From IMG/VR virus record IMGVR_UViG_3300046318_000144, positions 20,770 to 84,769 of that record: a stretch of 64,000 nucleotides of DNA. The stretch is one strand, 5' to 3'. This document shows positions 1-64,000 of this stretch, piece by piece. The translations under genes and the position numbers were made by a program. Origin of the DNA: a virus. The notes beneath the pieces are model-generated. The model ran no database searches and was not told where the DNA came from. It was given only the letters and a program-made list of their open reading frames with translations. Numbering within the stretch: position 1 is the stretch's first letter; each line of letters opens with the position of its first letter.

Positions 1-2
1 CT

Positions 3-2010
3 GGCGCGACGGGGGCAACTGGTCTAACTGGTGCGACGGGTGCAACGGGAGCTACTGGAGCTCAAGGTGCAACTGGACCACAGGGTGCAACGGGAGCTAC
101 AGGTCCAACTGGTGCTACGGGTGCAACGGGAGCTACAGGTCCAACAGGTGCTACGGGTGCAACGGGAGCCACAGGTGCGCAAGGTATATCTATAACCTAT
201 GTAGGTTCAGTATCTACTGAATCTGCACTACCAACTGACGGGGTATCTGTAAATGACGCTTATATAGTTGATGATATCGGGGATTTATTTGTTTGGGGAA
301 ACTCTGGATGGACTAATGTTGGACAAATTGTTGGTCCAACTGGTTCTCAGGGTATTCAAGGACCGACAGGTGCAACTGGTGCAGTTGGAGCTACTGGAGC
401 TACTGGACCTCAGGGAGCAGTAGGCCCAACAGGGGCAACAGGGGCAACAGGAAGTACTGGCGCTATTGGAGCTACGGGAGCTACTGGAGCTACTGGACCT
501 CAGGGAGCAGTAGGCCCAACAGGTTCAGTTGGAGCAACTGGTGCAACTGGTGCAACGGGTGCTATAGGTGCTACGGGTGCAACAGGTCCACAGGGAACAG
601 AAGGTCCAACTGGACCTCAAGGGTTAGTTGGGTATACTGGACCAACAGGTGCTAATGGTGTAGACGGAGCTACTGGCCCCACAGGTGCAACGGGAGCAAC
701 GGGCGCAACGGGTCCAACAGGAGCTGCTTCAACGGTAACTGGTCCTACGGGTGCGCAAGGTACGACAGGTGCAACGGGCGCGACGGGTGCTACTGGACTT
801 CAAGGTGCAACTGGAGCAACTGGAGCAACTGGTGCTTCTGGTCCTACGGGCGCGACTGGAGCAGTTGGAGCTACGGGTGCTACGGGACCGACTGGTCCTC
901 AGGGGGCAACGGGAGCTACGGGTGCATCAAGCACAGTACCTGGACCTACTGGTTCACAAGGCGTTCAAGGTGTTCAGGGTCCAACTGGCGCACAAGGTGC
1001 TACTGGGGCTACTGGGCCTACGGGACCCATAGGACAGACTGGCCCAACTGGTGCAGCCTCGACAGTCACAGGTCCGACTGGTGCTACTGGACCGACAGGT
1101 CCTACTGGAGCTGACTCAACTGTCACTGGCCCAACGGGCTCGACTGGACCATTAGGAGCTCAGGGACCAACTGGACCAACTGGCTCGCAGGGGCCAACTG
1201 GTGCTACAGGTGAGCGCGGTGGCCTTCACTACACTTTCAGTACAACAACAACAATGTCAGACCCAGGTAATGGGTTTATAAGATTTAACAACGCAACAAT
1301 ATCTTCAGTAACTGCTATAGCAATAGATGATCTAACTAAAGAAGGTACTGATCTATCAAACTATCTACTAACGTTTGATGACTCTACTGCTACATCAGTA
1401 AAAGGTCACTTAATAATTCAAAGTAATACTGCATCAGATGCAACTTACTGCATATTTGCATTAACAGCTTTAACTGATAACGTGGGATGGACTCAGTTTG
1501 CTGTTTCATATGTTTCTGGAACTCTTCCCAGTAACGCAGAAGTAATTTCACTATCCTTTAGCAGATTAGGTGATGTAGGAGCCACTGGTGCTACTGGAGC
1601 TTCTGGTGCAACTGGGCCCACTGGACCATCTGGTGGTCCTACGGGACCCACTGGTGCGACTGGAGCACAAGGTCCACAAGGTCCACAGGGTATTCAAGGT
1701 GTAGAAGGTCCAACTGGACCTGCAGGTGCTGACGGAATTATCGGTGTTGACGGTGCAACTGGTCCTACAGGCCCTACTGGTCCAACAGGTGCTATGGGTG
1801 CAGCTAGCACCGTAACTGGTCCTACAGGTGCAACTGGGCCTACAGGTCCTGCAGGTACCGATGGAATTATCGGTGTTGACGGTGCAACTGGTCCTACAGG
1901 TGCAACTGGTGCGACTGGACCGACTGGAGCTACAGGTGCAACTGGAGCTGACTCAACTGTCACAGGCCCAACTGGTGCGACTGGAGCTACAGGTCCGAGT
2001 GCTACACTAT
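3..2010 (+). repeat. Degenerate 9-bp (Gly-X-Thr codon) tandem repeats within the collagen gene
   Basis: GGN-GCN/CCN-ACN periodicity, with longer internal duplications (e.g. around 390-434 and 480-524). Confidence 0.9.
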
Positions 2011-3149
2011 CTGCAACTAATACTGTAGTTGTTGGTAAGTTATCTAGTGATCAATCAATTGCTTCAGCTACTAATGACATACTTATCTCATTCGTAGATG
2101 ATATTGATCCCAATAACTGGTGGGACCCAACAGCTAAGCAATTTAAACCAAACATTGCAGGATACTACAACGTCACTCTACAGGTGTGGTGGACTGCTGC
2201 TGGAACTACAACAAACCAGTACAACGTTCAAATTAGAAAGAATAGCAGCACCTCCGCTATCTTTCAGAACCAGACAGTAACAGGCTCTGGTACATCTCAA
2301 GGTGGAAGCAGGATTATCTACCTCGACGGTTCGACTGACTACATAGATTTCACTGCATACAATGGTGACTCATCATCTAGAAGCCTCCAATGGGGTGGCG
2401 CTGGTCAGGGAACTTGGTTCTCTGCATCACTAACAACTGTAGGTGTCGGAGCAACTGGTCCAACGGGGCCAGCTGGAACTAACGGCACTATTGGTGTTGA
2501 CGGTGCAACTGGACCAACTGGTGCTACAGGACCGACTGGACCATCTGGACATTACACAGTATCTGAAACGGCTCCATCTAGTCCTTCAGTCGGAGATATT
2601 TGGTTTGATTCAGCTACTGGAAGAACTTACATCTACTACGACAGCTACTGGGTAGAATCTTTCTCTAACTTGGTAGGACCCACTGGTCCTCAAGGCCCTA
2701 GTGGCTCTTATTGGAGTAGAGTAGTACTCTCTACATCTATAGCAAACTCCAACGCTACTGCCAACACTCTTGCAGATTTAACTGGTCTAGAGTTTGCAGT
2801 AGTTACAGGAAATACCTACTATTTCAAAGGCATTTTCCAATATACTGCTGCAGCCAATACTACTGGATCTAGGTGGACTATTACTGGCCCAGCTTCTCCT
2901 ACATACCTATCCTTCGAGTCATCAGTTGTAGCCGCCACTACTGGTTCGTACAATATCTTCACTAACAATGCCTACGGGTCACCAGCTGTATCAGCTGCAT
3001 CACTCACGACAGGCAACATAGCAGTGCTAGAAGGATTTATAAAACCATCTGCTGATGGTACAGTTAAGTTCCAATTCTCTTCAGAAATCTCAAACTCTGC
3101 TATTACAGCACTACCAGGCTCATTCATCGAGTATGGTCAAGTATTATAG
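3..3149 (+). CDS. Collagen-like fibre protein (5'-partial, >=1048 aa) with GXT repeats, interspersed globular domains and a C1q-like domain
   Basis: Frame starting at nt 3 (GGC GCG ACG...) reads Gly-X-Thr repeats and is in frame with the track ORF 1254..3149; non-collagen inserts [16 protein letters not shown]...[14 protein letters not shown] and [15 protein letters not shown]; C1q-like segment ...[17 protein letters not shown]. Confidence 0.85.
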
Positions 3150-3162
3150 GAATAGATAACAC

Positions 3163-4422
3163 ATGACAGCAATAGATTTTCCTAATAGCCCCTCCGTCGG
3201 TAATACCCACAGTGCTGGAGGTAGAACTTGGATATGGACTGGGTCAGTTTGGAACGCAGTAGAGACTACTTCAGTTGGAGGTGCGACTGGACCGACTGGC
3301 CCTACTGGTCCACAATCTACAGTAACTGGCCCCACGGGTGCAACTGGCGCGACTGGACCTACTGGCCCCTACCTAACTAGTGCTTATACATTTTCAGCTA
3401 CAACTACTAACTCTGACCCTGGAAATGGTATTTTTAGATTAAATACTGCAAATGCTAGCCTAACTACTGCTATTTATATTGATAATCAAGATATAGGAAC
3501 TACTAGCCGAACTGCTTGGTACGATACTTGGGATGACTCTAGTAGCACTATAAAAGGTATTCTAAATATAACTAATACAGTATCTCCTAGTGATTCTGTC
3601 ACATTTACCATAACTGGGTCAGTCGGGGCTGGAGCTGGATACTACTCAATACCAGTTAGCTATCTCGCTGGTAACACTCCAACAGGATCAGCAGTATATG
3701 CAATAAGTTTTTATAGGTATGGAGACCTAGGATCTACAGGACCTCAGGGCTCTCAGGGAGTTACAGGACCGTCAGGAGCTACTGGTCCGACAGGTCCACT
3801 CGGTCTAGGTCTAAATATTTTAGACTATTACGCAAATTTAACTGCACTCCAATCAGCGCATCCTACTGGATCAGCTGGGCAAATGTACTTAGTATCAGAC
3901 ACTGTATACATCTGGGATACTGGAACATCAGCCTGGGTAGCATCTAATTTCGTATACCCATCGCTAACTTCTTATGTAACCTTAACTGGTACAGAAACTT
4001 TAACTAATAAAACCCTACAATCACCATCATTAACTGGACAAGCAAAAGAAACAATAACCACTGTTGGTACAGGATTTGCAACTTCTTATAACTTTGATGT
4101 AGCTACTTCAGCTGTTGTATACATAACTGCAAACTCTACTGCAAATGGAACTGTAAACTTTAGAGCTAGCTCAGGGGCCTCGCTAGATTCATTCATGTCC
4201 ACGGGGCAATCAGTTACATGTACACTACTTTTAACAAATTCAAGCCCAGCTTATTACCCAAATGCTTTTCAAATAGATGGAAGTTCAGTAACCCCTAAAT
4301 GGGCTGGAGGAACTGCACCAACATCTGGAAATGCTTCATCAGTTGATATGTACTCATTCACTATTGTAAAAACTGCTAGTGCTACTTTTACAGTATTAGC
4401 TACTCAGTTGAAGTACGCATAA
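3163..4422 (+). CDS. Collagen-repeat structural/fibre protein
   Basis: Short GPT/GAT runs; shares the YTFSxTTTxSDPGNG domain with the upstream gene; C-terminal phage fibre-type beta domain (WAGGTAPTSG...VDMYSFT). Confidence 0.75.
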   Translation: MTAIDFPNSPSVGNTHSAGGRTWIWTGSVWNAVETTSVGGATGPTGPTGPQSTVTGPTGATGATGPTGPYLTSAYTFSATTTNSDPGNGIFRLNTANASLTTAIYIDNQDIGTTSRTAWYDTWDDSSSTIKGILNITNTVSPSDSVTFTITGSVGAGAGYYSIPVSYLAGNTPTGSAVYAISFYRYGDLGSTGPQGSQGVTGPSGATGPTGPLGLGLNILDYYANLTALQSAHPTGSAGQMYLVSDTVYIWDTGTSAWVASNFVYPSLTSYVTLTGTETLTNKTLQSPSLTGQAKETITTVGTGFATSYNFDVATSAVVYITANSTANGTVNFRASSGASLDSFMSTGQSVTCTLLLTNSSPAYYPNAFQIDGSSVTPKWAGGTAPTSGNASSVDMYSFTIVKTASATFTVLATQLKYA

Positions 4423-4423
4423 T

Positions 4424-5089
4424 ATGCCTATATTAAGTTCAATAGCAAATGCCAGTAGAGCACTAAAAGGTAAATTTGTTTTTCTTAATTACACTAGTTT
4501 TTCTACTTTTCAAAATGATGGAATAGCTTATTTCGGAGCACCATACGAGCCACAAATAATAAATAACTACATATACCTAACACGTCTTAATTTTGGTAAT
4601 GCTGCTACTGTTTATTTTAAAAATAGTAGAAATTTTGATAGAAGTTTTTCTCTAAGTTGCAATATTGAAGCATCTGGTGCCACCGTTGAAGCAGATGGAT
4701 TTTGCATTCAATGGACTGCAACAAATAATAGCTATGGAACTGGTGGTTCCAATGCTGGTCGTATTGCAGATGCTGCTACAATACATGCAATATCATTTAG
4801 AACATACCAAACTGACTCTATAGTTTGGCATAAAAATAACGTACAACAAGCTACAGCGACTCCAGCTATAGGAATTGGAACTAACCTATACGTATGGCTA
4901 GATTACGTACATGAGACTCAGACTGCTTACCTTTACTACAGTACAACTAGTACTAAGCCAGGTTCAGCACAGCAAACATATACTTCTTTTGTTTTTGATA
5001 CTGGATCTTACTATTTTAGTATTGGTGCTGGTAGTGGTACATACTCAGATAATCAATTTGTTAAAACAATTAATTTAACTTTTAACTAG
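4424..5089 (+). CDS. L-type lectin/ConA-like beta-sandwich protein, putative receptor binding
   Basis: ADGFCIQW, AISFRTY, VWLDY and FSIGAGSG motifs resemble the legume-lectin fold; follows the fibre genes. Confidence 0.6.
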   Translation: MPILSSIANASRALKGKFVFLNYTSFSTFQNDGIAYFGAPYEPQIINNYIYLTRLNFGNAATVYFKNSRNFDRSFSLSCNIEASGATVEADGFCIQWTATNNSYGTGGSNAGRIADAATIHAISFRTYQTDSIVWHKNNVQQATATPAIGIGTNLYVWLDYVHETQTAYLYYSTTSTKPGSAQQTYTSFVFDTGSYYFSIGAGSGTYSDNQFVKTINLTFN

Positions 5090-5213
5090 AACTCTCATGT
5101 TTCTTCTCGCAATCTCTCGCAAGAACAGTGACCACGTATAGCTTTTTACAGACACTACACATATAGGGGTCTGGTTTTCTAGTATTCTGTTGCAATAGAG
5201 TTCTTTCGGTCAA
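5082..5213 (-). CDS. Small zinc-finger protein, 43 aa (not in ORF track)
   Basis: TTG start; MTERTLLQQNTRKPDPYMCSVCKKLYVVTVLARDCEKKHESSS contains CxxC-x12-CxxxH. Confidence 0.6.
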   Translation of the reverse strand: MTERTLLQQNTRKPDPYMCSVCKKLYVVTVLARDCEKKHESSS

Positions 5214-5242
5214 ATGACTTATATCTAATTATCTCACGAAAG

Positions 5243-5267
5243 AAAAAAGACGAGCCTTAGCTCGTCT
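5243..5267 (-). terminator. Rho-independent terminator after the primase-helicase gene
   Basis: AGACGAGC-TAAG-GCTCGTCT stem followed by a T-tract on the minus strand. Confidence 0.8.
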
Positions 5268-5272
5268 ATTCT

Positions 5273-7870
5273 CTAGAAGTTTCTAGCAAATCTAGTTGCT
5301 TCTCCCCAGTTTACTTCTGCTGATGGCACTGGTCTAGGGATAAGTAGTCGGTTATGAATATCAGCTCTAGCACCTTGCCCCTCAATCTTTAGACCACGGT
5401 CTGACAGTTTACGCTGAAACCCAATCTGAGATAGCGGACGCTCTCCACGCTCTTCTGACCACATGCGGTATACAGAATATAGAGATTTAACCGAAATTGA
5501 AGCTCCCTCTGATTCCAAAGTTTCTTCATCCAAGAACATACCAATACGGTCTTCATTCTTTCGATAGATTTCAGCCGCGTCTTTTACAGCGGCACACCAG
5601 CCAAGAGGATCTCTAGCTCCAGAGTTTAGATACTTAATTGCACCCTCTACTGCCCAAGCAAGTACCGCTGGAAGACCACCCTCTGGGTCAGCTAAGTAAG
5701 CCTTCAAATCTGGATCTGGGTTCTCAGCAACATAACTCCAAGGAATCGGGCGAAGACGACGCCACATAGCTTCATCATTAATGATAGGTCGGTGGTTAGT
5801 AGTAACCCACAGCTTACCCTGAGCCTTAAAAGTAAATGGCTTTTCACCAGGAGAACGGCCTTGAATAGTAGATGAACCAGTAAGTTGCTTGATTTGATTC
5901 TCATTGATACGCTCTGACTCTGGCAACTCATCTACCCAAATCATACGCTTACCACGGAGTTCAGCTAGGTAGTACTGGTGAGACGAGTTATTACTATTAG
6001 CAGCAGCTAGCATCTCAGATGGTAGAGTTCCAGCGTATTGCTCAGTACCTAGAGCTTCAACTACAGTTTCAACAAAAGTATTCTTACCAGAACCAGCTGG
6101 ACCATACACAAGGAATAGTACATCCTGATTACTCATACCAGTTAGTGAATAACCAACTGCACGCTGAATCCAGTCCTGAAGTTCCTTGTCTCCACCAGTA
6201 GCAAAGTCAATAAACTGCTCCCAGCGGACATTTCTAATTCCAGGGGTATAGGCAACAGGGGCACGCTTAGTGATGTATAGCTCTGGCTTACCTTTAACTA
6301 GCTCTCCAGTGCGTAGATCAATAACACCATTAGCAACACCTAGCAGGTTCAAGTCACCATCCCACTGCTCTACACCAACAATAATACGTGGGTCAGAGAT
6401 AGCACTACGAACCATACCACTTAGACGAGTGTTAGATTTAGCTTGATTAGCCCATTTGACTAAGTCTTGCTTTTTCTGCTGGTCACTTTCTCCCCAGTTT
6501 GCAGTCTCAGCTGCAATCATTGGAGAGATACGCTTAGCTAACTCAGACATTTCTAGTTCTTCTTGATCTGGCTTCCAATATGTTCCATTCCAGTGGAACC
6601 AGCCAAGACCAACGCTGTAGCGGATAGCAGAACCATAAGCATCAACTAGACGACGACCATTACCGACATCAGTAAGAGTACGTTTACCAGGGATACCACC
6701 ATCATCTTCCGATACAGCATCGACGTCACTAGGGATATCAATGTTTCCGTTACTAGATGCGTCTCGAACTGATAAACCATCACTCACCAACTGCGAAATA
6801 GCATCTCCATAGTTGGTTGGCTTTGACTGCTCCGACTTACTAACTCCCTCATTCTGAGACTGTTCAGCCCACTTCTGACCCTGCTCCCAGTCAGATAGCC
6901 CTGGCCACATTCTGTCAGTTTTAGGGTTTTCGGCAACAAAATCCATAGCACGTCGAACATGCATTAGTAAAGAGTTTGGTCCCTCCAGCTCCATTGGTGG
7001 ACGGACCTTCTCGTAGTTAAATCGAATCATCATTGTTTCGACCATCATACGAGCATCTGAAGATGTTCCATATTTATTAGCTAAAGCGCACCCTAGTTTA
7101 TAGATATCTACAGCACGAGAACCCTCATCGATTCCCTCTTCAATAAACTTCTCGATATTGACTTTTTCGCCACGATATTCGAGACCAGTCATCCAGTCCC
7201 AGGTGCCATCGCCATATGAAGATGAACCAGACTTTTTATTACCTTTACGGAGAGCTTCTAAAAGTTCTTCAGGGGCTTCCGCCATTTCAAGCTCCCATGG
7301 AGCATGACCTGGCTTCCAATCATAAATATTCCCAGAGAAGTGGCGCGACGGGGAGATTAGCACATACCCATTGTGCTTAATGTCAATACCTTTTAGACCG
7401 CTTTTTTGTAGGTTACCTACTAGCTGCTCATCTGGACTGCACTTGTAGTAGAGGTGACGACCACGAACTACTTTACCACCGATGTTGTACTCACCAGTAA
7501 GGGCCTCGACTGTGGGCGGGAGGTTTCCATCTACAAGATTTTCAAAAATTTCAAAAGAGTTTTCACCATCAGAGCGTGGGTCAATATCTATTACTAGGAA
7601 TCCAGACGGTGCGCAAAAAACACCAATGTTATAGTCAGGATTCTGGTCCCACCACGTGGAAACTAAATAACGGTCATCAGTAGCTTTATCGTTCCACTGG
7701 CCAATAGCTGGGTGCTTACCAACATCTTTTGGCTCATTGTGAGGACTGTTACAGGTGCAGCGACCTCCAGCATCGATACCGTGGCACGGCATAATCTTCC
7801 AGCCTTGACTGGCATACCAAGATGCACCTTTAACAAGTCGACCATTGCCTGCGGACTCCCATGAAGACAT
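5273..7870 (-). CDS. Bifunctional primase-polymerase fused to a D5-like SF3 helicase
   Basis: N-terminal prim-pol motifs (KHP, NIG, VIDID, GRHLYY, GIDIK); Walker A GPAGSGKNT; WVDE; WVTTNHRP; AMWRRL. Confidence 0.92.
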   Translation of the reverse strand: MSSWESAGNGRLVKGASWYASQGWKIMPCHGIDAGGRCTCNSPHNEPKDVGKHPAIGQWNDKATDDRYLVSTWWDQNPDYNIGVFCAPSGFLVIDIDPRSDGENSFEIFENLVDGNLPPTVEALTGEYNIGGKVVRGRHLYYKCSPDEQLVGNLQKSGLKGIDIKHNGYVLISPSRHFSGNIYDWKPGHAPWELEMAEAPEELLEALRKGNKKSGSSSYGDGTWDWMTGLEYRGEKVNIEKFIEEGIDEGSRAVDIYKLGCALANKYGTSSDARMMVETMMIRFNYEKVRPPMELEGPNSLLMHVRRAMDFVAENPKTDRMWPGLSDWEQGQKWAEQSQNEGVSKSEQSKPTNYGDAISQLVSDGLSVRDASSNGNIDIPSDVDAVSEDDGGIPGKRTLTDVGNGRRLVDAYGSAIRYSVGLGWFHWNGTYWKPDQEELEMSELAKRISPMIAAETANWGESDQQKKQDLVKWANQAKSNTRLSGMVRSAISDPRIIVGVEQWDGDLNLLGVANGVIDLRTGELVKGKPELYITKRAPVAYTPGIRNVRWEQFIDFATGGDKELQDWIQRAVGYSLTGMSNQDVLFLVYGPAGSGKNTFVETVVEALGTEQYAGTLPSEMLAAANSNNSSHQYYLAELRGKRMIWVDELPESERINENQIKQLTGSSTIQGRSPGEKPFTFKAQGKLWVTTNHRPIINDEAMWRRLRPIPWSYVAENPDPDLKAYLADPEGGLPAVLAWAVEGAIKYLNSGARDPLGWCAAVKDAAEIYRKNEDRIGMFLDEETLESEGASISVKSLYSVYRMWSEERGERPLSQIGFQRKLSDRGLKIEGQGARADIHNRLLIPRPVPSAEVNWGEATRFARNF

Positions 7871-7931
7871 TAGTCACTCACCTTAATTTCGTCATTTTCG
7901 ATACTCATAATTCTCCCAAATATGTAGTAAT

Positions 7932-7960
7932 AGATTACAGCAAAAGTCGACAAATGTAAA
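7932..7960 (-). promoter_or_regulatory. SigA-type promoter for the primase-helicase gene
   Basis: TTTACA-17 nt-TAATCT on the minus strand in the divergent intergenic region. Confidence 0.5.
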
Positions 7961-8095
7961 ACTTAAGCCAAAAATTTTTAAACTGACCGAAAATAGCTGA
8001 CCTAACAGCTTGCCGAAATCAGGGCGACCCAGATGGGGTAAAATTATAGGAACGAACCTAATCGATTCTCTACACAGTAAGAACTATTATAGACC

Positions 8096-8461
8096 ATGTC
8101 AGTGGAACTTATATTAACCATAGCAGCTGTAATTACAGCTCTAGGTGTAATCATCGGATCAATTGTGGCTATCTACCGAGTAGCCAGACGCATTGGTGAT
8201 GCTATCGGCGTTGACCGCTCTGGAAGAACTCTATCAGAAAGATTAGAGCGAGTAGAGCACCAACTTTGGGAAAATGGTGGAAGCTCGTTGGCTGATAGAG
8301 TAAACAACATTGACACTGCAGTTATTAAAATTTCAGCAGAAGTAGAGTTCATAAAAAATTTAGTAGTAGCGGCAGCGCAGATTCCAGCTCCGCAAGTCCA
8401 TCTAGTAGAGGAATCGACGACACAACCAGTACGTAAAACACGTGCAAAAAAGGCTAGTTAG
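8096..8461 (+). CDS. Single-TM membrane protein with coiled coil (possibly holin/lysis-associated)
   Basis: N-terminal hydrophobic helix followed by LSERLERVEHQL...NGGSSLADRV. Confidence 0.6.
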   Translation: MSVELILTIAAVITALGVIIGSIVAIYRVARRIGDAIGVDRSGRTLSERLERVEHQLWENGGSSLADRVNNIDTAVIKISAEVEFIKNLVVAAAQIPAPQVHLVEESTTQPVRKTRAKKAS

Positions 8462-8501
8462 TTTTAGTTTTATACGCTAGAATAAAAAAGACAAATGACA
8501 T

Positions 8502-8789
8502 ATGAAGGAGTACGGCTTGTCCTCTCTATCTCAGAAGCTTACACAAGCATCGGAAGAGTCATCAACACTACTATGCAAACTGGGTAACTTACTAACTCCA
8601 AAAAGTAAGCTTAACAAAGAAGAAAAATCCCAGCTTCAAGAAATCCTAAACGCCCCTAGTGACGACCCAACGAGAGTGTCAAACTCGACGCTGGCTCAGG
8701 TGTTACGGGAAGAGGGTTTTGACATATCAAATAGTTCTGTCGATAGACATCGACGAAAAACCTGTTCTTGTTATCGGAAGGTAAAGTAA
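8502..8789 (+). CDS. Small HTH-like protein
   Basis: SNSTLAQVLREEGFDISNSSVDRHRRKTCSC; stop abuts the next start (TAAATG). Confidence 0.6.
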   Translation: MKEYGLSSLSQKLTQASEESSTLLCKLGNLLTPKSKLNKEEKSQLQEILNAPSDDPTRVSNSTLAQVLREEGFDISNSSVDRHRRKTCSCYRKVK

Positions 8790-9983
8790 ATGAGCTTGGG
8801 AGAGCGATTAAGTAAACTGGCTAGTCCAGGAGTTACTGGTTCGGACATTAAAAGTTTAAACATTCCAGAAGATTGGCGTCCAAGAATGGATGTTGATACT
8901 TCAAAGGGCGGGTTTGTTATCTCAAAACCCAGACCATCCGCAGAAATACCAGACGCTACTGCCATCTTAGAAGAGTTTGGGTTGGACCCAAATGACTGGA
9001 TAGTCTCCTCCATGAGAAGAGGTAAATGGCAGAAGTATGATGGAGAGTTTTTAGAATCCGTAAGAGTAAATCTAACTCCAGCTGGTGTTAATTATAGGGA
9101 CCAGTTAGATGCTGAACAACTTATAGATGAAATTAAAAAGTGGCGTCCAGAGCGCGGAGTAAAGAGTTCTACAGGAAAAGGTGCATATCTTATTGCACCT
9201 AGCGACCAGCAGATTGGTAAGAAGGCTGGAGATGGTGGAACTGAACAGTCTATAGAGCGAATCCTTAATCTAACTCAGGGAGCAGTGAATAAGTATGAAA
9301 GTTATCGCAAGATTGGTCTCGACATTGGAACTATTGTTCTTGCTCTTCCTGGTGACCACGTGGAGGGAATCGTCAGCCAAAATGGACGACTCCAAGGACA
9401 AGCAGCCTCGGACTTAGGTCTAACCGAGCAAGTACGTGTTGCACGTCGTCTATTGATGGCTCAGATTAAAGCGTTTGCTCCACTAGCCGAGAACATGGTT
9501 GTTCCAGTAGTAAATGGTAACCACGACGAGGTAACTCGTCAGGTTGCTGCAGACCCAGCTGACGGTTGGAACGTAGAGATTGCTTCGGCAGTACAAGACG
9601 CTTGCGCTGAGAACCCATCACTACAGCACGTACAGTTTAGATATCCATCATCTGGACATCAAACATTGGCAGTAGACATCTGCGGCACTACCTTAGGGCT
9701 ATTTCATGGACATCAGTCACGCGACGCTGTGAAGTATCTATCAGGACAAGCAGCAGGTCAAACTGCACTTGGTATGGCAGATGTTTGGATCTCTGGACAC
9801 TTTCACAACTTTACATGTAAAGATATTGGCCACCGCCTATGGGTACAAGCTCCTACCACCGATCCTGGATCAGATTGGTATAGAGACTTTTCTGGAATGC
9901 AATCTAAGCCAGGACTATTGACTATGGTTTTAGGTGGAGACTTTGACCCACGAGAATTTATTAACGTACTCCCGACTAAGTAG
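8790..9983 (+). CDS. Calcineurin-like metallophosphoesterase (Mre11-like nuclease family)
   Basis: Motifs SDQQIG, GDHVEG, GNHD, FHGH, GHFH. Confidence 0.85.
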   Translation: MSLGERLSKLASPGVTGSDIKSLNIPEDWRPRMDVDTSKGGFVISKPRPSAEIPDATAILEEFGLDPNDWIVSSMRRGKWQKYDGEFLESVRVNLTPAGVNYRDQLDAEQLIDEIKKWRPERGVKSSTGKGAYLIAPSDQQIGKKAGDGGTEQSIERILNLTQGAVNKYESYRKIGLDIGTIVLALPGDHVEGIVSQNGRLQGQAASDLGLTEQVRVARRLLMAQIKAFAPLAENMVVPVVNGNHDEVTRQVAADPADGWNVEIASAVQDACAENPSLQHVQFRYPSSGHQTLAVDICGTTLGLFHGHQSRDAVKYLSGQAAGQTALGMADVWISGHFHNFTCKDIGHRLWVQAPTTDPGSDWYRDFSGMQSKPGLLTMVLGGDFDPREFINVLPTK

Positions 9984-9988
9984 GAATT

Positions 9989-11062
9989 ATGAAAATAGCT
10001 GTATATACAATTGCATTAAATGAAGAGCAGTTTGTTCAATCATGGTTTGACAGTGCTAAAGAAGCTGACTATCTGTTAATAGCTGATACAGGTTCTACCG
10101 ATAAAACTGTAAAGAAAGCTAAAGCCCTCGGGATTAATGTAATCAATGTTGTAGTAAAGCCTTGGCGATTTGATATGGCTAGAAATGCTTCATTAGCAGC
10201 TATACCAGCTGATATAGATTACTGTATTGCTTTAGATATGGATGAAGTACTGCTACCAGGGTGGAGAGAAGAGCTCGAAAAAGCGTTATCTCAGGGAGCA
10301 ACCAGACCTAGATACCAGTACACATGGTCCTGGGAAGATGAAGAAAAGGGCATACCTGGACTTCAATACGGCGGAGATAAGATCCATGCTAGAAATGGCT
10401 ATAGATGGAAGCACCCAGTGCATGAGGTACTGACATCTTACGGTGACTTGCAAGAGACCCAGGTTTGGGTTGACCTAGAGATACACCACCACCCAGATAA
10501 CTCAAAGTCTAGATCCCAGTACATGCCGCTGCTAGCGCAGGCTGTAGCTGAGGATTTATCAGACGATAGAAATGCTTTCTACTATGCTAGAGAGCTGTAC
10601 TTCTACGGAATGTATGAAGATGCTATCAAAGAATTTAACAGACACTTACAGTTACCGAGAGCAGTTTGGCCTCCAGAGAGAGCAGCATCTATGCGATATC
10701 TTGGTAAAATTTATGAGACCTACGGTAATTTTGAAGAAGCTAAACTCTGGTATACCCGCGCTGTAGAACAATCTCCAGGGCGTAGAGAGCCTTTTGTAGA
10801 TTTAGCTAAGCACTATTATGCCGTCCGCGACTGGGAAAACTGCCTAAAAGCCTCGGAGGCTGCGTTAGAGATTCAAGAAAAACCATTAGAATACTTATGC
10901 GAAGCTGAGTCTTGGGGAGCACTGCCTTACGATTTGGCAGCACTATCTTGCTATAACCTTGGCAATAATCCTAAGGCTTTGGAGTATAACGAAGAAGCTC
11001 TTAAATTAGATCCAAGTAATCTAAGACTTATAGAAAACCATCAGTTTTATTCTGCCGATTAG
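9989..11062 (+). CDS. GT2 glycosyltransferase with C-terminal TPR repeats
   Basis: IALNEE, DTGSTD, FDMARN, LDMDE (DxD), VHE; TPR-like helical repeats in the C-terminal half. Confidence 0.9.
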   Translation: MKIAVYTIALNEEQFVQSWFDSAKEADYLLIADTGSTDKTVKKAKALGINVINVVVKPWRFDMARNASLAAIPADIDYCIALDMDEVLLPGWREELEKALSQGATRPRYQYTWSWEDEEKGIPGLQYGGDKIHARNGYRWKHPVHEVLTSYGDLQETQVWVDLEIHHHPDNSKSRSQYMPLLAQAVAEDLSDDRNAFYYARELYFYGMYEDAIKEFNRHLQLPRAVWPPERAASMRYLGKIYETYGNFEEAKLWYTRAVEQSPGRREPFVDLAKHYYAVRDWENCLKASEAALEIQEKPLEYLCEAESWGALPYDLAALSCYNLGNNPKALEYNEEALKLDPSNLRLIENHQFYSAD

Positions 11063-11549
11063 ATTTACGTAAAGCTTCTATTTCTTTTCTATTACGTGAT
11101 ACTTTTTCAGCCCACTGAGCTTTATAGACATCAATAGCATTAGCACTTGTCCTGCTCTGCCATGTAAAATCACATATTGAACATTCGACTACTCTCATGG
11201 TTGCCCATCGACCACCACCAGGTCTATCAACAGTCTTAGTCATTAAATCCAAAGTACTGGCTGCGCATAGCGGACATCTTGGAGGTTTAATCCTTCTAAC
11301 TTCTTGACCTTCCCAGTTGACAGATAGAGTCTTTTTTATTTCTCTCTCATCATTTCCGCCCCACACTCCCCATATTTGTTTATTTTCGAGAGCCCAGTTT
11401 AGACAAGCATCTTGCACTGGGCATTTAAAACACAACTCTTTGGCTGCTAACTTATCACTAATTTTATTAGAGAAAAATAATTCCATTTTGTCATTATTCT
11501 CTGACTTGGCGCATTCAGCACTATCGCCCCAACTAGGGTCATATATCAT
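11028..11549 (-). CDS. whiB: WhiB-family Fe-S transcription factor with C-terminal zinc ribbon
   Basis: W...C...FF...C-x2-C-x5-C and GVWGG motif; extra CPLC...CSIC. Confidence 0.9.
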   Translation of the reverse strand: MIYDPSWGDSAECAKSENNDKMELFFSNKISDKLAAKELCFKCPVQDACLNWALENKQIWGVWGGNDEREIKKTLSVNWEGQEVRRIKPPRCPLCAASTLDLMTKTVDRPGGGRWATMRVVECSICDFTWQSRTSANAIDVYKAQWAEKVSRNRKEIEALRKSNRQNKTDGFL

Positions 11550-11896
11550 AGTGGTGATACCTCTACCATAGTGATTGCAAGTACCTCATCTACGGTATCC
11601 CCCGAATGAGTAAGACCATCTGCGTCACATATAGTTAGAACTACGTCACCATCTATATATCCAGCATACGTCTGCGAGCTGTGACCAGTATCAACCATAA
11701 TAAATCCCTGGTTGAGAGACGATGCAGAACCACTTCGCTGTATTGAAGAAGCTAATGCCCTTCGTACAATTTCATTTTCCATATCAATATGCTCTTCGGT
11801 GTAAAAAACTAAGCTATTGTCTGGATATAGAGTTTGATCAAAATTATAGCCGTCCCACTCTAGCCAGAGTGCTTCGCCTTTTCTAGAATCTTTCAT
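11546..11896 (-). CDS. Hypothetical protein
   Basis: 116-aa ORF overlapping the whiB start by 4 nt; leaderless promoter upstream. Confidence 0.75.
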   Translation of the reverse strand: MKDSRKGEALWLEWDGYNFDQTLYPDNSLVFYTEEHIDMENEIVRRALASSIQRSGSASSLNQGFIMVDTGHSSQTYAGYIDGDVVLTICDADGLTHSGDTVDEVLAITMVEVSPL

Positions 11897-11902
11897 AGAA
11901 AG

Positions 11903-11908
11903 ATTTTA
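11903..11908 (-). promoter_or_regulatory. -10 element (TAAAAT) of a leaderless promoter
   Basis: TAAAAT lies 6 nt upstream of the ATG at 11896; no Shine-Dalgarno sequence. Confidence 0.55.
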
Positions 11909-11955
11909 TCTTGACTATTCAAATAATATACGAAAAATACCGTTAATTACAAAAG

Positions 11956-12444
11956 TTATACAGGCCAAATATATTCGTAAGTTTCTGGACGTACTCCAGT
12001 ATCTTCAGGCCACTTAAACTGTGAATACCACTCATAGTCTTTATTTAGTAGCGCAGTTCTATGGCTAGATGCTATGAGTGAGAAGTCATTCATATTTGAC
12101 ATCCAGTATGGGTTTGTTGTTGGACGTGAGAGTAGCTCGAGTTCTATAGCACGCGCGATAGTTGCTTTTGCTTTATCACCAATAGTGGACTTATAGCCAC
12201 GACGCTTCCACTCAGTAACCATTGCTTGGATATATAGATACAAAGTCATCTCATGCCCGCGCCACATTTTTACAGCTGGATGATTTACCCAACCTTTGGG
12301 GATACGATGATTTCCCTGAGGATCTAGCTCAAGTAGGGTCATTAGGATTTGCCAGCCTTCAAGGGCTTGCTTGTTGAGACGGGCACGGTCTAGCGTGCGA
12401 GCGATGTCGTCAAAAGACGAAGTAAGCGGTACAAATGTTTGCAT
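11956..12444 (-). CDS. Pyrimidine-dimer DNA glycosylase (T4 endonuclease V-like, MSMEG_6728 family)
   Basis: MQTF.P, LD..RL.KQ..E..QI, W.NHPAVKMWRGHE, SH..ALL.KD..WY, Y.WP. Confidence 0.85.
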   Translation of the reverse strand: MQTFVPLTSSFDDIARTLDRARLNKQALEGWQILMTLLELDPQGNHRIPKGWVNHPAVKMWRGHEMTLYLYIQAMVTEWKRRGYKSTIGDKAKATIARAIELELLSRPTTNPYWMSNMNDFSLIASSHRTALLNKDYEWYSQFKWPEDTGVRPETYEYIWPV

Positions 12445-12450
12445 ATAAAC

Positions 12451-12479
12451 ACTGTACCGCTTACTTTTTATTTTGTCAA
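12451..12479 (-). promoter_or_regulatory. Near-consensus SigA promoter giving a leaderless transcript
   Basis: TTGACA-17 nt-TACAGT, then 6 nt to the ATG at 12444. Confidence 0.8.
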
Positions 12480-12482
12480 GTA

Positions 12483-12740
12483 TTAAAGAGAATATGTTGT
12501 AGTGATTGAGGGTGGTCGTACAACCGAGTTCTTAAGGTTAGCCTGAGCAGTGATTTGATATAGGTTATCACCACTAGCTACAGTTTCTTCAAAACTATTG
12601 GTTACTGACATTTCTAAGTCCAACATAACTTTAGCATCTTCAACACTAACCATAAGAAATTTACTAGCTTCTACATATACAGACTCTTTAGCAGACACTA
12701 AATCATTCGCATAAACTGTTAGTTTAAAATGTACTCTCAT
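12483..12740 (-). CDS. Hypothetical protein
   Basis: 85-aa ORF coupled to the upstream gene (TAATG). Confidence 0.7.
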   Translation of the reverse strand: MRVHFKLTVYANDLVSAKESVYVEASKFLMVSVEDAKVMLDLEMSVTNSFEETVASGDNLYQITAQANLKNSVVRPPSITTTYSL

Positions 12741-13168
12741 TACTTAACTCGCTTCTCTAATTTGTATGGGGAGTAGTGGGTACCACTCAGGTCTGGTTTC
12801 TTTCCATCAGTTGACTTAAAAATTACGTCACCATATCGAATAGCAATAACCTTACCTCGTCTACCGTTATGTAGAACCCCAGTCTTGTCAGAGAAGGCAT
12901 CCAGTAACACTCTTACCTCGTCACCTACGTTAATCTGCCCAGGCTGAGCCTGAACCCACACTTCCTCAGTGGCTGAATCTTCTGGAGCAATGATGGCAGT
13001 GCTTAATGCTAATTTGCAGAATACATTTATAACGTCCTTAGACATTTTTTCGGAGAGTGGCATCTCTTCCCATGTCTCCAGCAGTTTTAGTACGGCATTG
13101 CCAGCACCTATCTTTACACCAGCTTCTGTAAGCTGTTGCTTTACCCATTCATAATTTACTTCTGGCAT
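12740..13168 (-). CDS. Hypothetical protein with C-terminal SH3/KOW-like barrel
   Basis: INVGDEVRV...HNGRRGKVIAIRYGDV. Confidence 0.7.
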   Translation of the reverse strand: MPEVNYEWVKQQLTEAGVKIGAGNAVLKLLETWEEMPLSEKMSKDVINVFCKLALSTAIIAPEDSATEEVWVQAQPGQINVGDEVRVLLDAFSDKTGVLHNGRRGKVIAIRYGDVIFKSTDGKKPDLSGTHYSPYKLEKRVK

Positions 13169-14182
13169 TTATTCTCCTAGATTGATTAGATTGTTTAGTT
13201 TTTTTATGGAGTCTTCGTACTTTGAGATGGAAGATAGATACGTTAATTTCTGCTCTAGAGAAATTAAATGTCTTTGATATTGATCCATGGTCTCAAGTGT
13301 TGAAGCTAAAATACCCCACTGCGGAGATACCGACTGAGCTTCCCTCCACTCAGTAACTACAGGCGTGTGCGTATTCATTGAGTGGACATACAAGAATGAC
13401 CACCAAGTACCCCCACCACGCTTCTGAGGGGGGATTAGAGCACCAATTGCACCAGTTAGTGCCTCTACTGTGTCAGAGTCACCATGAGCCTTTGATGGCC
13501 TTATAGGCAGTACTTTTGATTCAATAGTTTTAGATACTGATAGCACCCACGGATTACTAGGGTCATCGGATAGAAAGGTATTCTGCCTATCTACTGGATT
13601 ACTAAATGACTTAATAATGTACTTTTCATCAAAATTAAAACCAACTAATGAGCTCATAGCTCCTGGTGGAAGATTAGCTACGATAGATTTCTCGTCTGAC
13701 CACGGCAACTCTGGGTAGACTGTCTTAGGCCACTCCATAGTTAGAAGCTTATTGCAGGCAGACACTAACTTAGCTAGGTTCTTAGGATTACAGGCTAAGA
13801 CATACTGGTATCTTTTTTGGTTAAATTCTTTAATTAACTGGTCTGGATTAGACACTATAGTTTTTAGACTTGGCTCTATAAGCCAATATTGCTGGGTATC
13901 AACTACTAAATTTAATTTTTCAGATGAAAACATTAAATCAATAACATTTAAGGCCCCGTATGACCTGTGAGCGCTCACGCTAGTAGGTGGCATAACTCCA
14001 ACAAAAATAGAGTCATATGTTTCTAGATAGTCTTTATCCCAATTTATGTCAGAAACAATCCAGCTCACGTCATGCCCAGCACTAGTTAGAGCTTCGTGTA
14101 GAGCTCCAAAAAATCCGAATGTCTTAGCATGAACTTTACTCGATGTATGTGCAGAAGACATACCTGTTAGCAAGATTTTCAT
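13169..14182 (-). CDS. Putative GT-B-fold glycosyltransferase-like protein
   Basis: N-terminus MKILLTG...LHEALTSAGHDVSW typical of GT-B; C-terminal GALIPP...WW...SMNTHTPVVTEW resembles the donor-binding region. Confidence 0.5.
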   Translation of the reverse strand: MKILLTGMSSAHTSSKVHAKTFGFFGALHEALTSAGHDVSWIVSDINWDKDYLETYDSIFVGVMPPTSVSAHRSYGALNVIDLMFSSEKLNLVVDTQQYWLIEPSLKTIVSNPDQLIKEFNQKRYQYVLACNPKNLAKLVSACNKLLTMEWPKTVYPELPWSDEKSIVANLPPGAMSSLVGFNFDEKYIIKSFSNPVDRQNTFLSDDPSNPWVLSVSKTIESKVLPIRPSKAHGDSDTVEALTGAIGALIPPQKRGGGTWWSFLYVHSMNTHTPVVTEWREAQSVSPQWGILASTLETMDQYQRHLISLEQKLTYLSSISKYEDSIKKLNNLINLGE

Positions 14183-14210
14183 AAATAAATCCTATCTTAA
14201 ATATTTGTAA

Positions 14211-14237
14211 AGGGGGACACCAAAAAGGTGTCCCCCT
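14211..14237 (-). terminator. Stem-loop/terminator downstream of the SSB gene
   Basis: Perfect 11-bp stem AGGGGGACACC/GGTGTCCCCCT with 5-nt loop and a short T tail. Confidence 0.75.
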
Positions 14238-14249
14238 CCAACATTCGAC

Positions 14250-14831
14250 TTAGAATGGAGCTTCGTCAGTCGAGAGTGCAACTGCAGGAGCAGGAGCTGG
14301 AGCCACTGCAGGAGCAGGAGCTGGAGCTGGAGCTGGAGCAGGTGCAGCAGCTACAGGAGCTGCAGCAGGGGCTGGTGCAGGGGCTGGAGCGGCAGCAGCT
14401 ACAGGAGCTGCAGCAGCTGATGGTGCAACGAGAGGGAAGTAATCCTTAATCTCGTTACGCTTCTGACCCTGCCAGGTACGAGAACCAATACGTCCACGGA
14501 AAGGACGGTTCAAAAGAGCCGCCTCAATCTGTGCATTAGTAGGGTTCTGGTCGAAGTAGCTACGTGGTAGTCCAAGAGCTTCCATCTTCTTAAAGAAGAT
14601 AGCGAGTGCAGTAGAGTTGCCAGTGCTTACTACTAGGTTGTCCCAGATGAGACGCTTGTTGTGCGCTCCACCCTGAACTTCAGCCTTCACAGAGAACATC
14701 TGCTTGCCTGACTGAGATAGCTTTGAAGAAGCTTCCAAGACCTTTAGGTCATAGTCGCCATCTGGAAGAGGCTCGTAAGAGCTTGTCTCTCCAGCTTCCT
14801 TGATGATGTCGCTCCAATTGAGTGAACTCAT
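14250..14831 (-). CDS. Single-stranded DNA-binding protein (DUF669-like) with Ala-Pro tail
   Basis: YEPLPDGDY...IWDNL...RNEIK; AP-rich linker and acidic ...DEAPF C-terminus. Confidence 0.8.
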   Translation of the reverse strand: MSSLNWSDIIKEAGETSSYEPLPDGDYDLKVLEASSKLSQSGKQMFSVKAEVQGGAHNKRLIWDNLVVSTGNSTALAIFFKKMEALGLPRSYFDQNPTNAQIEAALLNRPFRGRIGSRTWQGQKRNEIKDYFPLVAPSAAAAPVAAAAPAPAPAPAAAPVAAAPAPAPAPAPAPAVAPAPAPAVALSTDEAPF

Positions 14832-14845
14832 AGTTTTTCTAGCTC

Positions 14846-15619
14846 CTAACTAGTTTGTTTGGTTTGTTTTGGTTGGGTTTTAGGCTTCTCACCGAATACC
14901 ATATCTAGCATTCGTTCGATACCTAAGTCTTGCTGCTCGACAATTTTGCCGAGTCGTCCTTGCACGCGCTCTCCAGCTTCGTATTCTGTAGTTCGTTCTA
15001 CATACATACGGCGAACCTTATAAGGTGGCTGCATTGGATCTGGGTTTGGAACTGTTTCCACAGTTACCGCTCCAAGAATGTCGTAGAAGTATGGTGCTTG
15101 AATTGCAAGCTGACCCTGTAGGTAAGGACGGTATACGCCATCCTGACCCTTACGAGCCATTGCGGTCAACACTACAGCCTCTAGAGGCTGAGTTGGGTGC
15201 ATCGTTAGGTCACGGAGGTCACGAAGTAGTGCACCCATGTGGCGAAGTAGCTCGCCCCACTGCTGCATCTTCATCTGCTCTGTGCCAGCGATGTTGTCCA
15301 TGCACTTCACCTGCAACTCCGAAATGGAGTCGATGATGAGGGACTTGAACTGGTGTTTTCCAGTCTGAAGCCATTGGAATGCCTTTAGAACAACGTCATA
15401 GTCACGTACATTGACTACAACAGTGTCCCAGGTTCCATCAGCAACTGGAGGCTCTTCGCGGATAGGGTCCCAGTACTTAACCGTAATTGGTAAGAAGCGG
15501 TGACCGCCTTCCACATCGAGCATTAGGCGTGGGTACGGTGCTGTTACTGCCAAGGTTGATTTACCAACTTTGGATTCGCCATAGACCATTAGTGTCAAAC
15601 TGCGTAGTACATCAGACAT
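14846..15619 (-). CDS. AAA_24/Sak4-like recombination ATPase
   Basis: YGESKVGKST Walker A, LDVEGG, IIDSISE. Confidence 0.85.
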   Translation of the reverse strand: MSDVLRSLTLMVYGESKVGKSTLAVTAPYPRLMLDVEGGHRFLPITVKYWDPIREEPPVADGTWDTVVVNVRDYDVVLKAFQWLQTGKHQFKSLIIDSISELQVKCMDNIAGTEQMKMQQWGELLRHMGALLRDLRDLTMHPTQPLEAVVLTAMARKGQDGVYRPYLQGQLAIQAPYFYDILGAVTVETVPNPDPMQPPYKVRRMYVERTTEYEAGERVQGRLGKIVEQQDLGIERMLDMVFGEKPKTQPKQTKQTS

Positions 15620-16557
15620 TACTCACTTCCTTTCTTCTCTGTGTTGTTGTAATAACCGTAAGGGTCGGCGACCTCAAACGCATCGCTAATCGCTGCTTCA
15701 GCTGCCGAACCATCGTCAACTAGCGGGCAAATAGCGAAGAATGGACACTTCCACTTACAGTCTCTACTGGGGCGTGGATAGGCTACTAGTTGGTGGCTAA
15801 TTCCATCATCTAGAGCCTTACGAACGTTCATGAGGTCACTGATAGTGCCAGTGAGACGCTGCCAGAACGCACGTAGTGCAAAAATATTGTGTCTAACTTC
15901 AATCTGCTGGTAGAACGGTGGTCGAGCACTAGCAGAGCGCTTTACTTTGCGAAGCATAGTAAAGATACCACCATCAGAGCGTTCACCCTCCTTGTTCTGA
16001 GCAGCTTCTAGGGTCATATAAGTTAGAATCTGCTCATTCATGTGGGCAGTAGAACCAAAGTCAGCAAATGAGCCACCAACGGTTTTAAAGTCACGGAATA
16101 GTCGAGCACCATCAGCCTTACGACGAACACGCATGTCGATCTTACCTTGTAGCTCAACCGACCCATCCAGCATAGGCATGGAGATAATCTCCTCATTAGA
16201 GATACGCTCTAGCTCGATGTCGATACCCTCGTCCTCTACCCACTCTAGATATCCATCCAGCATTAGGTGTCCGAGCTCAGCCTCTGAGTCTAAGTCAGAT
16301 GTATCACGATAAGCATCCATGAGAAGCTTTCGGTCATTAGCAACCAGCTGAGAGTGGACCTCTAGTAGGTCTACAGTCATATCAGACGAGTAGTACTGGT
16401 CTAGAGCCTCGTGAACACGAGAACCTAGAGCAAGAGCACCAGTGTAGTCTTTTTGCTTTGGCTGAAGTCGTCGATAGTAAACAAACCACCAGCGGCGACG
16501 GCAATCTTTAAATGTTTGGATCTCTGAATTAGAGATGCGAATTGGTTCTGTTGTCAT
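15619..16557 (-). CDS. Cas4-like PD-(D/E)XK exonuclease
   Basis: ISNSEI..F..CRRRW, GSRVH, GKID...DFKT, C-terminal CKWKCPF..IC. Confidence 0.85.
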   Translation of the reverse strand: MTTEPIRISNSEIQTFKDCRRRWWFVYYRRLQPKQKDYTGALALGSRVHEALDQYYSSDMTVDLLEVHSQLVANDRKLLMDAYRDTSDLDSEAELGHLMLDGYLEWVEDEGIDIELERISNEEIISMPMLDGSVELQGKIDMRVRRKADGARLFRDFKTVGGSFADFGSTAHMNEQILTYMTLEAAQNKEGERSDGGIFTMLRKVKRSASARPPFYQQIEVRHNIFALRAFWQRLTGTISDLMNVRKALDDGISHQLVAYPRPSRDCKWKCPFFAICPLVDDGSAAEAAISDAFEVADPYGYYNNTEKKGSE

Positions 16558-18383
16558 TATGGATTTACCTTATCATCCTTGAGCAACTTAAGCAACTGAT
16601 CTTTGTCACGAACAATCTGCTCAAAGTTATCTGCCTTGGTATCTAGAGCCTGGATAACACGCTCTTCGATAGTTCCTTCAGTCACGTAATCAGTAATAAT
16701 AACTGAATCGTGGATCTCTGAACCGATACGGTGTACACGGTCCAAAGCTTGCTTGTGGTCTACAAGTGACCACGGTCTCTGTAGCATAACAAGACGACGA
16801 GCTGTTGTCAATGTCACACCAACTCCACCAGCCTGAGCAGTGAAAAGAATCCACTTAGTCTTACCAGACTGGAAGTCATCAATAGCCTGCTGACGCTCAT
16901 CTTCATTCTGAGCACCAGTAATCAAGCCATGAGCAATCTTATTCTTAGTTAGGCGAGCACTCAATAGCTCAATGAGCTGACGAGATACCGCACAGACTGC
17001 GACAGAATCATCTCCAAAATCGCCATTGTCAATATCATCCATAAGAGCATCTACCTTACATGAAGGTTCTGCTAGCAAAATCTTCTCTAGTCCAGTAGTT
17101 TCGTCTACAGTTACTTCAGCATAAGAACTTGCTAACTGCAATAGACGCAAAGTCTGAGTAAGAGGGTTAGGAGCAACTACAACATCTTCTACAGTTCCGC
17201 TACCAGCTTCTCCACGCTCAATCATTGCAATCATGTTATCTCGCATCTGCTTATAAGCTTTTTGCTGTTTAGTAGACATTTCGATATCACGTCGCTCGTT
17301 AATGACCTCTGGCAGCCATGGAAGAACTACAGACTTCAACATTCTACGCATACGTGGGTTAATGGCAGCATAGAATTCATCTTCCATCTGAGGCTTAACA
17401 CCAAGAACCATCATTCCACCGAAAGCATTGAGCATAGTGTTTACCATGCGGTCAATCCACTTGGTCTTGCTAGGCCACTCTTCAGGGGATAGCCAGTGGA
17501 GGATAGCCCATAAGTCTAGAACGTTATTAGCGATTGGAGTACCAGTAAGTGCGAATCTAATATCAGCATCACCAGTAGCAGAGAATAGAGCACGACTCTG
17601 CTTAGACTTAGGGTCTTTGGAGCGGTGAATCTCATCCGCAATAACAGACTTGAAGTCAATAACATTAAGTTCACGCTCGTGTACTTCGCATCGGGTTGGG
17701 GTTACTTTAGTGTCGTGACCGCCACAATCGGGGCAGCGAGCCAATCCAATAGAGCCATACGGGGCTAGTCGCGAATGAGAGCGTAGAGATTCCCAGTTAA
17801 TTACATAAACCTGAGCTTCGTCTTCAAAGACTTTACGACGCTGTACAGCACTACCCTTAATGACTGAGACATTTATGCCTGGCCACCACTTATCAAACTC
17901 ACGTTCCCAATTCTTCTTTAGAGTGTTTGGGCAGACAATAAGTAGTGGAAATACATCTTCGCCACGGTCATGTAGTTCTTTGATTGCACGAATAGCCTGA
18001 GCAGTCTTACCAAGACCTGGCTCATCAGCTAGAAGTGCGCGACGTGCAGTTGCTAAAAACTGCACTCCAGCACGCTGGTGTGGGAATAAGTCTGCATCGC
18101 CATCCTCCATCATCTCTATTTCACGGAGAGCATTAGCTGGGTTAATACGGTTTAGAACCTCGCTAGTCGCCCAAGCAGTAAGCCCAGGGCCAATAACTAA
18201 GTCCTGTCTAAAAGTTGATCGAAGAGCTAGACAACTAGCCCACGAGGTGGGAATCTTCCAAATCTGCTCTTTAGCAGACCAAGAAGCTCCAGGAAGACTT
18301 TTGCATAGTTCTTTTAAACGCCACTCGGCGTTGATGATGATGTGTTTGCCCGTTGCATCGAGCTCTACATGTACTGTCATCAC
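16557..18383 (-). CDS. SNF2-family (SF2) helicase
   Basis: LADEPGLGKT, DEIH, LTGTP, QALDRVHRIG. Confidence 0.92.
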   Translation of the reverse strand: MMTVHVELDATGKHIIINAEWRLKELCKSLPGASWSAKEQIWKIPTSWASCLALRSTFRQDLVIGPGLTAWATSEVLNRINPANALREIEMMEDGDADLFPHQRAGVQFLATARRALLADEPGLGKTAQAIRAIKELHDRGEDVFPLLIVCPNTLKKNWEREFDKWWPGINVSVIKGSAVQRRKVFEDEAQVYVINWESLRSHSRLAPYGSIGLARCPDCGGHDTKVTPTRCEVHERELNVIDFKSVIADEIHRSKDPKSKQSRALFSATGDADIRFALTGTPIANNVLDLWAILHWLSPEEWPSKTKWIDRMVNTMLNAFGGMMVLGVKPQMEDEFYAAINPRMRRMLKSVVLPWLPEVINERRDIEMSTKQQKAYKQMRDNMIAMIERGEAGSGTVEDVVVAPNPLTQTLRLLQLASSYAEVTVDETTGLEKILLAEPSCKVDALMDDIDNGDFGDDSVAVCAVSRQLIELLSARLTKNKIAHGLITGAQNEDERQQAIDDFQSGKTKWILFTAQAGGVGVTLTTARRLVMLQRPWSLVDHKQALDRVHRIGSEIHDSVIITDYVTEGTIEERVIQALDTKADNFEQIVRDKDQLLKLLKDDKVNP

Positions 18384-18463
18384 TTCTTCTTTCTGTATAT
18401 AAACATACTAACACATTTTTTATAGCAATAGTTGTTTTTTGCTAGTATTTTTTAAAAAGTTTT

Positions 18464-18937
18464 TTATTTGAGTAGATTAAGTGGCTTCCAACCACTCTTA
18501 ACTAAACGTAGCAGACCATGGCGTATTGCGTCAAGTGCATGCCCTTCGCCGCCTTTATGCCAGTATTCAATCTTCTTTAGAGACTCATTAGAAAACATAG
18601 CCTTAGCGTCTGCTGGAGATTGAAAATAAATGTCATCAGGCTTCATACCGATGTCCATCATTATCTGCTTAAGAATGCCAATCTGCTCTAGAGAAAAAGG
18701 AGCTTGAGAGTTACGTACAGTCTGAGCATTGATAGTGAATCGCTCACACACAATCTCGATTGGTGTACCAGTCATGACTGCAGTACCTATTGCATCTCTA
18801 ATAGGTGCTGCATATTCATCTTGCTGATACTCACCAGACATTAAAAGCTCTGGCTCTTGACCTACGGCATAGTGGAATAGTGCAATACCACTAGCCTTTC
18901 CTGGATCAACTGCAAGTATTAAACGATTATCAGACAT
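18464..18937 (-). CDS. RuvC-like Holliday junction resolvase
   Basis: LAVDPGKASG, VCE, HALDAIRH. Confidence 0.8.
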   Translation of the reverse strand: MSDNRLILAVDPGKASGIALFHYAVGQEPELLMSGEYQQDEYAAPIRDAIGTAVMTGTPIEIVCERFTINAQTVRNSQAPFSLEQIGILKQIMMDIGMKPDDIYFQSPADAKAMFSNESLKKIEYWHKGGEGHALDAIRHGLLRLVKSGWKPLNLLK

Positions 18938-20747
18938 ATTTCTGTCCCCAGTTCTCTAGTGGTCCATCAACATCAGCAGTAAGTGGTACTGCCCAACCTT
19001 CGGTAGTTGTCATACATTCACGGACTATTTTTTGAATTTCTAGTGCATCTTTACGTGGAGCATTTAGAACAATTTCATCGTGCACTGGCACAATTAAAAG
19101 CTCTGTTAGGTCAGCTTGGTCAAGTTTAATTAGATTAGATTTAAACACCTCAGCTGCACCTCCTTGGATTAGGTAATTTACTAGAGTATACACACGATCC
19201 TCATCACAAGGCAAGCGACGTCCAGTCCAAGTATTCACATAACCCTGACCAGTCTCACGTAAACGACGCATTCCTACATCTTCTACCTTTTTCTGGAATA
19301 ATGCCATACCAGGGAAACGCTCATCAAAAGCATTAGATACTGAACGCATCTGCTCTTCTGGAACACCAGCAGTAAGAGCCTGCTTTGCTACACCTGCACC
19401 ATATAGACGTCCATAAACTACACCCTTGATAAGGCCACGACGTTTATCTGACTTCTGCATTGTAGGGTCTTGATAAATCTCACGACCAATCTCAGTAAAC
19501 GGGTCTGAGCCAGTAGCATCCGCAAGATTAAATAGGCTAATAAGATTAGGGTCCTGTGATAGTGAAGAGAACATACGGAACTCAACCTGGTCAAGGTCCG
19601 AGGTAATGATTACGTGGTCATCATCCTTAGGCAAGAACGCACGACGAACAGTGTCATCACCTTTGGGGAGAGTCTGTAGTGCTGGGTTAGTAATAGACAT
19701 ACGTCCAGTACGGGCTCCCATAGTCTTCACGGACGGGTGTACAAAACCATTCACGTTATCATTAATGAAGTTAGAAAAATAGGTATTAGCTATTTTGTCA
19801 GCTTTACGTTGCTTTAGTGCAGTAGCTGCTAATTCTTGAACTGCTGGAGAGCCATTTATAGTCAAAAGCTTGAGCTGGTCAGCTGAAGCAGACTTGGCAC
19901 CAGATGGCGTAGTTTCAGTAATAATTGCACCCATGGACTCAAACTGTCGAACTAGCTGGGCATTACTGGTAATAGAGAATCCATAAGATGTCTTGGCCCA
20001 AGCCTTAACCTGCTCCGTGTAGTCGATGAGGTCTTGATACTTCTGCTTTGAGTACTCCAAGTCAAGACGTGCACCATTTAACTCCATACGAGTTACGATA
20101 CGGCGAGTAGACATTTCTAGCTCGTATGCACGATTATATGGTTGTCCAGGACCACACTTTTCCCAGAACTGCTCAAATAGACGCATGGTCAAAATAGTAT
20201 CTAGAGCACCATAAGACCAATAGGGCTCATAGTCAACTGGAACTGTTCCCCAGGTCCAACCATTCTTAGATAGGCCAGCATCTAACCCCTCTTGAAGAGC
20301 AGCAGCCATGGGGTCAACATACTGAGCAGTAAGTTTCTTCAAAGCACCAGAGCCCAGTGGGTCAATAAGCTGAGCCATAATCATGGTGTCATGGGAACGA
20401 TGCCAAGGCATACTCCAGCGAGAACAAATCTCAAACCACTTAGCTTCGAAAGCAATGTTATGACAGACAATTAAACCATCAAACTTAGACATGGCTTCAT
20501 AAAAAACACCAGACCAGTCATCCCATGGGATAGCCCAACCAGTGAGCCCATCCCCAACCTGTACTAGACGAAGTTGTCCATGCCAAGGAGATAGTGCATC
20601 TTGTCTATGACCACCAGGAAGCTCCCCAGTTTCAGTATCAATTGCAATTGCATTATGTGGGCGGCGTTCACCTAGCCAGCGTATAAACTTTTCAGCTTGT
20701 TCAACACTGTCTACAAGCTCCAGTCTTACATTTTCTAGTCCTGGCAT
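18930..20747 (-). CDS. polA: Family A DNA polymerase (3'-5' exonuclease plus polymerase)
   Basis: DTET, HNIAFE, TGRMS..NPALQ, motif A DLDQVEFR, motif B KGVVYGRLYG, motif C VHDEI. Confidence 0.95.
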   Translation of the reverse strand: MPGLENVRLELVDSVEQAEKFIRWLGERRPHNAIAIDTETGELPGGHRQDALSPWHGQLRLVQVGDGLTGWAIPWDDWSGVFYEAMSKFDGLIVCHNIAFEAKWFEICSRWSMPWHRSHDTMIMAQLIDPLGSGALKKLTAQYVDPMAAALQEGLDAGLSKNGWTWGTVPVDYEPYWSYGALDTILTMRLFEQFWEKCGPGQPYNRAYELEMSTRRIVTRMELNGARLDLEYSKQKYQDLIDYTEQVKAWAKTSYGFSITSNAQLVRQFESMGAIITETTPSGAKSASADQLKLLTINGSPAVQELAATALKQRKADKIANTYFSNFINDNVNGFVHPSVKTMGARTGRMSITNPALQTLPKGDDTVRRAFLPKDDDHVIITSDLDQVEFRMFSSLSQDPNLISLFNLADATGSDPFTEIGREIYQDPTMQKSDKRRGLIKGVVYGRLYGAGVAKQALTAGVPEEQMRSVSNAFDERFPGMALFQKKVEDVGMRRLRETGQGYVNTWTGRRLPCDEDRVYTLVNYLIQGGAAEVFKSNLIKLDQADLTELLIVPVHDEIVLNAPRKDALEIQKIVRECMTTTEGWAVPLTADVDGPLENWGQKYV

Positions 20748-21213
20748 CTTTGTCCTTTATCGTCTCTACATCTATACCGCAAGCTTTTAGGTAATCTAAA
20801 ACAACTTCTGGATTGCGGTGAGAATCCTTTTCAGTTACTACTGCTACAACCTTAGCAAGTCCCGAGTTAGAAATCAACTTAGCACATTGCATGCACGGGG
20901 CAGCTGTGACATATATAGTACCACCCTCTACTGCAGATCTGTCAACATATAGTAGAGCATTAGCTTCTGCATGGATAGCAGGACAAGCGTCATACATATT
21001 ATCTAGAGGAGCTTCCCCACGAGCCCTGGGACACCAATTAGAGCATTCACCCTTTACAGGGTAGTTTGCAGCTGGACCATTATATCCAGTAGCACAGATA
21101 CGACCATTCTTATCTACAATGACAGCACCTATCTGGGCACGAGAGCATCTAGCTCTAAGACCAACAGTTTCAGCTACTGACATCCAGGTTTCTTGCCAAG
21201 ATTGTCTGCACAT
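20701..21213 (-). CDS. dCMP deaminase
   Basis: ATGYNG, HAEANAL, PCMQC zinc motifs. Confidence 0.9.
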   Translation of the reverse strand: MCRQSWQETWMSVAETVGLRARCSRAQIGAVIVDKNGRICATGYNGPAANYPVKGECSNWCPRARGEAPLDNMYDACPAIHAEANALLYVDRSAVEGGTIYVTAAPCMQCAKLISNSGLAKVVAVVTEKDSHRNPEVVLDYLKACGIDVETIKDKDARTRKCKTGACRQC

Positions 21214-21683
21214 TATGGGATTATTTCTACCTTATAGATATTTGAAATATTCTGGTCAGCCTTGCCAGCTGTATCAAGTAGTCTTTGAGCAACATTAGTT
21301 AGGTAGCGTGCTCCGCCGTCATCGTACTTATATAAAGCATCTAGCACAGCGGTGGCTTCTTCACTAACCTGAGCCCAGTATCTACTTTTTTCTGGAAAAA
21401 CTAAAGCAGCCGAGTGGTCAGGGCAGCACTCTTCACAAGGCAAGGCATCACTTCTGAGTTCTTGGCATTCAATCTCTTGAAGTCCATATCTCTTCACAAG
21501 AGGACACGTTGAACCGTGGAATATAAGCGATACCCCAACCCTAGACAGAATGTAAGAGCCACTTTCTGTTTTATAGAGTTTAAACTCGATCCATCTAGTG
21601 GATCCTTTTTTCCAAGAAGTAGACTCGCCTAGAAGAGTTCCGTTAAATTGGAGCGTTCTTGCTCCATCACGAACTTCTAGCAT
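21213..21683 (-). CDS. Hypothetical protein with H..C/C..C motif (likely start MLEVRDG at 21683)
   Basis: Track ORF 21213..21764; the ATG at 21683 lies just after the upstream stop. Confidence 0.7.
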   Translation of the reverse strand: MLEVRDGARTLQFNGTLLGESTSWKKGSTRWIEFKLYKTESGSYILSRVGVSLIFHGSTCPLVKRYGLQEIECQELRSDALPCEECCPDHSAALVFPEKSRYWAQVSEEATAVLDALYKYDDGGARYLTNVAQRLLDTAGKADQNISNIYKVEIIP

Positions 21684-21684
21684 T

Positions 21685-21879
21685 TTACTTATCTGACTGC
21701 TCTGACTTACCTGAAAGCTCTGCAACCTTGCTTGTAAGTTCTTCAGTCTTCTTGCGCTCTGCAACTAGCAGGGCCTCAAGCTCTGCTGCAAGACTCATGG
21801 CTTTAGACAACTGCTCACGAGTAATTGCAAGGACATTGTCATAGACAGTTGGCTGGTTATTCTGATTTTGAGTAGACAT
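21685..21879 (-). CDS. Small coiled-coil protein (likely start MSTQNQ)
   Basis: Track ORF 21685..21921; purine-rich RBS before the ATG at 21879. Confidence 0.65.
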   Translation of the reverse strand: MSTQNQNNQPTVYDNVLAITREQLSKAMSLAAELEALLVAERKKTEELTSKVAELSGKSEQSDK

Positions 21880-21920
21880 ATATTTCTCTTTTCGTCTTGT
21901 AGTGTATTTCAATAATACCA

Positions 21921-22100
21921 CTAATTACAGCTATGGATGTAGCTAACAGCATAGGAATAGTTAGTAAATCTATCCATTTCTCTTTTAGTAACACTGTCCA
22001 TAACTACAAAGTAGGTTAACACTTCTGGCTCCCACTTTTTGGAAACTTCGTTAAATACTTCTCCACCAGAGGAGTCTTCTATTTTTTCAATATAGTACAT
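21921..22100 (-). CDS. 59-aa hypothetical protein after the tail-tip gene (not in ORF track)
   Basis: AAGGAA RBS then MYYIEKIEDSSGGEVFNEVSKKWEPEVLTYFVVMDSVTKREMDRFTNYSYAVSYIHSCN; fills the intergenic gap. Confidence 0.7.
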   Translation of the reverse strand: MYYIEKIEDSSGGEVFNEVSKKWEPEVLTYFVVMDSVTKREMDRFTNYSYAVSYIHSCN

Positions 22101-22108
22101 ATTATTCC

Positions 22109-25100
22109 TTAAGCTATCGGAGTTACAGACAGTGATCGTCTAGAAACGGTTGCTGTATCGGAGTTAGTCTTAACTGCATGCACCAATACATATGAGGTAT
22201 TAGCTAGACCATTAAATATCCAGAAGCCGCTATTGGATGTAGCCACATTTCCAGCGAGTATCACCGATCTAGAGTCATCAGCAGCAACTACTGGAGTAGC
22301 TGGTAGAGATGCATGACTATCAGTGTATACACCTGAATACTTCCAGATCTCAAACGACGTGGTTAAAGTATTTGTAGAGTTTGTACCATATCCCTCTGTC
22401 CCAAAGGATATCTGAGCAGCACCCGTCGGACCAGTTTTGAAGTAGACATAGCAAGAATCATCAGTTAAGCGATAATCATCTGGATAAACGCCAGTAAAGA
22501 AATTAGCGTAAGCCGTGTCAGTAAATGCTTTAGTGTAACTGTAGTTAAAGTACACTGCATGGTATCTAGTAGCTATAGAACTAACCACATCATTTATTGG
22601 TTTATCAGTTCCTTGATAGGTTTTTGTTGAATAATTTAAATCAAAAATAGGCTGATTAGTGTTGCTAGATAGACTGAATGAGTCAGTATTTATAACCACT
22701 GAGTCAGAAGAAATTACTACCTCACCTAGGCTTGACCTAGCATCGTACCAAAGAGAGATGTAGTTATTATCTTTAGTAGTTACCGTACTAGAACCAGAGT
22801 AGTCATACAGGTGTTTTCTAGCTACTAGCTCGATTCCAGAAGATCCATTAGTTGTATATGTACCTACGTAAGGCTTTACATAGCTGTGAATCTGGTTATC
22901 GTCAGTACCATAAGAGTACTCAGGGCCAGAAAATACAGCAGACCAAGTGCTGTAGTATGGCTGGGTACGCTGTATGGGGTCTATAGAAAGATCGGCTACC
23001 GATACGTTGGCATTATTAAATAACCCATAAGACTCTTCATCAACTACTAGTGAATCTACTCGCAGGTAGGAAGTTTGAGTACTTAAGTCAACGTCAATCC
23101 AACGCTTACCAGATTTTACTGATGCTGTATTTGGATCAGTAACTTCCTCAGCTGCCTCTAGACCATACCAAGAATAAAAGTCTTCATTGCTAGATGCTCC
23201 AAAGAAAAAATCATCCTCTGTACTTAGATAAACATTATCAATAATGTATCCAGAAGTAGATTTAACATTGGTCTTACTGCCTACAGCAGACACCCAAGCT
23301 GGATTTAGAGAAGCCTGACCATTAGGAACTCCAGACATTCTATATAACCAACCAGGAAATACTACATAGATTGGGACTTCCGCGGCGTATTCATCGGGAG
23401 AAAGTTCTTGATATTTTGCATCTATTTTTACAGGGTCAAGTTCTAATCCTGGACTCTCTCTGTGAACCCCATTTACACTATCCCACATCATTAGGGGGAT
23501 GTCATTTCTATAAATATTAGAGGATACTTTATATTTTTGATCAGGTTTAGAAGTAAAGTTATAAACCATCAGATCTTCAATAGATACTCTATTTGATGTA
23601 CTACTGCCAAATTGGATTTTAATTTCACTAAGATCCATAGCGACGTTAGCGCCTTGTCTAGCTAAAAGACCATAGTGTGCGATATAAGAAGCTGATACTT
23701 CTCTATCAGGCTCTAAAGTAAACTCCACATCAGGGCCTGGTGATGTCCAGGATATTGTTCTATTATCTGCACCAGTAGTGTCTAAAATTACATCGTTAAG
23801 AATATCAAAACTAGTATCCTGTTCGATACTTATAGCAATCTTATCTCCCTTACTAAATATCTTATAGTCAGAGTATCTTTCAGGTTGCTGAGGGAGAGTT
23901 ATATAAGCTATGTTATCTACTCGTTTTATAACTAACCCACCGAGATTTACATAGTCAGAAGTAACTAAGCCCCAGGGTTTGGTAGGGTCATTATCTAGTG
24001 AGTTAGGAAGGTCTGCAAAAAAACTATCCTCTCTATAGCCATTTACAGCCATATACTGTACACAATGGTAGGAACCACCAAACTCTCTACCATTATTTAT
24101 AACTAGCGTATTTCCACTAACTGATTCAACAAACATAATGTCAGTAAGTGGCAATGAACCAAAGTTAAGCCAATCAGCAACTCCATCGTCCCACTGAGGG
24201 AAAGTACCATTGCTATCATACTGAGCGGTTAGATAGTCACTTGAACCATATAGTGCAAAAAATTTATTAAAGACAATAGGGTCACCAGCTTCAAAAGTAT
24301 GACCAGACGGAACTGTAACATAGATATAGTTGTCACCCTGAGTGTACTCTATTCCAGGTACTGAAGTATATAGTCCACTACCAGTAAAGTTCCACTCGCT
24401 ATAAGTATCACCTAAGTAGAGATATTTATTATTGTAATTAGCAAAGACATCAAAGTTCAGGTATAAAGATTTTCTACCAGAAACAATACCAAATTTCTTG
24501 GTAACTTCCCAGTCAACTGTAGCCACTACATAATCATTCTTATCTCCTGACCACGTGACAGCTAGTCCGTACTCACTGGAGCTCTGTAGTGGGGGAGTTA
24601 TGGTAGTTAGCTGCTTAGTTGCAATAGCAATATTTGTAGTACCAGTGACTGATGTTGACCACCCAGAAGTACTAGAAATAGGGCTATAAGTAGCTGTATT
24701 GAATTGTTTATATTCAAAACTTGGATTATTTATCAGGTTTAGAGAGCTAGCAGCTACATATTTAACACCTTGACTAGAAAAGTACCCGTAGTCTAGATAT
24801 GCCCTACCGTAGTCTTGAATGTATAAACCAGCTATGTCGAGTAGCGACTGAGACACAAGCCCAAAATACTCATCTTCATCAGTTTCGTAGAGGATATCGG
24901 CTGATGTCCCTAGAATACTGTATTTAATATAATCGTCAGAAGTTTCAATAACCTGTACGGCAACATTTCCAGTACTAAATATAGTGTCATCATCAATATC
25001 GACATATACATAGTCATTCACCTCGAAGGTGTGGCCTGGTATGTGAATAGTTGCTATATTATTTGTTAGAGATCTTCCAGTAATAGGTACGGTATCTTTA

Positions 25101-25525
25101 GGAGCAACTTTAAAAAGACCTACATAGAGTCCGCTAGTCTTACCATCATCACTATCACCTAAGTCTTCACTCTCTAGATATGTTCCAAATAGAGTTTCTC
25201 CACCTATGACTCGCTCTACACCGCCAGAGCTAATATTCCAGTTTCCAATACTTCCAGACTCGGCGTTTATGTCACCGCGAACTAGTACATTTGCAAACTC
25301 GGCGTTGCCAGATCCCGATATCCTCCAACCAGCTAAACCTTCTTGGTAGTTTTCACTCTGAAGAATTGAAGTTGATAGTATTAGCTCGTTAGATAGCGAG
25401 GCCCCAGTTATTGAGCCATCAGCTATTGCTGGTGCTGGTTGGTTCTTTAGTGTTTTTACATCGTGATTTACGGCAGCAATGTATGAACTAAAGCTTCTAG
25501 TTCTTCTTACTCTTTTATTCGCCAA
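22109..25525 (-). CDS. Tail tip/minor tail protein, putative receptor binding
   Basis: LQSENY..G.AGWRI...GNAEF.NV.VRG.I.A.SG.IG motif typical of tail-tip proteins; position after Tal; beta-barrel repeats. Confidence 0.8.
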   Translation of the reverse strand: MANKRVRRTRSFSSYIAAVNHDVKTLKNQPAPAIADGSITGASLSNELILSTSILQSENYQEGLAGWRISGSGNAEFANVLVRGDINAESGSIGNWNISSGGVERVIGGETLFGTYLESEDLGDSDDGKTSGLYVGLFKVAPKDTVPITGRSLTNNIATIHIPGHTFEVNDYVYVDIDDDTIFSTGNVAVQVIETSDDYIKYSILGTSADILYETDEDEYFGLVSQSLLDIAGLYIQDYGRAYLDYGYFSSQGVKYVAASSLNLINNPSFEYKQFNTATYSPISSTSGWSTSVTGTTNIAIATKQLTTITPPLQSSSEYGLAVTWSGDKNDYVVATVDWEVTKKFGIVSGRKSLYLNFDVFANYNNKYLYLGDTYSEWNFTGSGLYTSVPGIEYTQGDNYIYVTVPSGHTFEAGDPIVFNKFFALYGSSDYLTAQYDSNGTFPQWDDGVADWLNFGSLPLTDIMFVESVSGNTLVINNGREFGGSYHCVQYMAVNGYREDSFFADLPNSLDNDPTKPWGLVTSDYVNLGGLVIKRVDNIAYITLPQQPERYSDYKIFSKGDKIAISIEQDTSFDILNDVILDTTGADNRTISWTSPGPDVEFTLEPDREVSASYIAHYGLLARQGANVAMDLSEIKIQFGSSTSNRVSIEDLMVYNFTSKPDQKYKVSSNIYRNDIPLMMWDSVNGVHRESPGLELDPVKIDAKYQELSPDEYAAEVPIYVVFPGWLYRMSGVPNGQASLNPAWVSAVGSKTNVKSTSGYIIDNVYLSTEDDFFFGASSNEDFYSWYGLEAAEEVTDPNTASVKSGKRWIDVDLSTQTSYLRVDSLVVDEESYGLFNNANVSVADLSIDPIQRTQPYYSTWSAVFSGPEYSYGTDDNQIHSYVKPYVGTYTTNGSSGIELVARKHLYDYSGSSTVTTKDNNYISLWYDARSSLGEVVISSDSVVINTDSFSLSSNTNQPIFDLNYSTKTYQGTDKPINDVVSSIATRYHAVYFNYSYTKAFTDTAYANFFTGVYPDDYRLTDDSCYVYFKTGPTGAAQISFGTEGYGTNSTNTLTTSFEIWKYSGVYTDSHASLPATPVVAADDSRSVILAGNVATSNSGFWIFNGLANTSYVLVHAVKTNSDTATVSRRSLSVTPIA

Positions 25526-26750
25526 CTCGGTCTACCTGCCAATCAACTATCAAAGTCAATGATACTTCTTCGGGGAAAGCTGGATTATTAGGTACTGTCA
25601 CTGATACGGAGTCTATCTTCCTAACAAATATATCTTTTCTCGGCTCTAATACCGTGTTTAGACGCTGCTTTATAAACTCATCATTAACAACGATGGAGCA
25701 CCAGTTTCCTGGTTTGTATGTACCAATCAACGGGCTTATAGACCCATTAACAGTAATTGATATGTCACTAATCGGTGGTCTAGACTCATACAGATATCTC
25801 CTAGCAGTGTTGTGGAAGTCCAACTCGCTATCATAGTTACCCCAGCGGTCTACTATGGCTTCTTGACTATTAGTAACGGACCACTCTACATTTTCTGCTC
25901 TATCTAAGATAGGCCAGCCATCTCTAAGTAAATCGGTGGCAGATGCTGCTGAATAGGTAGCATCTCCACCACCAGACTCATTGCTAGTACCACTTATGAA
26001 CATTCTTGTAGCAGCATTTTCAGAGCTTTCCGCAAGACTCAGGTCGATAATATTTCCAGGATATTCAAATACAATTTTGTCAGCACCTAAAATAGATGGG
26101 TCAACTACTTGACCAGTAGCTAAGCCTCGATATGTAACCCCTGTAGTGTAGTCTAGGCGCTCAGGGAGTGAGTCAAGATACTCTGTAAGACTCTTAGGCT
26201 TGGTAGGGCTTAGTACAAATGTTCTGGTGAAATAGGAATCTCCTGCACCGTCAACTACTCTGTTGCACTCTATTCGGTAATCAAAACCATTGAGAGAGTT
26301 AGAATACTTCTCTACTACATCTGAAATGGTAGTTAGCTCAGATCCTCTAATTATTTCATTTTTTGCAACGTCAGAGCTGTAGTCAGTAGTGGAGAAGTCC
26401 ATACCACCAATACCAGCACTCTGAGTAAACTCTCCATAGCTTGCAACAAATAGTGTAGGTTCTACAGAAACCATAGGGGATGGGATTATAACTCCGTTAT
26501 AGTCTTCATCTATAGCATTGTATGAGTATGGGGCAGCCTTTTCGCTACCAGTAAGTCTGGCTCGAGCAGTATCAGCTATGCCAGTAGCTACTTTTATAGT
26601 CCTGGCTCCAATCAAAGTTATAGTTTTTACACCATTCAAAGATGAATAAGTGCTAGTAAACCCAGACAAGGTAATTTGATCGCCTACACAGTAGTTGTGG
26701 AGCCTGTTTTCTTTAATCCACAGCTGGGCAATTCCATTATCGATTTGCAC
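25515..26750 (-). CDS. C-terminal part of the baseplate hub/Tal-like minor tail protein (frameshifted continuation of 26825..30610)
   Basis: Frame is open upstream to ~26852; FEYPGNI...AATRMF C-terminal hub motif. Confidence 0.75.
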   Translation of the reverse strand: MQIDNGIAQLWIKENRLHNYCVGDQITLSGFTSTYSSLNGVKTITLIGARTIKVATGIADTARARLTGSEKAAPYSYNAIDEDYNGVIIPSPMVSVEPTLFVASYGEFTQSAGIGGMDFSTTDYSSDVAKNEIIRGSELTTISDVVEKYSNSLNGFDYRIECNRVVDGAGDSYFTRTFVLSPTKPKSLTEYLDSLPERLDYTTGVTYRGLATGQVVDPSILGADKIVFEYPGNIIDLSLAESSENAATRMFISGTSNESGGGDATYSAASATDLLRDGWPILDRAENVEWSVTNSQEAIVDRWGNYDSELDFHNTARRYLYESRPPISDISITVNGSISPLIGTYKPGNWCSIVVNDEFIKQRLNTVLEPRKDIFVRKIDSVSVTVPNNPAFPEEVSLTLIVDWQVDRVGE

Positions 26751-26824
26751 ATATTCGATATCTAAATTGACATTATTTATAGATGCAATTCCACCAGAGA
26801 CAAATACTGAGGTCTCCGAACTGG

Positions 26825-29800
26825 CTACAGTAAAACTACTCGTGTCAGCTGCGTGATAGTGGCTGATGCACTATTGTATCCAGATGGTTCTATGTCATAT
26901 ATGGCTACTTTATCGCCTACTGCAAAATCATTGTATGCGTAATAGGTAACAGATGACCCGTCACCAACTGCGGAAGTTATTGTAGCACCCTTAGCTACAG
27001 CATATGTAATAGTGTCTTCAGTAGTTTTTACTACTCTCCTAGGGCTATTATTGTGACCATAGAATATGCCACCGCGAGTGTATACCCAAACATTGATGTA
27101 GTCATTTGCCTCCACACCGTGCGCTGGGCTGGTGAGCTTGACTAGGTTTGGTCTATCATTGGCTCTATAAACGTTAGCAATATCCTTTACGGTCTGCGAG
27201 GAAGATAGATAGTCTAGGTATGCTGTTCCAGGAGCTTTTTGATACTTATATCCAGAAACTACTTCAGTAGATGTGATACTAGTTCTATCTGGATATACAG
27301 CACCAATATTATTCTTCACTACAAAGAACGTAGCCTGAGCTGATCCATAGGTTCCCGTAGATGAAGACACTACAGTCCATGTTTTGTTTAGCTTAGAGTA
27401 GTACTTTCTACTAATATTCTTAAAACCACTAATATCTATCAGATCATTTTTAGATATAGAAGGTCTAGCAGTTGTAGTCTGTCGAGGGGTGATATCTACA
27501 GTAACAGTCTCTGCGGACACATCAATGCTAGAAAAATCATATGATATTAGATCATTCTTTATGTAGAACTTTGTAGAGGATTCTACATAAACTACGCTAG
27601 CTGTTCCGTTATACATTGATAGGTTTTGGCTTGTCTCAACTTGAGTTTTTGTTGGGAAGTACACTTCTGCAGCAGGAGTAGCTGGAGTCCAAGACCATGG
27701 CTTAGACCATAAATCAGTTTTTATCGAAAAAGAATAGGTACTAAGTGGCGCGGCATACGCATCATCAGCATCGTAGTAAATATTCCAGTTACCGTTTACA
27801 ACTGATAAATCTATATTTTTAGGAGATCCGTTGTATGTACCAGAGACTGTTTCTAAGCCAGATAATTTAATTTTAGCAGCAGATGTCCCAATGTCAGAAG
27901 TATCTAATCTATGCCAATCTTCTACAGTCACTACTAAGAATCCACTAGCGTAGGTCATATTGGTTATTTTTGAAGTTCTAGCAGGTAGTACGGTAGAGGT
28001 AGACGTAGCAGCTGGAAGACCATTTACACTTACAACGCTTCCAACTGTTGCATTGTTGGTAGACGCTGTAGTAATTCCCAGAACTCTTTGGTACTTTTTA
28101 CCGTCACCTAAAGTAGCTTCTAAAGTTCCAGTTATTGAATTAACATCGTAATTTACAGAACTGCCATATGTATAGTCTCCTACTGCTGTAAATTTTATAA
28201 ACTTACCTTTAGTAGTCTTATAGAAATCAACAGCCTTTATTCTCATCTGCGTACCAGCTGGTGATGCTCCTGCTTGAAGCGGATAGCTGAATGTGTTACT
28301 GGTAGCTTCTACAATTTTTACTGGTGCCTGTTCTGTAGCATAACTGTCAAAGTTAGTACCGTCAAAAGACAATGCCACATAGTCACCAATATTGAAGTCG
28401 TGGTCTATGGCAGAAACTTTAGTTAGAGACCCTACTGTCCTAATCCCACTGAATGGGACCTCTACGATATCCGTGTAACCAATCCTTGACTTGGTGCGGA
28501 CTATAGTTCCAGTCTTAGCTTTAGCTTTAAAAGATTTACTAGGACCCTTACTACTGGAGATATTATATGAAATCTCGTCGTAATCAGAAATACTAGTTAT
28601 GGTTTTACTTCCACCATAAGTTTTATTGTCTGATTTATCAGCTGCACCAACTGTAACCTTAACTATGTCACCAACCGACATATTGTGCCTAGCACCAGTC
28701 TCTAAAGTTATAGTTTTCTTTTTGTTCTTAACTTTCATAGAGAGCTTAGAAATATTTGAAACAGCATCAGGCTCTACGGCTTTAGACGATAGCTGCATAT
28801 TTTCTGGCAGGTAAGTAAACCACCCCATACCATCACGAGATGCCGTTGACCCAGATGGGGCATTTTGAATGGCTACATCATCTAACTGTTTACTAAAGCT
28901 GACATACCAATACGACCCAGAGACTTCTGGCTCAGCAAGAATCGGGTACTCTCCATTTAAAAGGCTTATACCAGATATGGAGATGTAATCACCGTCATTG
29001 AACTTAGGATTATCATTAAAGTACAAGTAGCATATCTCATCTAAAACTTTATACTTAACAATAGTTTTGGGCGATCCCATGGAGACCTGGTCAACCACAT
29101 GGTATCCGTTATATAGTGGATATTGCCAGTTTACAGAGTCTACACCGCTAACTTTAATAGTCTCTCCAGCGTAAAAACCATGCCCGTCCGACTGGGGAGT
29201 TAGCATAAACTGGGTTATTGGGTATGAAAGTTTTACAGTATTTTTCTTAGAGTCTTTTACCTTTGACTCTTTAACATTGTACTTTTTCTGAGCATGGTCA
29301 GTAATTGGATCAACAAACGTAATAGTTTTATTTTTTTGATCTACAGAAGTTAAAACTATGGCATCAATTCCAGATTTTGAGTAATCAAAAGTATTTTTAC
29401 CACTCTTCCTAGCAGGAGGTTGGTTTTGGATAGTTAACTTCACCTTATCGCCTACCTCAAAGGTGTGAGGGGTAGTTAGGGTTAGAGTTACTGTTCCTAG
29501 AGTTCTTTTAATTTTTTGTACATTTTTTACAATGTACTGAACTATTTCTCTGTAATTTATTAAAGTATTTTTATTGTAAAGATATGTTAAAGGAATCTCT
29601 TCTACAACCAGTGCAGTTACTTTATCAGACTGATTTATTGGGTTTATTAGCTCAAATTTGATAGTTGTATCGTTAGGTACCTCGGACACAACATGAGAAC
29701 CGTCGAGTAGTTCATCTACGTTAGCTATTGTAAATTTTTGACCCTGCACTAAATTATGAGGGGTGTCAGTAGTGATGGTAGCTAAGCCAGAACGAGCTCC

Positions 29801-30610
29801 AGTAACTTCAAGTTGCTTACTTTGGATATTAATTCCAGTCTTAATTCCTGGAGCCAATACCTCATTAGCAAATGATATGCCAGAGAAGTCTTGAAAAGCC
29901 TCTTGAATAAGTTCTCTTATGTAGGAGTATGTATCAATCTGAGTAGTTACAGTTACATTACTGTAGTAGCTGCTAGTTTTTGGTACAGGCAGAGTTGGCA
30001 TATTTACATATAAGAATGTCTTAGTTGGGTCACTAAGCGCAGGTGGGGTGGATGCTTCATCCACAACTTCATAAAATCCACTGTACTTTTTAACTGATTC
30101 CTGGACAAATCCAACGTAAACTTTTACTGCTTTTCCATCTGAATCTCTAGAAGCAATAGGTTTTGGCAAAACTCTATTTTCTAAGGTAAGTAGTACATAT
30201 CCGCTAGAGGTTTTCTTAGTTGCTGTAGCTTCGTAGTTGTACGAGTAAGTCTTCCAAATAATTCTACGGCTGAGGTAGCTAGTAAATTCTTGACCTGATA
30301 CTTCAATACTTCTATCTACTAGAGCATAAGTTCTATTCCAAATTAAACCGCCCCAGACGCACTCATCTCCGCGCATAATGTAGAGGGCAGTTTTACCTGG
30401 AAGTGTTGCAGTGTATAGATCTAAGTTTTCAGTTTCTGGTGTTATGTATATGGTTCCAGAAAACTCTCCAGGCTCTTTTAGAGATTGACTATAAGAGACA
30501 TCCTGAAATGGCAACTCATTAAGTACCTTGTTAGTAGAAATGTCTACTACAAAGTATCTATAAATTGGAGCAGTAATAGTACTCGTAGGTGCTAAATTAC
30601 TGTCTGGCAT
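26825..30610 (-). CDS. N-terminal part of the baseplate hub/Tal-like minor tail protein with many beta-barrel repeats
   Basis: YRYFVVD...ELPF..VSY...L...GEFSG..., VWGGLIW; follows Dit. Confidence 0.8.
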   Translation of the reverse strand: MPDSNLAPTSTITAPIYRYFVVDISTNKVLNELPFQDVSYSQSLKEPGEFSGTIYITPETENLDLYTATLPGKTALYIMRGDECVWGGLIWNRTYALVDRSIEVSGQEFTSYLSRRIIWKTYSYNYEATATKKTSSGYVLLTLENRVLPKPIASRDSDGKAVKVYVGFVQESVKKYSGFYEVVDEASTPPALSDPTKTFLYVNMPTLPVPKTSSYYSNVTVTTQIDTYSYIRELIQEAFQDFSGISFANEVLAPGIKTGINIQSKQLEVTGARSGLATITTDTPHNLVQGQKFTIANVDELLDGSHVVSEVPNDTTIKFELINPINQSDKVTALVVEEIPLTYLYNKNTLINYREIVQYIVKNVQKIKRTLGTVTLTLTTPHTFEVGDKVKLTIQNQPPARKSGKNTFDYSKSGIDAIVLTSVDQKNKTITFVDPITDHAQKKYNVKESKVKDSKKNTVKLSYPITQFMLTPQSDGHGFYAGETIKVSGVDSVNWQYPLYNGYHVVDQVSMGSPKTIVKYKVLDEICYLYFNDNPKFNDGDYISISGISLLNGEYPILAEPEVSGSYWYVSFSKQLDDVAIQNAPSGSTASRDGMGWFTYLPENMQLSSKAVEPDAVSNISKLSMKVKNKKKTITLETGARHNMSVGDIVKVTVGAADKSDNKTYGGSKTITSISDYDEISYNISSSKGPSKSFKAKAKTGTIVRTKSRIGYTDIVEVPFSGIRTVGSLTKVSAIDHDFNIGDYVALSFDGTNFDSYATEQAPVKIVEATSNTFSYPLQAGASPAGTQMRIKAVDFYKTTKGKFIKFTAVGDYTYGSSVNYDVNSITGTLEATLGDGKKYQRVLGITTASTNNATVGSVVSVNGLPAATSTSTVLPARTSKITNMTYASGFLVVTVEDWHRLDTSDIGTSAAKIKLSGLETVSGTYNGSPKNIDLSVVNGNWNIYYDADDAYAAPLSTYSFSIKTDLWSKPWSWTPATPAAEVYFPTKTQVETSQNLSMYNGTASVVYVESSTKFYIKNDLISYDFSSIDVSAETVTVDITPRQTTTARPSISKNDLIDISGFKNISRKYYSKLNKTWTVVSSSTGTYGSAQATFFVVKNNIGAVYPDRTSITSTEVVSGYKYQKAPGTAYLDYLSSSQTVKDIANVYRANDRPNLVKLTSPAHGVEANDYINVWVYTRGGIFYGHNNSPRRVVKTTEDTITYAVAKGATITSAVGDGSSVTYYAYNDFAVGDKVAIYDIEPSGYNSASATITQLTRVVLL

Positions 30611-30651
30611 AGGTCAAATCCCTTACGTACAAGCGTCTTTATACTACTAGT

Positions 30652-31989
30652 TTACCCTAACCAGCCAGGTCGGTATTTTACAGTAACAGTCGGTGTTCCA
30701 CCAGTTTTTGATACAGTAAAGTTATTCGCACCAGAGGTTAGTTTAATCCAGTCAGAGGTAGGGTCTAGTACAGCTCTAGCACCAGTAGAGATTCCTCTAT
30801 ACAGGGTTACATTGTTGTAGGTATCTAGCTCTAGAGTGTCAGTGTCTTGAAGTTCCACGGTTCCTGCAGTAACAGTCTGACTATTAATCTGAAGATGTAG
30901 CTGTCCTCCATAAGAAGTTGTATCTGCATAGTACATAGAAACTTCAAATGTGGTTGTATCTACAACAGAGGTTACAGTGTGGATACCGTTAAATACTGGG
31001 ATACTAGAGTTTGATATAGAGCACATATCATCTAGCGTCAACCCATGAGGATCCGCAGTAGTTACAGTAGCAACTCCCCCAGATAGAACAATATCTACAA
31101 TGTCTGAAGTTGGGTTTGTATAGCTAAAGGTATTCAACGTTGTACTAGTTATTAGTATGTCAGTCCCATCAAATGGAGCACCGATATCTGAAATTGTTAC
31201 TAGATCATTCTCCAAGAAACTGTGATTATTTAAAGTTACAGTGGCTACACCAGAACGGTATACAACATTAGAGACACCTGTCTCAGTAAACCCAGCTGCT
31301 CTCAAATCTTTTACAATTTTTATTGACTTACCAGTGGTTACATTATTGATATATGCTGGCTGAGTTAGCGGTCCAGTTATACTGAATGTAGCACTAACAT
31401 CAGCAGTACCAACATTTGAGGCATTAACTTGAGTAGTACCGTTAGTATTTAACGATACTGATGTGTAACCATTCGAGTCTCCAGTATTCCAACCATATTT
31501 AATTGGATCAGCTGCCCTAAGTTGGATAGAAAAATCAATTCTTCCCCTTGGAAGATCATTCGTCACGGACGGAATATCTACCATTCGCACATAACATGAT
31601 TTAGTTGGAGACTCGTCAACATACATCCAACCACCAGTGTGAACTAAAGTTATAGCATTTAATAGTGTATTTCTAGCGGCAGCTGCTAAATCTGGACTTG
31701 GGGGCAGTATTGACCCAGTGAGGACTATATCTCTAGGAAGCCATCTACCTCTAGTGTCGTAGTTTCCATCACCAAGACCTCTTGACAACTCTGGGAACTC
31801 TGAAGCTGGAAGGTTCCACCAACCCTCTATATCGCTAACTACCCATATGACGCCATTAGCATCTATGGTATTTAGAGTTAACCCATTTATACGTATATCA
31901 CCAGCAAGTTTTAGTCCAGTTATTTCTGGATATGGTAGCGGAGTTAACGCTCTACGTACATACGTTGTTTCATAGGACTGATCTACCAT
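30652..31989 (-). CDS. Distal tail protein (Dit) with inserted barrel domains
   Basis: Immediately after the tape measure gene; GWW..P, FSIQLRAADPIKY, W..L..G.N C-terminus. Confidence 0.8.
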   Translation of the reverse strand: MVDQSYETTYVRRALTPLPYPEITGLKLAGDIRINGLTLNTIDANGVIWVVSDIEGWWNLPASEFPELSRGLGDGNYDTRGRWLPRDIVLTGSILPPSPDLAAAARNTLLNAITLVHTGGWMYVDESPTKSCYVRMVDIPSVTNDLPRGRIDFSIQLRAADPIKYGWNTGDSNGYTSVSLNTNGTTQVNASNVGTADVSATFSITGPLTQPAYINNVTTGKSIKIVKDLRAAGFTETGVSNVVYRSGVATVTLNNHSFLENDLVTISDIGAPFDGTDILITSTTLNTFSYTNPTSDIVDIVLSGGVATVTTADPHGLTLDDMCSISNSSIPVFNGIHTVTSVVDTTTFEVSMYYADTTSYGGQLHLQINSQTVTAGTVELQDTDTLELDTYNNVTLYRGISTGARAVLDPTSDWIKLTSGANNFTVSKTGGTPTVTVKYRPGWLG

Positions 31990-34900
31990 TATGCTGTTAT
32001 ACCTTTACGTAGTTCGAAATTAAGTCGAGAAGTAATAAGCTTAGTTAAAGCTTGGTGGTCCATACCCTGAGGAGCATTAACGGTTAGATTTACGGTTACC
32101 CCACTACCGCCACCGCCAGAAAGCTCTCTAACAATAGCTTTATCTCTATCAGATAATCCATTCTTATCCAAAGGCTCTACTCGCTCTGGCTTTCCAGCCT
32201 CTGCAACTCTAATGACATGACCGCCAGCTCTAGGGTAGATAGTCCCACCATCAGCGTACCCATTTACAGGACTATACCCTATAGATGTATTACTAGGGCT
32301 ATTAAGTTGTTTAGCAACGCCGCTCCAGTACTTATCTATATCCTTAGATGTGGAAGATTTTTCTCCACCAAAAATACTCTCTACTAGCCACAAGAGGCCC
32401 TTAGATATCCAGTCATTAAATGGTTGGAATACTTCACTTATCTTTCTACCAATAGTGTCAAAACGAGCAGTTATCTTATCGTTAGCATCAGCATTCTTCT
32501 CTGCATAGCCACCATATTTATCAGTTAGGGTCTGTAGTAGGTAGTCCTGAGCCTCGGCTGCACCATTAGAAGCAAGTATTTGATCATACTTTTTCTTTTC
32601 CTGGTCAGTAAAGTTAATACCAGCACCAGTTAATGTATCTAAGGCGGTAGCTGGGTCAGCCATAGCATCAGCCATAACCTGTGCTGCTGATGGTGCATCA
32701 GTATTAAATACACTAGCTAGATCTAGAGCTAGTCCAGTCATCTTGTCAAATTTACCGTTAACCTTGCCAGCTTCCGTAGCTAACGACGGGTACTTGAGCA
32801 GAAGTTCTTGGACGCTCTTCACATTGTCATAGTTTTGACCAGTAAGTCCACCCATGTTATCGGCAACTTCAGTCAATCTATCTGCTACCTTTTTAGCTGA
32901 CTTACCAAAGCCACCATTGGCTCTAGCTAATCCTTCTAATCTCTTTGTAGATACCCTAGCCTTATCAGCTGCTTCTGACGCAGCATCGACAATAACTGGT
33001 ACAGCAGCAACTACGGCTCCAACTATTCCAAGTTTTCCAACAGGACTCTTAAGTAATTTACTGCCCATTTCGGCAATCTTCCCGCCACCACCAGGTAGAA
33101 TAGTTAACCCACCACCTGGCATCTCCCCGCCTCCGCCAGCTCCAGGCATACCGCTACCAGACATACCAACTTTAGGTACACCCTTAGCTCTACCTAGTTT
33201 ATTGATTTCATCTTTAGCTTCTTTAGCCTTTTTTCTAACATGCTCTAGGGAGGTCTTAGTCTTATCTAACTTACCCTTGAGAGTTCCCATCTTGGTGCTA
33301 GTGGTTTTAGCATTATTGGCAAGATTTCTCATCTGGGTATTTGCATTTTGAGAAGATGTTTTGATAGCATTTAGCTTTGTAACAACAGTACCAAGCTTAT
33401 CTCTCATAATAATGAGAGCTTTATTTACCTTTAAAATAATAGCGTGTAATTTTTTAAAGTTTTTCTCTGACTCTAAAATACGCTTATTCATAAGCTTGAG
33501 TTGTTTTTCAACTTTTTCTAAGCCATCATCAAGTTTATCTGCATCTTTTTTGGCATTCTTTGAATCTTTTTTCATGATTCCAAAGAACTTAAGAGTCATG
33601 ACAACAGCCTTTTTTAGAATATTAAATACACCAACTAATACTCTAAATAAGAACTTAAATCCTTTAAATAATAGACCAACTGCAGATGCTACTGCTAATA
33701 TTGGAGCAACAAATTTAAATATACCACTCATCGCCTGGATTATCGGGGCTAAGATTTTGAAAGCTCCTGCAAGAATTTTGAAGAACATTTGGACACCATC
33801 AGTCTCGCTCAGGGTCTTTATTATCTTCATAATTGCAATAACCGCATCAGCTACATCTGGCAGTGCATCAGCAGCTCCTTGAAAAGCTTTCTGCATATCT
33901 GGAGCATTTTTATGTAATGTCTCCCAAAATTTTGTAGTATTTGGATCAGAAGCAAATCCTAAAAATAAACCTAAAACATCTCCAAAAGTTTGGAGCATAG
34001 CTTTGGTTCCCTTAGCAGATTCTCTAAACATATCGCCAAAGCCTTCTTGTTTACCAATATCGGCAAATCCAGCAGTAGCGTCTTTTAGCCAAACTAATAG
34101 GTTATTTCCACCACTACCTGGTTTGACATTTTCATCAATTATTGCTCCAAATCCTGTAAGAACATTCCATATAATATCACCTAGTAATTTTGCACTATCT
34201 GCGGCATTTTTAAAGAATTCCTGAGTTTTTTTATCATTACCTAAATCTTTAAATTTTTCACTAATACCTACTAGCCAAGGTAAAAGACCTGATTTTCCAT
34301 CCTCCCCCTGAGTAATCCCAGCGGCTGCATTAGATAGGTTTACAAAACCAGTAACTACGTTACCTAAAATAGTCCCGATGCTTGGGAGCCATTTACCAAT
34401 ATTAGATAAAAACTTATCAATAGCCTTTAAATTATTCTCCTTGAGAATTACATCAGTAAAATTTTCTACAGCCTTGCCAAGACCAGAACTTATTTTCTTA
34501 AATCCACCAACTAGGGAATCGAATAACCCTCCTTTGAGCATCCTACCCATCTGAGTCTGGAGTGCTGGTAGAAATCCAGATGCAGCAGCTTCTTTAAGCT
34601 CTGACATCCTACCCTTGATACTTACAAGATATTGAGCAAACTTCTTTTGGCTCTTTGTTAGACCAGCATACGGGTCAGTTCCAGTTTTGTTTTTCTTTTT
34701 TGGATTATTAATCTCTTCATTGAGATCTTTAGCTCTATCCTTAGCTTTTCTATAGTTAAGCTCAGCGTGCTGAAATGCTAACTCTGCTTCTCTACGAGTT
34801 CTATTATCTGGTGGAAGATCTTGAACGCGAGCTAAAGCTTCTCTAGCTTTCTCTAACCCTAGAGCAGCATCTTGCTCATTGAGAGCAGCTTCCTCAGCAT

Positions 34901-35435
34901 CAAATGCAAGTTGCTGCATCTCTTCTCTTAGTTGTTTTACAGTTTTAGCTGCTGCTCCACTAGCTTTACCTGCTGCGGATACCGCTTGGCCTATACCACC
35001 CATGGCCATTTTTCCAACGGCAGAGCCTATTTTTATGGCTGCAAATACGTTAACAAGAGCCATACCAGATGCTATAGCACCAACTACTGCACCACCAAGA
35101 GCTCCAATGGAAGTGACTAGCTGAGCTATAGTTCCAATGAGGACTTGAAAACCTACAGACATGAAGTGGCTAGTCCTAATTATCTTAACCATAGCCGCTC
35201 TAGAGGCTTCCGCTTGCTGTTCTATGCTTTTAAAAGCATCACCGAGCTTACCCATGAAGTTATCTTTGGTACTATTTAAAAATCCTTCTCGAAAACCACT
35301 ACCAGTAGCTTTTCCTAGATTTTTTCCAGCTGCACCACCAATACCTTCAGCCTTTTGAAAGCCATTACGGATGTCACGTTCGACACCGCTAGTAATCGCC
35401 TTAACAATAATCTGGGCTTCACCTATGATAGGCAT
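31989..35435 (-). CDS. Tape measure protein
   Basis: 1148 aa, helical and Ala/Gly/Lys-rich, follows the chaperones; C-terminal YADGG...VAEAGKPE motif. Confidence 0.9.
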   Translation of the reverse strand: MPIIGEAQIIVKAITSGVERDIRNGFQKAEGIGGAAGKNLGKATGSGFREGFLNSTKDNFMGKLGDAFKSIEQQAEASRAAMVKIIRTSHFMSVGFQVLIGTIAQLVTSIGALGGAVVGAIASGMALVNVFAAIKIGSAVGKMAMGGIGQAVSAAGKASGAAAKTVKQLREEMQQLAFDAEEAALNEQDAALGLEKAREALARVQDLPPDNRTRREAELAFQHAELNYRKAKDRAKDLNEEINNPKKKNKTGTDPYAGLTKSQKKFAQYLVSIKGRMSELKEAAASGFLPALQTQMGRMLKGGLFDSLVGGFKKISSGLGKAVENFTDVILKENNLKAIDKFLSNIGKWLPSIGTILGNVVTGFVNLSNAAAGITQGEDGKSGLLPWLVGISEKFKDLGNDKKTQEFFKNAADSAKLLGDIIWNVLTGFGAIIDENVKPGSGGNNLLVWLKDATAGFADIGKQEGFGDMFRESAKGTKAMLQTFGDVLGLFLGFASDPNTTKFWETLHKNAPDMQKAFQGAADALPDVADAVIAIMKIIKTLSETDGVQMFFKILAGAFKILAPIIQAMSGIFKFVAPILAVASAVGLLFKGFKFLFRVLVGVFNILKKAVVMTLKFFGIMKKDSKNAKKDADKLDDGLEKVEKQLKLMNKRILESEKNFKKLHAIILKVNKALIIMRDKLGTVVTKLNAIKTSSQNANTQMRNLANNAKTTSTKMGTLKGKLDKTKTSLEHVRKKAKEAKDEINKLGRAKGVPKVGMSGSGMPGAGGGGEMPGGGLTILPGGGGKIAEMGSKLLKSPVGKLGIVGAVVAAVPVIVDAASEAADKARVSTKRLEGLARANGGFGKSAKKVADRLTEVADNMGGLTGQNYDNVKSVQELLLKYPSLATEAGKVNGKFDKMTGLALDLASVFNTDAPSAAQVMADAMADPATALDTLTGAGINFTDQEKKKYDQILASNGAAEAQDYLLQTLTDKYGGYAEKNADANDKITARFDTIGRKISEVFQPFNDWISKGLLWLVESIFGGEKSSTSKDIDKYWSGVAKQLNSPSNTSIGYSPVNGYADGGTIYPRAGGHVIRVAEAGKPERVEPLDKNGLSDRDKAIVRELSGGGGSGVTVNLTVNAPQGMDHQALTKLITSRLNFELRKGITA

Positions 35436-35454
35436 ACTCTATGCTTCCTTAAAT

Positions 35455-35862
35455 CTATAGTGGCGCGTCTAATAATCCGTTAAAAGGATTAGTAGAGTCT
35501 GGGTTAAAATTCGTAGGTGGGACATAAGGTTTAGTTTCCTTAATATCATCACCAAACGGATCTAAATCAGTATCAAAGTCGTCACTATCGAAATTTCTTG
35601 ACCTATCAGGTTGTCTAGAAACAGCATATTTATATGTAGTGTTGTACATAGTCTTATAGAGACTAGTCCTGAGGTTACTTCTGGTATCAGATTGGATTTC
35701 ACTTAGGTAGTGAGAATCTTCCTCAAAAAAGTAGTGTAGAACATCCACCATATCTGCAGCATTCATGGTTTTCAGGTCTAATCCACTCACTAGAGCTTTT
35801 CCGTTCACATAGGGCCAGAGGTCTATTGCCCAGGAGATGAGACCTCTGGCTGCTGATTTGGG
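35455..35862 (-). CDS. Tail assembly chaperone, post-frameshift (GT) segment
   Basis: -1 frame from CCCAAAT reads PKSAARGLISWAIDLWPYVNGKALV..., joining the track ORF 35455..35808. Confidence 0.8.
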   Translation of the reverse strand, partial: PKSAARGLISWAIDLWPYVNGKALVSGLDLKTMNAADMVDVLHYFFEEDSHYLSEIQSDTRSNLRTSLYKTMYNTTYKYAVSRQPDRSRNFDSDDFDTDLDPFGDDIKETKPYVPPTNFNPDSTNPFNGLLDAPL

Positions 35863-36176
35863 CGTTCAGTATATTCTTCCATTAGCCATGCAGTGATCTC
35901 AGCTAAAGTGTCTACTGACACGATCTTCTCTGGATCCTTAAGAAGATTTTCAAATCTAACTTGGCTCTCGGGAAGTAAGACTCGATCAAAAAACTTTACA
36001 ACTACTTCAGTAGCCTTAACTGGGTCATCGCTAGATGAATCAGCAATCAGAGAAAGCATAAAACTTCCCTGTACCGCTGGGTAGCAGTGAAAATCTTCAC
36101 CGTAAAGCTTAAAAGATAGCGGAGTCTTCTCTACAGGTCCGCTTCCTTCTCCAAAATCTTTAAATCTCGAAGTCAT
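35823..36176 (-). CDS. Tail assembly chaperone (G)
   Basis: Position upstream of the tape measure gene; ends LAEITAWLMEEYTERPN. Confidence 0.85.
   Translation of the reverse strand: MTSRFKDFGEGSGPVEKTPLSFKLYGEDFHCYPAVQGSFMLSLIADSSSDDPVKATEVVVKFFDRVLLPESQVRFENLLKDPEKIVSVDTLAEITAWLMEEYTERPNQQPEVSSPGQ
35856..35862 (-). other. Programmed -1 ribosomal frameshift slippery site C-CCA-AAT
   Basis: X XXY YYZ heptamer in the correct phase near the end of the chaperone; the -1 frame is open into the next ORF. Confidence 0.8.
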
Positions 36177-36237
36177 GTTGTACTCTTTCTATAAATGTCA
36201 TTGAAATACTTTGATTTCAATAGCTATTTTACCCTAT

Positions 36238-36762
36238 CTATAGACGAACGTGTTTTTCCATAGGCTCTGTTAGGTATCTATTTGGCTTAGTTCCAGGGTG
36301 GTGGACTAGTTTAGTAACAATAACTCTAGGACCTTTTCTAAAAACTAGATTAGGTGCTTTGTTCGGAGTTATTATATGAGCCCTAGAACCTTCGTGGTGT
36401 AGGTAAGCATATGAAAGCTTAGAGCCTATCCGTAATTTATGACCATACTTATGAGTGCTATGTTGCATAGTGATAGAGTCTCTAAGTTTTCCAGTTTTAA
36501 CACCCACTTGTAGTTTGGCATCAAAAACAATAGCCCTTCCGACTCTTTTAACATAGCGACCAACCATACCATTCTCACCGATTGTCATGGTTTCAAATTG
36601 TGGGTGGTATAGCTTTAAACCACCAAACTTGTACGTGAGAGTCATTGTACGGAGTCCACCAACGGCAGACCCCATGCTATTTACGTTTCCTCTACGACCT
36701 ACGTATCTAAATGTTCTTCTAGCTGCCCATACACCCCAGCTATCGGGTAAACCATATGGCAT
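36238..36762 (-). CDS. Tail completion/neck protein (HK97 gp10-like)
   Basis: VKTGKLRDSI, YAYLHHEG...HII.P, V.HPGTKPNRYL. Confidence 0.75.
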   Translation of the reverse strand: MPYGLPDSWGVWAARRTFRYVGRRGNVNSMGSAVGGLRTMTLTYKFGGLKLYHPQFETMTIGENGMVGRYVKRVGRAIVFDAKLQVGVKTGKLRDSITMQHSTHKYGHKLRIGSKLSYAYLHHEGSRAHIITPNKAPNLVFRKGPRVIVTKLVHHPGTKPNRYLTEPMEKHVRL

Positions 36763-37268
36763 TATGGAACCGCCATGGTGATAGTCATAGTTGTAGTCTG
36801 AAAACCACCCTCTGGTGGTGCAGAGTCTAGAGTTGCAACTACACCTATACCGTAGCCAGTCTCATCCCACTGGTCAAGCAAGTTTATAGATTCCATAAGG
36901 ACCCATGCGTCAACAGCACAGATAGCAGATGCTTGCTCTATTTTGTCTGCTGATGGTGGTCTACCATTTTGACCAACCGTAGGTACTACTCTAGATATTT
37001 GAATATTTAAAGTTGCACTTCTCGGTACATGGCAACGCTGTGGCTCTCCAACTTGAGCACCAGGAGATCCTAAGAACATCTGCATAAAAGAAACGACCAG
37101 CTGTTCGCAGTCAGTTGCAGGTGTTCCCATAGTCCAGTACTGTCTAGCTGGTAGCGGAACGTTATATGACTGAAAGACAGTAGCTACTCTTGCGAGTACA
37201 CCATCCATCATGTCTTTTAGATGCAGAGCATCTTCTGTCATTCCTGTAGCGTCAATTTGATATGTCAT
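36762..37268 (-). CDS. Putative tail terminator
   Basis: Size and position within the neck cluster. Confidence 0.55.
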   Translation of the reverse strand: MTYQIDATGMTEDALHLKDMMDGVLARVATVFQSYNVPLPARQYWTMGTPATDCEQLVVSFMQMFLGSPGAQVGEPQRCHVPRSATLNIQISRVVPTVGQNGRPPSADKIEQASAICAVDAWVLMESINLLDQWDETGYGIGVVATLDSAPPEGGFQTTTMTITMAVP

Positions 37269-37281
37269 TTAATACTCCCTA

Positions 37282-38400
37282 TTAATACATTCTTGTCGAG
37301 ATATTTCCAGAAACTAGAGTAACTATCTCCTCTATACCATCAACAGTTTTAACTGCATATAATGTCCAAGTTCCAGGGTCAATCATCCCTAAAGCAGATA
37401 GTCCCGCCGAGTAAGGGATCGTAACTACTGCAAAATCATTAGCTCCGCTAATGTAGTCAACATTAGAAGCATCTAACTCCACATTTTTTGAACCAGAGTA
37501 GTTATACACAGATACTCTAGGTACATAATCAGGGTCAGAGAAAATTCCAACATCAACTGTAGTATCACTTGAATCCCATGTGGCTCCAGCGGTTGTTAGG
37601 TATATGTCAGTACCATCTACGTAGTTAGAGTCAGTCGTAGCTATTACTGGAGATTTTGGTGTATATCTACGAGCACGAGGCTGGTCAGGTGAGAATACCT
37701 TAGCCTTACGTCTAGCATTGTCTGGGTTAGTTACCTTTAGAAAAAGGTCAATTTCGTAGAGTCCAGTACGAAGTTCATCGATAAATTCTTGATTATCAAG
37801 AATTGTGTATGACACTCCTTGACGTGATACTGATGTAACTCGCTGGGGAAGTGCGCAGTCGTCGTCACCTGCCCAGAGTTTAGCAAACTCCATAGCAAGT
37901 TTACGAGCTGCCATCTTTCCAGCAACTGGTACTGGGGTCCCATATGAGTAGGTAACTTCAGTATTACATGGGGTCCAAGGAGTTCCAGCTTTAATGTGGA
38001 TTGTCGAGTGGTCTACTAAATAATAGCTAGACGGGTCGAGTACATCACCTTTTCTATTTCTTATGGTATGTACCTGGGTTACTGGTCTTCCTCTAAGTCT
38101 AAGTCTAGAGTCTGGAGACATTCCATCAGAGGTAAGTTCTGAATACTCGTCGTAGTCCCCAGATGGGATGTTATAAACATCTCCACCAAACAAAACTGGT
38201 GAGTTTGTCTTAGTAGAAGGACCTAATCGATTATTACGGAGAACACAGGTATAGCGTTCTGTTACGGTGGTTATTCCAGTGTATTTTCTACCAGACATAG
38301 CCCATAAAAGGTACGACGCAGTTTGAGCTGCTTCAGTGGCAAACTCGGTGTATGCATAGTCTCCAAGCTCTTCTGGCTGGATCCATAAATTATTAGTCAT
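37282..38400 (-). CDS. Head-to-tail adaptor
   Basis: LWAMSGRKY, VTY.YG..VP..G..AA..LA.E, C.LP.RVTSVSRQGVS, TGL.EID motifs typical of actinophage adaptors. Confidence 0.8.
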   Translation of the reverse strand: MTNNLWIQPEELGDYAYTEFATEAAQTASYLLWAMSGRKYTGITTVTERYTCVLRNNRLGPSTKTNSPVLFGGDVYNIPSGDYDEYSELTSDGMSPDSRLRLRGRPVTQVHTIRNRKGDVLDPSSYYLVDHSTIHIKAGTPWTPCNTEVTYSYGTPVPVAGKMAARKLAMEFAKLWAGDDDCALPQRVTSVSRQGVSYTILDNQEFIDELRTGLYEIDLFLKVTNPDNARRKAKVFSPDQPRARRYTPKSPVIATTDSNYVDGTDIYLTTAGATWDSSDTTVDVGIFSDPDYVPRVSVYNYSGSKNVELDASNVDYISGANDFAVVTIPYSAGLSALGMIDPGTWTLYAVKTVDGIEEIVTLVSGNISTRMY

Positions 38401-38418
38401 TAGTCCTCGTAGAGATAG

Positions 38419-38462
38419 AAAAAAGCGACGCGTCTAGGTTAATTTTACCACAGACGCGCCGC
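38419..38462 (-). terminator. Rho-independent terminator after the major tail gene
   Basis: GCGGCGCGTCT...AGACGCGTCGC stem followed by TTTTTT on the minus strand. Confidence 0.8.
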
Positions 38463-38477
38463 TCCTTTATTTAGCTA

Positions 38478-39530
38478 TTAGTCCTCTGTAGAGCGAATTA
38501 CGCGGTCAACAGTAACGTCTGGGTTGAAGTTAACGTTTCCAGGTACGTTGTACTGAGTAGCCGATGTTGAAGCACTAATCGATACACTGGTAGATGCTGA
38601 AGCACCAGCCGATAGAGTACTCTCGGTAACATCAGCAGCAGTCTTAGCGTAGCTGATGGTGTTAGTAGTTACGCCAGTAAGGGTGTAAGTACCATTGAAG
38701 GTGGTGTCAACTCCAGCAACAACAACCGACTCTCCAGTAGTAAATCCGTGACCCTGAGGTCCCTCAAGTGTAAGAGTTGCAACGTTGCTAGTAAGAGACT
38801 TCTTGGTTACGTTGAAGGTTGGTGAAGCATCAAGGTCAGTAACCTCAGTGTATGCTCCAGTTGTAGAGTTCCACTGAACGAAGCCATTGATCCCCTGAGG
38901 AGCCCATGTAGCGCGTGCATATGAGTATGGACGCTCTGCTGCAGTCGGGAACTCCCAACGGCCATCTGGTCCAGAACCGAACTGAGTATTACCCAATCCG
39001 TAGCCCTCGAAGGTGTTAGCCAATAGACCGTTTTCAATAACACGGTCGCCTGACTGACGCATCTTCACGAATGGGAATACCCAGTAGAAGTAAGGAAGAG
39101 TTGAAGACTTCTTACCGCTCTTTACAGCGTGTGACCAAGCTTCGATCGCAACACCGTATCCAGCAGGGTCATCGCCAACACCTGGTGAAGCCCAACCAAT
39201 ACTCTGATCTCCAGCACCAGCTACATCCTTACGGAGTAGCAGACCGCCCGAGATAAGTGAGGTGAGCTCTGGGTCTGGCTCACAGATAGCCAGCTCCATG
39301 GTAATACGCTTCAGAGTGTCTGGTGACTTGTAAGTCACGCATACAACACCGTTAGCGCCCTTTTCGGTAATTTCGTCACCTTCCTCGTATTCAGGTGTAA
39401 ACGATACACGCATGAATGCTGAGGTTGTGTAGCTGTCAGATGGACCTGTCAGCAAGTTGCCAGCGGCGTCCAGACGGGTGACACGAATCGACACACCCTG
39501 GATGCTAGCAGCATATTCTTGAGTAGCCAA
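38478..39530 (-). CDS. Major tail tube protein with C-terminal barrel domain
   Basis: IRVTRLD..G, EEGDEITEK.ANG.VC, AIEAWS, YWVFP, F..GP motifs of cluster-B-like tail tube proteins. Confidence 0.85.
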   Translation of the reverse strand: MATQEYAASIQGVSIRVTRLDAAGNLLTGPSDSYTTSAFMRVSFTPEYEEGDEITEKGANGVVCVTYKSPDTLKRITMELAICEPDPELTSLISGGLLLRKDVAGAGDQSIGWASPGVGDDPAGYGVAIEAWSHAVKSGKKSSTLPYFYWVFPFVKMRQSGDRVIENGLLANTFEGYGLGNTQFGSGPDGRWEFPTAAERPYSYARATWAPQGINGFVQWNSTTGAYTEVTDLDASPTFNVTKKSLTSNVATLTLEGPQGHGFTTGESVVVAGVDTTFNGTYTLTGVTTNTISYAKTAADVTESTLSAGASASTSVSISASTSATQYNVPGNVNFNPDVTVDRVIRSTED

Positions 39531-39547
39531 AGCTATTCTCCTTAGGT

Positions 39548-40423
39548 TTAGGCTGTTAGATCGACTCTAACAGCGAGGTGGATGGATGTGTCAAAGTAAG
39601 CCGCAACAGGGCGGATTGCCTTTAACCTCATGTCATTTTGGTTTCCCGACACATCGTATGCTTGCGCTAGATTGTCGTTTACGACATCAACATCGCCCAC
39701 GTAGGTGCGGACAGTGCCTGTTGCGTAAATCCATTTGTTGGTGGCTGATGCTGTAGCACCAGTAGCACCATCTGGCCCAGTACCTGAGTAACCAGAACCA
39801 ACGATAACTGGGGTTCCACCTAGAGTCTGTAGGTGTTCTTTACCAGCTTCGTGAAAAAGCATGTTTGAGTTGCTAGCAAGAAGTGCTGCAACGTCGCGAG
39901 TCATGTGAATAAATCCCTGCTCGCCACCATCTGAAACCTGACCAATTTCGTGCTCTAGAAGAGCTAAAGCACGACGTGGAGAAAGCGCTGTCCCTGAGTT
40001 TAGAATGGTTGCAGTGGATGAAGATAGTGCTACGTTTGCGTGACTCTCACCCTTACGAATAGCTCCATCCCAGATCTCAACTTCCATGGCGTGCTGAGTA
40101 ACGCCTTCTAGCTGACGCTTTAAACGTGCAAGTCTGTCTAGACCTAAGAAACCTAGGCCAGAGCGAAGCTCTTCTGCCTCAATGAACCAAGGCTTAATTT
40201 CTGTGTAGTAGGTTGGTGTACCAGCTACTACTACTTCGCCATCTGTAGAGTCAGTATCGTCCCAGTTAGTTGCTGAGTAGAGAGTTGTCTCCCATTCCTG
40301 GGAGAATCCACGTACCCACTGGTTCTCGCCAGCAGAATTCTCGGGCTTGACTACAGCAAGTAGGCCAAAGGCGGAGGGCACGATCGGTGGTGCCTCTACA
40401 ACGCCAGTTCTTGGGAAAGCCAT
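39548..40423 (-). CDS. Second capsid protein (putative major capsid pentamer protein)
   Basis: Directly downstream of the MCP; FGLL, ALALLE, G.IHM, TLGGTPVIVGSGY, WIYATG motifs. Confidence 0.65.
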   Translation of the reverse strand: MAFPRTGVVEAPPIVPSAFGLLAVVKPENSAGENQWVRGFSQEWETTLYSATNWDDTDSTDGEVVVAGTPTYYTEIKPWFIEAEELRSGLGFLGLDRLARLKRQLEGVTQHAMEVEIWDGAIRKGESHANVALSSSTATILNSGTALSPRRALALLEHEIGQVSDGGEQGFIHMTRDVAALLASNSNMLFHEAGKEHLQTLGGTPVIVGSGYSGTGPDGATGATASATNKWIYATGTVRTYVGDVDVVNDNLAQAYDVSGNQNDMRLKAIRPVAAYFDTSIHLAVRVDLTA

Positions 40424-40463
40424 CTTCTAAATCCTTAAAGTGTAAGTTTTTATTTTTGTGTTA

Positions 40464-40485
40464 GGGGGCCTGTTTCCAGGCCCCC
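40464..40485 (-). other. GC-rich GNRA stem-loop between the two capsid genes
   Basis: GGGGGCCTG-GAAA-CAGGCCCCC; no U-tract on the coding strand. Confidence 0.75.
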
Positions 40486-40499
40486 CTCCACTAGAGTTT

Positions 40500-42497
40500 T
40501 TAGTACTCTACAGCAGCTGCGGTAGCGCCACCAGTGGTGTCGCGAAGTGCTGCAGCAACACCGTTAACCGAGATGCTTGAGGTGATCTTGAGAGACTCAA
40601 TACCAACCTTAGCCACGTTCTCGAAGGTCTCAACGAACATCTTGTAGTCGTTGGTGCCAACCAGTGACGAGTCACGGATGATACCAAGGTCAAGAGTTCC
40701 ACCGTCAAGGAACAAGAATGTTCCCTCGGCGAAGAGATACCAGCTGAATGTGTCTGGGAACTCAAGCAGACCAGTTGCACCCTGAGCACCGAAGTAGTTC
40801 AGGTCTGGAGAAGCAACGAGTGAAACGTTGCTGTGCGATAGGTAGCCGTCAATCTCAGCCTTCGATACTGACAGAGTACCATCACCAGGCATAGCCAGGG
40901 TGAGGTCAGCTGCCATTGCATCGTATACCCACTGAGGAACAATAGCCTTCAGCTGAGTAGTTGCAGAGATGCGGTGACGTGAGCGGTAAGCAACTGCAGC
41001 ACGACGGATCTGTACTAGGAAGTCACGACCGAAACCGATAAGTGACGAAGTAGTAACAGCGGTTGAAGCGTCACCAATCTTGGTAAGAAGGTTTACTTCA
41101 GCCTCGCGTGCGTGCTGTACAAGAGCTAGCTCGTTGTGACGAGCAATCAACTCTGGGTAAGCACGAGTCATCAAGTTACCGAACTGGAGCTGTAGGGTTA
41201 CAGCGTCAGTTGAAACAGTCTGCTCTGCAGCAGCTGAAACGGCGAGTGATGACTTAGTTGCTGTATCAGGGTCTGCGTCAACTGCAGCAGTCCAGATACC
41301 AACGGCGTCAGCGTAGTCACCCGAAGCAAAGCTTGGAGGAGTTACGAAGCGGATACCGCCACGGTCAGCCTGGAAGCGAGGGAGTGAGTCACGGATTGGA
41401 CGCTCGGTGGTTGAACCAAGACCGAAGATGTCATACTTAACCTCGAAAGGTGCAGCGTGACCACCAGAAGCAACAAGTGCTTCCTGGCCAGAAACGGCAC
41501 TAATCTTCAGCTGGTTTGCCTCTGAATCGGTTGTCAGAGTGCGTGACTCTGGGAACTGAGTGGTGATAGATGCAACAATGTGCTGCTCTCCATCTCCACC
41601 GTTGACACGACGAAGCGAGTGGATACGCTTTTCCATAGCCGAAGCTACTTCGTTCATGTCGTTAATTGTGCTTCCCGCTGTGTAACCAGGGATGTCAGCA
41701 CCAGCAGTAATTGCAACTGGGGCCTCTGTTACCTGAATTACAGGCTGACGGTCAGCTGGAGCCTCGAAAGGCTGTTCTGCTGCGGCGGTCACGGTTGCCT
41801 GCTCTTCCTGCTCTTCTGGAGCAATAGTGTTTTCTTGGGTTGATGCCTCTGAGCCTTCAACAGCTTCTGCTGCAGTTTCTGAAGTTTCTTCGGCGGAGAA
41901 TTCTGCCACTGTGGCAGATGCCTCGGTTGATTCTTCAGTAGATTCCTCTACTGCGTCTTCTGGGTCGCTAGTCGACAGTTCTGATCCGTCTTCTTCGATT
42001 GTTGATGCTGTTTCAGTTTCCGAAGCGAAAGCCTTTTTAGGTTCCTTCTCTTCTTCTTCTTGGGTCTCTCCGATTTCCTCTTCAGTGGTCTCGGGCTCTT
42101 GGCCTTCGATCTCTGCAGGAGCTTCCTCTACTGGAGCTGCCTCTTCAGGCATCTCTTCAGTAGGGGTCATTTCCTCTGCAGGAGTTTCCTCTTCTGGGGT
42201 CATATCGGCTAGTTCCTCTCCATCAGTTGCGACGTCTTCGGTGCTTTCGCCCTTAACGCGTGAGATAGCCTCAGCAGCCTTGGCAGCTAGCTCTGCAGCT
42301 AGTGCCTCGCGGCGTGAAAGCTCACCTCGCACTGTGTCAAGTGCATTAGCAAGTGACGTCATAGCATCAACCGTCTCAGGAGTCGGCTCTTCGCCTTCGA
42401 CCGATTCAAACTCGCTAACGATCTGTGACTGAAGTTCGCCGACTTGTTCGTCGGTTAGCTCCGCCATAGCGTCAAGCTGGGTATTGATGTGGTCCAC
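40500..42497 (-). CDS. Major capsid (hexamer) protein with N-terminal acidic scaffold region
   Basis: Long Glu-rich N-terminus; ALVASGG..AP...YD, LP.F...RGGIRF, GN...RAYPELI, LDLG.IRDS.L...ND; strong AAGGAGG RBS, GTG start. Confidence 0.9.
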   Translation of the reverse strand: MDHINTQLDAMAELTDEQVGELQSQIVSEFESVEGEEPTPETVDAMTSLANALDTVRGELSRREALAAELAAKAAEAISRVKGESTEDVATDGEELADMTPEEETPAEEMTPTEEMPEEAAPVEEAPAEIEGQEPETTEEEIGETQEEEEKEPKKAFASETETASTIEEDGSELSTSDPEDAVEESTEESTEASATVAEFSAEETSETAAEAVEGSEASTQENTIAPEEQEEQATVTAAAEQPFEAPADRQPVIQVTEAPVAITAGADIPGYTAGSTINDMNEVASAMEKRIHSLRRVNGGDGEQHIVASITTQFPESRTLTTDSEANQLKISAVSGQEALVASGGHAAPFEVKYDIFGLGSTTERPIRDSLPRFQADRGGIRFVTPPSFASGDYADAVGIWTAAVDADPDTATKSSLAVSAAAEQTVSTDAVTLQLQFGNLMTRAYPELIARHNELALVQHAREAEVNLLTKIGDASTAVTTSSLIGFGRDFLVQIRRAAVAYRSRHRISATTQLKAIVPQWVYDAMAADLTLAMPGDGTLSVSKAEIDGYLSHSNVSLVASPDLNYFGAQGATGLLEFPDTFSWYLFAEGTFLFLDGGTLDLGIIRDSSLVGTNDYKMFVETFENVAKVGIESLKITSSISVNGVAAALRDTTGGATAAAVEY

Positions 42498-42606
42498 TGT
42501 ACCTCCTTAGGCCAGTTAATTTAATAAACGCGATTTACGTTTATTAGGTGAACAGTCAAGGCTGAGGGACTCTACGCTCGAGGCGCGAGGCGCTCCACCT
42601 ATCATA

Positions 42607-42625
42607 ATTGTACCTTACTTTTTAG
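42607..42625 (-). promoter_or_regulatory. Putative late promoter for the major capsid gene
   Basis: CTAAAAAGTAAGGTACAAT, nearly identical to the element at 56063-56081. Confidence 0.55.
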
Positions 42626-45600
42626 GTAAGGAGTCGGAGCAGTTTGCTCATCTCAGATTGAACTTCACCCTGAGAGTAAACATCTGCTCCAGACATGTAG
42701 GATTTCAGATTAGCGGTGGCAACATCTGCATCCTCTTTACCGATCTTGTCTTCGACTCTAGAAATCATCTGATCGATGAGATCCTTAAGTCCCGACGGTA
42801 GATCGCTAAATCTTAGTTTTTGCGCTTCCTGACCAAAAGGTAGTGGTAGGTTGGCAATTACACGGCCCAGTTCGCGAGCAGTGTTTTGGACATTCTCCAA
42901 AGCCTTAGGATTAAGTGCTTTACTATCCAAACGGTCAATCATTCCGAGTAGCTCGGAGCTAGCCTTCGCTGAGTCAACATAGTTTCCAGCAAACTCCATA
43001 TCTTCAGCAGCCTGAACCTTATTAAGAGCATCCTGTAGACCAGCAACACCTAGGTCTTGCTTTAGACGAGCGAGAACTTTACGGTACTTACCCTTAGCAT
43101 CACGAGGCTGAGTCACACCAGAGATGTACTTGGTACGACCCTCTTCGTCGTAGGCATCCTTAGCAGTAGTCTTACCAGCTTTAATGTCTTCAGCTAGTTT
43201 GATCTCTTCTTCAGTCTGCTTGTCAGCTTCTATTTTCGCTTCTTCAAGCTTCTTAAGATCTTCTTCAGATATTTGGTCATCAGGACCCGCTGCAGTGAGG
43301 CTAGAGATTCTAGAACGCATGCTAGCAATCATTGCCTCTGCATCCATAGAGCCAGCTGCCTTCCAGTTTTCTGGGATAAGGTCAGCCTTACCTAGAGCAC
43401 GAGCACGCTTGCGAATGTGTGTACGAACCTTTGCACGATCTTTAGGAGTTGATCGACCATATGCCTTAATAGCATTCTTTAGGTCTGACTCGTTACGGAT
43501 TGGGTAAGAACCATCTGGAAGAGCGTGACCCTTTTCAGCTAGATCCTTACGCTCTTCTTCCGAGATAGATGCAAGCTCTGCAACAGCAGATGCCACTAGA
43601 GCACGCTCTCTCAGTTCCTCTGCCTTAGCTGCAGCAGCTGTAATAGCGTATGTACGGGCTGCTTTCTTAGCATCCTTAATACGAGAACGTAGGTCTGGAG
43701 CGTTAGAAGCCAGTTCCGACAAGTTCTGGGCACGGATAGCTAAAGTAGTGAAGGCTTGGCTTCTAAGGATAGCCATATCCTGAGCACCAGCAGCCACAAG
43801 AGCCATAATCTTTCCAGATGCAACTAGAGCACGAGCAATTGGGAATCCTGGAACGTTAACCTGACATACAGCAACTAGCTCTAGTGAGCCACCGATTGGA
43901 CGCCAGTCACCAGAAGGAGCAGATGCACGTAGGGCACGAATCTGAGCCTCGTTAGCATCTGGGCGTAGTGAACCAGCTACCCAAATACCGTACTCGTCTT
44001 CACCAGCATGAACATCAGCGATAGCAGATGCAGTGTCGTCGTAGTGCTTAGCAGCCTGAGCAGCATCCGCACGCAACGATGCGTGTCCACCAGCGAGGGT
44101 TAGCTGACCAACTGGAACATCTCGTCCCGCATCAGTACGGCAAACGCCAGTGTGGAAGTAAGCATACTTGCTACGTGAGCGAGGAGGCTTAGTTGCGCTA
44201 GGCATACCAATGTGGTTTACATGCCATGCAGCAATGTGACCATAGATACGACCACTAGGGTCTACAGTCAGTGGTGTTGCCTTGCCAAGGTTTGGGTTAT
44301 TGAACCACTCGTCTGGTGGAGTCATTGGAATAGCTGACTCTAAGAATCCAGAACCAGAAGCGGTTAAAGCTTCAGCTGTTGCGAAAGAATCGAACGACTC
44401 TTCCTCATAGACTCCGTCTTCTGGAATCAATGTGTCCTCCTGGTCTCCCGCATTGTTTTCATCAATATTGATGACGCATTCTTGGAATGCTGGCTTAGCT
44501 ACAATTGTAGCAGCCATTACACGGGCGTGATTTATGATGAGTTTTTGCTTGCCCATTTCGGTTTCTTTTTTATCTAATTCCGAAGCGGTGTCGTCTTTAT
44601 GATTCTCTTCAGTTGCCTCAAACTGATCTAGATCAGCAGAAACTCCACGAATAAATCCGTGTCTGACTAGTCGTTCTGCTTCCCTACCGTAAGGCCCAGT
44701 ATCAAATACACCACGAGCATTACCAATGCCACCGTCGATACGCTCTACGTAATCAATTCGACCAACTACTACAGATCCTTCGTGACCGTCACCAGTCTTA
44801 ATCTGCCACAGTAGTGGTAGTGGTAATTCACGAATCTCTATAGATTCGTTATTGAATTTTCTTCCGTCTCCAGATTCAACATTCTCTGGTAGAAGTAGTG
44901 GAATGGTGAAAGCTGAACCATAACCCATTGGGATAGCACCAGCAGTTATGGCAAATCTAGAACGTGCAACATCTGCAGTCGCAGTTAGAACTGCCTTAGA
45001 GATCATTGCTTCATCAAAAGCCTGTTCTGACTCAAACATTCCAAATGCTCGATTGTTTCTACGTCCAGGATTCATCCTGCTTCCAGTGTAAACACCAGTA
45101 GCATCCTTGTGACGGAGCTGGCAGTAACCCTTAGCACGAACACCCATGTACTTAGATAGGTGGCGAACGCAACGCTTCCAGTCGCCAGGAGTTCCCCAGC
45201 GGATTTTAGCAGCACCCTTGCCACGAGTCCAATACTGGCGAAGTTCCTCTGCATTACCACGGTTACGGTCTAAACCACCAGCAGCAATTAGTGCTTGGAA
45301 TTCATCATCTCCACACTTAGCTAACTCCTCTAGAGCATCTACTATCTCTAGGTCTGGAGTCCAAGATCCCTCATAGAGATCATCTTCCTCTGAGTGGATA
45401 TCTTCGATAGGCATAAGCATATCTTTGTCAGTAATATGGGTAGGCTCACCAATGTTCTCGCCCCACACTTCTTCCATTAGGAACTCTTCTGCCCCTAAGT
45501 TACGGTGTGATTTATCAAGCTTAGCGTGGGTAGATGTGTACATACCCAATGCGTCCTTGTGGCGAAGCTGGCAGTAGCCCTTCGCTCTAATACCAAGATA

Positions 45601-47592
45601 TTTACTTAGGTGACGAACGCAACGCTTCCAGTCTCCTGGCTGGCCCCAACGAATCTTAGCTGCACCCTTACCAACTGTCCAGTAGCGGCGAAGCTGCTCT
45701 GCTCTACCTCTATTACGGTCAACTCCACCTGCAGCGGTAATTGGATTACCGTACAAGAAGTTTAGGATGTAGTCAGTAGTTAGGATAGACGCTGTTACGT
45801 TCTTAATACCATCAACCTGCTGAAGAATGTTATTTAGGATGGTGTCATCCAGCTTTACAACAGGAGGAGGGGTAGCTGACTTTAGGTCAAGCAGAACCTG
45901 AGAATCTTCTACCCACTTGCCATCTTTTCTAACGTAAGTTATTGGTTCTGTAGTAGTTATGGTTTTAGGGACAATAGCTACTAAGTCCATAACTGCCTGA
46001 TTGTCGTCAGGAGATACGATAGCTAAGTACTTTGGTGGGACGTCTGATGTTTTAGGTGTTAGTTGCTTTTCTGGAGCAGCAGCTACAACTGATTCAATCG
46101 AATAGGTAGATTTTGACCTAGGCTTGTATTTGTTACGCTCGCTGGCTACCCATGAAGGCCAGTTGTTGAGCATCTCATGTAGCTGCTCTTTAGGCAGCTG
46201 AGGTAGCGTACCTGGGAGGTGCGCGATAGGGCTGTTAATAGGAGTTCTTGGCTCTCCCAGAATCCCTGAAGTATCTAGTGGCTTGGTAAAGTCCTGAGCT
46301 GGAGTTTGCGAGGTTTCCTCAAAGCTGTCCTCAGCCTGAGTTTGCTTGGCTGGTACAGCAATTTGTGTACCATTATCAAGCTTTACCTGAACATTACCTG
46401 TAGCCTTATCGACGCCAGTAATTTCTCCTCTACCGTTATTGCCATCTTTACCGACAACTACACGGCTTCCTGTAGAAGCAAATCTTCCATTAGCATCTCT
46501 TAGAGCACCCTTAGCGATGTTAGAACGCTCTTCAGGAGTGTACTCTCCGTCACCAGCCTGGGTAGTCTTCGGAGCTGTAGAGCCAGCAGCAGTAACCGAG
46601 TCAACTAGGTTCCAGTCTTCTTCAGCAAAAGCATTTACAACCAAAGCTGCTTCTTCAGGATCGATCTCGTCGATAGATACGTTAGAGTATGGCCTCTCCT
46701 GGAATAGTGCAGATACAACAGCAGCAGACGCTGGGTCTACGATGTAGTGGTCCTTTTCTACATTGTCATATGGGTCGTCTAAAGCTTTGTCATAGGTGTA
46801 GATATCTCCATCTACGTGACCTAAGTCATCCCAAGCGCAGTCGTCCCAGACGTAAACCTGACCATCCATGTCAATCTTGTAGAGGCGGTCAACTCCAGAA
46901 CCATCTAGCCTTATACGAATTAAAAATTCTGGACCATGTTCTGGGTCTAGTTCATAAGCAACTTTAAAAGAATTAATGTCGGAGTCATAGCCTTCATGTA
47001 TAGCTTCTGGCTCACCCTGCGGAATGATCAAGTAAGCATCTGCAGTTACAGGCTTCTTGTCTTCCCTGTCAACAATAGACTTAGCCCAACGCCATGCGGC
47101 ATCTCCACCCCATAGAGCCCAAGCAATGCGACCATTCGAGGGGAAGTTATCTTCCCCAGGAGTCCAGCCTTTACCCTTTTTATCAACTTCATGACGAGGG
47201 AAATAGCGAGCAATATGGCGGACTTTCTTTAAACCAATCTGACCACCTTCGGCAAGAATACGAGCAGTATTCATACCTACAGGAGTGCCACCACGGTGGT
47301 GCTCCTTGTGCCACTTAAGGGCTTTTCTAGCTTCGACAACTACACCATCTGGAATAGTATACATACGGCCAGCATCAGCTGTTAAAGCAATATTAGATAG
47401 AGAGTTTAGAGCAGCATCAGCAAGCTGAATGGTGTCAGTGTCTATGTCGTCTGAGGTAGACCACTCTTCACTTGTGTAGCTCGAAAGAGCTCCACTTTCA
47501 ACGACCATCGAGAGGTCGGTATTGACAAGGACAGCTTTTTCCCCGCTAGAGAAAAGAGCTACTGAACCTCTACTACCTAAATAGTCAGTCAT
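42622..47592 (-). CDS. Multidomain capsid maturation (prohead) protease polyprotein
   Basis: Immediately upstream of the MCP; protease core ESGDGR...PLPLLWQ...H...VVGRID...GVSADLD; GRIYGHIAAW domain; ALPDGSYPI domain; duplicated RYW..GKGAAKIRWG domain. Confidence 0.8.
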   Translation of the reverse strand: MTDYLGSRGSVALFSSGEKAVLVNTDLSMVVESGALSSYTSEEWSTSDDIDTDTIQLADAALNSLSNIALTADAGRMYTIPDGVVVEARKALKWHKEHHRGGTPVGMNTARILAEGGQIGLKKVRHIARYFPRHEVDKKGKGWTPGEDNFPSNGRIAWALWGGDAAWRWAKSIVDREDKKPVTADAYLIIPQGEPEAIHEGYDSDINSFKVAYELDPEHGPEFLIRIRLDGSGVDRLYKIDMDGQVYVWDDCAWDDLGHVDGDIYTYDKALDDPYDNVEKDHYIVDPASAAVVSALFQERPYSNVSIDEIDPEEAALVVNAFAEEDWNLVDSVTAAGSTAPKTTQAGDGEYTPEERSNIAKGALRDANGRFASTGSRVVVGKDGNNGRGEITGVDKATGNVQVKLDNGTQIAVPAKQTQAEDSFEETSQTPAQDFTKPLDTSGILGEPRTPINSPIAHLPGTLPQLPKEQLHEMLNNWPSWVASERNKYKPRSKSTYSIESVVAAAPEKQLTPKTSDVPPKYLAIVSPDDNQAVMDLVAIVPKTITTTEPITYVRKDGKWVEDSQVLLDLKSATPPPVVKLDDTILNNILQQVDGIKNVTASILTTDYILNFLYGNPITAAGGVDRNRGRAEQLRRYWTVGKGAAKIRWGQPGDWKRCVRHLSKYLGIRAKGYCQLRHKDALGMYTSTHAKLDKSHRNLGAEEFLMEEVWGENIGEPTHITDKDMLMPIEDIHSEEDDLYEGSWTPDLEIVDALEELAKCGDDEFQALIAAGGLDRNRGNAEELRQYWTRGKGAAKIRWGTPGDWKRCVRHLSKYMGVRAKGYCQLRHKDATGVYTGSRMNPGRRNNRAFGMFESEQAFDEAMISKAVLTATADVARSRFAITAGAIPMGYGSAFTIPLLLPENVESGDGRKFNNESIEIRELPLPLLWQIKTGDGHEGSVVVGRIDYVERIDGGIGNARGVFDTGPYGREAERLVRHGFIRGVSADLDQFEATEENHKDDTASELDKKETEMGKQKLIINHARVMAATIVAKPAFQECVINIDENNAGDQEDTLIPEDGVYEEESFDSFATAEALTASGSGFLESAIPMTPPDEWFNNPNLGKATPLTVDPSGRIYGHIAAWHVNHIGMPSATKPPRSRSKYAYFHTGVCRTDAGRDVPVGQLTLAGGHASLRADAAQAAKHYDDTASAIADVHAGEDEYGIWVAGSLRPDANEAQIRALRASAPSGDWRPIGGSLELVAVCQVNVPGFPIARALVASGKIMALVAAGAQDMAILRSQAFTTLAIRAQNLSELASNAPDLRSRIKDAKKAARTYAITAAAAKAEELRERALVASAVAELASISEEERKDLAEKGHALPDGSYPIRNESDLKNAIKAYGRSTPKDRAKVRTHIRKRARALGKADLIPENWKAAGSMDAEAMIASMRSRISSLTAAGPDDQISEEDLKKLEEAKIEADKQTEEEIKLAEDIKAGKTTAKDAYDEEGRTKYISGVTQPRDAKGKYRKVLARLKQDLGVAGLQDALNKVQAAEDMEFAGNYVDSAKASSELLGMIDRLDSKALNPKALENVQNTARELGRVIANLPLPFGQEAQKLRFSDLPSGLKDLIDQMISRVEDKIGKEDADVATANLKSYMSGADVYSQGEVQSEMSKLLRLLT
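45085..45741 (-). repeat. Two ~69-aa near-identical domains within the protease polyprotein
   Basis: 45535-45741 and 45085-45291 both encode AAGG.DRNRG.AE.LR.YWT.GKGAAKIRWG.PGDWKRCVRHLSKY.G.RAKGYCQLRHKDA.G.YT. Confidence 0.95.
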
Positions 47593-47598
47593 TTACTA

Positions 47599-47997
47599 CT
47601 AAACCGCCTTAAAGTCTTCCTCTGTAGGGTAGTCATCTTCTGGTGCTTCGCCATTGAAAATGCAATACTTTTTTAGATCTTCTTCTGTCAAGGTGCCATC
47701 AGCATATTTTTGATAAACAATTGACTTATCATTCTCATCGAATGCTTCATCATTATTCCAATCAATTAGGTATGATGCATATTCATTTCTATACATGAAT
47801 AATCTGTCACCATCACCATTGTCAACTGGCACCCAGGCGTCAGCTTCAGGATCATATTCTGAAGTAACGAAAGGGCCGTAGGATATGATTGTCTCGATTT
47901 TACGAGACTCTGGCTCTAAATAGATATATACGCTAGTATTAAATGTTTTGAGCTCAGTGTTTGGCTTATCACCTGGTAGAAGATAATTTTTTGTCAT
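47599..47997 (-). CDS. Small acidic hypothetical protein
   Basis: 132 aa, AGAGG RBS, Asp/Glu-rich. Confidence 0.8.
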   Translation of the reverse strand: MTKNYLLPGDKPNTELKTFNTSVYIYLEPESRKIETIISYGPFVTSEYDPEADAWVPVDNGDGDRLFMYRNEYASYLIDWNNDEAFDENDKSIVYQKYADGTLTEEDLKKYCIFNGEAPEDDYPTEEDFKAV

Positions 47998-48017
47998 TAG
48001 TTAACCTCTTTACTATA

Positions 48018-48392
48018 CTACCGTACAATTGGATTGTCGTTTTTATCATAGTTGCTCGCTGTGTCAAGACCAAAGTCTGTCATAGTAGGAGCTTCACCGA
48101 TAACTTTGATGTCTTTGGTACCATACAAAGTGTATAGAGCCCATACGACAGTATTTAGGTCCTTAGTTGTAGCGTCAAAGAATGGACCTTCAGGGGTAGC
48201 TGCAATTTCTCCAGACGGTCCCATTGCAAATATGAAGTCACGGACGCTTTGAGCAATAACATCAGCAGATCCTCTAGAACCATACAGGTAATCAACTTCT
48301 TCAGCCTGTGGGTTCCAGTTAACTTTTGAACCATTAACTACGAAAGTCACTGGCTCTAGGTAGATACCTAGAACCTCTTCTCTATCTTCCAT
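48018..48392 (-). CDS. Small acidic hypothetical protein coupled to the giant gene
   Basis: 124 aa; TAATG overlap with the giant gene stop; GAGGAG RBS. Confidence 0.8.
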   Translation of the reverse strand: MEDREEVLGIYLEPVTFVVNGSKVNWNPQAEEVDYLYGSRGSADVIAQSVRDFIFAMGPSGEIAATPEGPFFDATTKDLNTVVWALYTLYGTKDIKVIGEAPTMTDFGLDTASNYDKNDNPIVR

Positions 48393-51300
48393 TACTTCTC
48401 CTCATTAGGGACTACAGCATTTCCTGGACCGAATCCTTCAGTAGGACTCCAATCATTCAATGCTAACAGCATTCCAGTAGCTAGGTGTTTAACGTTGAAG
48501 TCCGTACCCTCATCACGGTTACGTCCAAATACACCCTTGATACCCTCAATCTCGGTCTTCTTACTAGAACTTCTGTAATACTTACCAGTCTCTGGGTCAT
48601 AGAACGCTCCAGGATATAGTCTATCCTCGCCAGTCTCTGGGTCTAGTCCCATTACCGACAGTCCATATGCTCCAGATGCAATTCCAGGATTAGTGAATAG
48701 GTCCTGCATAGCCATAGTAGATACTTCAGATGCCTCATCATTAGGGTTTAGGAATGCTTTCCTATTCAAGAAAGGATAAGCCTTAGCCATATAAGGCTGT
48801 GACATTCCCTTAATTGCTAGAGCCTGCTCTGATCCACCCTTATTTAGGTTAATGATAGGAACTAATCTCTCATTATCGGTTCCAGCATCAACTACAGCTC
48901 TGTCATAAAGCCAAGCGTGCTCGATTGCTCTCTGGTTAGGGTCTAACTTCTGAGTAAAGTGAGTCAACTCGTGAAGTGCTACGTCAGTAGCTGGGTTTAG
49001 TCCCTCTTCCTTAGCAGCAATTCTACGGTCCTTACCTCTTCTATTAGATAGGTGGATTTCATAACCCTTACCATTCTTGAGAGGGGCAAAGTGACCTCGC
49101 TTTACACCAGCTTTAACCTCTAGCTTGAGATTATTCTCTTTTAGGTGCTCTATCATCTTAAGGATGTTAGATCTCGGCATGTGCTTAAACGCTTCTGACA
49201 ATGCTTCAGCAGCCTTTATAGTGCTCTTCGAGTTTAGAGGAGCCTTCTTACCAGCAGTGACTAGTAGTCCATCAAACTCATCTAATGACACGTTGTCGAA
49301 CTGAACTCCAGCAGCTTCTAAGGCTTCTTTAGCAGCTACTCGCTCAGCTTGGTGGACATCATCTAGGTAGTCAGTAGCCTTAGCACGCTCCTGAGCCTTA
49401 TCCTTCGAGTACTGGTCAAAGTAGACTTTCTTAGCCTCTTCTGTAACTGCAGGATCAGTCAGAGCTTTGTATGCAAAAGCTAGCATAGGCTTCTTAGCAC
49501 TAAAGTCACTATCTTCATCTTCTAGATAGTAAGGTAGTCCCTTTACTCCAGCTTTTCTTAGATCCTTACTGAGCTTGGCAACGTCAATAACCTCTTTGCC
49601 ATCTTCAGTCTTAACGTACCCAGCGGCACGCATCTCATTGAATACACCAGATACTCCAGACTTACTGTCTTTAATACCATTAATAGTATTTTCCTCTAGG
49701 TCCAGAGCTGCTCTTCTTGCCACGGCGTAGTCGTTTCCAACCTTTGCTAGCGAGTCTAGGGCAGCACGAGCAATGTCATCGTAGGTAGCATCGTCAGGAA
49801 TGTCATAACCTTTTTGACGAAGGATATCCTTCATTCTTTCAGGTACTCCAGACCAAACTTCTTCGCCCATCGCAACTACTTCATTTTTGATATTGGTAGC
49901 TTCTTCGGTAGGGGCAACTGCCCATGTGTTCTCTACATTTTTACCTGAGATAGGTTTGATTGCTTCAGCATTCTCTGGCGTATTATCTGCAGAGTTCTTA
50001 GATATAGTCTTTGAAGGTTTTCTACCCTGCTGTCCAGATGAAATACCGAGAGCTGCAGCACGCTTAGCTACGTCAGTAGTGGCAGCTGGGCTAGGAATGG
50101 CATCTCTATTTGAAACTTCTGGTTTTAGAGGAGATGTATTAACCTTGCTACCCTCTTTAACTACTAGAGTATCAGTAGCCCCGTTGCCTCCAGGTATTCT
50201 ATACTTAACTGCAGTTACACGGCTTCCATCTCTTGCAGTTCCAGACTTAGGCTTACCAACTACTTGACCTAGTAGATCTCCAGTATCGTTATAGATTTTT
50301 TGGTTTTCAGCTAAGTTTTCAGCTACTTCAGTCTGACCATAGGATTCAGTACCGACACCCTTGTATATAACGGTATTTGTGTCAAGGTCAAAAATCTGAC
50401 CAGATGCACGGTCTACACGATACTTATCTGGCTGCTGCTCAGCGCGGAAGAAGGTTAGGTCATCTTCGTACAACCAAGGAGCCGATGAAGTTGGCTTAGT
50501 GTCAGGGGCAGTCTTTGTCATCTTTTTAGATGCCATAGGTAGTACGCTACCGTTGGCAAACTCTACCTTAACGTAGTCACCATAGACGTAAGACTGCTGC
50601 TCCTCGTCGCCTTCTTCACCTTCTTCGCCTTCACCACTATTGATTGATGGCGTGTGCTCTTTAAGTTTTCTTACAACTGTTCCGACTGCAGTCTCTCCGA
50701 CGTTATTTTTGATAATTACTCGGTCTCCAACTTGGAGGTCTTGACCATTCTTATCAGTGTGAGGGCGGTGAGTAGTGATGTCATCCTGGGCAGGCATATT
50801 GCTGTCTAGGTAGCCGTTAAACTGCTCCATCATCTGGTCTAGCTCACGCTTACTGCTATTTACATAGCGCTGCTCCATAATTCCTCTAAGAACATCTCTA
50901 GCAGTATCGCGAGCCGCCTGAGTGTCGGGGAGTGAGCGTAGGTGTGTAGCTAGGAGTGAACGTGCTTCAGCATAGTCTCCTGAATCCAAAGATTCTAATA
51001 TAGAACCTACTTCAGATCTCTTCTGTCTTAAGAAGTTCTTACCGTCAGTGTGAGTTACCTGAGCTCTACCGTAGAGGGCAAGGCTAGTTTCTTCTTCTGG
51101 GGTTCTAAGCTTTAGAGTAGTGTCAGACTTACCAAGGCCAAGCTTTGCCATCTGCAAGAGTCGGTCATATCTACCAGCTCTTAGGAGCTCAATTTCACCA
51201 ATAATACCGCCGTAGTTCTCACGGTACTTCTTATCTTCTTTAGGGTTACTCTTGTACTTAGTCTTAGCTGGGTCACGAGTGATTTTACTGATAAGTGATT

Positions 51301-54300
51301 CTAGACCAGCAGTACTCTTACCTGGCTCACCAAATAGCGACTTCAAGCTCTTGTGTGCCGAGTAGTGCCAGTATTCCTGAGACTCTCCAGTTTCGGTATT
51401 AGTTACCTTTACCTTGACTCTCCAGCTATTATTCTTGGCTTCTTTAAATGAAAGCTCTAGAGTGTGCTCGTCCCCAGCACCAGGTCCAAACTCATCTAAG
51501 AATGTTTCACGGTAGTAGGTTACACTTCCGTCTTCTTGAACCTTTGCTCCTGGGACAATCTTTTCCAAGATGAGCTTAATGTCCTTAGATGCATCACCAG
51601 AACCTCCACCCCACTTGTCTAGTACCTCTTGGATATTTTCATTTCTACCAATATTAGAGGTTCCATCATCACGGCGGTCCTCTGGGACAGCCTTCCATAG
51701 AGCTGATGGCTCATTAGCTGGTGGCTGAGGGGTAGCAGTCTTCTTAGAGCTAATCTTACGAGTTCTCTTAGGAACTAGTCTCTTAACTTTGTTGCCACTG
51801 TTATAGCGTCGTAGGCCATGCTCTAAGGCAAGCTCGTTGATTTGACCATTTTCAATAGCATCGATTAGGTCTCCAGTAGCATTTAGAGCGTCGAAGATCT
51901 CCTCACCAGATGCACCATCCTCGATCATCTTAGCGATAGAGCCGTCCTTGTCAGCTGGACCAACAATCTTCTTTAGACGGTCCTTATTTACCTCTTTACC
52001 ACGACTAACCAGCGCTGGGAAGTCCGCAGCAAGTTCATCATAGTTTTTATAAACACGGCTACCTAGTACGTCTTCATTGCTACGAGCACGTAGGGTAATA
52101 CTTCCATCTTTATTCTCTTTGATGTTCCAACGGTTTCCACCAAATACACCAGTGTACCCGCCAGGAGTACTGAGCTGTTCAATCCAGTCTTTCAGGAACT
52201 TATGTGTACGCTTGTCGCCTCCAGGACCAGACTTAGCTACTGGTGCAGTTTCTGGTACATCAGTGTCAAAACTAATCTCGCCATTATCATCCATAGCATA
52301 TAGAGCATTAAGTACTCTATCTTCCTTAGGAATAGCGGCTTCTTTAGCAGCTGTCTGCTCCAGAATCTGAGACTGCTTCTTTTCCTCTGAATCAACAACA
52401 TCCATGTTGAAGTCAGGCTCGCGCTGCATTTCTTTATTAGCACGAGCGAGACCGTCTTTGCCCTGGTAATTTTCAGTCCACTTTAGTGACCCCATGAATA
52501 GGCGTTTCTTAGCACGTGTAAGTGCTACATAGGCCAAATCTAGTTCTTGGTCGTCAGGGAATGCTACTGCACCAGTTTCAGGGTCAGTAACCTTAGGGGA
52601 ACCAAAGTCATCACCAATAATGATGTTGTCCCACTCAAGACCCTTTGCTCTGTGAGCAGTTGTAACCAATACATCGAAGTCTTCGGTATCTCCAGTGTCT
52701 AGTTTGAATAGGTTAGCAATATTGTTTAGGTAGAGCTCTCTATCAGAGTCTTCATCAATAACTAGCTCGTACTTGGTATTACCATCTGCATTTCTCTTAG
52801 TCCTCCAAGTAGGTAAGTCCCCATCTGGTTTTAGGATACTAGGGTCATTTTTGCTGAATGAGTTTCCAGAACCATTATTCTTACCTCCGATAACTAGATC
52901 ACGGAAGGTGGCACCTTTTAGCCCAGTAAGCTCAGCGTCTAAATTGCCATCAAGAATGAGCTTGTTTCCATAAACTTCCCACTTAATACCAGCAAACTCT
53001 CCGCTATCACCATCTGCAGCAGATAGGTTAGTAATATCGGCAAGGTCAATGTGACGCTCTGGCTGAACGATAACTCTAGACATAATACTCTCTAGAGGTT
53101 TAAGGTCTTCCTCAAACTTAGTTACCAGTCTTGCCCAGTAGGCGGCTTTTCCAGTAGGGTTCCTATTCATCTCGGCGAATAGGCTTTCCTTACTGTAGAT
53201 ATCTTTAAGGTCTGGGTGTACTACGGATGGTTGCTTGTCTCGTGAGTCTTTATCTTCTAGAATCCACTTAAGGTTTTCTAGTGCATCATCAACATCCTGC
53301 TTAAGTACAGAAGTTACAGCTACTTTTTTGCCACGATCGAGGAACTTCTTCATCTGGGCAAATCCACCCATGTTATTTCTAACGACAACGGCAGTAGTTC
53401 CGTCTAGACCATCTATGTTGTCAGAGGTTAAGATTTCTCCCTCGCCGTAGCCTTCGTTAGTTGACTTTAGACGGTACTTCTCACCAAGCAAGTTCAAAAG
53501 TGAGTTGGCAGCAGTAGAGATTTTTGTACCAAAACGACGGGTAGTGCTTAGGTTTAGAGCTGCTTCAGATAGACCATCAGAGTAACGTCCAATAGCATTC
53601 TCTGCTCCCATGAATCGGTAAATAGACTGAGCATTGTCACCAACCATAGATAGCTTGATGTTTCCAGCCCTGACGTTGTCCATTAGGACTTTTTCAATGG
53701 CAGGAACCGTGTCCTGAGCCTCATCCATGAATACATGGGTAATTGGTCTACCATTGTGCTTAAAGTCAGCGATATTAGGGTTAGTTAGTGTCCACATCTT
53801 GGTAGCAACTGCTGGAGAAATCGCAGTCGCACCCTTAACTACAGCCATCTTAGGCTTAGGATTACCCTGAGCATCTACGGCTGGCTGACCAGTCTTTTTA
53901 TCAATAGATTGTTCATAGATCGGGTCACCCTTTTCATCAAAAAGCTTGACACCATCTTCGTTTTTAGCCTGAACCTTCTCCCACACAGGAACTGAGGTTA
54001 GGTCCTCCCAGTATTTATTAGCAGATTCTACAATCTTTGCCTTTGCTTTTGCCTCATCTTCTGGTGTCATGTCTGGCCCATTGATGTGGTCGAAGTTCAC
54101 ATGCTGTGGGCCAATCTTCTCGTCAGCACTGTTGCTGTAATTTTCTACAGCATTAATTACTAACTGACCGTGAGCCGCTGGGCCTTGGTTCTTGCCCTTG
54201 ATGTTTATATCGTCTAGTTCTAAGAATTTAGCTATAGCATTAGCACCACTCTTGTGGAAAGTCTCGATAGAGCGGTAGCGGGCTCCCATAGCTCTAGAGT

Positions 54301-56017
54301 CTTTACCAAATGCTGAGCGTAGGAATTTGTAACCAAACTGAGAAGCAGTGGTATTAGCTAATGTATTATCTGGAACCTTAGTCTTTGCTTCGTTAGCATT
54401 CTTTCGGTTGAACTGTAGGTATAGGACTCTAGCCTCTGGCTTGAGACGCTTAAGAGCTTTAGTAATTGCAACGAATACAGTGGTCTTACCAGCACCAGCA
54501 CCAGCAAGTACGGCAGTGTCTTTATCAGCTAGAACAATAGCTGCTGCAATATCACTCTGCTCCTGGCTTGGCTCGAAGCCGAAGTCCTCGGTCCAGTCTT
54601 CTGGCTTTGCCATCTTAGCTAGTTCTTCACTACTAATCTTGTCTCGAACTTCTTGTTCTGGACCAGTAAATGTGGCAACAGTTGCAGGGTCTACTTCTTC
54701 AGGATTGTCATCCTCTTCAGAAGCAACTACCTTAGGTTTCTTTTCAGGCTTAGCAGCTTTTTCAACCTTAGCCTTAGGGGCACGCTTTGGTTTCTCTGGA
54801 GTGGCAGGAGCTTCTGGAGTTACCTCGGCTGCAGGTGTAGCGTCAGGGGCAGCATCCTCATCAAAGACGATCTCATCTGGGTCAAAGTCAAGAGCATCAT
54901 TAAGTACCTGGTCTACATTTACATCTTCACCAGCACTTGCTTTTTCAAAAGCTTTAGCAGTGGCTTTCTCGAGAGCCTTAGCCTTTTTAGCCTCTGACTC
55001 GGCTGCCCACTGGTCTTGGCGTAGCTTTCTAAACTCATCTGGGGTTACTGGAGTTATACCATTTTCCTGAGTAGGGATGGTACCTTTATATGCACCAGGA
55101 CCTCTACCAGAGTCAATACTGTCAATGAGCTCGTATGGAGAACCTAGAGGTCTACCCTCTTCGTCCTGCTCGCTTTCGATGTATCTACCTTCATAGAGGT
55201 AACCATCACCACGAACGTGAGCCTGGACTAGCTTTCCAGTTCTAGGCATGCTGAGGAACAGCTCATCGCCTTCTTCTACATTTTCTAGCCAATTCTTGCT
55301 GGCAACAACAATTCTCTTAGGCTTCTTTGCCTTCTCTGTTTTAGCCTTAGCAGGTGCTTTAGCTGGAGCTTCTGCAGTAGGAGCCTCTGGAGCTTTCTTC
55401 TCTCCACCAGCAAAGTCATCAGGATTTACACCAGACTCTTCTAGGAGCTTCTTTGTTTCCTCTGGGTTAGTAGTCTCGTAACCGCCAGGCATCTTAGCGA
55501 TAGGTGACTCTTCGCGACCAGCCTTCTCGGCAGCACGCTCTTCTTCTGTAAGCTCGCCCTTAGCTAGACGCTCATCTTCAGGTGTAATGTCAGTGCGAGG
55601 AATCTCGTCAACATAAGGAACTTCATTGTCTGCAAGTTCATTTATTTCATTACCGAAGATATCTTTCTTAGGCCCTGTAGAGAGTCCCTGCTTCTCTAGA
55701 TATTCCTTAGGAATAAGACCTTCGAACTGCTCCATATTGTTGGAGTCAACTTCATAGACACCACTCTTGATACCCTTGTCATCCTGGCCCTGTACAAGAA
55801 TACGACCCTTACCTGGCTTACCAGCAGGACCGACGTACACACCGTGAATGGTAGCAGCAATTAAGCGACCACGGATTCGGATCTTGAATAGGGTCCCGCG
55901 ACCCATCTCCATCCACTGGCCGTATTTATCGCGAGGCTGAATTCTCCAGAAGCCTCTGTTGGCACCATCATTAGTACCAATCATGGCTAGCAGGGGGGAG
56001 AGTTGATCTTCAGACAT
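48392..56017 (-). CDS. Giant (~2541 aa) polyvalent protein: UvrD-like SF1 helicase, SH3-like domains and C-terminal HExxH zincin metallopeptidase
   Basis: AGAGAGKTT, DEAQD, VGDNAQSIYRFMGA, TRRFG, TAHRAKGLEWD, YVALTRAK; HELTH at 48959-48973; ATG at 56017 has a GAAGGA RBS (track start 56038). Confidence 0.88.
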   Translation of the reverse strand: MSEDQLSPLLAMIGTNDGANRGFWRIQPRDKYGQWMEMGRGTLFKIRIRGRLIAATIHGVYVGPAGKPGKGRILVQGQDDKGIKSGVYEVDSNNMEQFEGLIPKEYLEKQGLSTGPKKDIFGNEINELADNEVPYVDEIPRTDITPEDERLAKGELTEEERAAEKAGREESPIAKMPGGYETTNPEETKKLLEESGVNPDDFAGGEKKAPEAPTAEAPAKAPAKAKTEKAKKPKRIVVASKNWLENVEEGDELFLSMPRTGKLVQAHVRGDGYLYEGRYIESEQDEEGRPLGSPYELIDSIDSGRGPGAYKGTIPTQENGITPVTPDEFRKLRQDQWAAESEAKKAKALEKATAKAFEKASAGEDVNVDQVLNDALDFDPDEIVFDEDAAPDATPAAEVTPEAPATPEKPKRAPKAKVEKAAKPEKKPKVVASEEDDNPEEVDPATVATFTGPEQEVRDKISSEELAKMAKPEDWTEDFGFEPSQEQSDIAAAIVLADKDTAVLAGAGAGKTTVFVAITKALKRLKPEARVLYLQFNRKNANEAKTKVPDNTLANTTASQFGYKFLRSAFGKDSRAMGARYRSIETFHKSGANAIAKFLELDDINIKGKNQGPAAHGQLVINAVENYSNSADEKIGPQHVNFDHINGPDMTPEDEAKAKAKIVESANKYWEDLTSVPVWEKVQAKNEDGVKLFDEKGDPIYEQSIDKKTGQPAVDAQGNPKPKMAVVKGATAISPAVATKMWTLTNPNIADFKHNGRPITHVFMDEAQDTVPAIEKVLMDNVRAGNIKLSMVGDNAQSIYRFMGAENAIGRYSDGLSEAALNLSTTRRFGTKISTAANSLLNLLGEKYRLKSTNEGYGEGEILTSDNIDGLDGTTAVVVRNNMGGFAQMKKFLDRGKKVAVTSVLKQDVDDALENLKWILEDKDSRDKQPSVVHPDLKDIYSKESLFAEMNRNPTGKAAYWARLVTKFEEDLKPLESIMSRVIVQPERHIDLADITNLSAADGDSGEFAGIKWEVYGNKLILDGNLDAELTGLKGATFRDLVIGGKNNGSGNSFSKNDPSILKPDGDLPTWRTKRNADGNTKYELVIDEDSDRELYLNNIANLFKLDTGDTEDFDVLVTTAHRAKGLEWDNIIIGDDFGSPKVTDPETGAVAFPDDQELDLAYVALTRAKKRLFMGSLKWTENYQGKDGLARANKEMQREPDFNMDVVDSEEKKQSQILEQTAAKEAAIPKEDRVLNALYAMDDNGEISFDTDVPETAPVAKSGPGGDKRTHKFLKDWIEQLSTPGGYTGVFGGNRWNIKENKDGSITLRARSNEDVLGSRVYKNYDELAADFPALVSRGKEVNKDRLKKIVGPADKDGSIAKMIEDGASGEEIFDALNATGDLIDAIENGQINELALEHGLRRYNSGNKVKRLVPKRTRKISSKKTATPQPPANEPSALWKAVPEDRRDDGTSNIGRNENIQEVLDKWGGGSGDASKDIKLILEKIVPGAKVQEDGSVTYYRETFLDEFGPGAGDEHTLELSFKEAKNNSWRVKVKVTNTETGESQEYWHYSAHKSLKSLFGEPGKSTAGLESLISKITRDPAKTKYKSNPKEDKKYRENYGGIIGEIELLRAGRYDRLLQMAKLGLGKSDTTLKLRTPEEETSLALYGRAQVTHTDGKNFLRQKRSEVGSILESLDSGDYAEARSLLATHLRSLPDTQAARDTARDVLRGIMEQRYVNSSKRELDQMMEQFNGYLDSNMPAQDDITTHRPHTDKNGQDLQVGDRVIIKNNVGETAVGTVVRKLKEHTPSINSGEGEEGEEGDEEQQSYVYGDYVKVEFANGSVLPMASKKMTKTAPDTKPTSSAPWLYEDDLTFFRAEQQPDKYRVDRASGQIFDLDTNTVIYKGVGTESYGQTEVAENLAENQKIYNDTGDLLGQVVGKPKSGTARDGSRVTAVKYRIPGGNGATDTLVVKEGSKVNTSPLKPEVSNRDAIPSPAATTDVAKRAAALGISSGQQGRKPSKTISKNSADNTPENAEAIKPISGKNVENTWAVAPTEEATNIKNEVVAMGEEVWSGVPERMKDILRQKGYDIPDDATYDDIARAALDSLAKVGNDYAVARRAALDLEENTINGIKDSKSGVSGVFNEMRAAGYVKTEDGKEVIDVAKLSKDLRKAGVKGLPYYLEDEDSDFSAKKPMLAFAYKALTDPAVTEEAKKVYFDQYSKDKAQERAKATDYLDDVHQAERVAAKEALEAAGVQFDNVSLDEFDGLLVTAGKKAPLNSKSTIKAAEALSEAFKHMPRSNILKMIEHLKENNLKLEVKAGVKRGHFAPLKNGKGYEIHLSNRRGKDRRIAAKEEGLNPATDVALHELTHFTQKLDPNQRAIEHAWLYDRAVVDAGTDNERLVPIINLNKGGSEQALAIKGMSQPYMAKAYPFLNRKAFLNPNDEASEVSTMAMQDLFTNPGIASGAYGLSVMGLDPETGEDRLYPGAFYDPETGKYYRSSSKKTEIEGIKGVFGRNRDEGTDFNVKHLATGMLLALNDWSPTEGFGPGNAVVPNEEK

Positions 56018-56062
56018 GTAAATCCTTCTGTATAGCAAAAAGCTCTAGAGTATCTAGTTAGA

Positions 56063-56081
56063 ATTTTACCTGTCTTTTTAG
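56063..56081 (-). promoter_or_regulatory. Putative late promoter for the giant gene
   Basis: CTAAAAAGACAGGTAAAAT in the intergenic gap. Confidence 0.55.
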
Positions 56082-56091
56082 ATAGTGATTA

Positions 56092-56916
56092 TTACGACGC
56101 GTCTAGATCCTTGATAGAAGTGAGGACATCCTTGAACTTGTTCCAGGCTTCGTGCTGCTTCTTGCTACCGATCTCTACATCATTCTTGGTAATGAAGTCG
56201 TAAGCATCAGTGTTCCACTGCTCGACGTCCTTGAGAGATGTCAATACTTCAAATGATGTAGCTCCAGAGTCGATCATCTGACCGATAGAGCCATCAGCAT
56301 CGTATTTAGCAATCTTCTTCTTAGCGATAGCCTTAAGGTCAGGAGCTACTTCTGGGTCAACCAGACCATTGAGAGACTCCATAAGTGCCTCGAATTTAAA
56401 AACAGCAATTTTTAGGTCGTAGTTCTCTTCCTTGATGGTGTCCTTAGTGGAGAGTAGGTGCTCTTGCTCTTTGAAGTACTTATTACCTTTCAAGTAGTTA
56501 GTGATAGATTCTCTAGAATCTCCACGGTTAACCATACGAGTTAGTTTCCCACCCTTATCAAAAGGATTAACTAGAGTATCTGGGTCAGTGTATCCGTAAA
56601 CCTCTTGAAGGAAGTTATCTCTAGAAGTATTTAGTTCTGAAGCAGCAAGCATTTCTTCTAGAGACTTGCTCTGCTCTGTAGTGGCATCTGCCAACTCTGG
56701 AGAGATAGTTCCAGAAGATACTAGAGCATCAAGACGAGCCTGAGTATGAATATACTCGATGCTGTATCTATCGCTTAGTAGAGCTTCAACAATAAGGGAA
56801 GACTCTCGCTCATCGAGGGAGCTAAATTCCTGAAGTAGCTTGCGAGAAAGTTCTGAGTCTTTGTAAATAGCAAAAACTCTTTTTTCTAGCTTTTTGATTT
56901 TAGACTGATCTAGCAT
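56092..56916 (-). CDS. Helical hypothetical protein with an internal duplication shared with the giant protein
   Basis: AAGGAG RBS; two copies of D..G....M...G.....I/V...L. Confidence 0.8.
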   Translation of the reverse strand: MLDQSKIKKLEKRVFAIYKDSELSRKLLQEFSSLDERESSLIVEALLSDRYSIEYIHTQARLDALVSSGTISPELADATTEQSKSLEEMLAASELNTSRDNFLQEVYGYTDPDTLVNPFDKGGKLTRMVNRGDSRESITNYLKGNKYFKEQEHLLSTKDTIKEENYDLKIAVFKFEALMESLNGLVDPEVAPDLKAIAKKKIAKYDADGSIGQMIDSGATSFEVLTSLKDVEQWNTDAYDFITKNDVEIGSKKQHEAWNKFKDVLTSIKDLDAS

Positions 56917-56931
56917 TGAGACTCCTTAGTA

Positions 56932-57396
56932 TTAGCGAATGCCTAGTGTTGCACGTAGCTGCCAGTTCCACTTCTGATGAGCATCAATGCGCTCAGCTAG
57001 GAAGTTAGCAATGCCTTGCTGATTTACAGCGTTAGCTTCTTGGAAGGCTTCATCGAGACGTCCAAGTACAGCTTTATTGTTGTCGTACAGAGACTGAACC
57101 ATAAGCATCCCGTTACCGTCCGAGATTCTAGGCTGGTCGCATATGCATGACATGTCAATAAAGTCTTGTAGAAGATACGGGGCATCAAAGCCAAGCTTGA
57201 GGATATCCTCAGCTAGCGGGTCTATAGCACTGTCAACATCTTCATAGATTTCTGAGAAGAATCCATGCAGCTGGGTGAACTCTACTCCAGAGACGTTCCA
57301 GTGGTATCCCTGAGCTAGAGATTTAAAAATAACTAAGTCGCTAAGAACTTTAGCTAGCTTCTCGGCTAATTGGACGTTTCCATCAACTTCGTGCAT
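56932..57396 (-). CDS. dps: Dps/ferritin-like DNA-protecting protein
   Basis: GYHWNVSG.EF.QLH.FF..IY.....AID.LAE; C-terminal HQK..WQL. Confidence 0.92.
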   Translation of the reverse strand: MHEVDGNVQLAEKLAKVLSDLVIFKSLAQGYHWNVSGVEFTQLHGFFSEIYEDVDSAIDPLAEDILKLGFDAPYLLQDFIDMSCICDQPRISDGNGMLMVQSLYDNNKAVLGRLDEAFQEANAVNQQGIANFLAERIDAHQKWNWQLRATLGIR

Positions 57397-57405
57397 TTGA
57401 TTTCC

Positions 57406-59187
57406 TTATTGGGTTGGTTCCGCTAGAGGTGCAGCTGGAGCACCAGATGGTTGGATTGGTTCAGCAGGGGTTGGTTCCGCTAGAGGTGCAGCTGGAGCAG
57501 CACCCTCTGGTGCAGGCTGACCACCTTCAAGGATCTGCTGAATGTCTTCTGGAACTGGAGCACCACTTTCCTGCTGAGCTATATCACGAGTCAGGTTCAT
57601 AACATCTGGAGCGACTGCCTTAAGCATGCTCTCTGTCAGCTCTGGAGTGATCATACCCTTAGAGATAATTAGTCGAAGGGCTAGCTCTACTGGAGTAGGA
57701 GCATCTGCTTCAGAGAAGCCATGAGCCTTACGCCAAGTGTCGTAAGATACCGCCATCTTCTCGAACCCTGAGTCAGCGTCTGCAGCTCGGTCGTTACGGG
57801 TGGCAACCTGCGATGGGTCATACCATATGACTAGACGATCTACGTCAGCCTCTGGGTACCCATTAGCAGTCAGATATGGACGCAGGTATACAACTGTAAG
57901 AGCATCAGCAATCAGAAGCATCAGCGGTTCGATGTGTGCCTTGTAGAGTGACTCGTCAATCTGTAGAGCATTTGAGTACTTAACGTTGGCAAGACCTGTA
58001 ACGATGTCTTTTGGAACATCAAGACCCTGCATGATACGCTCTAGAACTCGGTCTGCACGCTGAGCCAAGGCAGGGTCAAAGCTACGCTCAAACTTAAACT
58101 GCTTAATCTTGTCGCCAAGCTCTGCAGGACCACGAATAATAAGTGGAACTACAGCGCTCGCCGAGTCTTCATCCTTAATAGGAGTAGTCATAGCATCGAT
58201 GAGCTGGTCTTCAAAGTCATCAGCAGCTTCTTCGGTGTTGTAGACCTCGTTGTACTCGCCATTTTCATCGTATGGATAGTCTGGGTCTGGAGACGCTGCT
58301 ACTGAAAGACCGTCAGGCAGGTACAGAGCACCCGCATTGAGGCGAGAACGGGCCGTAGCGCGGAAAGTACGGTTCAATAGCAGTAGTTCCGCACAAAGGT
58401 CCAAGAGGCCGCGTAGCGAGCTGTCAGCCTCTTGCGAATATCGTGGGTGAGCCTTCCAGATTCGACCAACAAACGCCCCCTTAGGGAGTCTGATTGCATC
58501 TGGGTTAGTGTTAGACATCATTGATGAGCCACCGCCACCGACCTCGCGGCGTGGGTTGATGATGTAGTTACCCTTTTGATCAACCTGAAGTTCATCAGTC
58601 GAGCGGATATCCCAAGTCTCTGGAAGTCCTGAACCAATACGTTCTGGAATCTGTACTAGGTAGCACTCGCCAGTAACCTGCAAGTTTAGAGCAGCGTCCT
58701 TAAGAAGACCAGCCTGGCCTCCATAAGCAGAGCTTAGACGTGCAAGTGCACGTTCAGCTGCCTGAGCAAGTCTTTCGTCAATCTTCTCTGATTTACGAAC
58801 TGAGACGGGAGCTTCAGCTGCATTATCAACTACCGCAGAGTAGAGACGAATGCGTGATACAACAGATGCTACTAAGTTGAAGGCGTACTTGACTTCACCA
58901 ATTGAGTCGTAATACTCCCAGGCCTCTGACTGCCAACTTGAAGATGCTGACTGTCTACGATTTTTGAAGATTGCAGCTTCGCCCTTGTCATCAAGTTTGA
59001 TCTGAGCAGCTGCGGCAGTAAGTGGGCGTGGTGTATTGAAGGCCAAGGCTTGTGGGTACGTAATACCAAACGAATCTAGCGAAGGTGGAGTTAGAGATTG
59101 TGCAGAAACAGGAGCGGATGCACGAATACCTGCAGAACCAACTGCTGGTCGTGCTCTGTTATTTTTTTGGCGCTTGAATATGCCCAA
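57406..59187 (-). CDS. Portal protein
   Basis: Downstream of terminase; WQSEAWEYYD.IGE, L.V.GE.YL, R.W..HP.....ADS, SAVVP, GLD.P...V.G motifs of cluster-B-like portals. Confidence 0.88.
   Translation of the reverse strand: MGIFKRQKNNRARPAVGSAGIRASAPVSAQSLTPPSLDSFGITYPQALAFNTPRPLTAAAAQIKLDDKGEAAIFKNRRQSASSSWQSEAWEYYDSIGEVKYAFNLVASVVSRIRLYSAVVDNAAEAPVSVRKSEKIDERLAQAAERALARLSSAYGGQAGLLKDAALNLQVTGECYLVQIPERIGSGLPETWDIRSTDELQVDQKGNYIINPRREVGGGGSSMMSNTNPDAIRLPKGAFVGRIWKAHPRYSQEADSSLRGLLDLCAELLLLNRTFRATARSRLNAGALYLPDGLSVAASPDPDYPYDENGEYNEVYNTEEAADDFEDQLIDAMTTPIKDEDSASAVVPLIIRGPAELGDKIKQFKFERSFDPALAQRADRVLERIMQGLDVPKDIVTGLANVKYSNALQIDESLYKAHIEPLMLLIADALTVVYLRPYLTANGYPEADVDRLVIWYDPSQVATRNDRAADADSGFEKMAVSYDTWRKAHGFSEADAPTPVELALRLIISKGMITPELTESMLKAVAPDVMNLTRDIAQQESGAPVPEDIQQILEGGQPAPEGAAPAAPLAEPTPAEPIQPSGAPAAPLAEPTQ
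57411..57499. repeat. 32-bp perfect direct repeat in the portal 3' end
   Basis: gggttggttccgctagaggtgcagctggagca at 57411-57442 and 57468-57499 (APAAPLAEPT twice). Confidence 0.95.
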
Positions 59188-59196
59188 ACCGAGCTC

Positions 59197-59487
59197 CTAA
59201 TCAATCCTTGAAGATATTATTCCAATAATAGTGGATATTGATAACACTAATGATACCACAAATGTTATGGAAGGTGCTAAAAGATAGCAGCCAAACACTA
59301 CAACTGACACCCAAAGCCCTAAGCACCAGTAGCAAGTGAGTAAATATCCAAATTTTGTACTTGGTGGGAACTTTTTCCAAATCTTTTCTCGAACTGATTC
59401 AAAGATAACGTCTTCAATAACTAGTCGAGTGATTCTAAACGCCGCTAAAGATAGAACAATGAGAGTGAACGGGGAAATATCAACCAT
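59197..59487 (-). CDS. DUF1360-family membrane protein
   Basis: LAAFRITRLV.ED.IF...R, LLTC.WC.G.W. Confidence 0.85.
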   Translation of the reverse strand: MVDISPFTLIVLSLAAFRITRLVIEDVIFESVREKIWKKFPPSTKFGYLLTCYWCLGLWVSVVVFGCYLLAPSITFVVSLVLSISTIIGIISSRID

Positions 59488-59845
59488 TAGTACCCTTAAG
59501 ACCTATAGTTTTGTATGGATTCCAACTTCTGAGCCTAGAACCACACCCGCAAGCACTATCTACTCGGAAGGCAAGCATCTTTCCACTCTCGGTAAGCACC
59601 TTGTGGTCGTCTTTCTTTGATTCTGGACGCAGGTAGGTTGTATATCTCTCTTGGAAGATGATTTGAGGACCATCTGGACTATCTTTGGCAACAATAATCA
59701 TCTCGTCGGTGAGAATAACCCTAGTTGTGCCTACATAAGTTGAACCCTTAGTCCTAGGGTAGGTCGCTATGAGCTCCAAGGACTCTAAAAAGTCAGTTGG
59801 AACGACAACTAAGTGCGCTGGGAACACGTCTTGAAGTATTTTCAT
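59480..59845 (-). CDS. Hypothetical protein (CGCGS motif)
   Basis: Overlaps the terminase stop and the DUF1360 start; operonic. Confidence 0.75.
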   Translation of the reverse strand: MKILQDVFPAHLVVVPTDFLESLELIATYPRTKGSTYVGTTRVILTDEMIIVAKDSPDGPQIIFQERYTTYLRPESKKDDHKVLTESGKMLAFRVDSACGCGSRLRSWNPYKTIGLKGTNG

Positions 59846-61242
59846 CGAATTCTAAACACGCTTCCACCCCTACTTGGGTTAATACCAGGGATTTTTCGGT
59901 CTGCAAAGCTCTTTGCACGGATTTTTCCACCAGAAAAGCCAGGTGGTGGCTTGATAAGTAGTGCTGTAAGGGCGTGAACCAGTGCGTCAACGCGGTCAGG
60001 TGACTTTCCTTCACCTGGCACCCAGGAGATCATCTGAGTCTCTAAATCGGCCAAATAGCCTACGTGGTGGACTCTTCCCTGCTCATAGGCGAGCGTAATT
60101 GGCTCTGCACGCAGTGCTTTTCCCTGTTTTGAGTGAACTTCAAGGACTTTAATGGTTGGATCGATGGTGTTGATGGCATTTCTAACCATTGCACCACCCT
60201 GGTTGATTTCAGCTACAACAGGGCAACCCCATTTACGAGCCATCTTTACAACCTGCTCTGCCCATACAGTAGGTGAGCCAAGAATAGAAGCGTCTTCGAG
60301 TACCCAAGCGTTACGTTTGTAGAGGTCACCCTCTGCGCTGGATGCAACTACAACAATTCCGCACTCGTCACGTGGGTTTTCAGCAACCGAAGGGTCAACT
60401 CCGATAAGTCTTAGTGGAGTGGAGAATGGGTACATGGCTTCACGACCAGCTTCGATGGACTCTTCAGTCCAGAGAGCACCTTCCATGGCTTCAAGCATTT
60501 CACCATAAAGCTCCTGACGAGCTAGAGAGGTTCCCTCGTAAACGCCAAGCATTGTGTCGAGGTATGCACCAGCAAGGTTTCCTGCGTTATCCATGGTAGA
60601 ACCACGAGTGATGGCAACTCGACCTGTACGTTCCTCTTCAATAAGTTTGTAGAGAAGCGGGGTACGCTTCGGGGTAGTAGTAACTAGAATCTTTGGCTGA
60701 GTTCCAAGACGTGTACCAACACGTAAGTTATCGAATGCGGTCATACCTGCAGCATCTGGAGTCTGACGCCATGCGGCAATCTCGTCACCCCAGGCGTGTG
60801 TAAACTGCGGACCACGGAGCGAGTCTGGCTCGTCAGCGGTGAAGAGTGAGGCAACGTTTCCATTGGGCCATGTAAGGCGTCGCTTGGAAGGCTCGTAGAG
60901 TGGACGTTCACTGGGAGGCGTGACGTTAAGGATTCCAGATTCACCTTCAACGATAACGTCACGCACATCACCAGCAGTACGAGCAACGAGTGCGAAACGT
61001 CGTTGCCCTGTGTTTGTATATCTGGCTTGCTCTCTCACCCATTCAGATGCGAGTCTTGTTTTACCAAAACCACGACCTGCAAGTACAAGCCAGACGTTCC
61101 AGTCTCCCTCTGGAGCTTGTTGCTCTGGACGACCCCATACGGACCAATCCCATAGCAGTGCCTCTGGGTCCATCCCTGCTAAGGCTTCAGCCCGCTCTGC
61201 CTCGGAAAGTAGAGCGAGCTGTTCCATAATGCTTTTTGACAT
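59842..61242 (-). CDS. terL: Terminase large subunit
   Basis: AGRGFGKT Walker A, LRGPQF..AWGDE Walker B, TTTP, IGVDP and SPDRVDA nuclease motifs. Confidence 0.95.
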   Translation of the reverse strand: MSKSIMEQLALLSEAERAEALAGMDPEALLWDWSVWGRPEQQAPEGDWNVWLVLAGRGFGKTRLASEWVREQARYTNTGQRRFALVARTAGDVRDVIVEGESGILNVTPPSERPLYEPSKRRLTWPNGNVASLFTADEPDSLRGPQFTHAWGDEIAAWRQTPDAAGMTAFDNLRVGTRLGTQPKILVTTTPKRTPLLYKLIEEERTGRVAITRGSTMDNAGNLAGAYLDTMLGVYEGTSLARQELYGEMLEAMEGALWTEESIEAGREAMYPFSTPLRLIGVDPSVAENPRDECGIVVVASSAEGDLYKRNAWVLEDASILGSPTVWAEQVVKMARKWGCPVVAEINQGGAMVRNAINTIDPTIKVLEVHSKQGKALRAEPITLAYEQGRVHHVGYLADLETQMISWVPGEGKSPDRVDALVHALTALLIKPPPGFSGGKIRAKSFADRKIPGINPSRGGSVFRIR

Positions 61243-61248
61243 GCTACT

Positions 61249-61267
61249 ATTCTAATCTTCTTTTGGA
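61249..61267 (-). promoter_or_regulatory. Putative leaderless promoter for terminase
   Basis: TCCAAAAGAAGATTAGAAT, then 6 nt to the ATG; no Shine-Dalgarno sequence. Confidence 0.5.
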
Positions 61268-61275
61268 AGATATAG

Positions 61276-61527
61276 TTATTCAGACACCGACGGGCAGAAC
61301 TCTGACTGACTACTTACCTGACTTCTGATTTGACCACTCTCGTGGTACTTAGTCTCTTTGATAATCGTGTGCTGCCAAATTCCGTCTAGTCTGGAGTTGA
61401 CAACACTCTCTCCGCAGACAGAGCAAGTTCCAAACCAGAGATGATTATCCTTTCGGTAACCATCTACTGGGTTTAGAACAGTAAAGTTAGAGCCAATTCC
61501 CTGCTCTCGTACTTCCTTGATGGACAT
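61276..61527 (-). CDS. Small Cys/His-containing hypothetical protein
   Basis: CSVC...WQH...FCP; TAATG coupling. Confidence 0.7.
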   Translation of the reverse strand: MSIKEVREQGIGSNFTVLNPVDGYRKDNHLWFGTCSVCGESVVNSRLDGIWQHTIIKETKYHESGQIRSQVSSQSEFCPSVSE

Positions 61528-62111
61528 TACTTAGACGCTCCTGCCGTAGCTGGAGTCTTAGTTGAGATACGGTTCTCGGCAAGAATCGGAGTGTAGACCT
61601 TAGAAGTTGCAGTGATTGGATCCTTGTAGCCGTAGCGAACCAGACGGAAGCGAATAGCACCGTGAGTAATTCCTAGACGCTTAGCAAGACGATAAAGGGT
61701 GACACCCTCTACTCGGTGTGCGTAGTCGAGAAGCTCGGTATATTCCTCTGCCTCTTCACGGTACTTAGAACCGTTAGAGCGAACCTGCTGAGCGTAAGGC
61801 TGAAGCTCTAGTAGACGAGCTAAGGTGTCAGGGCTTGGCTCTACGTAAACAGGCTTTGGCTTTTCTGGCTTGATTGGTGGCTCTGGAACTTCATACTCGA
61901 TCGACAGAGAGGTAACAATACCTGTGTTCTTCGAAAGCTGACGTACTCGTTCACGAGTTAGGTGTGATGCGTTAGCGATTGCTTCGAGAGTCCATCCAGC
62001 TCGGCGGAGTTCGTAGATGTACGAGTCTCTAATCTCCGAGTCAACAATGCCTTCAAAGTTTTCGTAAACGAACTGTGGAAGAGTTTGATTCTTCTTGATG
62101 TAGTTTGTCAT
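61527..62111 (-). CDS. Double HTH DNA-binding protein
   Basis: WTLEAIANASHLTRERVRQL (sigma region-4-like) and VTLYRLAKRLGITHGAIRFRL. Confidence 0.85.
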   Translation of the reverse strand: MTNYIKKNQTLPQFVYENFEGIVDSEIRDSYIYELRRAGWTLEAIANASHLTRERVRQLSKNTGIVTSLSIEYEVPEPPIKPEKPKPVYVEPSPDTLARLLELQPYAQQVRSNGSKYREEAEEYTELLDYAHRVEGVTLYRLAKRLGITHGAIRFRLVRYGYKDPITATSKVYTPILAENRISTKTPATAGASK

Positions 62112-62138
62112 TTTTTTCCTTTATTCATAACTGTACTA

Positions 62139-62166
62139 ATGTTAGTGTCTTTTATTTTTTTGTCAA
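62139..62166 (-). promoter_or_regulatory. SigA-type promoter for the HTH gene
   Basis: TTGACA-16 nt-TAACAT with A-rich upstream sequence. Confidence 0.55.
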
Positions 62167-62185
62167 GGGTTTTTATTTTTATTTT

Positions 62186-62473
62186 TTATTTCGAGTCTTT
62201 TTTAGACTTACCCTCGGCAATGTGAATTGGAACCTCTTGGATGTCAACCTTGATTTGGTCGGTAGTGCTGCTAGTTGTGACAGCTACGTCAACAACATTA
62301 ATTACTCCTTCGAGAAGCCGTGTAATGCTATCGATCTCTTCAGTCGAGGTGTCGACAGGGCACTCGATATGCATCACGCAGTCCATGAAATCGAAAACGC
62401 CGCTATGAGCTAAAGCATCTCTAAACTGCTCCGAGTTATCAACTTTAAGTTTGATTCTGCTATTGGTATTCAT
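62186..62473 (-). CDS. Hypothetical protein
   Basis: 95 aa, GAAAGG RBS. Confidence 0.7.
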   Translation of the reverse strand: MNTNSRIKLKVDNSEQFRDALAHSGVFDFMDCVMHIECPVDTSTEEIDSITRLLEGVINVVDVAVTTSSTTDQIKVDIQEVPIHIAEGKSKKDSK

Positions 62474-62491
62474 TTGGTGGTGTTACCTTTC

Positions 62492-62647
62492 TTAGTTCTT
62501 ATCTTGGTCATCGTAGTCCAGAAATATATCCTGGTCAAGTTCAGAGGTTAGTGGGCTGAACATAGCTGTAAGAGCTACAAAACCAAATAGAAGTATTAGA
62601 AAGAGTAGAACTAGCACTACAGCTACTAAAAGGATGATTGTAAGCAT
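62492..62647 (-). CDS. 51-aa single-TM membrane protein (not in ORF track)
   Basis: MLTIILLVAVVLVLLFLILLFGFVALTAMFSPLTSELDQDIFLDYDDQDKN; GGAAGG RBS. Confidence 0.65.
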   Translation of the reverse strand: MLTIILLVAVVLVLLFLILLFGFVALTAMFSPLTSELDQDIFLDYDDQDKN

Positions 62648-62671
62648 TTTATTTTAAAACCTTCCTTGGAG

Positions 62672-62827
62672 TTAAAAGTTAGAAATTGTAAGCGCCGCTA
62701 TTGATGCAATAAGCGCTAGAGGCTGAGTGATCGGGAAAAAAGAAAGAATAGACGCTGCTACTAAGAGAGTAGACGCTAGTAATGGTTTCCAACGGAGAGA
62801 ACGAAAAAAGAGAAGGATGTTGATCAT
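62672..62827 (-). CDS. 51-aa two-TM membrane protein (not in ORF track)
   Basis: MINILLFFRSLRWKPLLASTLLVAASILSFFPITQPLALIASIAALTISNF; AAGGA RBS. Confidence 0.65.
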   Translation of the reverse strand: MINILLFFRSLRWKPLLASTLLVAASILSFFPITQPLALIASIAALTISNF

Positions 62828-63004
62828 TTATTGGTTGTCCTTTTTGTCATGTGGATATACTACACCAAGAAGTGGTGTATTAGCAAGTTCGTCTTTTTTC
62901 TTGTTTTTAAGATCGTAGACGCGGATAGATTCAATGATGCTTAGAAGAATGGTAGCTACAAATATGGTAACTACTATGGTCGTGTGTACTGTGTCTGAGT
63001 TCAT
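62828..63004 (-). CDS. 58-aa single-TM membrane protein (not in ORF track)
   Basis: MNSDTVHTTIVVTIFVATILLSIIESIRVYDLKNKKKDELANTPLLGVVYPHDKKDNQ; stop abuts the next ATG. Confidence 0.6.
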   Translation of the reverse strand: MNSDTVHTTIVVTIFVATILLSIIESIRVYDLKNKKKDELANTPLLGVVYPHDKKDNQ

Positions 63005-63074
63005 AAAATAAGCATAGCATAAGTGGGCAGTTTAAAGTCAATGCCCAGGACTTGTTTCGTTTGTGTCTTTTTAT

Positions 63075-63710
63075 TTAGTTATCAAGGACGCGAGTAAACA
63101 CTACCTTGCTGTTGTTGTTTTTGGCGTAGCTATACGCGTTATCTATTCGGGTTAGGTGGCCCTTCTTAGGGGCGTGCACCATCTTCCCATTACCGATGTA
63201 GATTCCTACGTGGTAGGCAGACTTTGATCCCTTATACATGAAAGACACAATGTCTCCAGGCTTGGGATGCTTGGTTCTTACTCCAGCATTTGTCTGCTTG
63301 GACGCCCGATGTTCTAATTCCACATTCATCTGAGCGTAGGTCCAGAGAACCAGACCTGAACAATCCCATCCTGAGGGAGTTGTTCCTGAAAACACGTACC
63401 AAGTTTTTCCGACGTGTTTCTTAAGACTCTTCAGAGTCTTAGCTATCTTCGCTGAGTTCTTGTCTCTGATAGCTTGCAAAGCGAGTTTCGCTTCCACAAT
63501 CTTCTGAGCCTCAACGAAGCGGACTGCTGTTTCCAGAAAGTCCTGTTTCTTAGCTACCTTTAACGGAGCACTATGGGAGCCCTCCGAAGTTGTAGCTATG
63601 TTTACTGCTGCCTGTGCTTTAAATACTGGCGTCTGTTGTGTCGGACTGACACATCCAGTTGTAGTAAAAACACATGCTGTTGTTGCGACTATTCCTATTA
63701 GCCATTTCAT
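63075..63710 (-). CDS. Secreted NlpC/P60 (C40) peptidoglycan endopeptidase
   Basis: Signal-peptide-like N-terminus; YVFSG..PSGWDCSGLV, PGDIV.F, HVGIYIGNGKMVHA. Confidence 0.92.
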   Translation of the reverse strand: MKWLIGIVATTACVFTTTGCVSPTQQTPVFKAQAAVNIATTSEGSHSAPLKVAKKQDFLETAVRFVEAQKIVEAKLALQAIRDKNSAKIAKTLKSLKKHVGKTWYVFSGTTPSGWDCSGLVLWTYAQMNVELEHRASKQTNAGVRTKHPKPGDIVSFMYKGSKSAYHVGIYIGNGKMVHAPKKGHLTRIDNAYSYAKNNNSKVVFTRVLDN

Positions 63711-63800
63711 TTAGCGACCTACCTTTCCTGATTTGGGTGAGTTAGTACTCGGTCGTTTATTGTTACGGGGTTTAGTTTCGTTTTTAGTTATAAGGTGCGA

Positions 63801-63838
63801 AAAAGAGTGTATCAACTTTTATTGTCAGATACACTCTC
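63801..63838 (-). terminator. Terminator/attenuator-like hairpin upstream of the NlpC/P60 gene
   Basis: AGAGTGTATC...GATACACTCT stem followed by a T-run on the minus strand. Confidence 0.65.
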
Positions 63839-64000
63839 CACTAAATATATTATCACAATACTGGCGTCCAAGATCTAAAACAAGGGTTTTGGACGATTTT
63901 TTTAAAAATTTGTGGAGCCGAATTTTGTATTTTTAAAAAGAGGGGGGTGGGGTATTTTTAGTCTTTTTTCTAATTGCAGAAGAGGAGGACTATGCTATAT

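Follow-up and report, generated by a model that had tools for sequence, protein, structure and literature searches.

The window analysed here, a 64,000-nucleotide stretch of viral DNA, contains the head-gene module of an actinobacterial siphophage of large size. It raises the question of what a short peptide motif, [LIV]-[TVI]-A-[AGSD], does in many copies in a single very long protein encoded among the head genes. The sequence-only reading of the window had taken the motif for the recognition site of the maturation protease. The present analysis suggests that it probably is the cutting site of the prohead protease, also in the protein that carries this protease, which would then be a self-processed multi-domain head protein. 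The genes concerned are the following.

40500..42497, minus strand: major capsid protein (MCP) with an N-terminal scaffold (delta) domain, 665 aa (phrog_777)
42622..47592, minus strand: 1656-aa multi-domain head protein (protease polyprotein, P0001), from the ORF list and PHROG
57406..59187, minus strand: portal protein, 593 aa (phrog_776; weak Pfam Phage_portal match)

The 1656-aa ORF lies between the portal and MCP genes, as in the annotated relatives examined, and matches head maturation protease and portal-fusion families of PHROG; ten segments of it gave no Pfam or NCBIfam match at the sensitivity of HMMER. Homologues in Microbacterium phages and in DSL-LC01 are 44-52% identical. Alignment and AF2 modelling revealed at least nine conserved blocks with variable linkers between them, in models that are weak overall (mean pLDDT 56 for the polyprotein, with 46% of its model below pLDDT 50, and 55 for the MCP). 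The domains referred to below are these.

45493..45729, minus strand: RYW domain copy 1 (phrog_6439 type), residues 622-700; PHROG (two stretches matched) and alignment
45067..45279, minus strand: RYW domain copy 2, residues 772-842; PHROG, alignment and AF2
44446..44937, minus strand: protease domain 1, modelled with a T4 gp21 / herpes assemblin fold, residues 886-1049; structure alignment and conservation
43828..44340, minus strand: domain 2 (GRIYGHIA domain), residues 1085-1255; phrog_18402 'head maturation protease'
42625..43131, minus strand: C-terminal helical domain, residues 1488-1656, with a conserved ...LLRLLT end; alignment and AF2

As modelled, residues 886-1049 adopt the fold shared by T4 gp21 and the herpes assemblins (clan SH). 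VIA-align superimposed 126 residues of this domain on T4 gp21 (5jbl_B) with a Z of 9.8 and an rmsd of 3.9, and gave Z values of 7.2-9.5 against seven different herpes assemblins; the pLDDT of the domain is 67-91. Judged by conservation in 42 sequences, S985 is invariant and H937, 48 residues away, is at least 90% conserved. Domain 2 has invariant H1127, H1170 and S1227 (40 sequences, 7 lineages), and in two Gordonia lineages no other protease-like domain was found between the portal and MCP genes; its model has a pLDDT under 50, and profile comparison detected no similarity to domain 1. Up to E 1, neither protease-like domain matched Pfam or NCBIfam, Peptidase_S78, S77 and S80 included, and only PHROG families were hit. 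The ESM Atlas look-alikes of domain 2 are prohead proteases, which we record as a lead only.

The abundance of the motif in the protease ORF, put at about 14 copies in the earlier reading, was confirmed in full: all 14 are present with the flanking letters quoted, at residues 70, 182, 333, 502, 599, 618, 768, 882, 1076, 1256, 1265, 1317, 1332 and 1432. Global shuffling of the ORF gave 2.0 expected copies (sd 1.3), and none of 500 shuffles reached 14; shuffling in blocks of 8 to 40 residues gave 2.1-2.35, with none of 2000 reaching that number. Therefore, neither Ala content, the explanation that the same reading had named as fatal to its proposal, nor local composition accounts for the count. 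The motif is not a DNA repeat either, since its codons differ from site to site. The MCP carries five copies (VTAA236, ITAG263, IVAS307, LVAS341 and LVAS560) against 1.3 expected (P about 0.01), and the portal three (residues 56, 105 and 425) against 0.9 (P about 0.03-0.05). The long tail proteins, where the motif had seemed scarce by eye, indeed have one, none and one copies in 1138, 1261 and 1148 aa, respectively, and the 2548-aa giant protein of the same operon is at chance level (4 copies, 2.2 expected).

The comparison of head with non-head proteins that had been suggested was made out of sample, in relatives that included 89 homologous polyprotein ORFs and 80 MCPs; an excess was found in these two classes and the others were mostly near chance. 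Enrichment of the 4-mer was 3.5x in MCPs and 4.3x in homologues of the polyprotein, against mostly 0.3-2.0x in other classes (tape measure, 112 seen and 118 expected; giant protein, 8 and 11). The 6-mer with flanks occurred 138 times in MCPs, 270 times in polyproteins, four times in tape measures and never in any other class. When the four residue classes were arranged in all 24 orders in 38 homologues, the order [LIV]-[TVI]-A-[AGSD] came first with 336 matches, followed by three overlapping registers of the same motif, whereas the reversed order gave 95. Positions left unspecified were biased as well, with Ala at 41% one residue before the motif and Gly/Ala at 74% one residue after it, so that the pattern with flanks reads [ASG]-[LIVM]-x-A-[ASC]-[GA], with T/V preferred at x. 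A form with a free second position, [LIVM]-x-A-[ASC]-[GA], was enriched 8x in polyproteins and 3x in MCPs.

Within the polyprotein the copies are located as follows (residue numbers of the 1656-aa protein; conservation in the 38 full-length homologues).

47374..47385, minus strand: motif LTAD, residues 70-73, preceding the RMYTIP domain; strict in 20/38, residues vary
47038..47049, minus strand: motif VTAD, residues 182-185; strict in 11/38, LTAS or VVAS in Microbacterium phages
46585..46596, minus strand: motif VTAA, residues 333-336; strict in 20/38, loose in 33/38, kept in Talia1610 and DSL-LC01
46078..46089, minus strand: motif VVAA, residues 502-505; AF2 low-pLDDT gap 492-506 between two confident domains
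45787..45798, minus strand: motif VTAS, residues 599-602, where the 507-600 domain ends; x-A-S-A/G in most homologues
45730..45741, minus strand: motif ITAA, residues 618-621, directly before RYW copy 1; domain copy largely window-specific
45280..45291, minus strand: motif LIAA, residues 768-771, directly before RYW copy 2; alignment
44938..44949, minus strand: motif ITAG, residues 882-885, directly ahead of the protease fold; strict in 28/38, low-pLDDT gap 877-890
44356..44367, minus strand: motif LTAS, residues 1076-1079, in the linker that separates the two protease-like domains; strict in 23/38, loose in 32/38
43816..43827, minus strand: motif LVAS, residues 1256-1259; strict in only 4/38, x-V-A-S-G common
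43789..43800, minus strand: motif LVAA, residues 1265-1268; 38/38
43588..43644, minus strand: motifs ITAA (1317-1320) and LVAS (1332-1335), in a predicted long helix; strict in 12/38 and 15/38
43288..43299, minus strand: motif LTAA, residues 1432-1435, opening the linker that leads to the C-terminal domain; low-pLDDT gap 1432-1441, strict in 19/38

The impression that copies precede recognisable domains was borne out, with sites 618 and 768 directly before the RYW domains, 882 before the gp21/assemblin-like fold (~886), 1076 before the GRIYGHIA domain and 1432 before the linker to the C-terminal domain. Mapped on the AF2 models, as had been proposed, sites 502, 882 and 1432 each fall in a short low-confidence gap flanked by confident domains; longer stretches of low confidence hold or border sites 599 and 1076. 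In the 38 homologues, 276 copies were counted in inter-domain linkers against 34.7 expected, and 42 in domains against 36.8, with linker boundaries drawn when the motif positions were already known; domain 1 had none (5.1 expected). Alignments show that site positions are kept across homologues while the motif residues turn over. At site 768, nearly all of the 14 displayed homologues have A-A-G-G-x-D-R-N (two with AEG or AKG), the two preceding residues being variable or gapped; at site 1076 some have Cys at the fourth position; and site 1265 is shared by Phendrix gp72 and by Vortex gp9, where it reads LVAS. The 14 copies are unequal in credibility, and 618, in a module that the homologue alignment shows to be a largely window-specific duplication, 1256, weakly conserved, and 1317/1332, in a predicted helix, are less certain as sites.

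The MCP model is helical over residues 1-83 (pLDDT about 90), disordered over 84-274 and of HK97-type fold from about 362. Nearly all of its top Foldseek matches are capsid proteins of phages or shell proteins of encapsulins, each weak (E 0.02-0.4), with none reaching E 0.001. The conserved sites in the MCP and portal are listed here.

41781..41792, minus strand: MCP motif VTAA, residues 236-239; VTAA/VTAS in most of 65 MCPs, disordered segment
41700..41711, minus strand: MCP motif ITAG, residues 263-266; A-ITAG-AD in 58/65 MCPs
41568..41579, minus strand: MCP motif IVAS, residues 307-310; H-IVAS invariant in the IMG/VR set, low-pLDDT gap 297-315
41466..41477, minus strand: MCP motif A-LVAS-GG, residues 341-344; 65/65 MCPs, low-pLDDT gap 336-361
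59011..59022, minus strand: portal motif P-LTAA-A, residues 56-59; strict in 52/60 portals, displayed exceptions MTAA

All four MCP sites lie in low-confidence segments. The three copies quoted earlier around the scaffold/capsid junction (236, 263 and 341) were found as described, together with those at 307 and 560. Site 341, just before the HK97 fold, is the best conserved of the four and is in register in Megan, Taptic, Pointis, Tiamoceli, Vortex and Phendrix; it is the predicted scaffold/N-arm junction, with a predicted mature MCP of about 321-322 aa. In the portal, the copy said to lie near the N-terminus is at residue 56, where it ends a variable N-terminal leader, and the motif is likewise in the leader of the Megan, Taptic, Pointis, Tiamoceli and Vortex portals. 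The MCP copy at 560, inside a strand of the fold, and the portal copy at 105, in a conserved block, are less credible as cut sites.

One of the closest parallels to this arrangement is the herpesvirus assemblin precursor (UL26-type protease-scaffold fusion; MEROPS S21), in which the same fold likewise belongs to a longer assembly protein. Assemblin cuts itself at hydrophobic-x-Ala|Ser/Thr sites of the (V/L/I)-x-A|S type, for example YLQA-T and VQA-S of PrV (PMC4498786), and the motif described here has equal spacing and the same small residues. The two differ in that the assemblin protease is N-terminal, whereas the fold here is internal (886-1049 of 1656), and in that assemblin has 2-3 sites against about 8-14 candidate sites here; in addition, the fold is joined here by a second protease-like domain and by at least eight further modules, and the scaffold is fused to the MCP.

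We consider recognition by the maturation protease the best reading of the motif because it is head-restricted, located in linkers, positionally conserved, present at the points where capsid and portal would be trimmed, and assemblin-like in pattern. The earlier claim thus stands in its main part, which gene splits in relatives also favour, and is weakened in that the copies are not equal and the second position is looser than proposed. In four relatives (L009, L010, L015 and L039) a separate gene begins just before the LTPxTSDV block, which follows site 502 in the window, and in L064 a stand-alone gene begins within a few residues of site 882. In L022, L077 and L082 the split is inside the linker after site 1432, and the C-terminal domain is a separate gene. 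Splits near residue 1050 are 20-25 residues upstream of the motif, those of L008 and L017 resembling a frameshift or in-frame stop, and one natural split, around residue 700, has no motif. Such exceptions speak against the proposal, as do the lack of a motif excess in the giant protein of the operon and the absence of a Pfam S78 match for domain 1.

These splits also bear on an unlikely alternative, namely that the motif is not cleaved and acts as a docking peptide for the procapsid inside, the portal or the scaffold, bringing modules into the head. Occurrence in head proteins only and in flexible segments would be expected of any head-specific binding motif. However, the motif lies where head proteins are classically processed (where scaffold and N-arm meet in an HK97-type MCP, and in the leader at the N-terminus of a portal), the separate genes of relatives begin right after site 502 and close to 882, and the hydrophobic-any-small pattern fits the known cutting pattern of the assemblin/gp21 fold, which is present in the same protein.

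It is quite improbable that the motif (hydrophobic-x-Ala-Ser-Gly) only caps or links domains as a structural element, passed on together with the modules and devoid of any recognition role. The conservation of the capsid junction could be structural, since the motif is there part of a longer block, L-x-A-A/S-G-G-W-C-A-P; site 1265 is also within a longer conserved block, and sites 1317 and 1332 are predicted to be helical. Nevertheless, the linkers of the tail proteins and of the multi-domain giant protein have no motif excess, in variable linkers the motif class alone is kept while its neighbours change, and the motif is present in otherwise unconserved portal leaders, at varying distance from the start, in six lineages. 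Moreover, in the stand-alone domain-2 proteins (L008, L017 and Phendrix gp72) the motif is retained near the N-terminus, about 20 residues in, which is more than a mere inter-domain linker would need. An origin by chance or from the composition of an Ala/Val/Thr-rich protein, with a pattern defined by eye and post hoc on that same protein and a portal excess that alone is marginal, is hardly credible and was rejected on the residue-order test, in which the reversed pattern is not enriched, the biased unspecified flanks, the class counts of relatives, where the excess recurs in polyproteins and MCPs and is absent elsewhere, the linker/domain counts, and the shuffles, in which even 8-residue blocks leave about 2 copies expected against 14.

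Cutting by the prohead protease can be set beside known systems. The cutting code is L/I-x-E in T4 gp21 and S/A/G-x-E in giant phages of the phiKZ/SPN3US type. There too one short motif is found in MCP, portal and internal head proteins, with a gp21/assemblin-fold protease and a hydrophobic or small residue two positions before the cut; in contrast, the residue before the cut is Glu in those phages and would be Ala here. In HK97, the protease gene is likewise between the portal and capsid genes and an N-terminal scaffold domain just before the N-arm is removed, as predicted here, the capsid protein being cut after Lys103; the HK97 protease is small and separate. The scaffold part here spans about 344 residues, among them a long stretch that is acidic and disordered, and there is no Pfam S78 match.

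Polyvalent proteins (Iyer, Burroughs, Anand, de Souza, Aravind 2017) are likewise many-domain proteins encoded among head genes, with proposed processing by an embedded peptidase, an assemblin-like one among four types, which is described as always C-terminal (PMC5512222). No cutting motif is given for them, whereas a specific site pattern is proposed here, and the peptidase fold is here internal, with about 600 residues after it. None of their effector domains (zincin peptidase, ART, kinases, nucleases and others) was detected in the ten segments with Pfam/NCBIfam and HMMER. Vortex gp9 and Rosebush gp13 are true homologues of domains 1 and 2, and motif copies occur in the portal, protease and MCP of these phages; the two proteins are half the size, have a MuF domain, not found in the 1656-aa protein, and carry fewer sites. 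In the literature, we found no published processing map for these two proteins and no experimental cut for this phage or its relatives, and the Rosebush virion mass-spectrometry tables give protein-level counts only.

In the scheme that we propose, the recognition peptide of the prohead protease would be [ASG]-[LIVM]-x(T/V preferred)-A-[ASC]-[GA], with the scissile bond, by analogy with assemblin, after the invariant Ala. After prohead assembly, the protease within the 1656-aa protein would have three kinds of target. Its own carrier would be cut at the linkers that join the folded modules, into about 8-10 pieces; the scaffold part of the MCP would be cut at four sites, the last of them, A-LVA|S-GG, producing the N-arm of the mature subunit (about 321 aa); and the portal would lose a leader of roughly 58 residues. 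We infer the cutting itself, the exact scissile bond and which of the two domains is responsible. The released modules may stay in the head as many small internal proteins, as the earlier reading had it, but they could equally exit the capsid or undergo degradation, as in HK97. The sites at the capsid junction and in the portal leader hold in six other actinophage lineages, cluster B mycobacteriophages included. Unlike in T4, phiKZ and SPN3US, the main substrate of this maturation would be one very long protein that contains the protease, in a lineage of actinobacterial siphophages.

The structural operon of the phage, delineated from ORFs and their PHROG and Pfam matches, occupies the minus strand at 36-62 kb of the window. 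Its head genes are listed here in order of transcription.

Head genes of the structural operon
57406-59187 (-): portal protein (phrog_776)
56932-57396 (-): Dps/ferritin-like protein, immediately following the portal gene (Pfam PF00210, E 2e-15)
Between the Dps/ferritin-like gene and the giant gene (-): 274-aa protein (ORF order)
48392-56038 (-): 2548-aa giant protein with a UvrD-type helicase, inside the head operon
Between the giant and polyprotein genes (-): two small ORFs (ORF order)
42622-47592 (-): putative polyprotein, 1656 aa (ORF)
40500-42497 (-): major capsid protein (MCP), 665 aa (phrog_777)
39548-40423 (-): 291-aa pentamer-like protein, after the MCP and followed by tail genes (end-to-end alignment with gp13 of phage Vortex, annotated 'major capsid pentamer protein'); separate hexamer and pentamer subunits are probable for the capsid

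The closest named relative is Actinomycetia phage DSL-LC01, assembled from a lake metagenome (identity 52%), followed by the Microbacterium phages Pumpernickel, A3Wally, Cece and Big4 (~190 kb, 44% identity), with Arthrobacter, Gordonia and Mycobacterium phages as remoter relatives; hundreds of closer uncultured relatives are present in IMG/VR, and the contig that holds the window measures 84.8 kb. Database records with homologues of the protease region number 867, with cluster B mycobacteriophages and large phages of Microbacterium, Arthrobacter and Gordonia among them, and the presence of the motif was examined in seven lineages.

The sequence-only reading had listed 14 copies of the 4-mer [LIV]-[TVI]-A-[AGSD] in the polyprotein, and all of them were found, at residues 70, 182, 333, 502, 599, 618, 768, 882, 1076, 1256, 1265, 1317, 1332 and 1432. 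An origin in a DNA-level repeat was ruled out, as the codons differ between sites and the signal is therefore at the protein level. The objection that Ala content alone could produce the motif did not hold either, with only 2.0 copies (sd 1.3) expected from composition-preserving shuffles; when shuffling was confined to blocks of eight residues, 2.35 copies were expected and 14 were reached in 0 of 2000 trials. The order of residue classes in the motif ranked first among the 24 possible orders (336 matches in 38 homologues); ranks 2-4 went to overlapping registers of the extended motif itself, and reversing the order gave 95 matches. Exact 2-mer and 3-mer statistics on the polyprotein alone, which are dominated by the duplicated RYW domain, did not recover the degenerate motif. 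Its proposed occurrence in the MCP and the portal was borne out (5 copies vs 1.3 expected and 3 vs 0.9, respectively), as was its scarcity in tail proteins, with 0-1 copies in each of the three longer than 1100 aa. The 2548-aa giant carries 4 copies vs 2.2 expected.

As the motif had been defined on one protein, it was tested out of sample on the ORFs of 80 related loci, classed by their best match to the window proteins. The predicted enrichment of head over non-head proteins was recovered: polyprotein homologues contained 515 copies vs 120 expected (4.3x) and the MCP class 416 vs 117.5 (3.5x), whereas the tape measure class was at chance (112 vs 118). The major-tail-protein class showed a mild excess, with about one conserved copy per protein. 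Two further candidate substrates, the giant and the 291-aa protein, were rejected, as the motif is neither conserved nor enriched in them (8 copies vs 11 expected in the giant class and 35 vs 43 in the pentamer-like class, both at chance); any processing of the giant would have to rely on another enzyme or code.

The positions flanking the 4-mer, which the sequence-only reading had left out of its pattern, were also strongly biased, with Ala before it in 41% and Gly or Ala after it in 74% of cases. The flanked 6-mer [ASGP][LIV][TVI]A[AS][GA] was present 270 times in the polyproteins and 138 times in the MCPs of the 80 loci, compared to 4 times in tape measures and 0 in all other classes. Aligned sites without the strict motif usually read [LIVM]-x-A-[ASC]-[GAS] (e.g. 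MVAAG, LSAAG, IQASA or LVACG), and the looser form [LIVM]-x-A-[ASC]-[GA] was enriched 8x in polyproteins and 3x in MCPs, most other classes being close to chance or under it. A Cys after the invariant Ala (L-V-A-C-G) is seen at site 1076 only, in one subgroup of loci (L020, L025, L041, L049, L063 and L066).

Within 38 full-length polyprotein homologues, the ten inter-domain stretches held 276 copies (13 per 1000 aa), where their composition predicts 34.7, and the nine conserved blocks 42 vs 36.8 (1.1 per 1000 aa), a contrast that is somewhat flattering because the boundaries were chosen knowing the motif positions. The block with the protease fold contained 0 copies vs 5.1 expected in these homologues. 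An AlphaFold model covering residues 457-1656, with a mean pLDDT of only 56, is consistent with the linker boundaries. In the proposed mapping of motifs onto predicted linkers, those at 502, 882 and 1432 fall into short gaps of low confidence that separate confident domains, and those at 599 and 1076 lie at or in longer low-confidence stretches. The sites are fixed in alignment position while their residues vary, LTAS, IVAA and VIAS occurring at one and the same site, the pattern expected under selection on the motif class. The window phage has two copies of the RYW domain, of the phrog_6439 type and with conserved Cys residues (residues 622-700 and 772-842; 45067-45729(-)), each preceded by the motif and then G-G; in most relatives there is one copy.

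Two R-D-x-x-G-[RK]-[FY] peptides were also observed in the polyprotein, RDANGRF at residue 365 (46480-46500(-)) and RDAKGKY at residue 1497 (43084-43104(-)). The latter opens the C-terminal domain, and in relatives where this domain is a separate gene, that gene begins Q-P-R-D.

In several relatives the modules are distributed over separate genes. In four architectures (loci L009, L010/L011, L015 and L039), a new gene begins just before the L-T-P-x-T-S-D-V block, which follows VVAA502 in the window polyprotein; in L064, the position of ITAG882 and the start of a stand-alone protease-fold gene are no more than a few residues apart; and in L022, L077 and L082/L085 the C-terminal domain is a gene of its own, starting inside the linker after LTAA1432. 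The split around residue 700 in L010 and L043 is without a motif. In L008 and L017, splits near residue 1050 lie 20-25 residues upstream of LTAS1076, the polyprotein being broken by overlapping frames in the former (L008:7746-7779) and by a single in-frame stop in the latter (L017:8079-8084); these interruptions could be sequencing errors, real splits or recoding. The downstream products of both, and the naturally separate gp72 of Gordonia phage Phendrix, nevertheless retain the motif, at a distance of about 20 residues from the N-terminus of each. Retention there would be expected of a propeptide cut site but not of a plain inter-domain linker. The three-CDS split of DSL-LC01 was set aside as evidence, since its first junction looks frameshifted in the metagenome assembly.

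In the AlphaFold model of the MCP, residues 1-83 form a helical domain predicted with confidence; a long, disordered and acidic stretch follows, and the HK97-type fold sets in at about residue 362. The top fold matches of the model are phage capsids, each of them weak. Conservation across 65 MCPs is seen at sites 236, 263, 307 and 341, each of which is in a low-confidence segment, whereas site 560 is inside a strand and not well conserved. The sequence A-LVAS-GG (341-344) lies shortly before the HK97-type fold, about 20 residues before an R-P-I-R-D-S-L stretch that we take to resemble the start of the HK97 N-arm region, and it aligns with A-LTAA-G-W-C-A-P-type sequences in phages of six other actinophage lineages (Megan, Taptic, Pointis, Tiamoceli, Vortex and Phendrix). 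If cut at this site, the subunit would be about 321 aa long, with a predicted start at S344-G-G-H-A-A-P (or G345); in Vortex gp12 the corresponding prediction is the A-G-G-W-C-A-P stretch. Residues 84-235 (41793-42248(-)), which link the helical scaffold domain to the first motif site, are acidic, rich in Glu, Pro, Thr and Ala, predicted to be disordered and of greatly varying length among the 65 MCPs. In the portal, R-P-LTAA-A (residues 56-59) marks the end of a leader whose sequence and length otherwise vary; it is strict in 52 of 60 homologues, the exceptions displayed being MTAA, and a leader motif also occurs in the five other lineages examined, 16-66 residues from the start.

Two domains are candidates for the enzyme. 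Structure comparison of the model of domain 1 (residues 886-1049) identified the fold of T4 gp21 (Z 9.8) and the herpesvirus assemblins (Z 7.2-9.5), beginning one residue after ITAG882-885; S985 is invariant and H937 at least 90% conserved, and no curated sequence model matched this domain. Domain 2 (residues 1085-1255; 43828-44340(-)), to which the SEA-PHAGES label 'capsid maturation protease' refers, carries G-H-I-A-x-W, G-G-H-A and S-G-D-W-R, with H1127, H1170 and S1227 invariant. Pfam and NCBIfam gave nothing above noise for ten polyprotein segments or for all 40 domain-2 sequences, and PDB sequence searches gave no usable match for the polyprotein, the MCP, Vortex gp12 or a profile of the 40 domain-2 sequences. 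As profile-profile comparison revealed no similarity between the two domains, domain 2 is at most a possible second protease of the same fold. Its AF2 model has a pLDDT below 50, and its ESM-Atlas look-alikes, taken as a lead only, are prohead proteases. In the Gordonia phages Phendrix and Tiamoceli, domain 2 is the only protease-like domain found between the portal and capsid genes. As the motif persists in these two lineages, domain 2 may read it, alone or together with domain 1, and may represent an unassigned family of prohead protease.

The motif is built of a hydrophobic residue, any residue, an invariant Ala and then Ser or Ala. T4 gp21 cuts after L/I-x-E, with the same spacing but with Glu in place of Ala. 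The motif mirrors the specificity of herpesvirus assemblins, which cut (V/L/I)-x-A↓S/T inside their own protease-scaffold precursor, as in the YLQA-T and VQA-S sites of pseudorabies virus (PMC4498786). From both cutting patterns, we infer that the scissile bond follows the motif Ala. In the proposed mechanism, the long polyprotein would be built into the procapsid and the protease then activated, after which the polyprotein linkers would be cut, the MCP scaffold part reduced to pieces of about 25-240 residues with the N-arm freed, and the portal leader removed. The released folded modules, of about 8-20 kDa each, might stay in the head, leave with the DNA or be lost.

Recurring protease motifs in head proteins are already known from T4, phiKZ and SPN3US, and protease-scaffold self-processing is known from herpesviruses. 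A further known type is the 'polyvalent' head protein, with several domains and an embedded peptidase (PMC5512222). Literature searches found no published cutting site in actinobacteriophages, and the Rosebush virion mass-spectrometry supplement holds protein-level tables only. Neither this motif, nor its Ala-type specificity in a phage, nor its spread over a large actinophage clade, nor a carrier with a mid-protein protease fold and two protease-like domains was found in the searchable literature.

Taken jointly, the data could reflect a clade-wide actinobacteriophage code, [LIVM]-x-Ala↓Ser/Ala-Gly/Ala, with assemblin-like specificity, a self-dismantled carrier and domain 2 as perhaps the real enzyme, a combination that we hold tentatively, as falling just short of probable. 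Podgorski et al. noted that the delta domain/N-arm cleavage site is not predictable for actinobacteriophage capsid proteins (bioRxiv 10.1101/2022.09.09.507160); the motif is a specific, testable prediction of this site, and also of the portal leader and of the products of the 'capsid maturation protease' fusions annotated in hundreds of SEA-PHAGES genomes. Laboratory hosts support the growth of several of these phages. It would be a third phage cutting code, beside the Glu-type codes of T4 and the phiKZ-like phages, and resembles that of herpesviruses. It also marks out conserved modules without a known family, possibly packaged in the head. If the joint reading is true, one cutting code governs head maturation across the whole actinobacteriophage clade, and substrate preference, besides fold, has been retained or re-found between the proteases of phages and herpesviruses. 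The carrier of the largest members, 1500-2300 residues long, would be taken apart by the protease embedded in it, and one gene would load at least eight separate folded proteins into each head.
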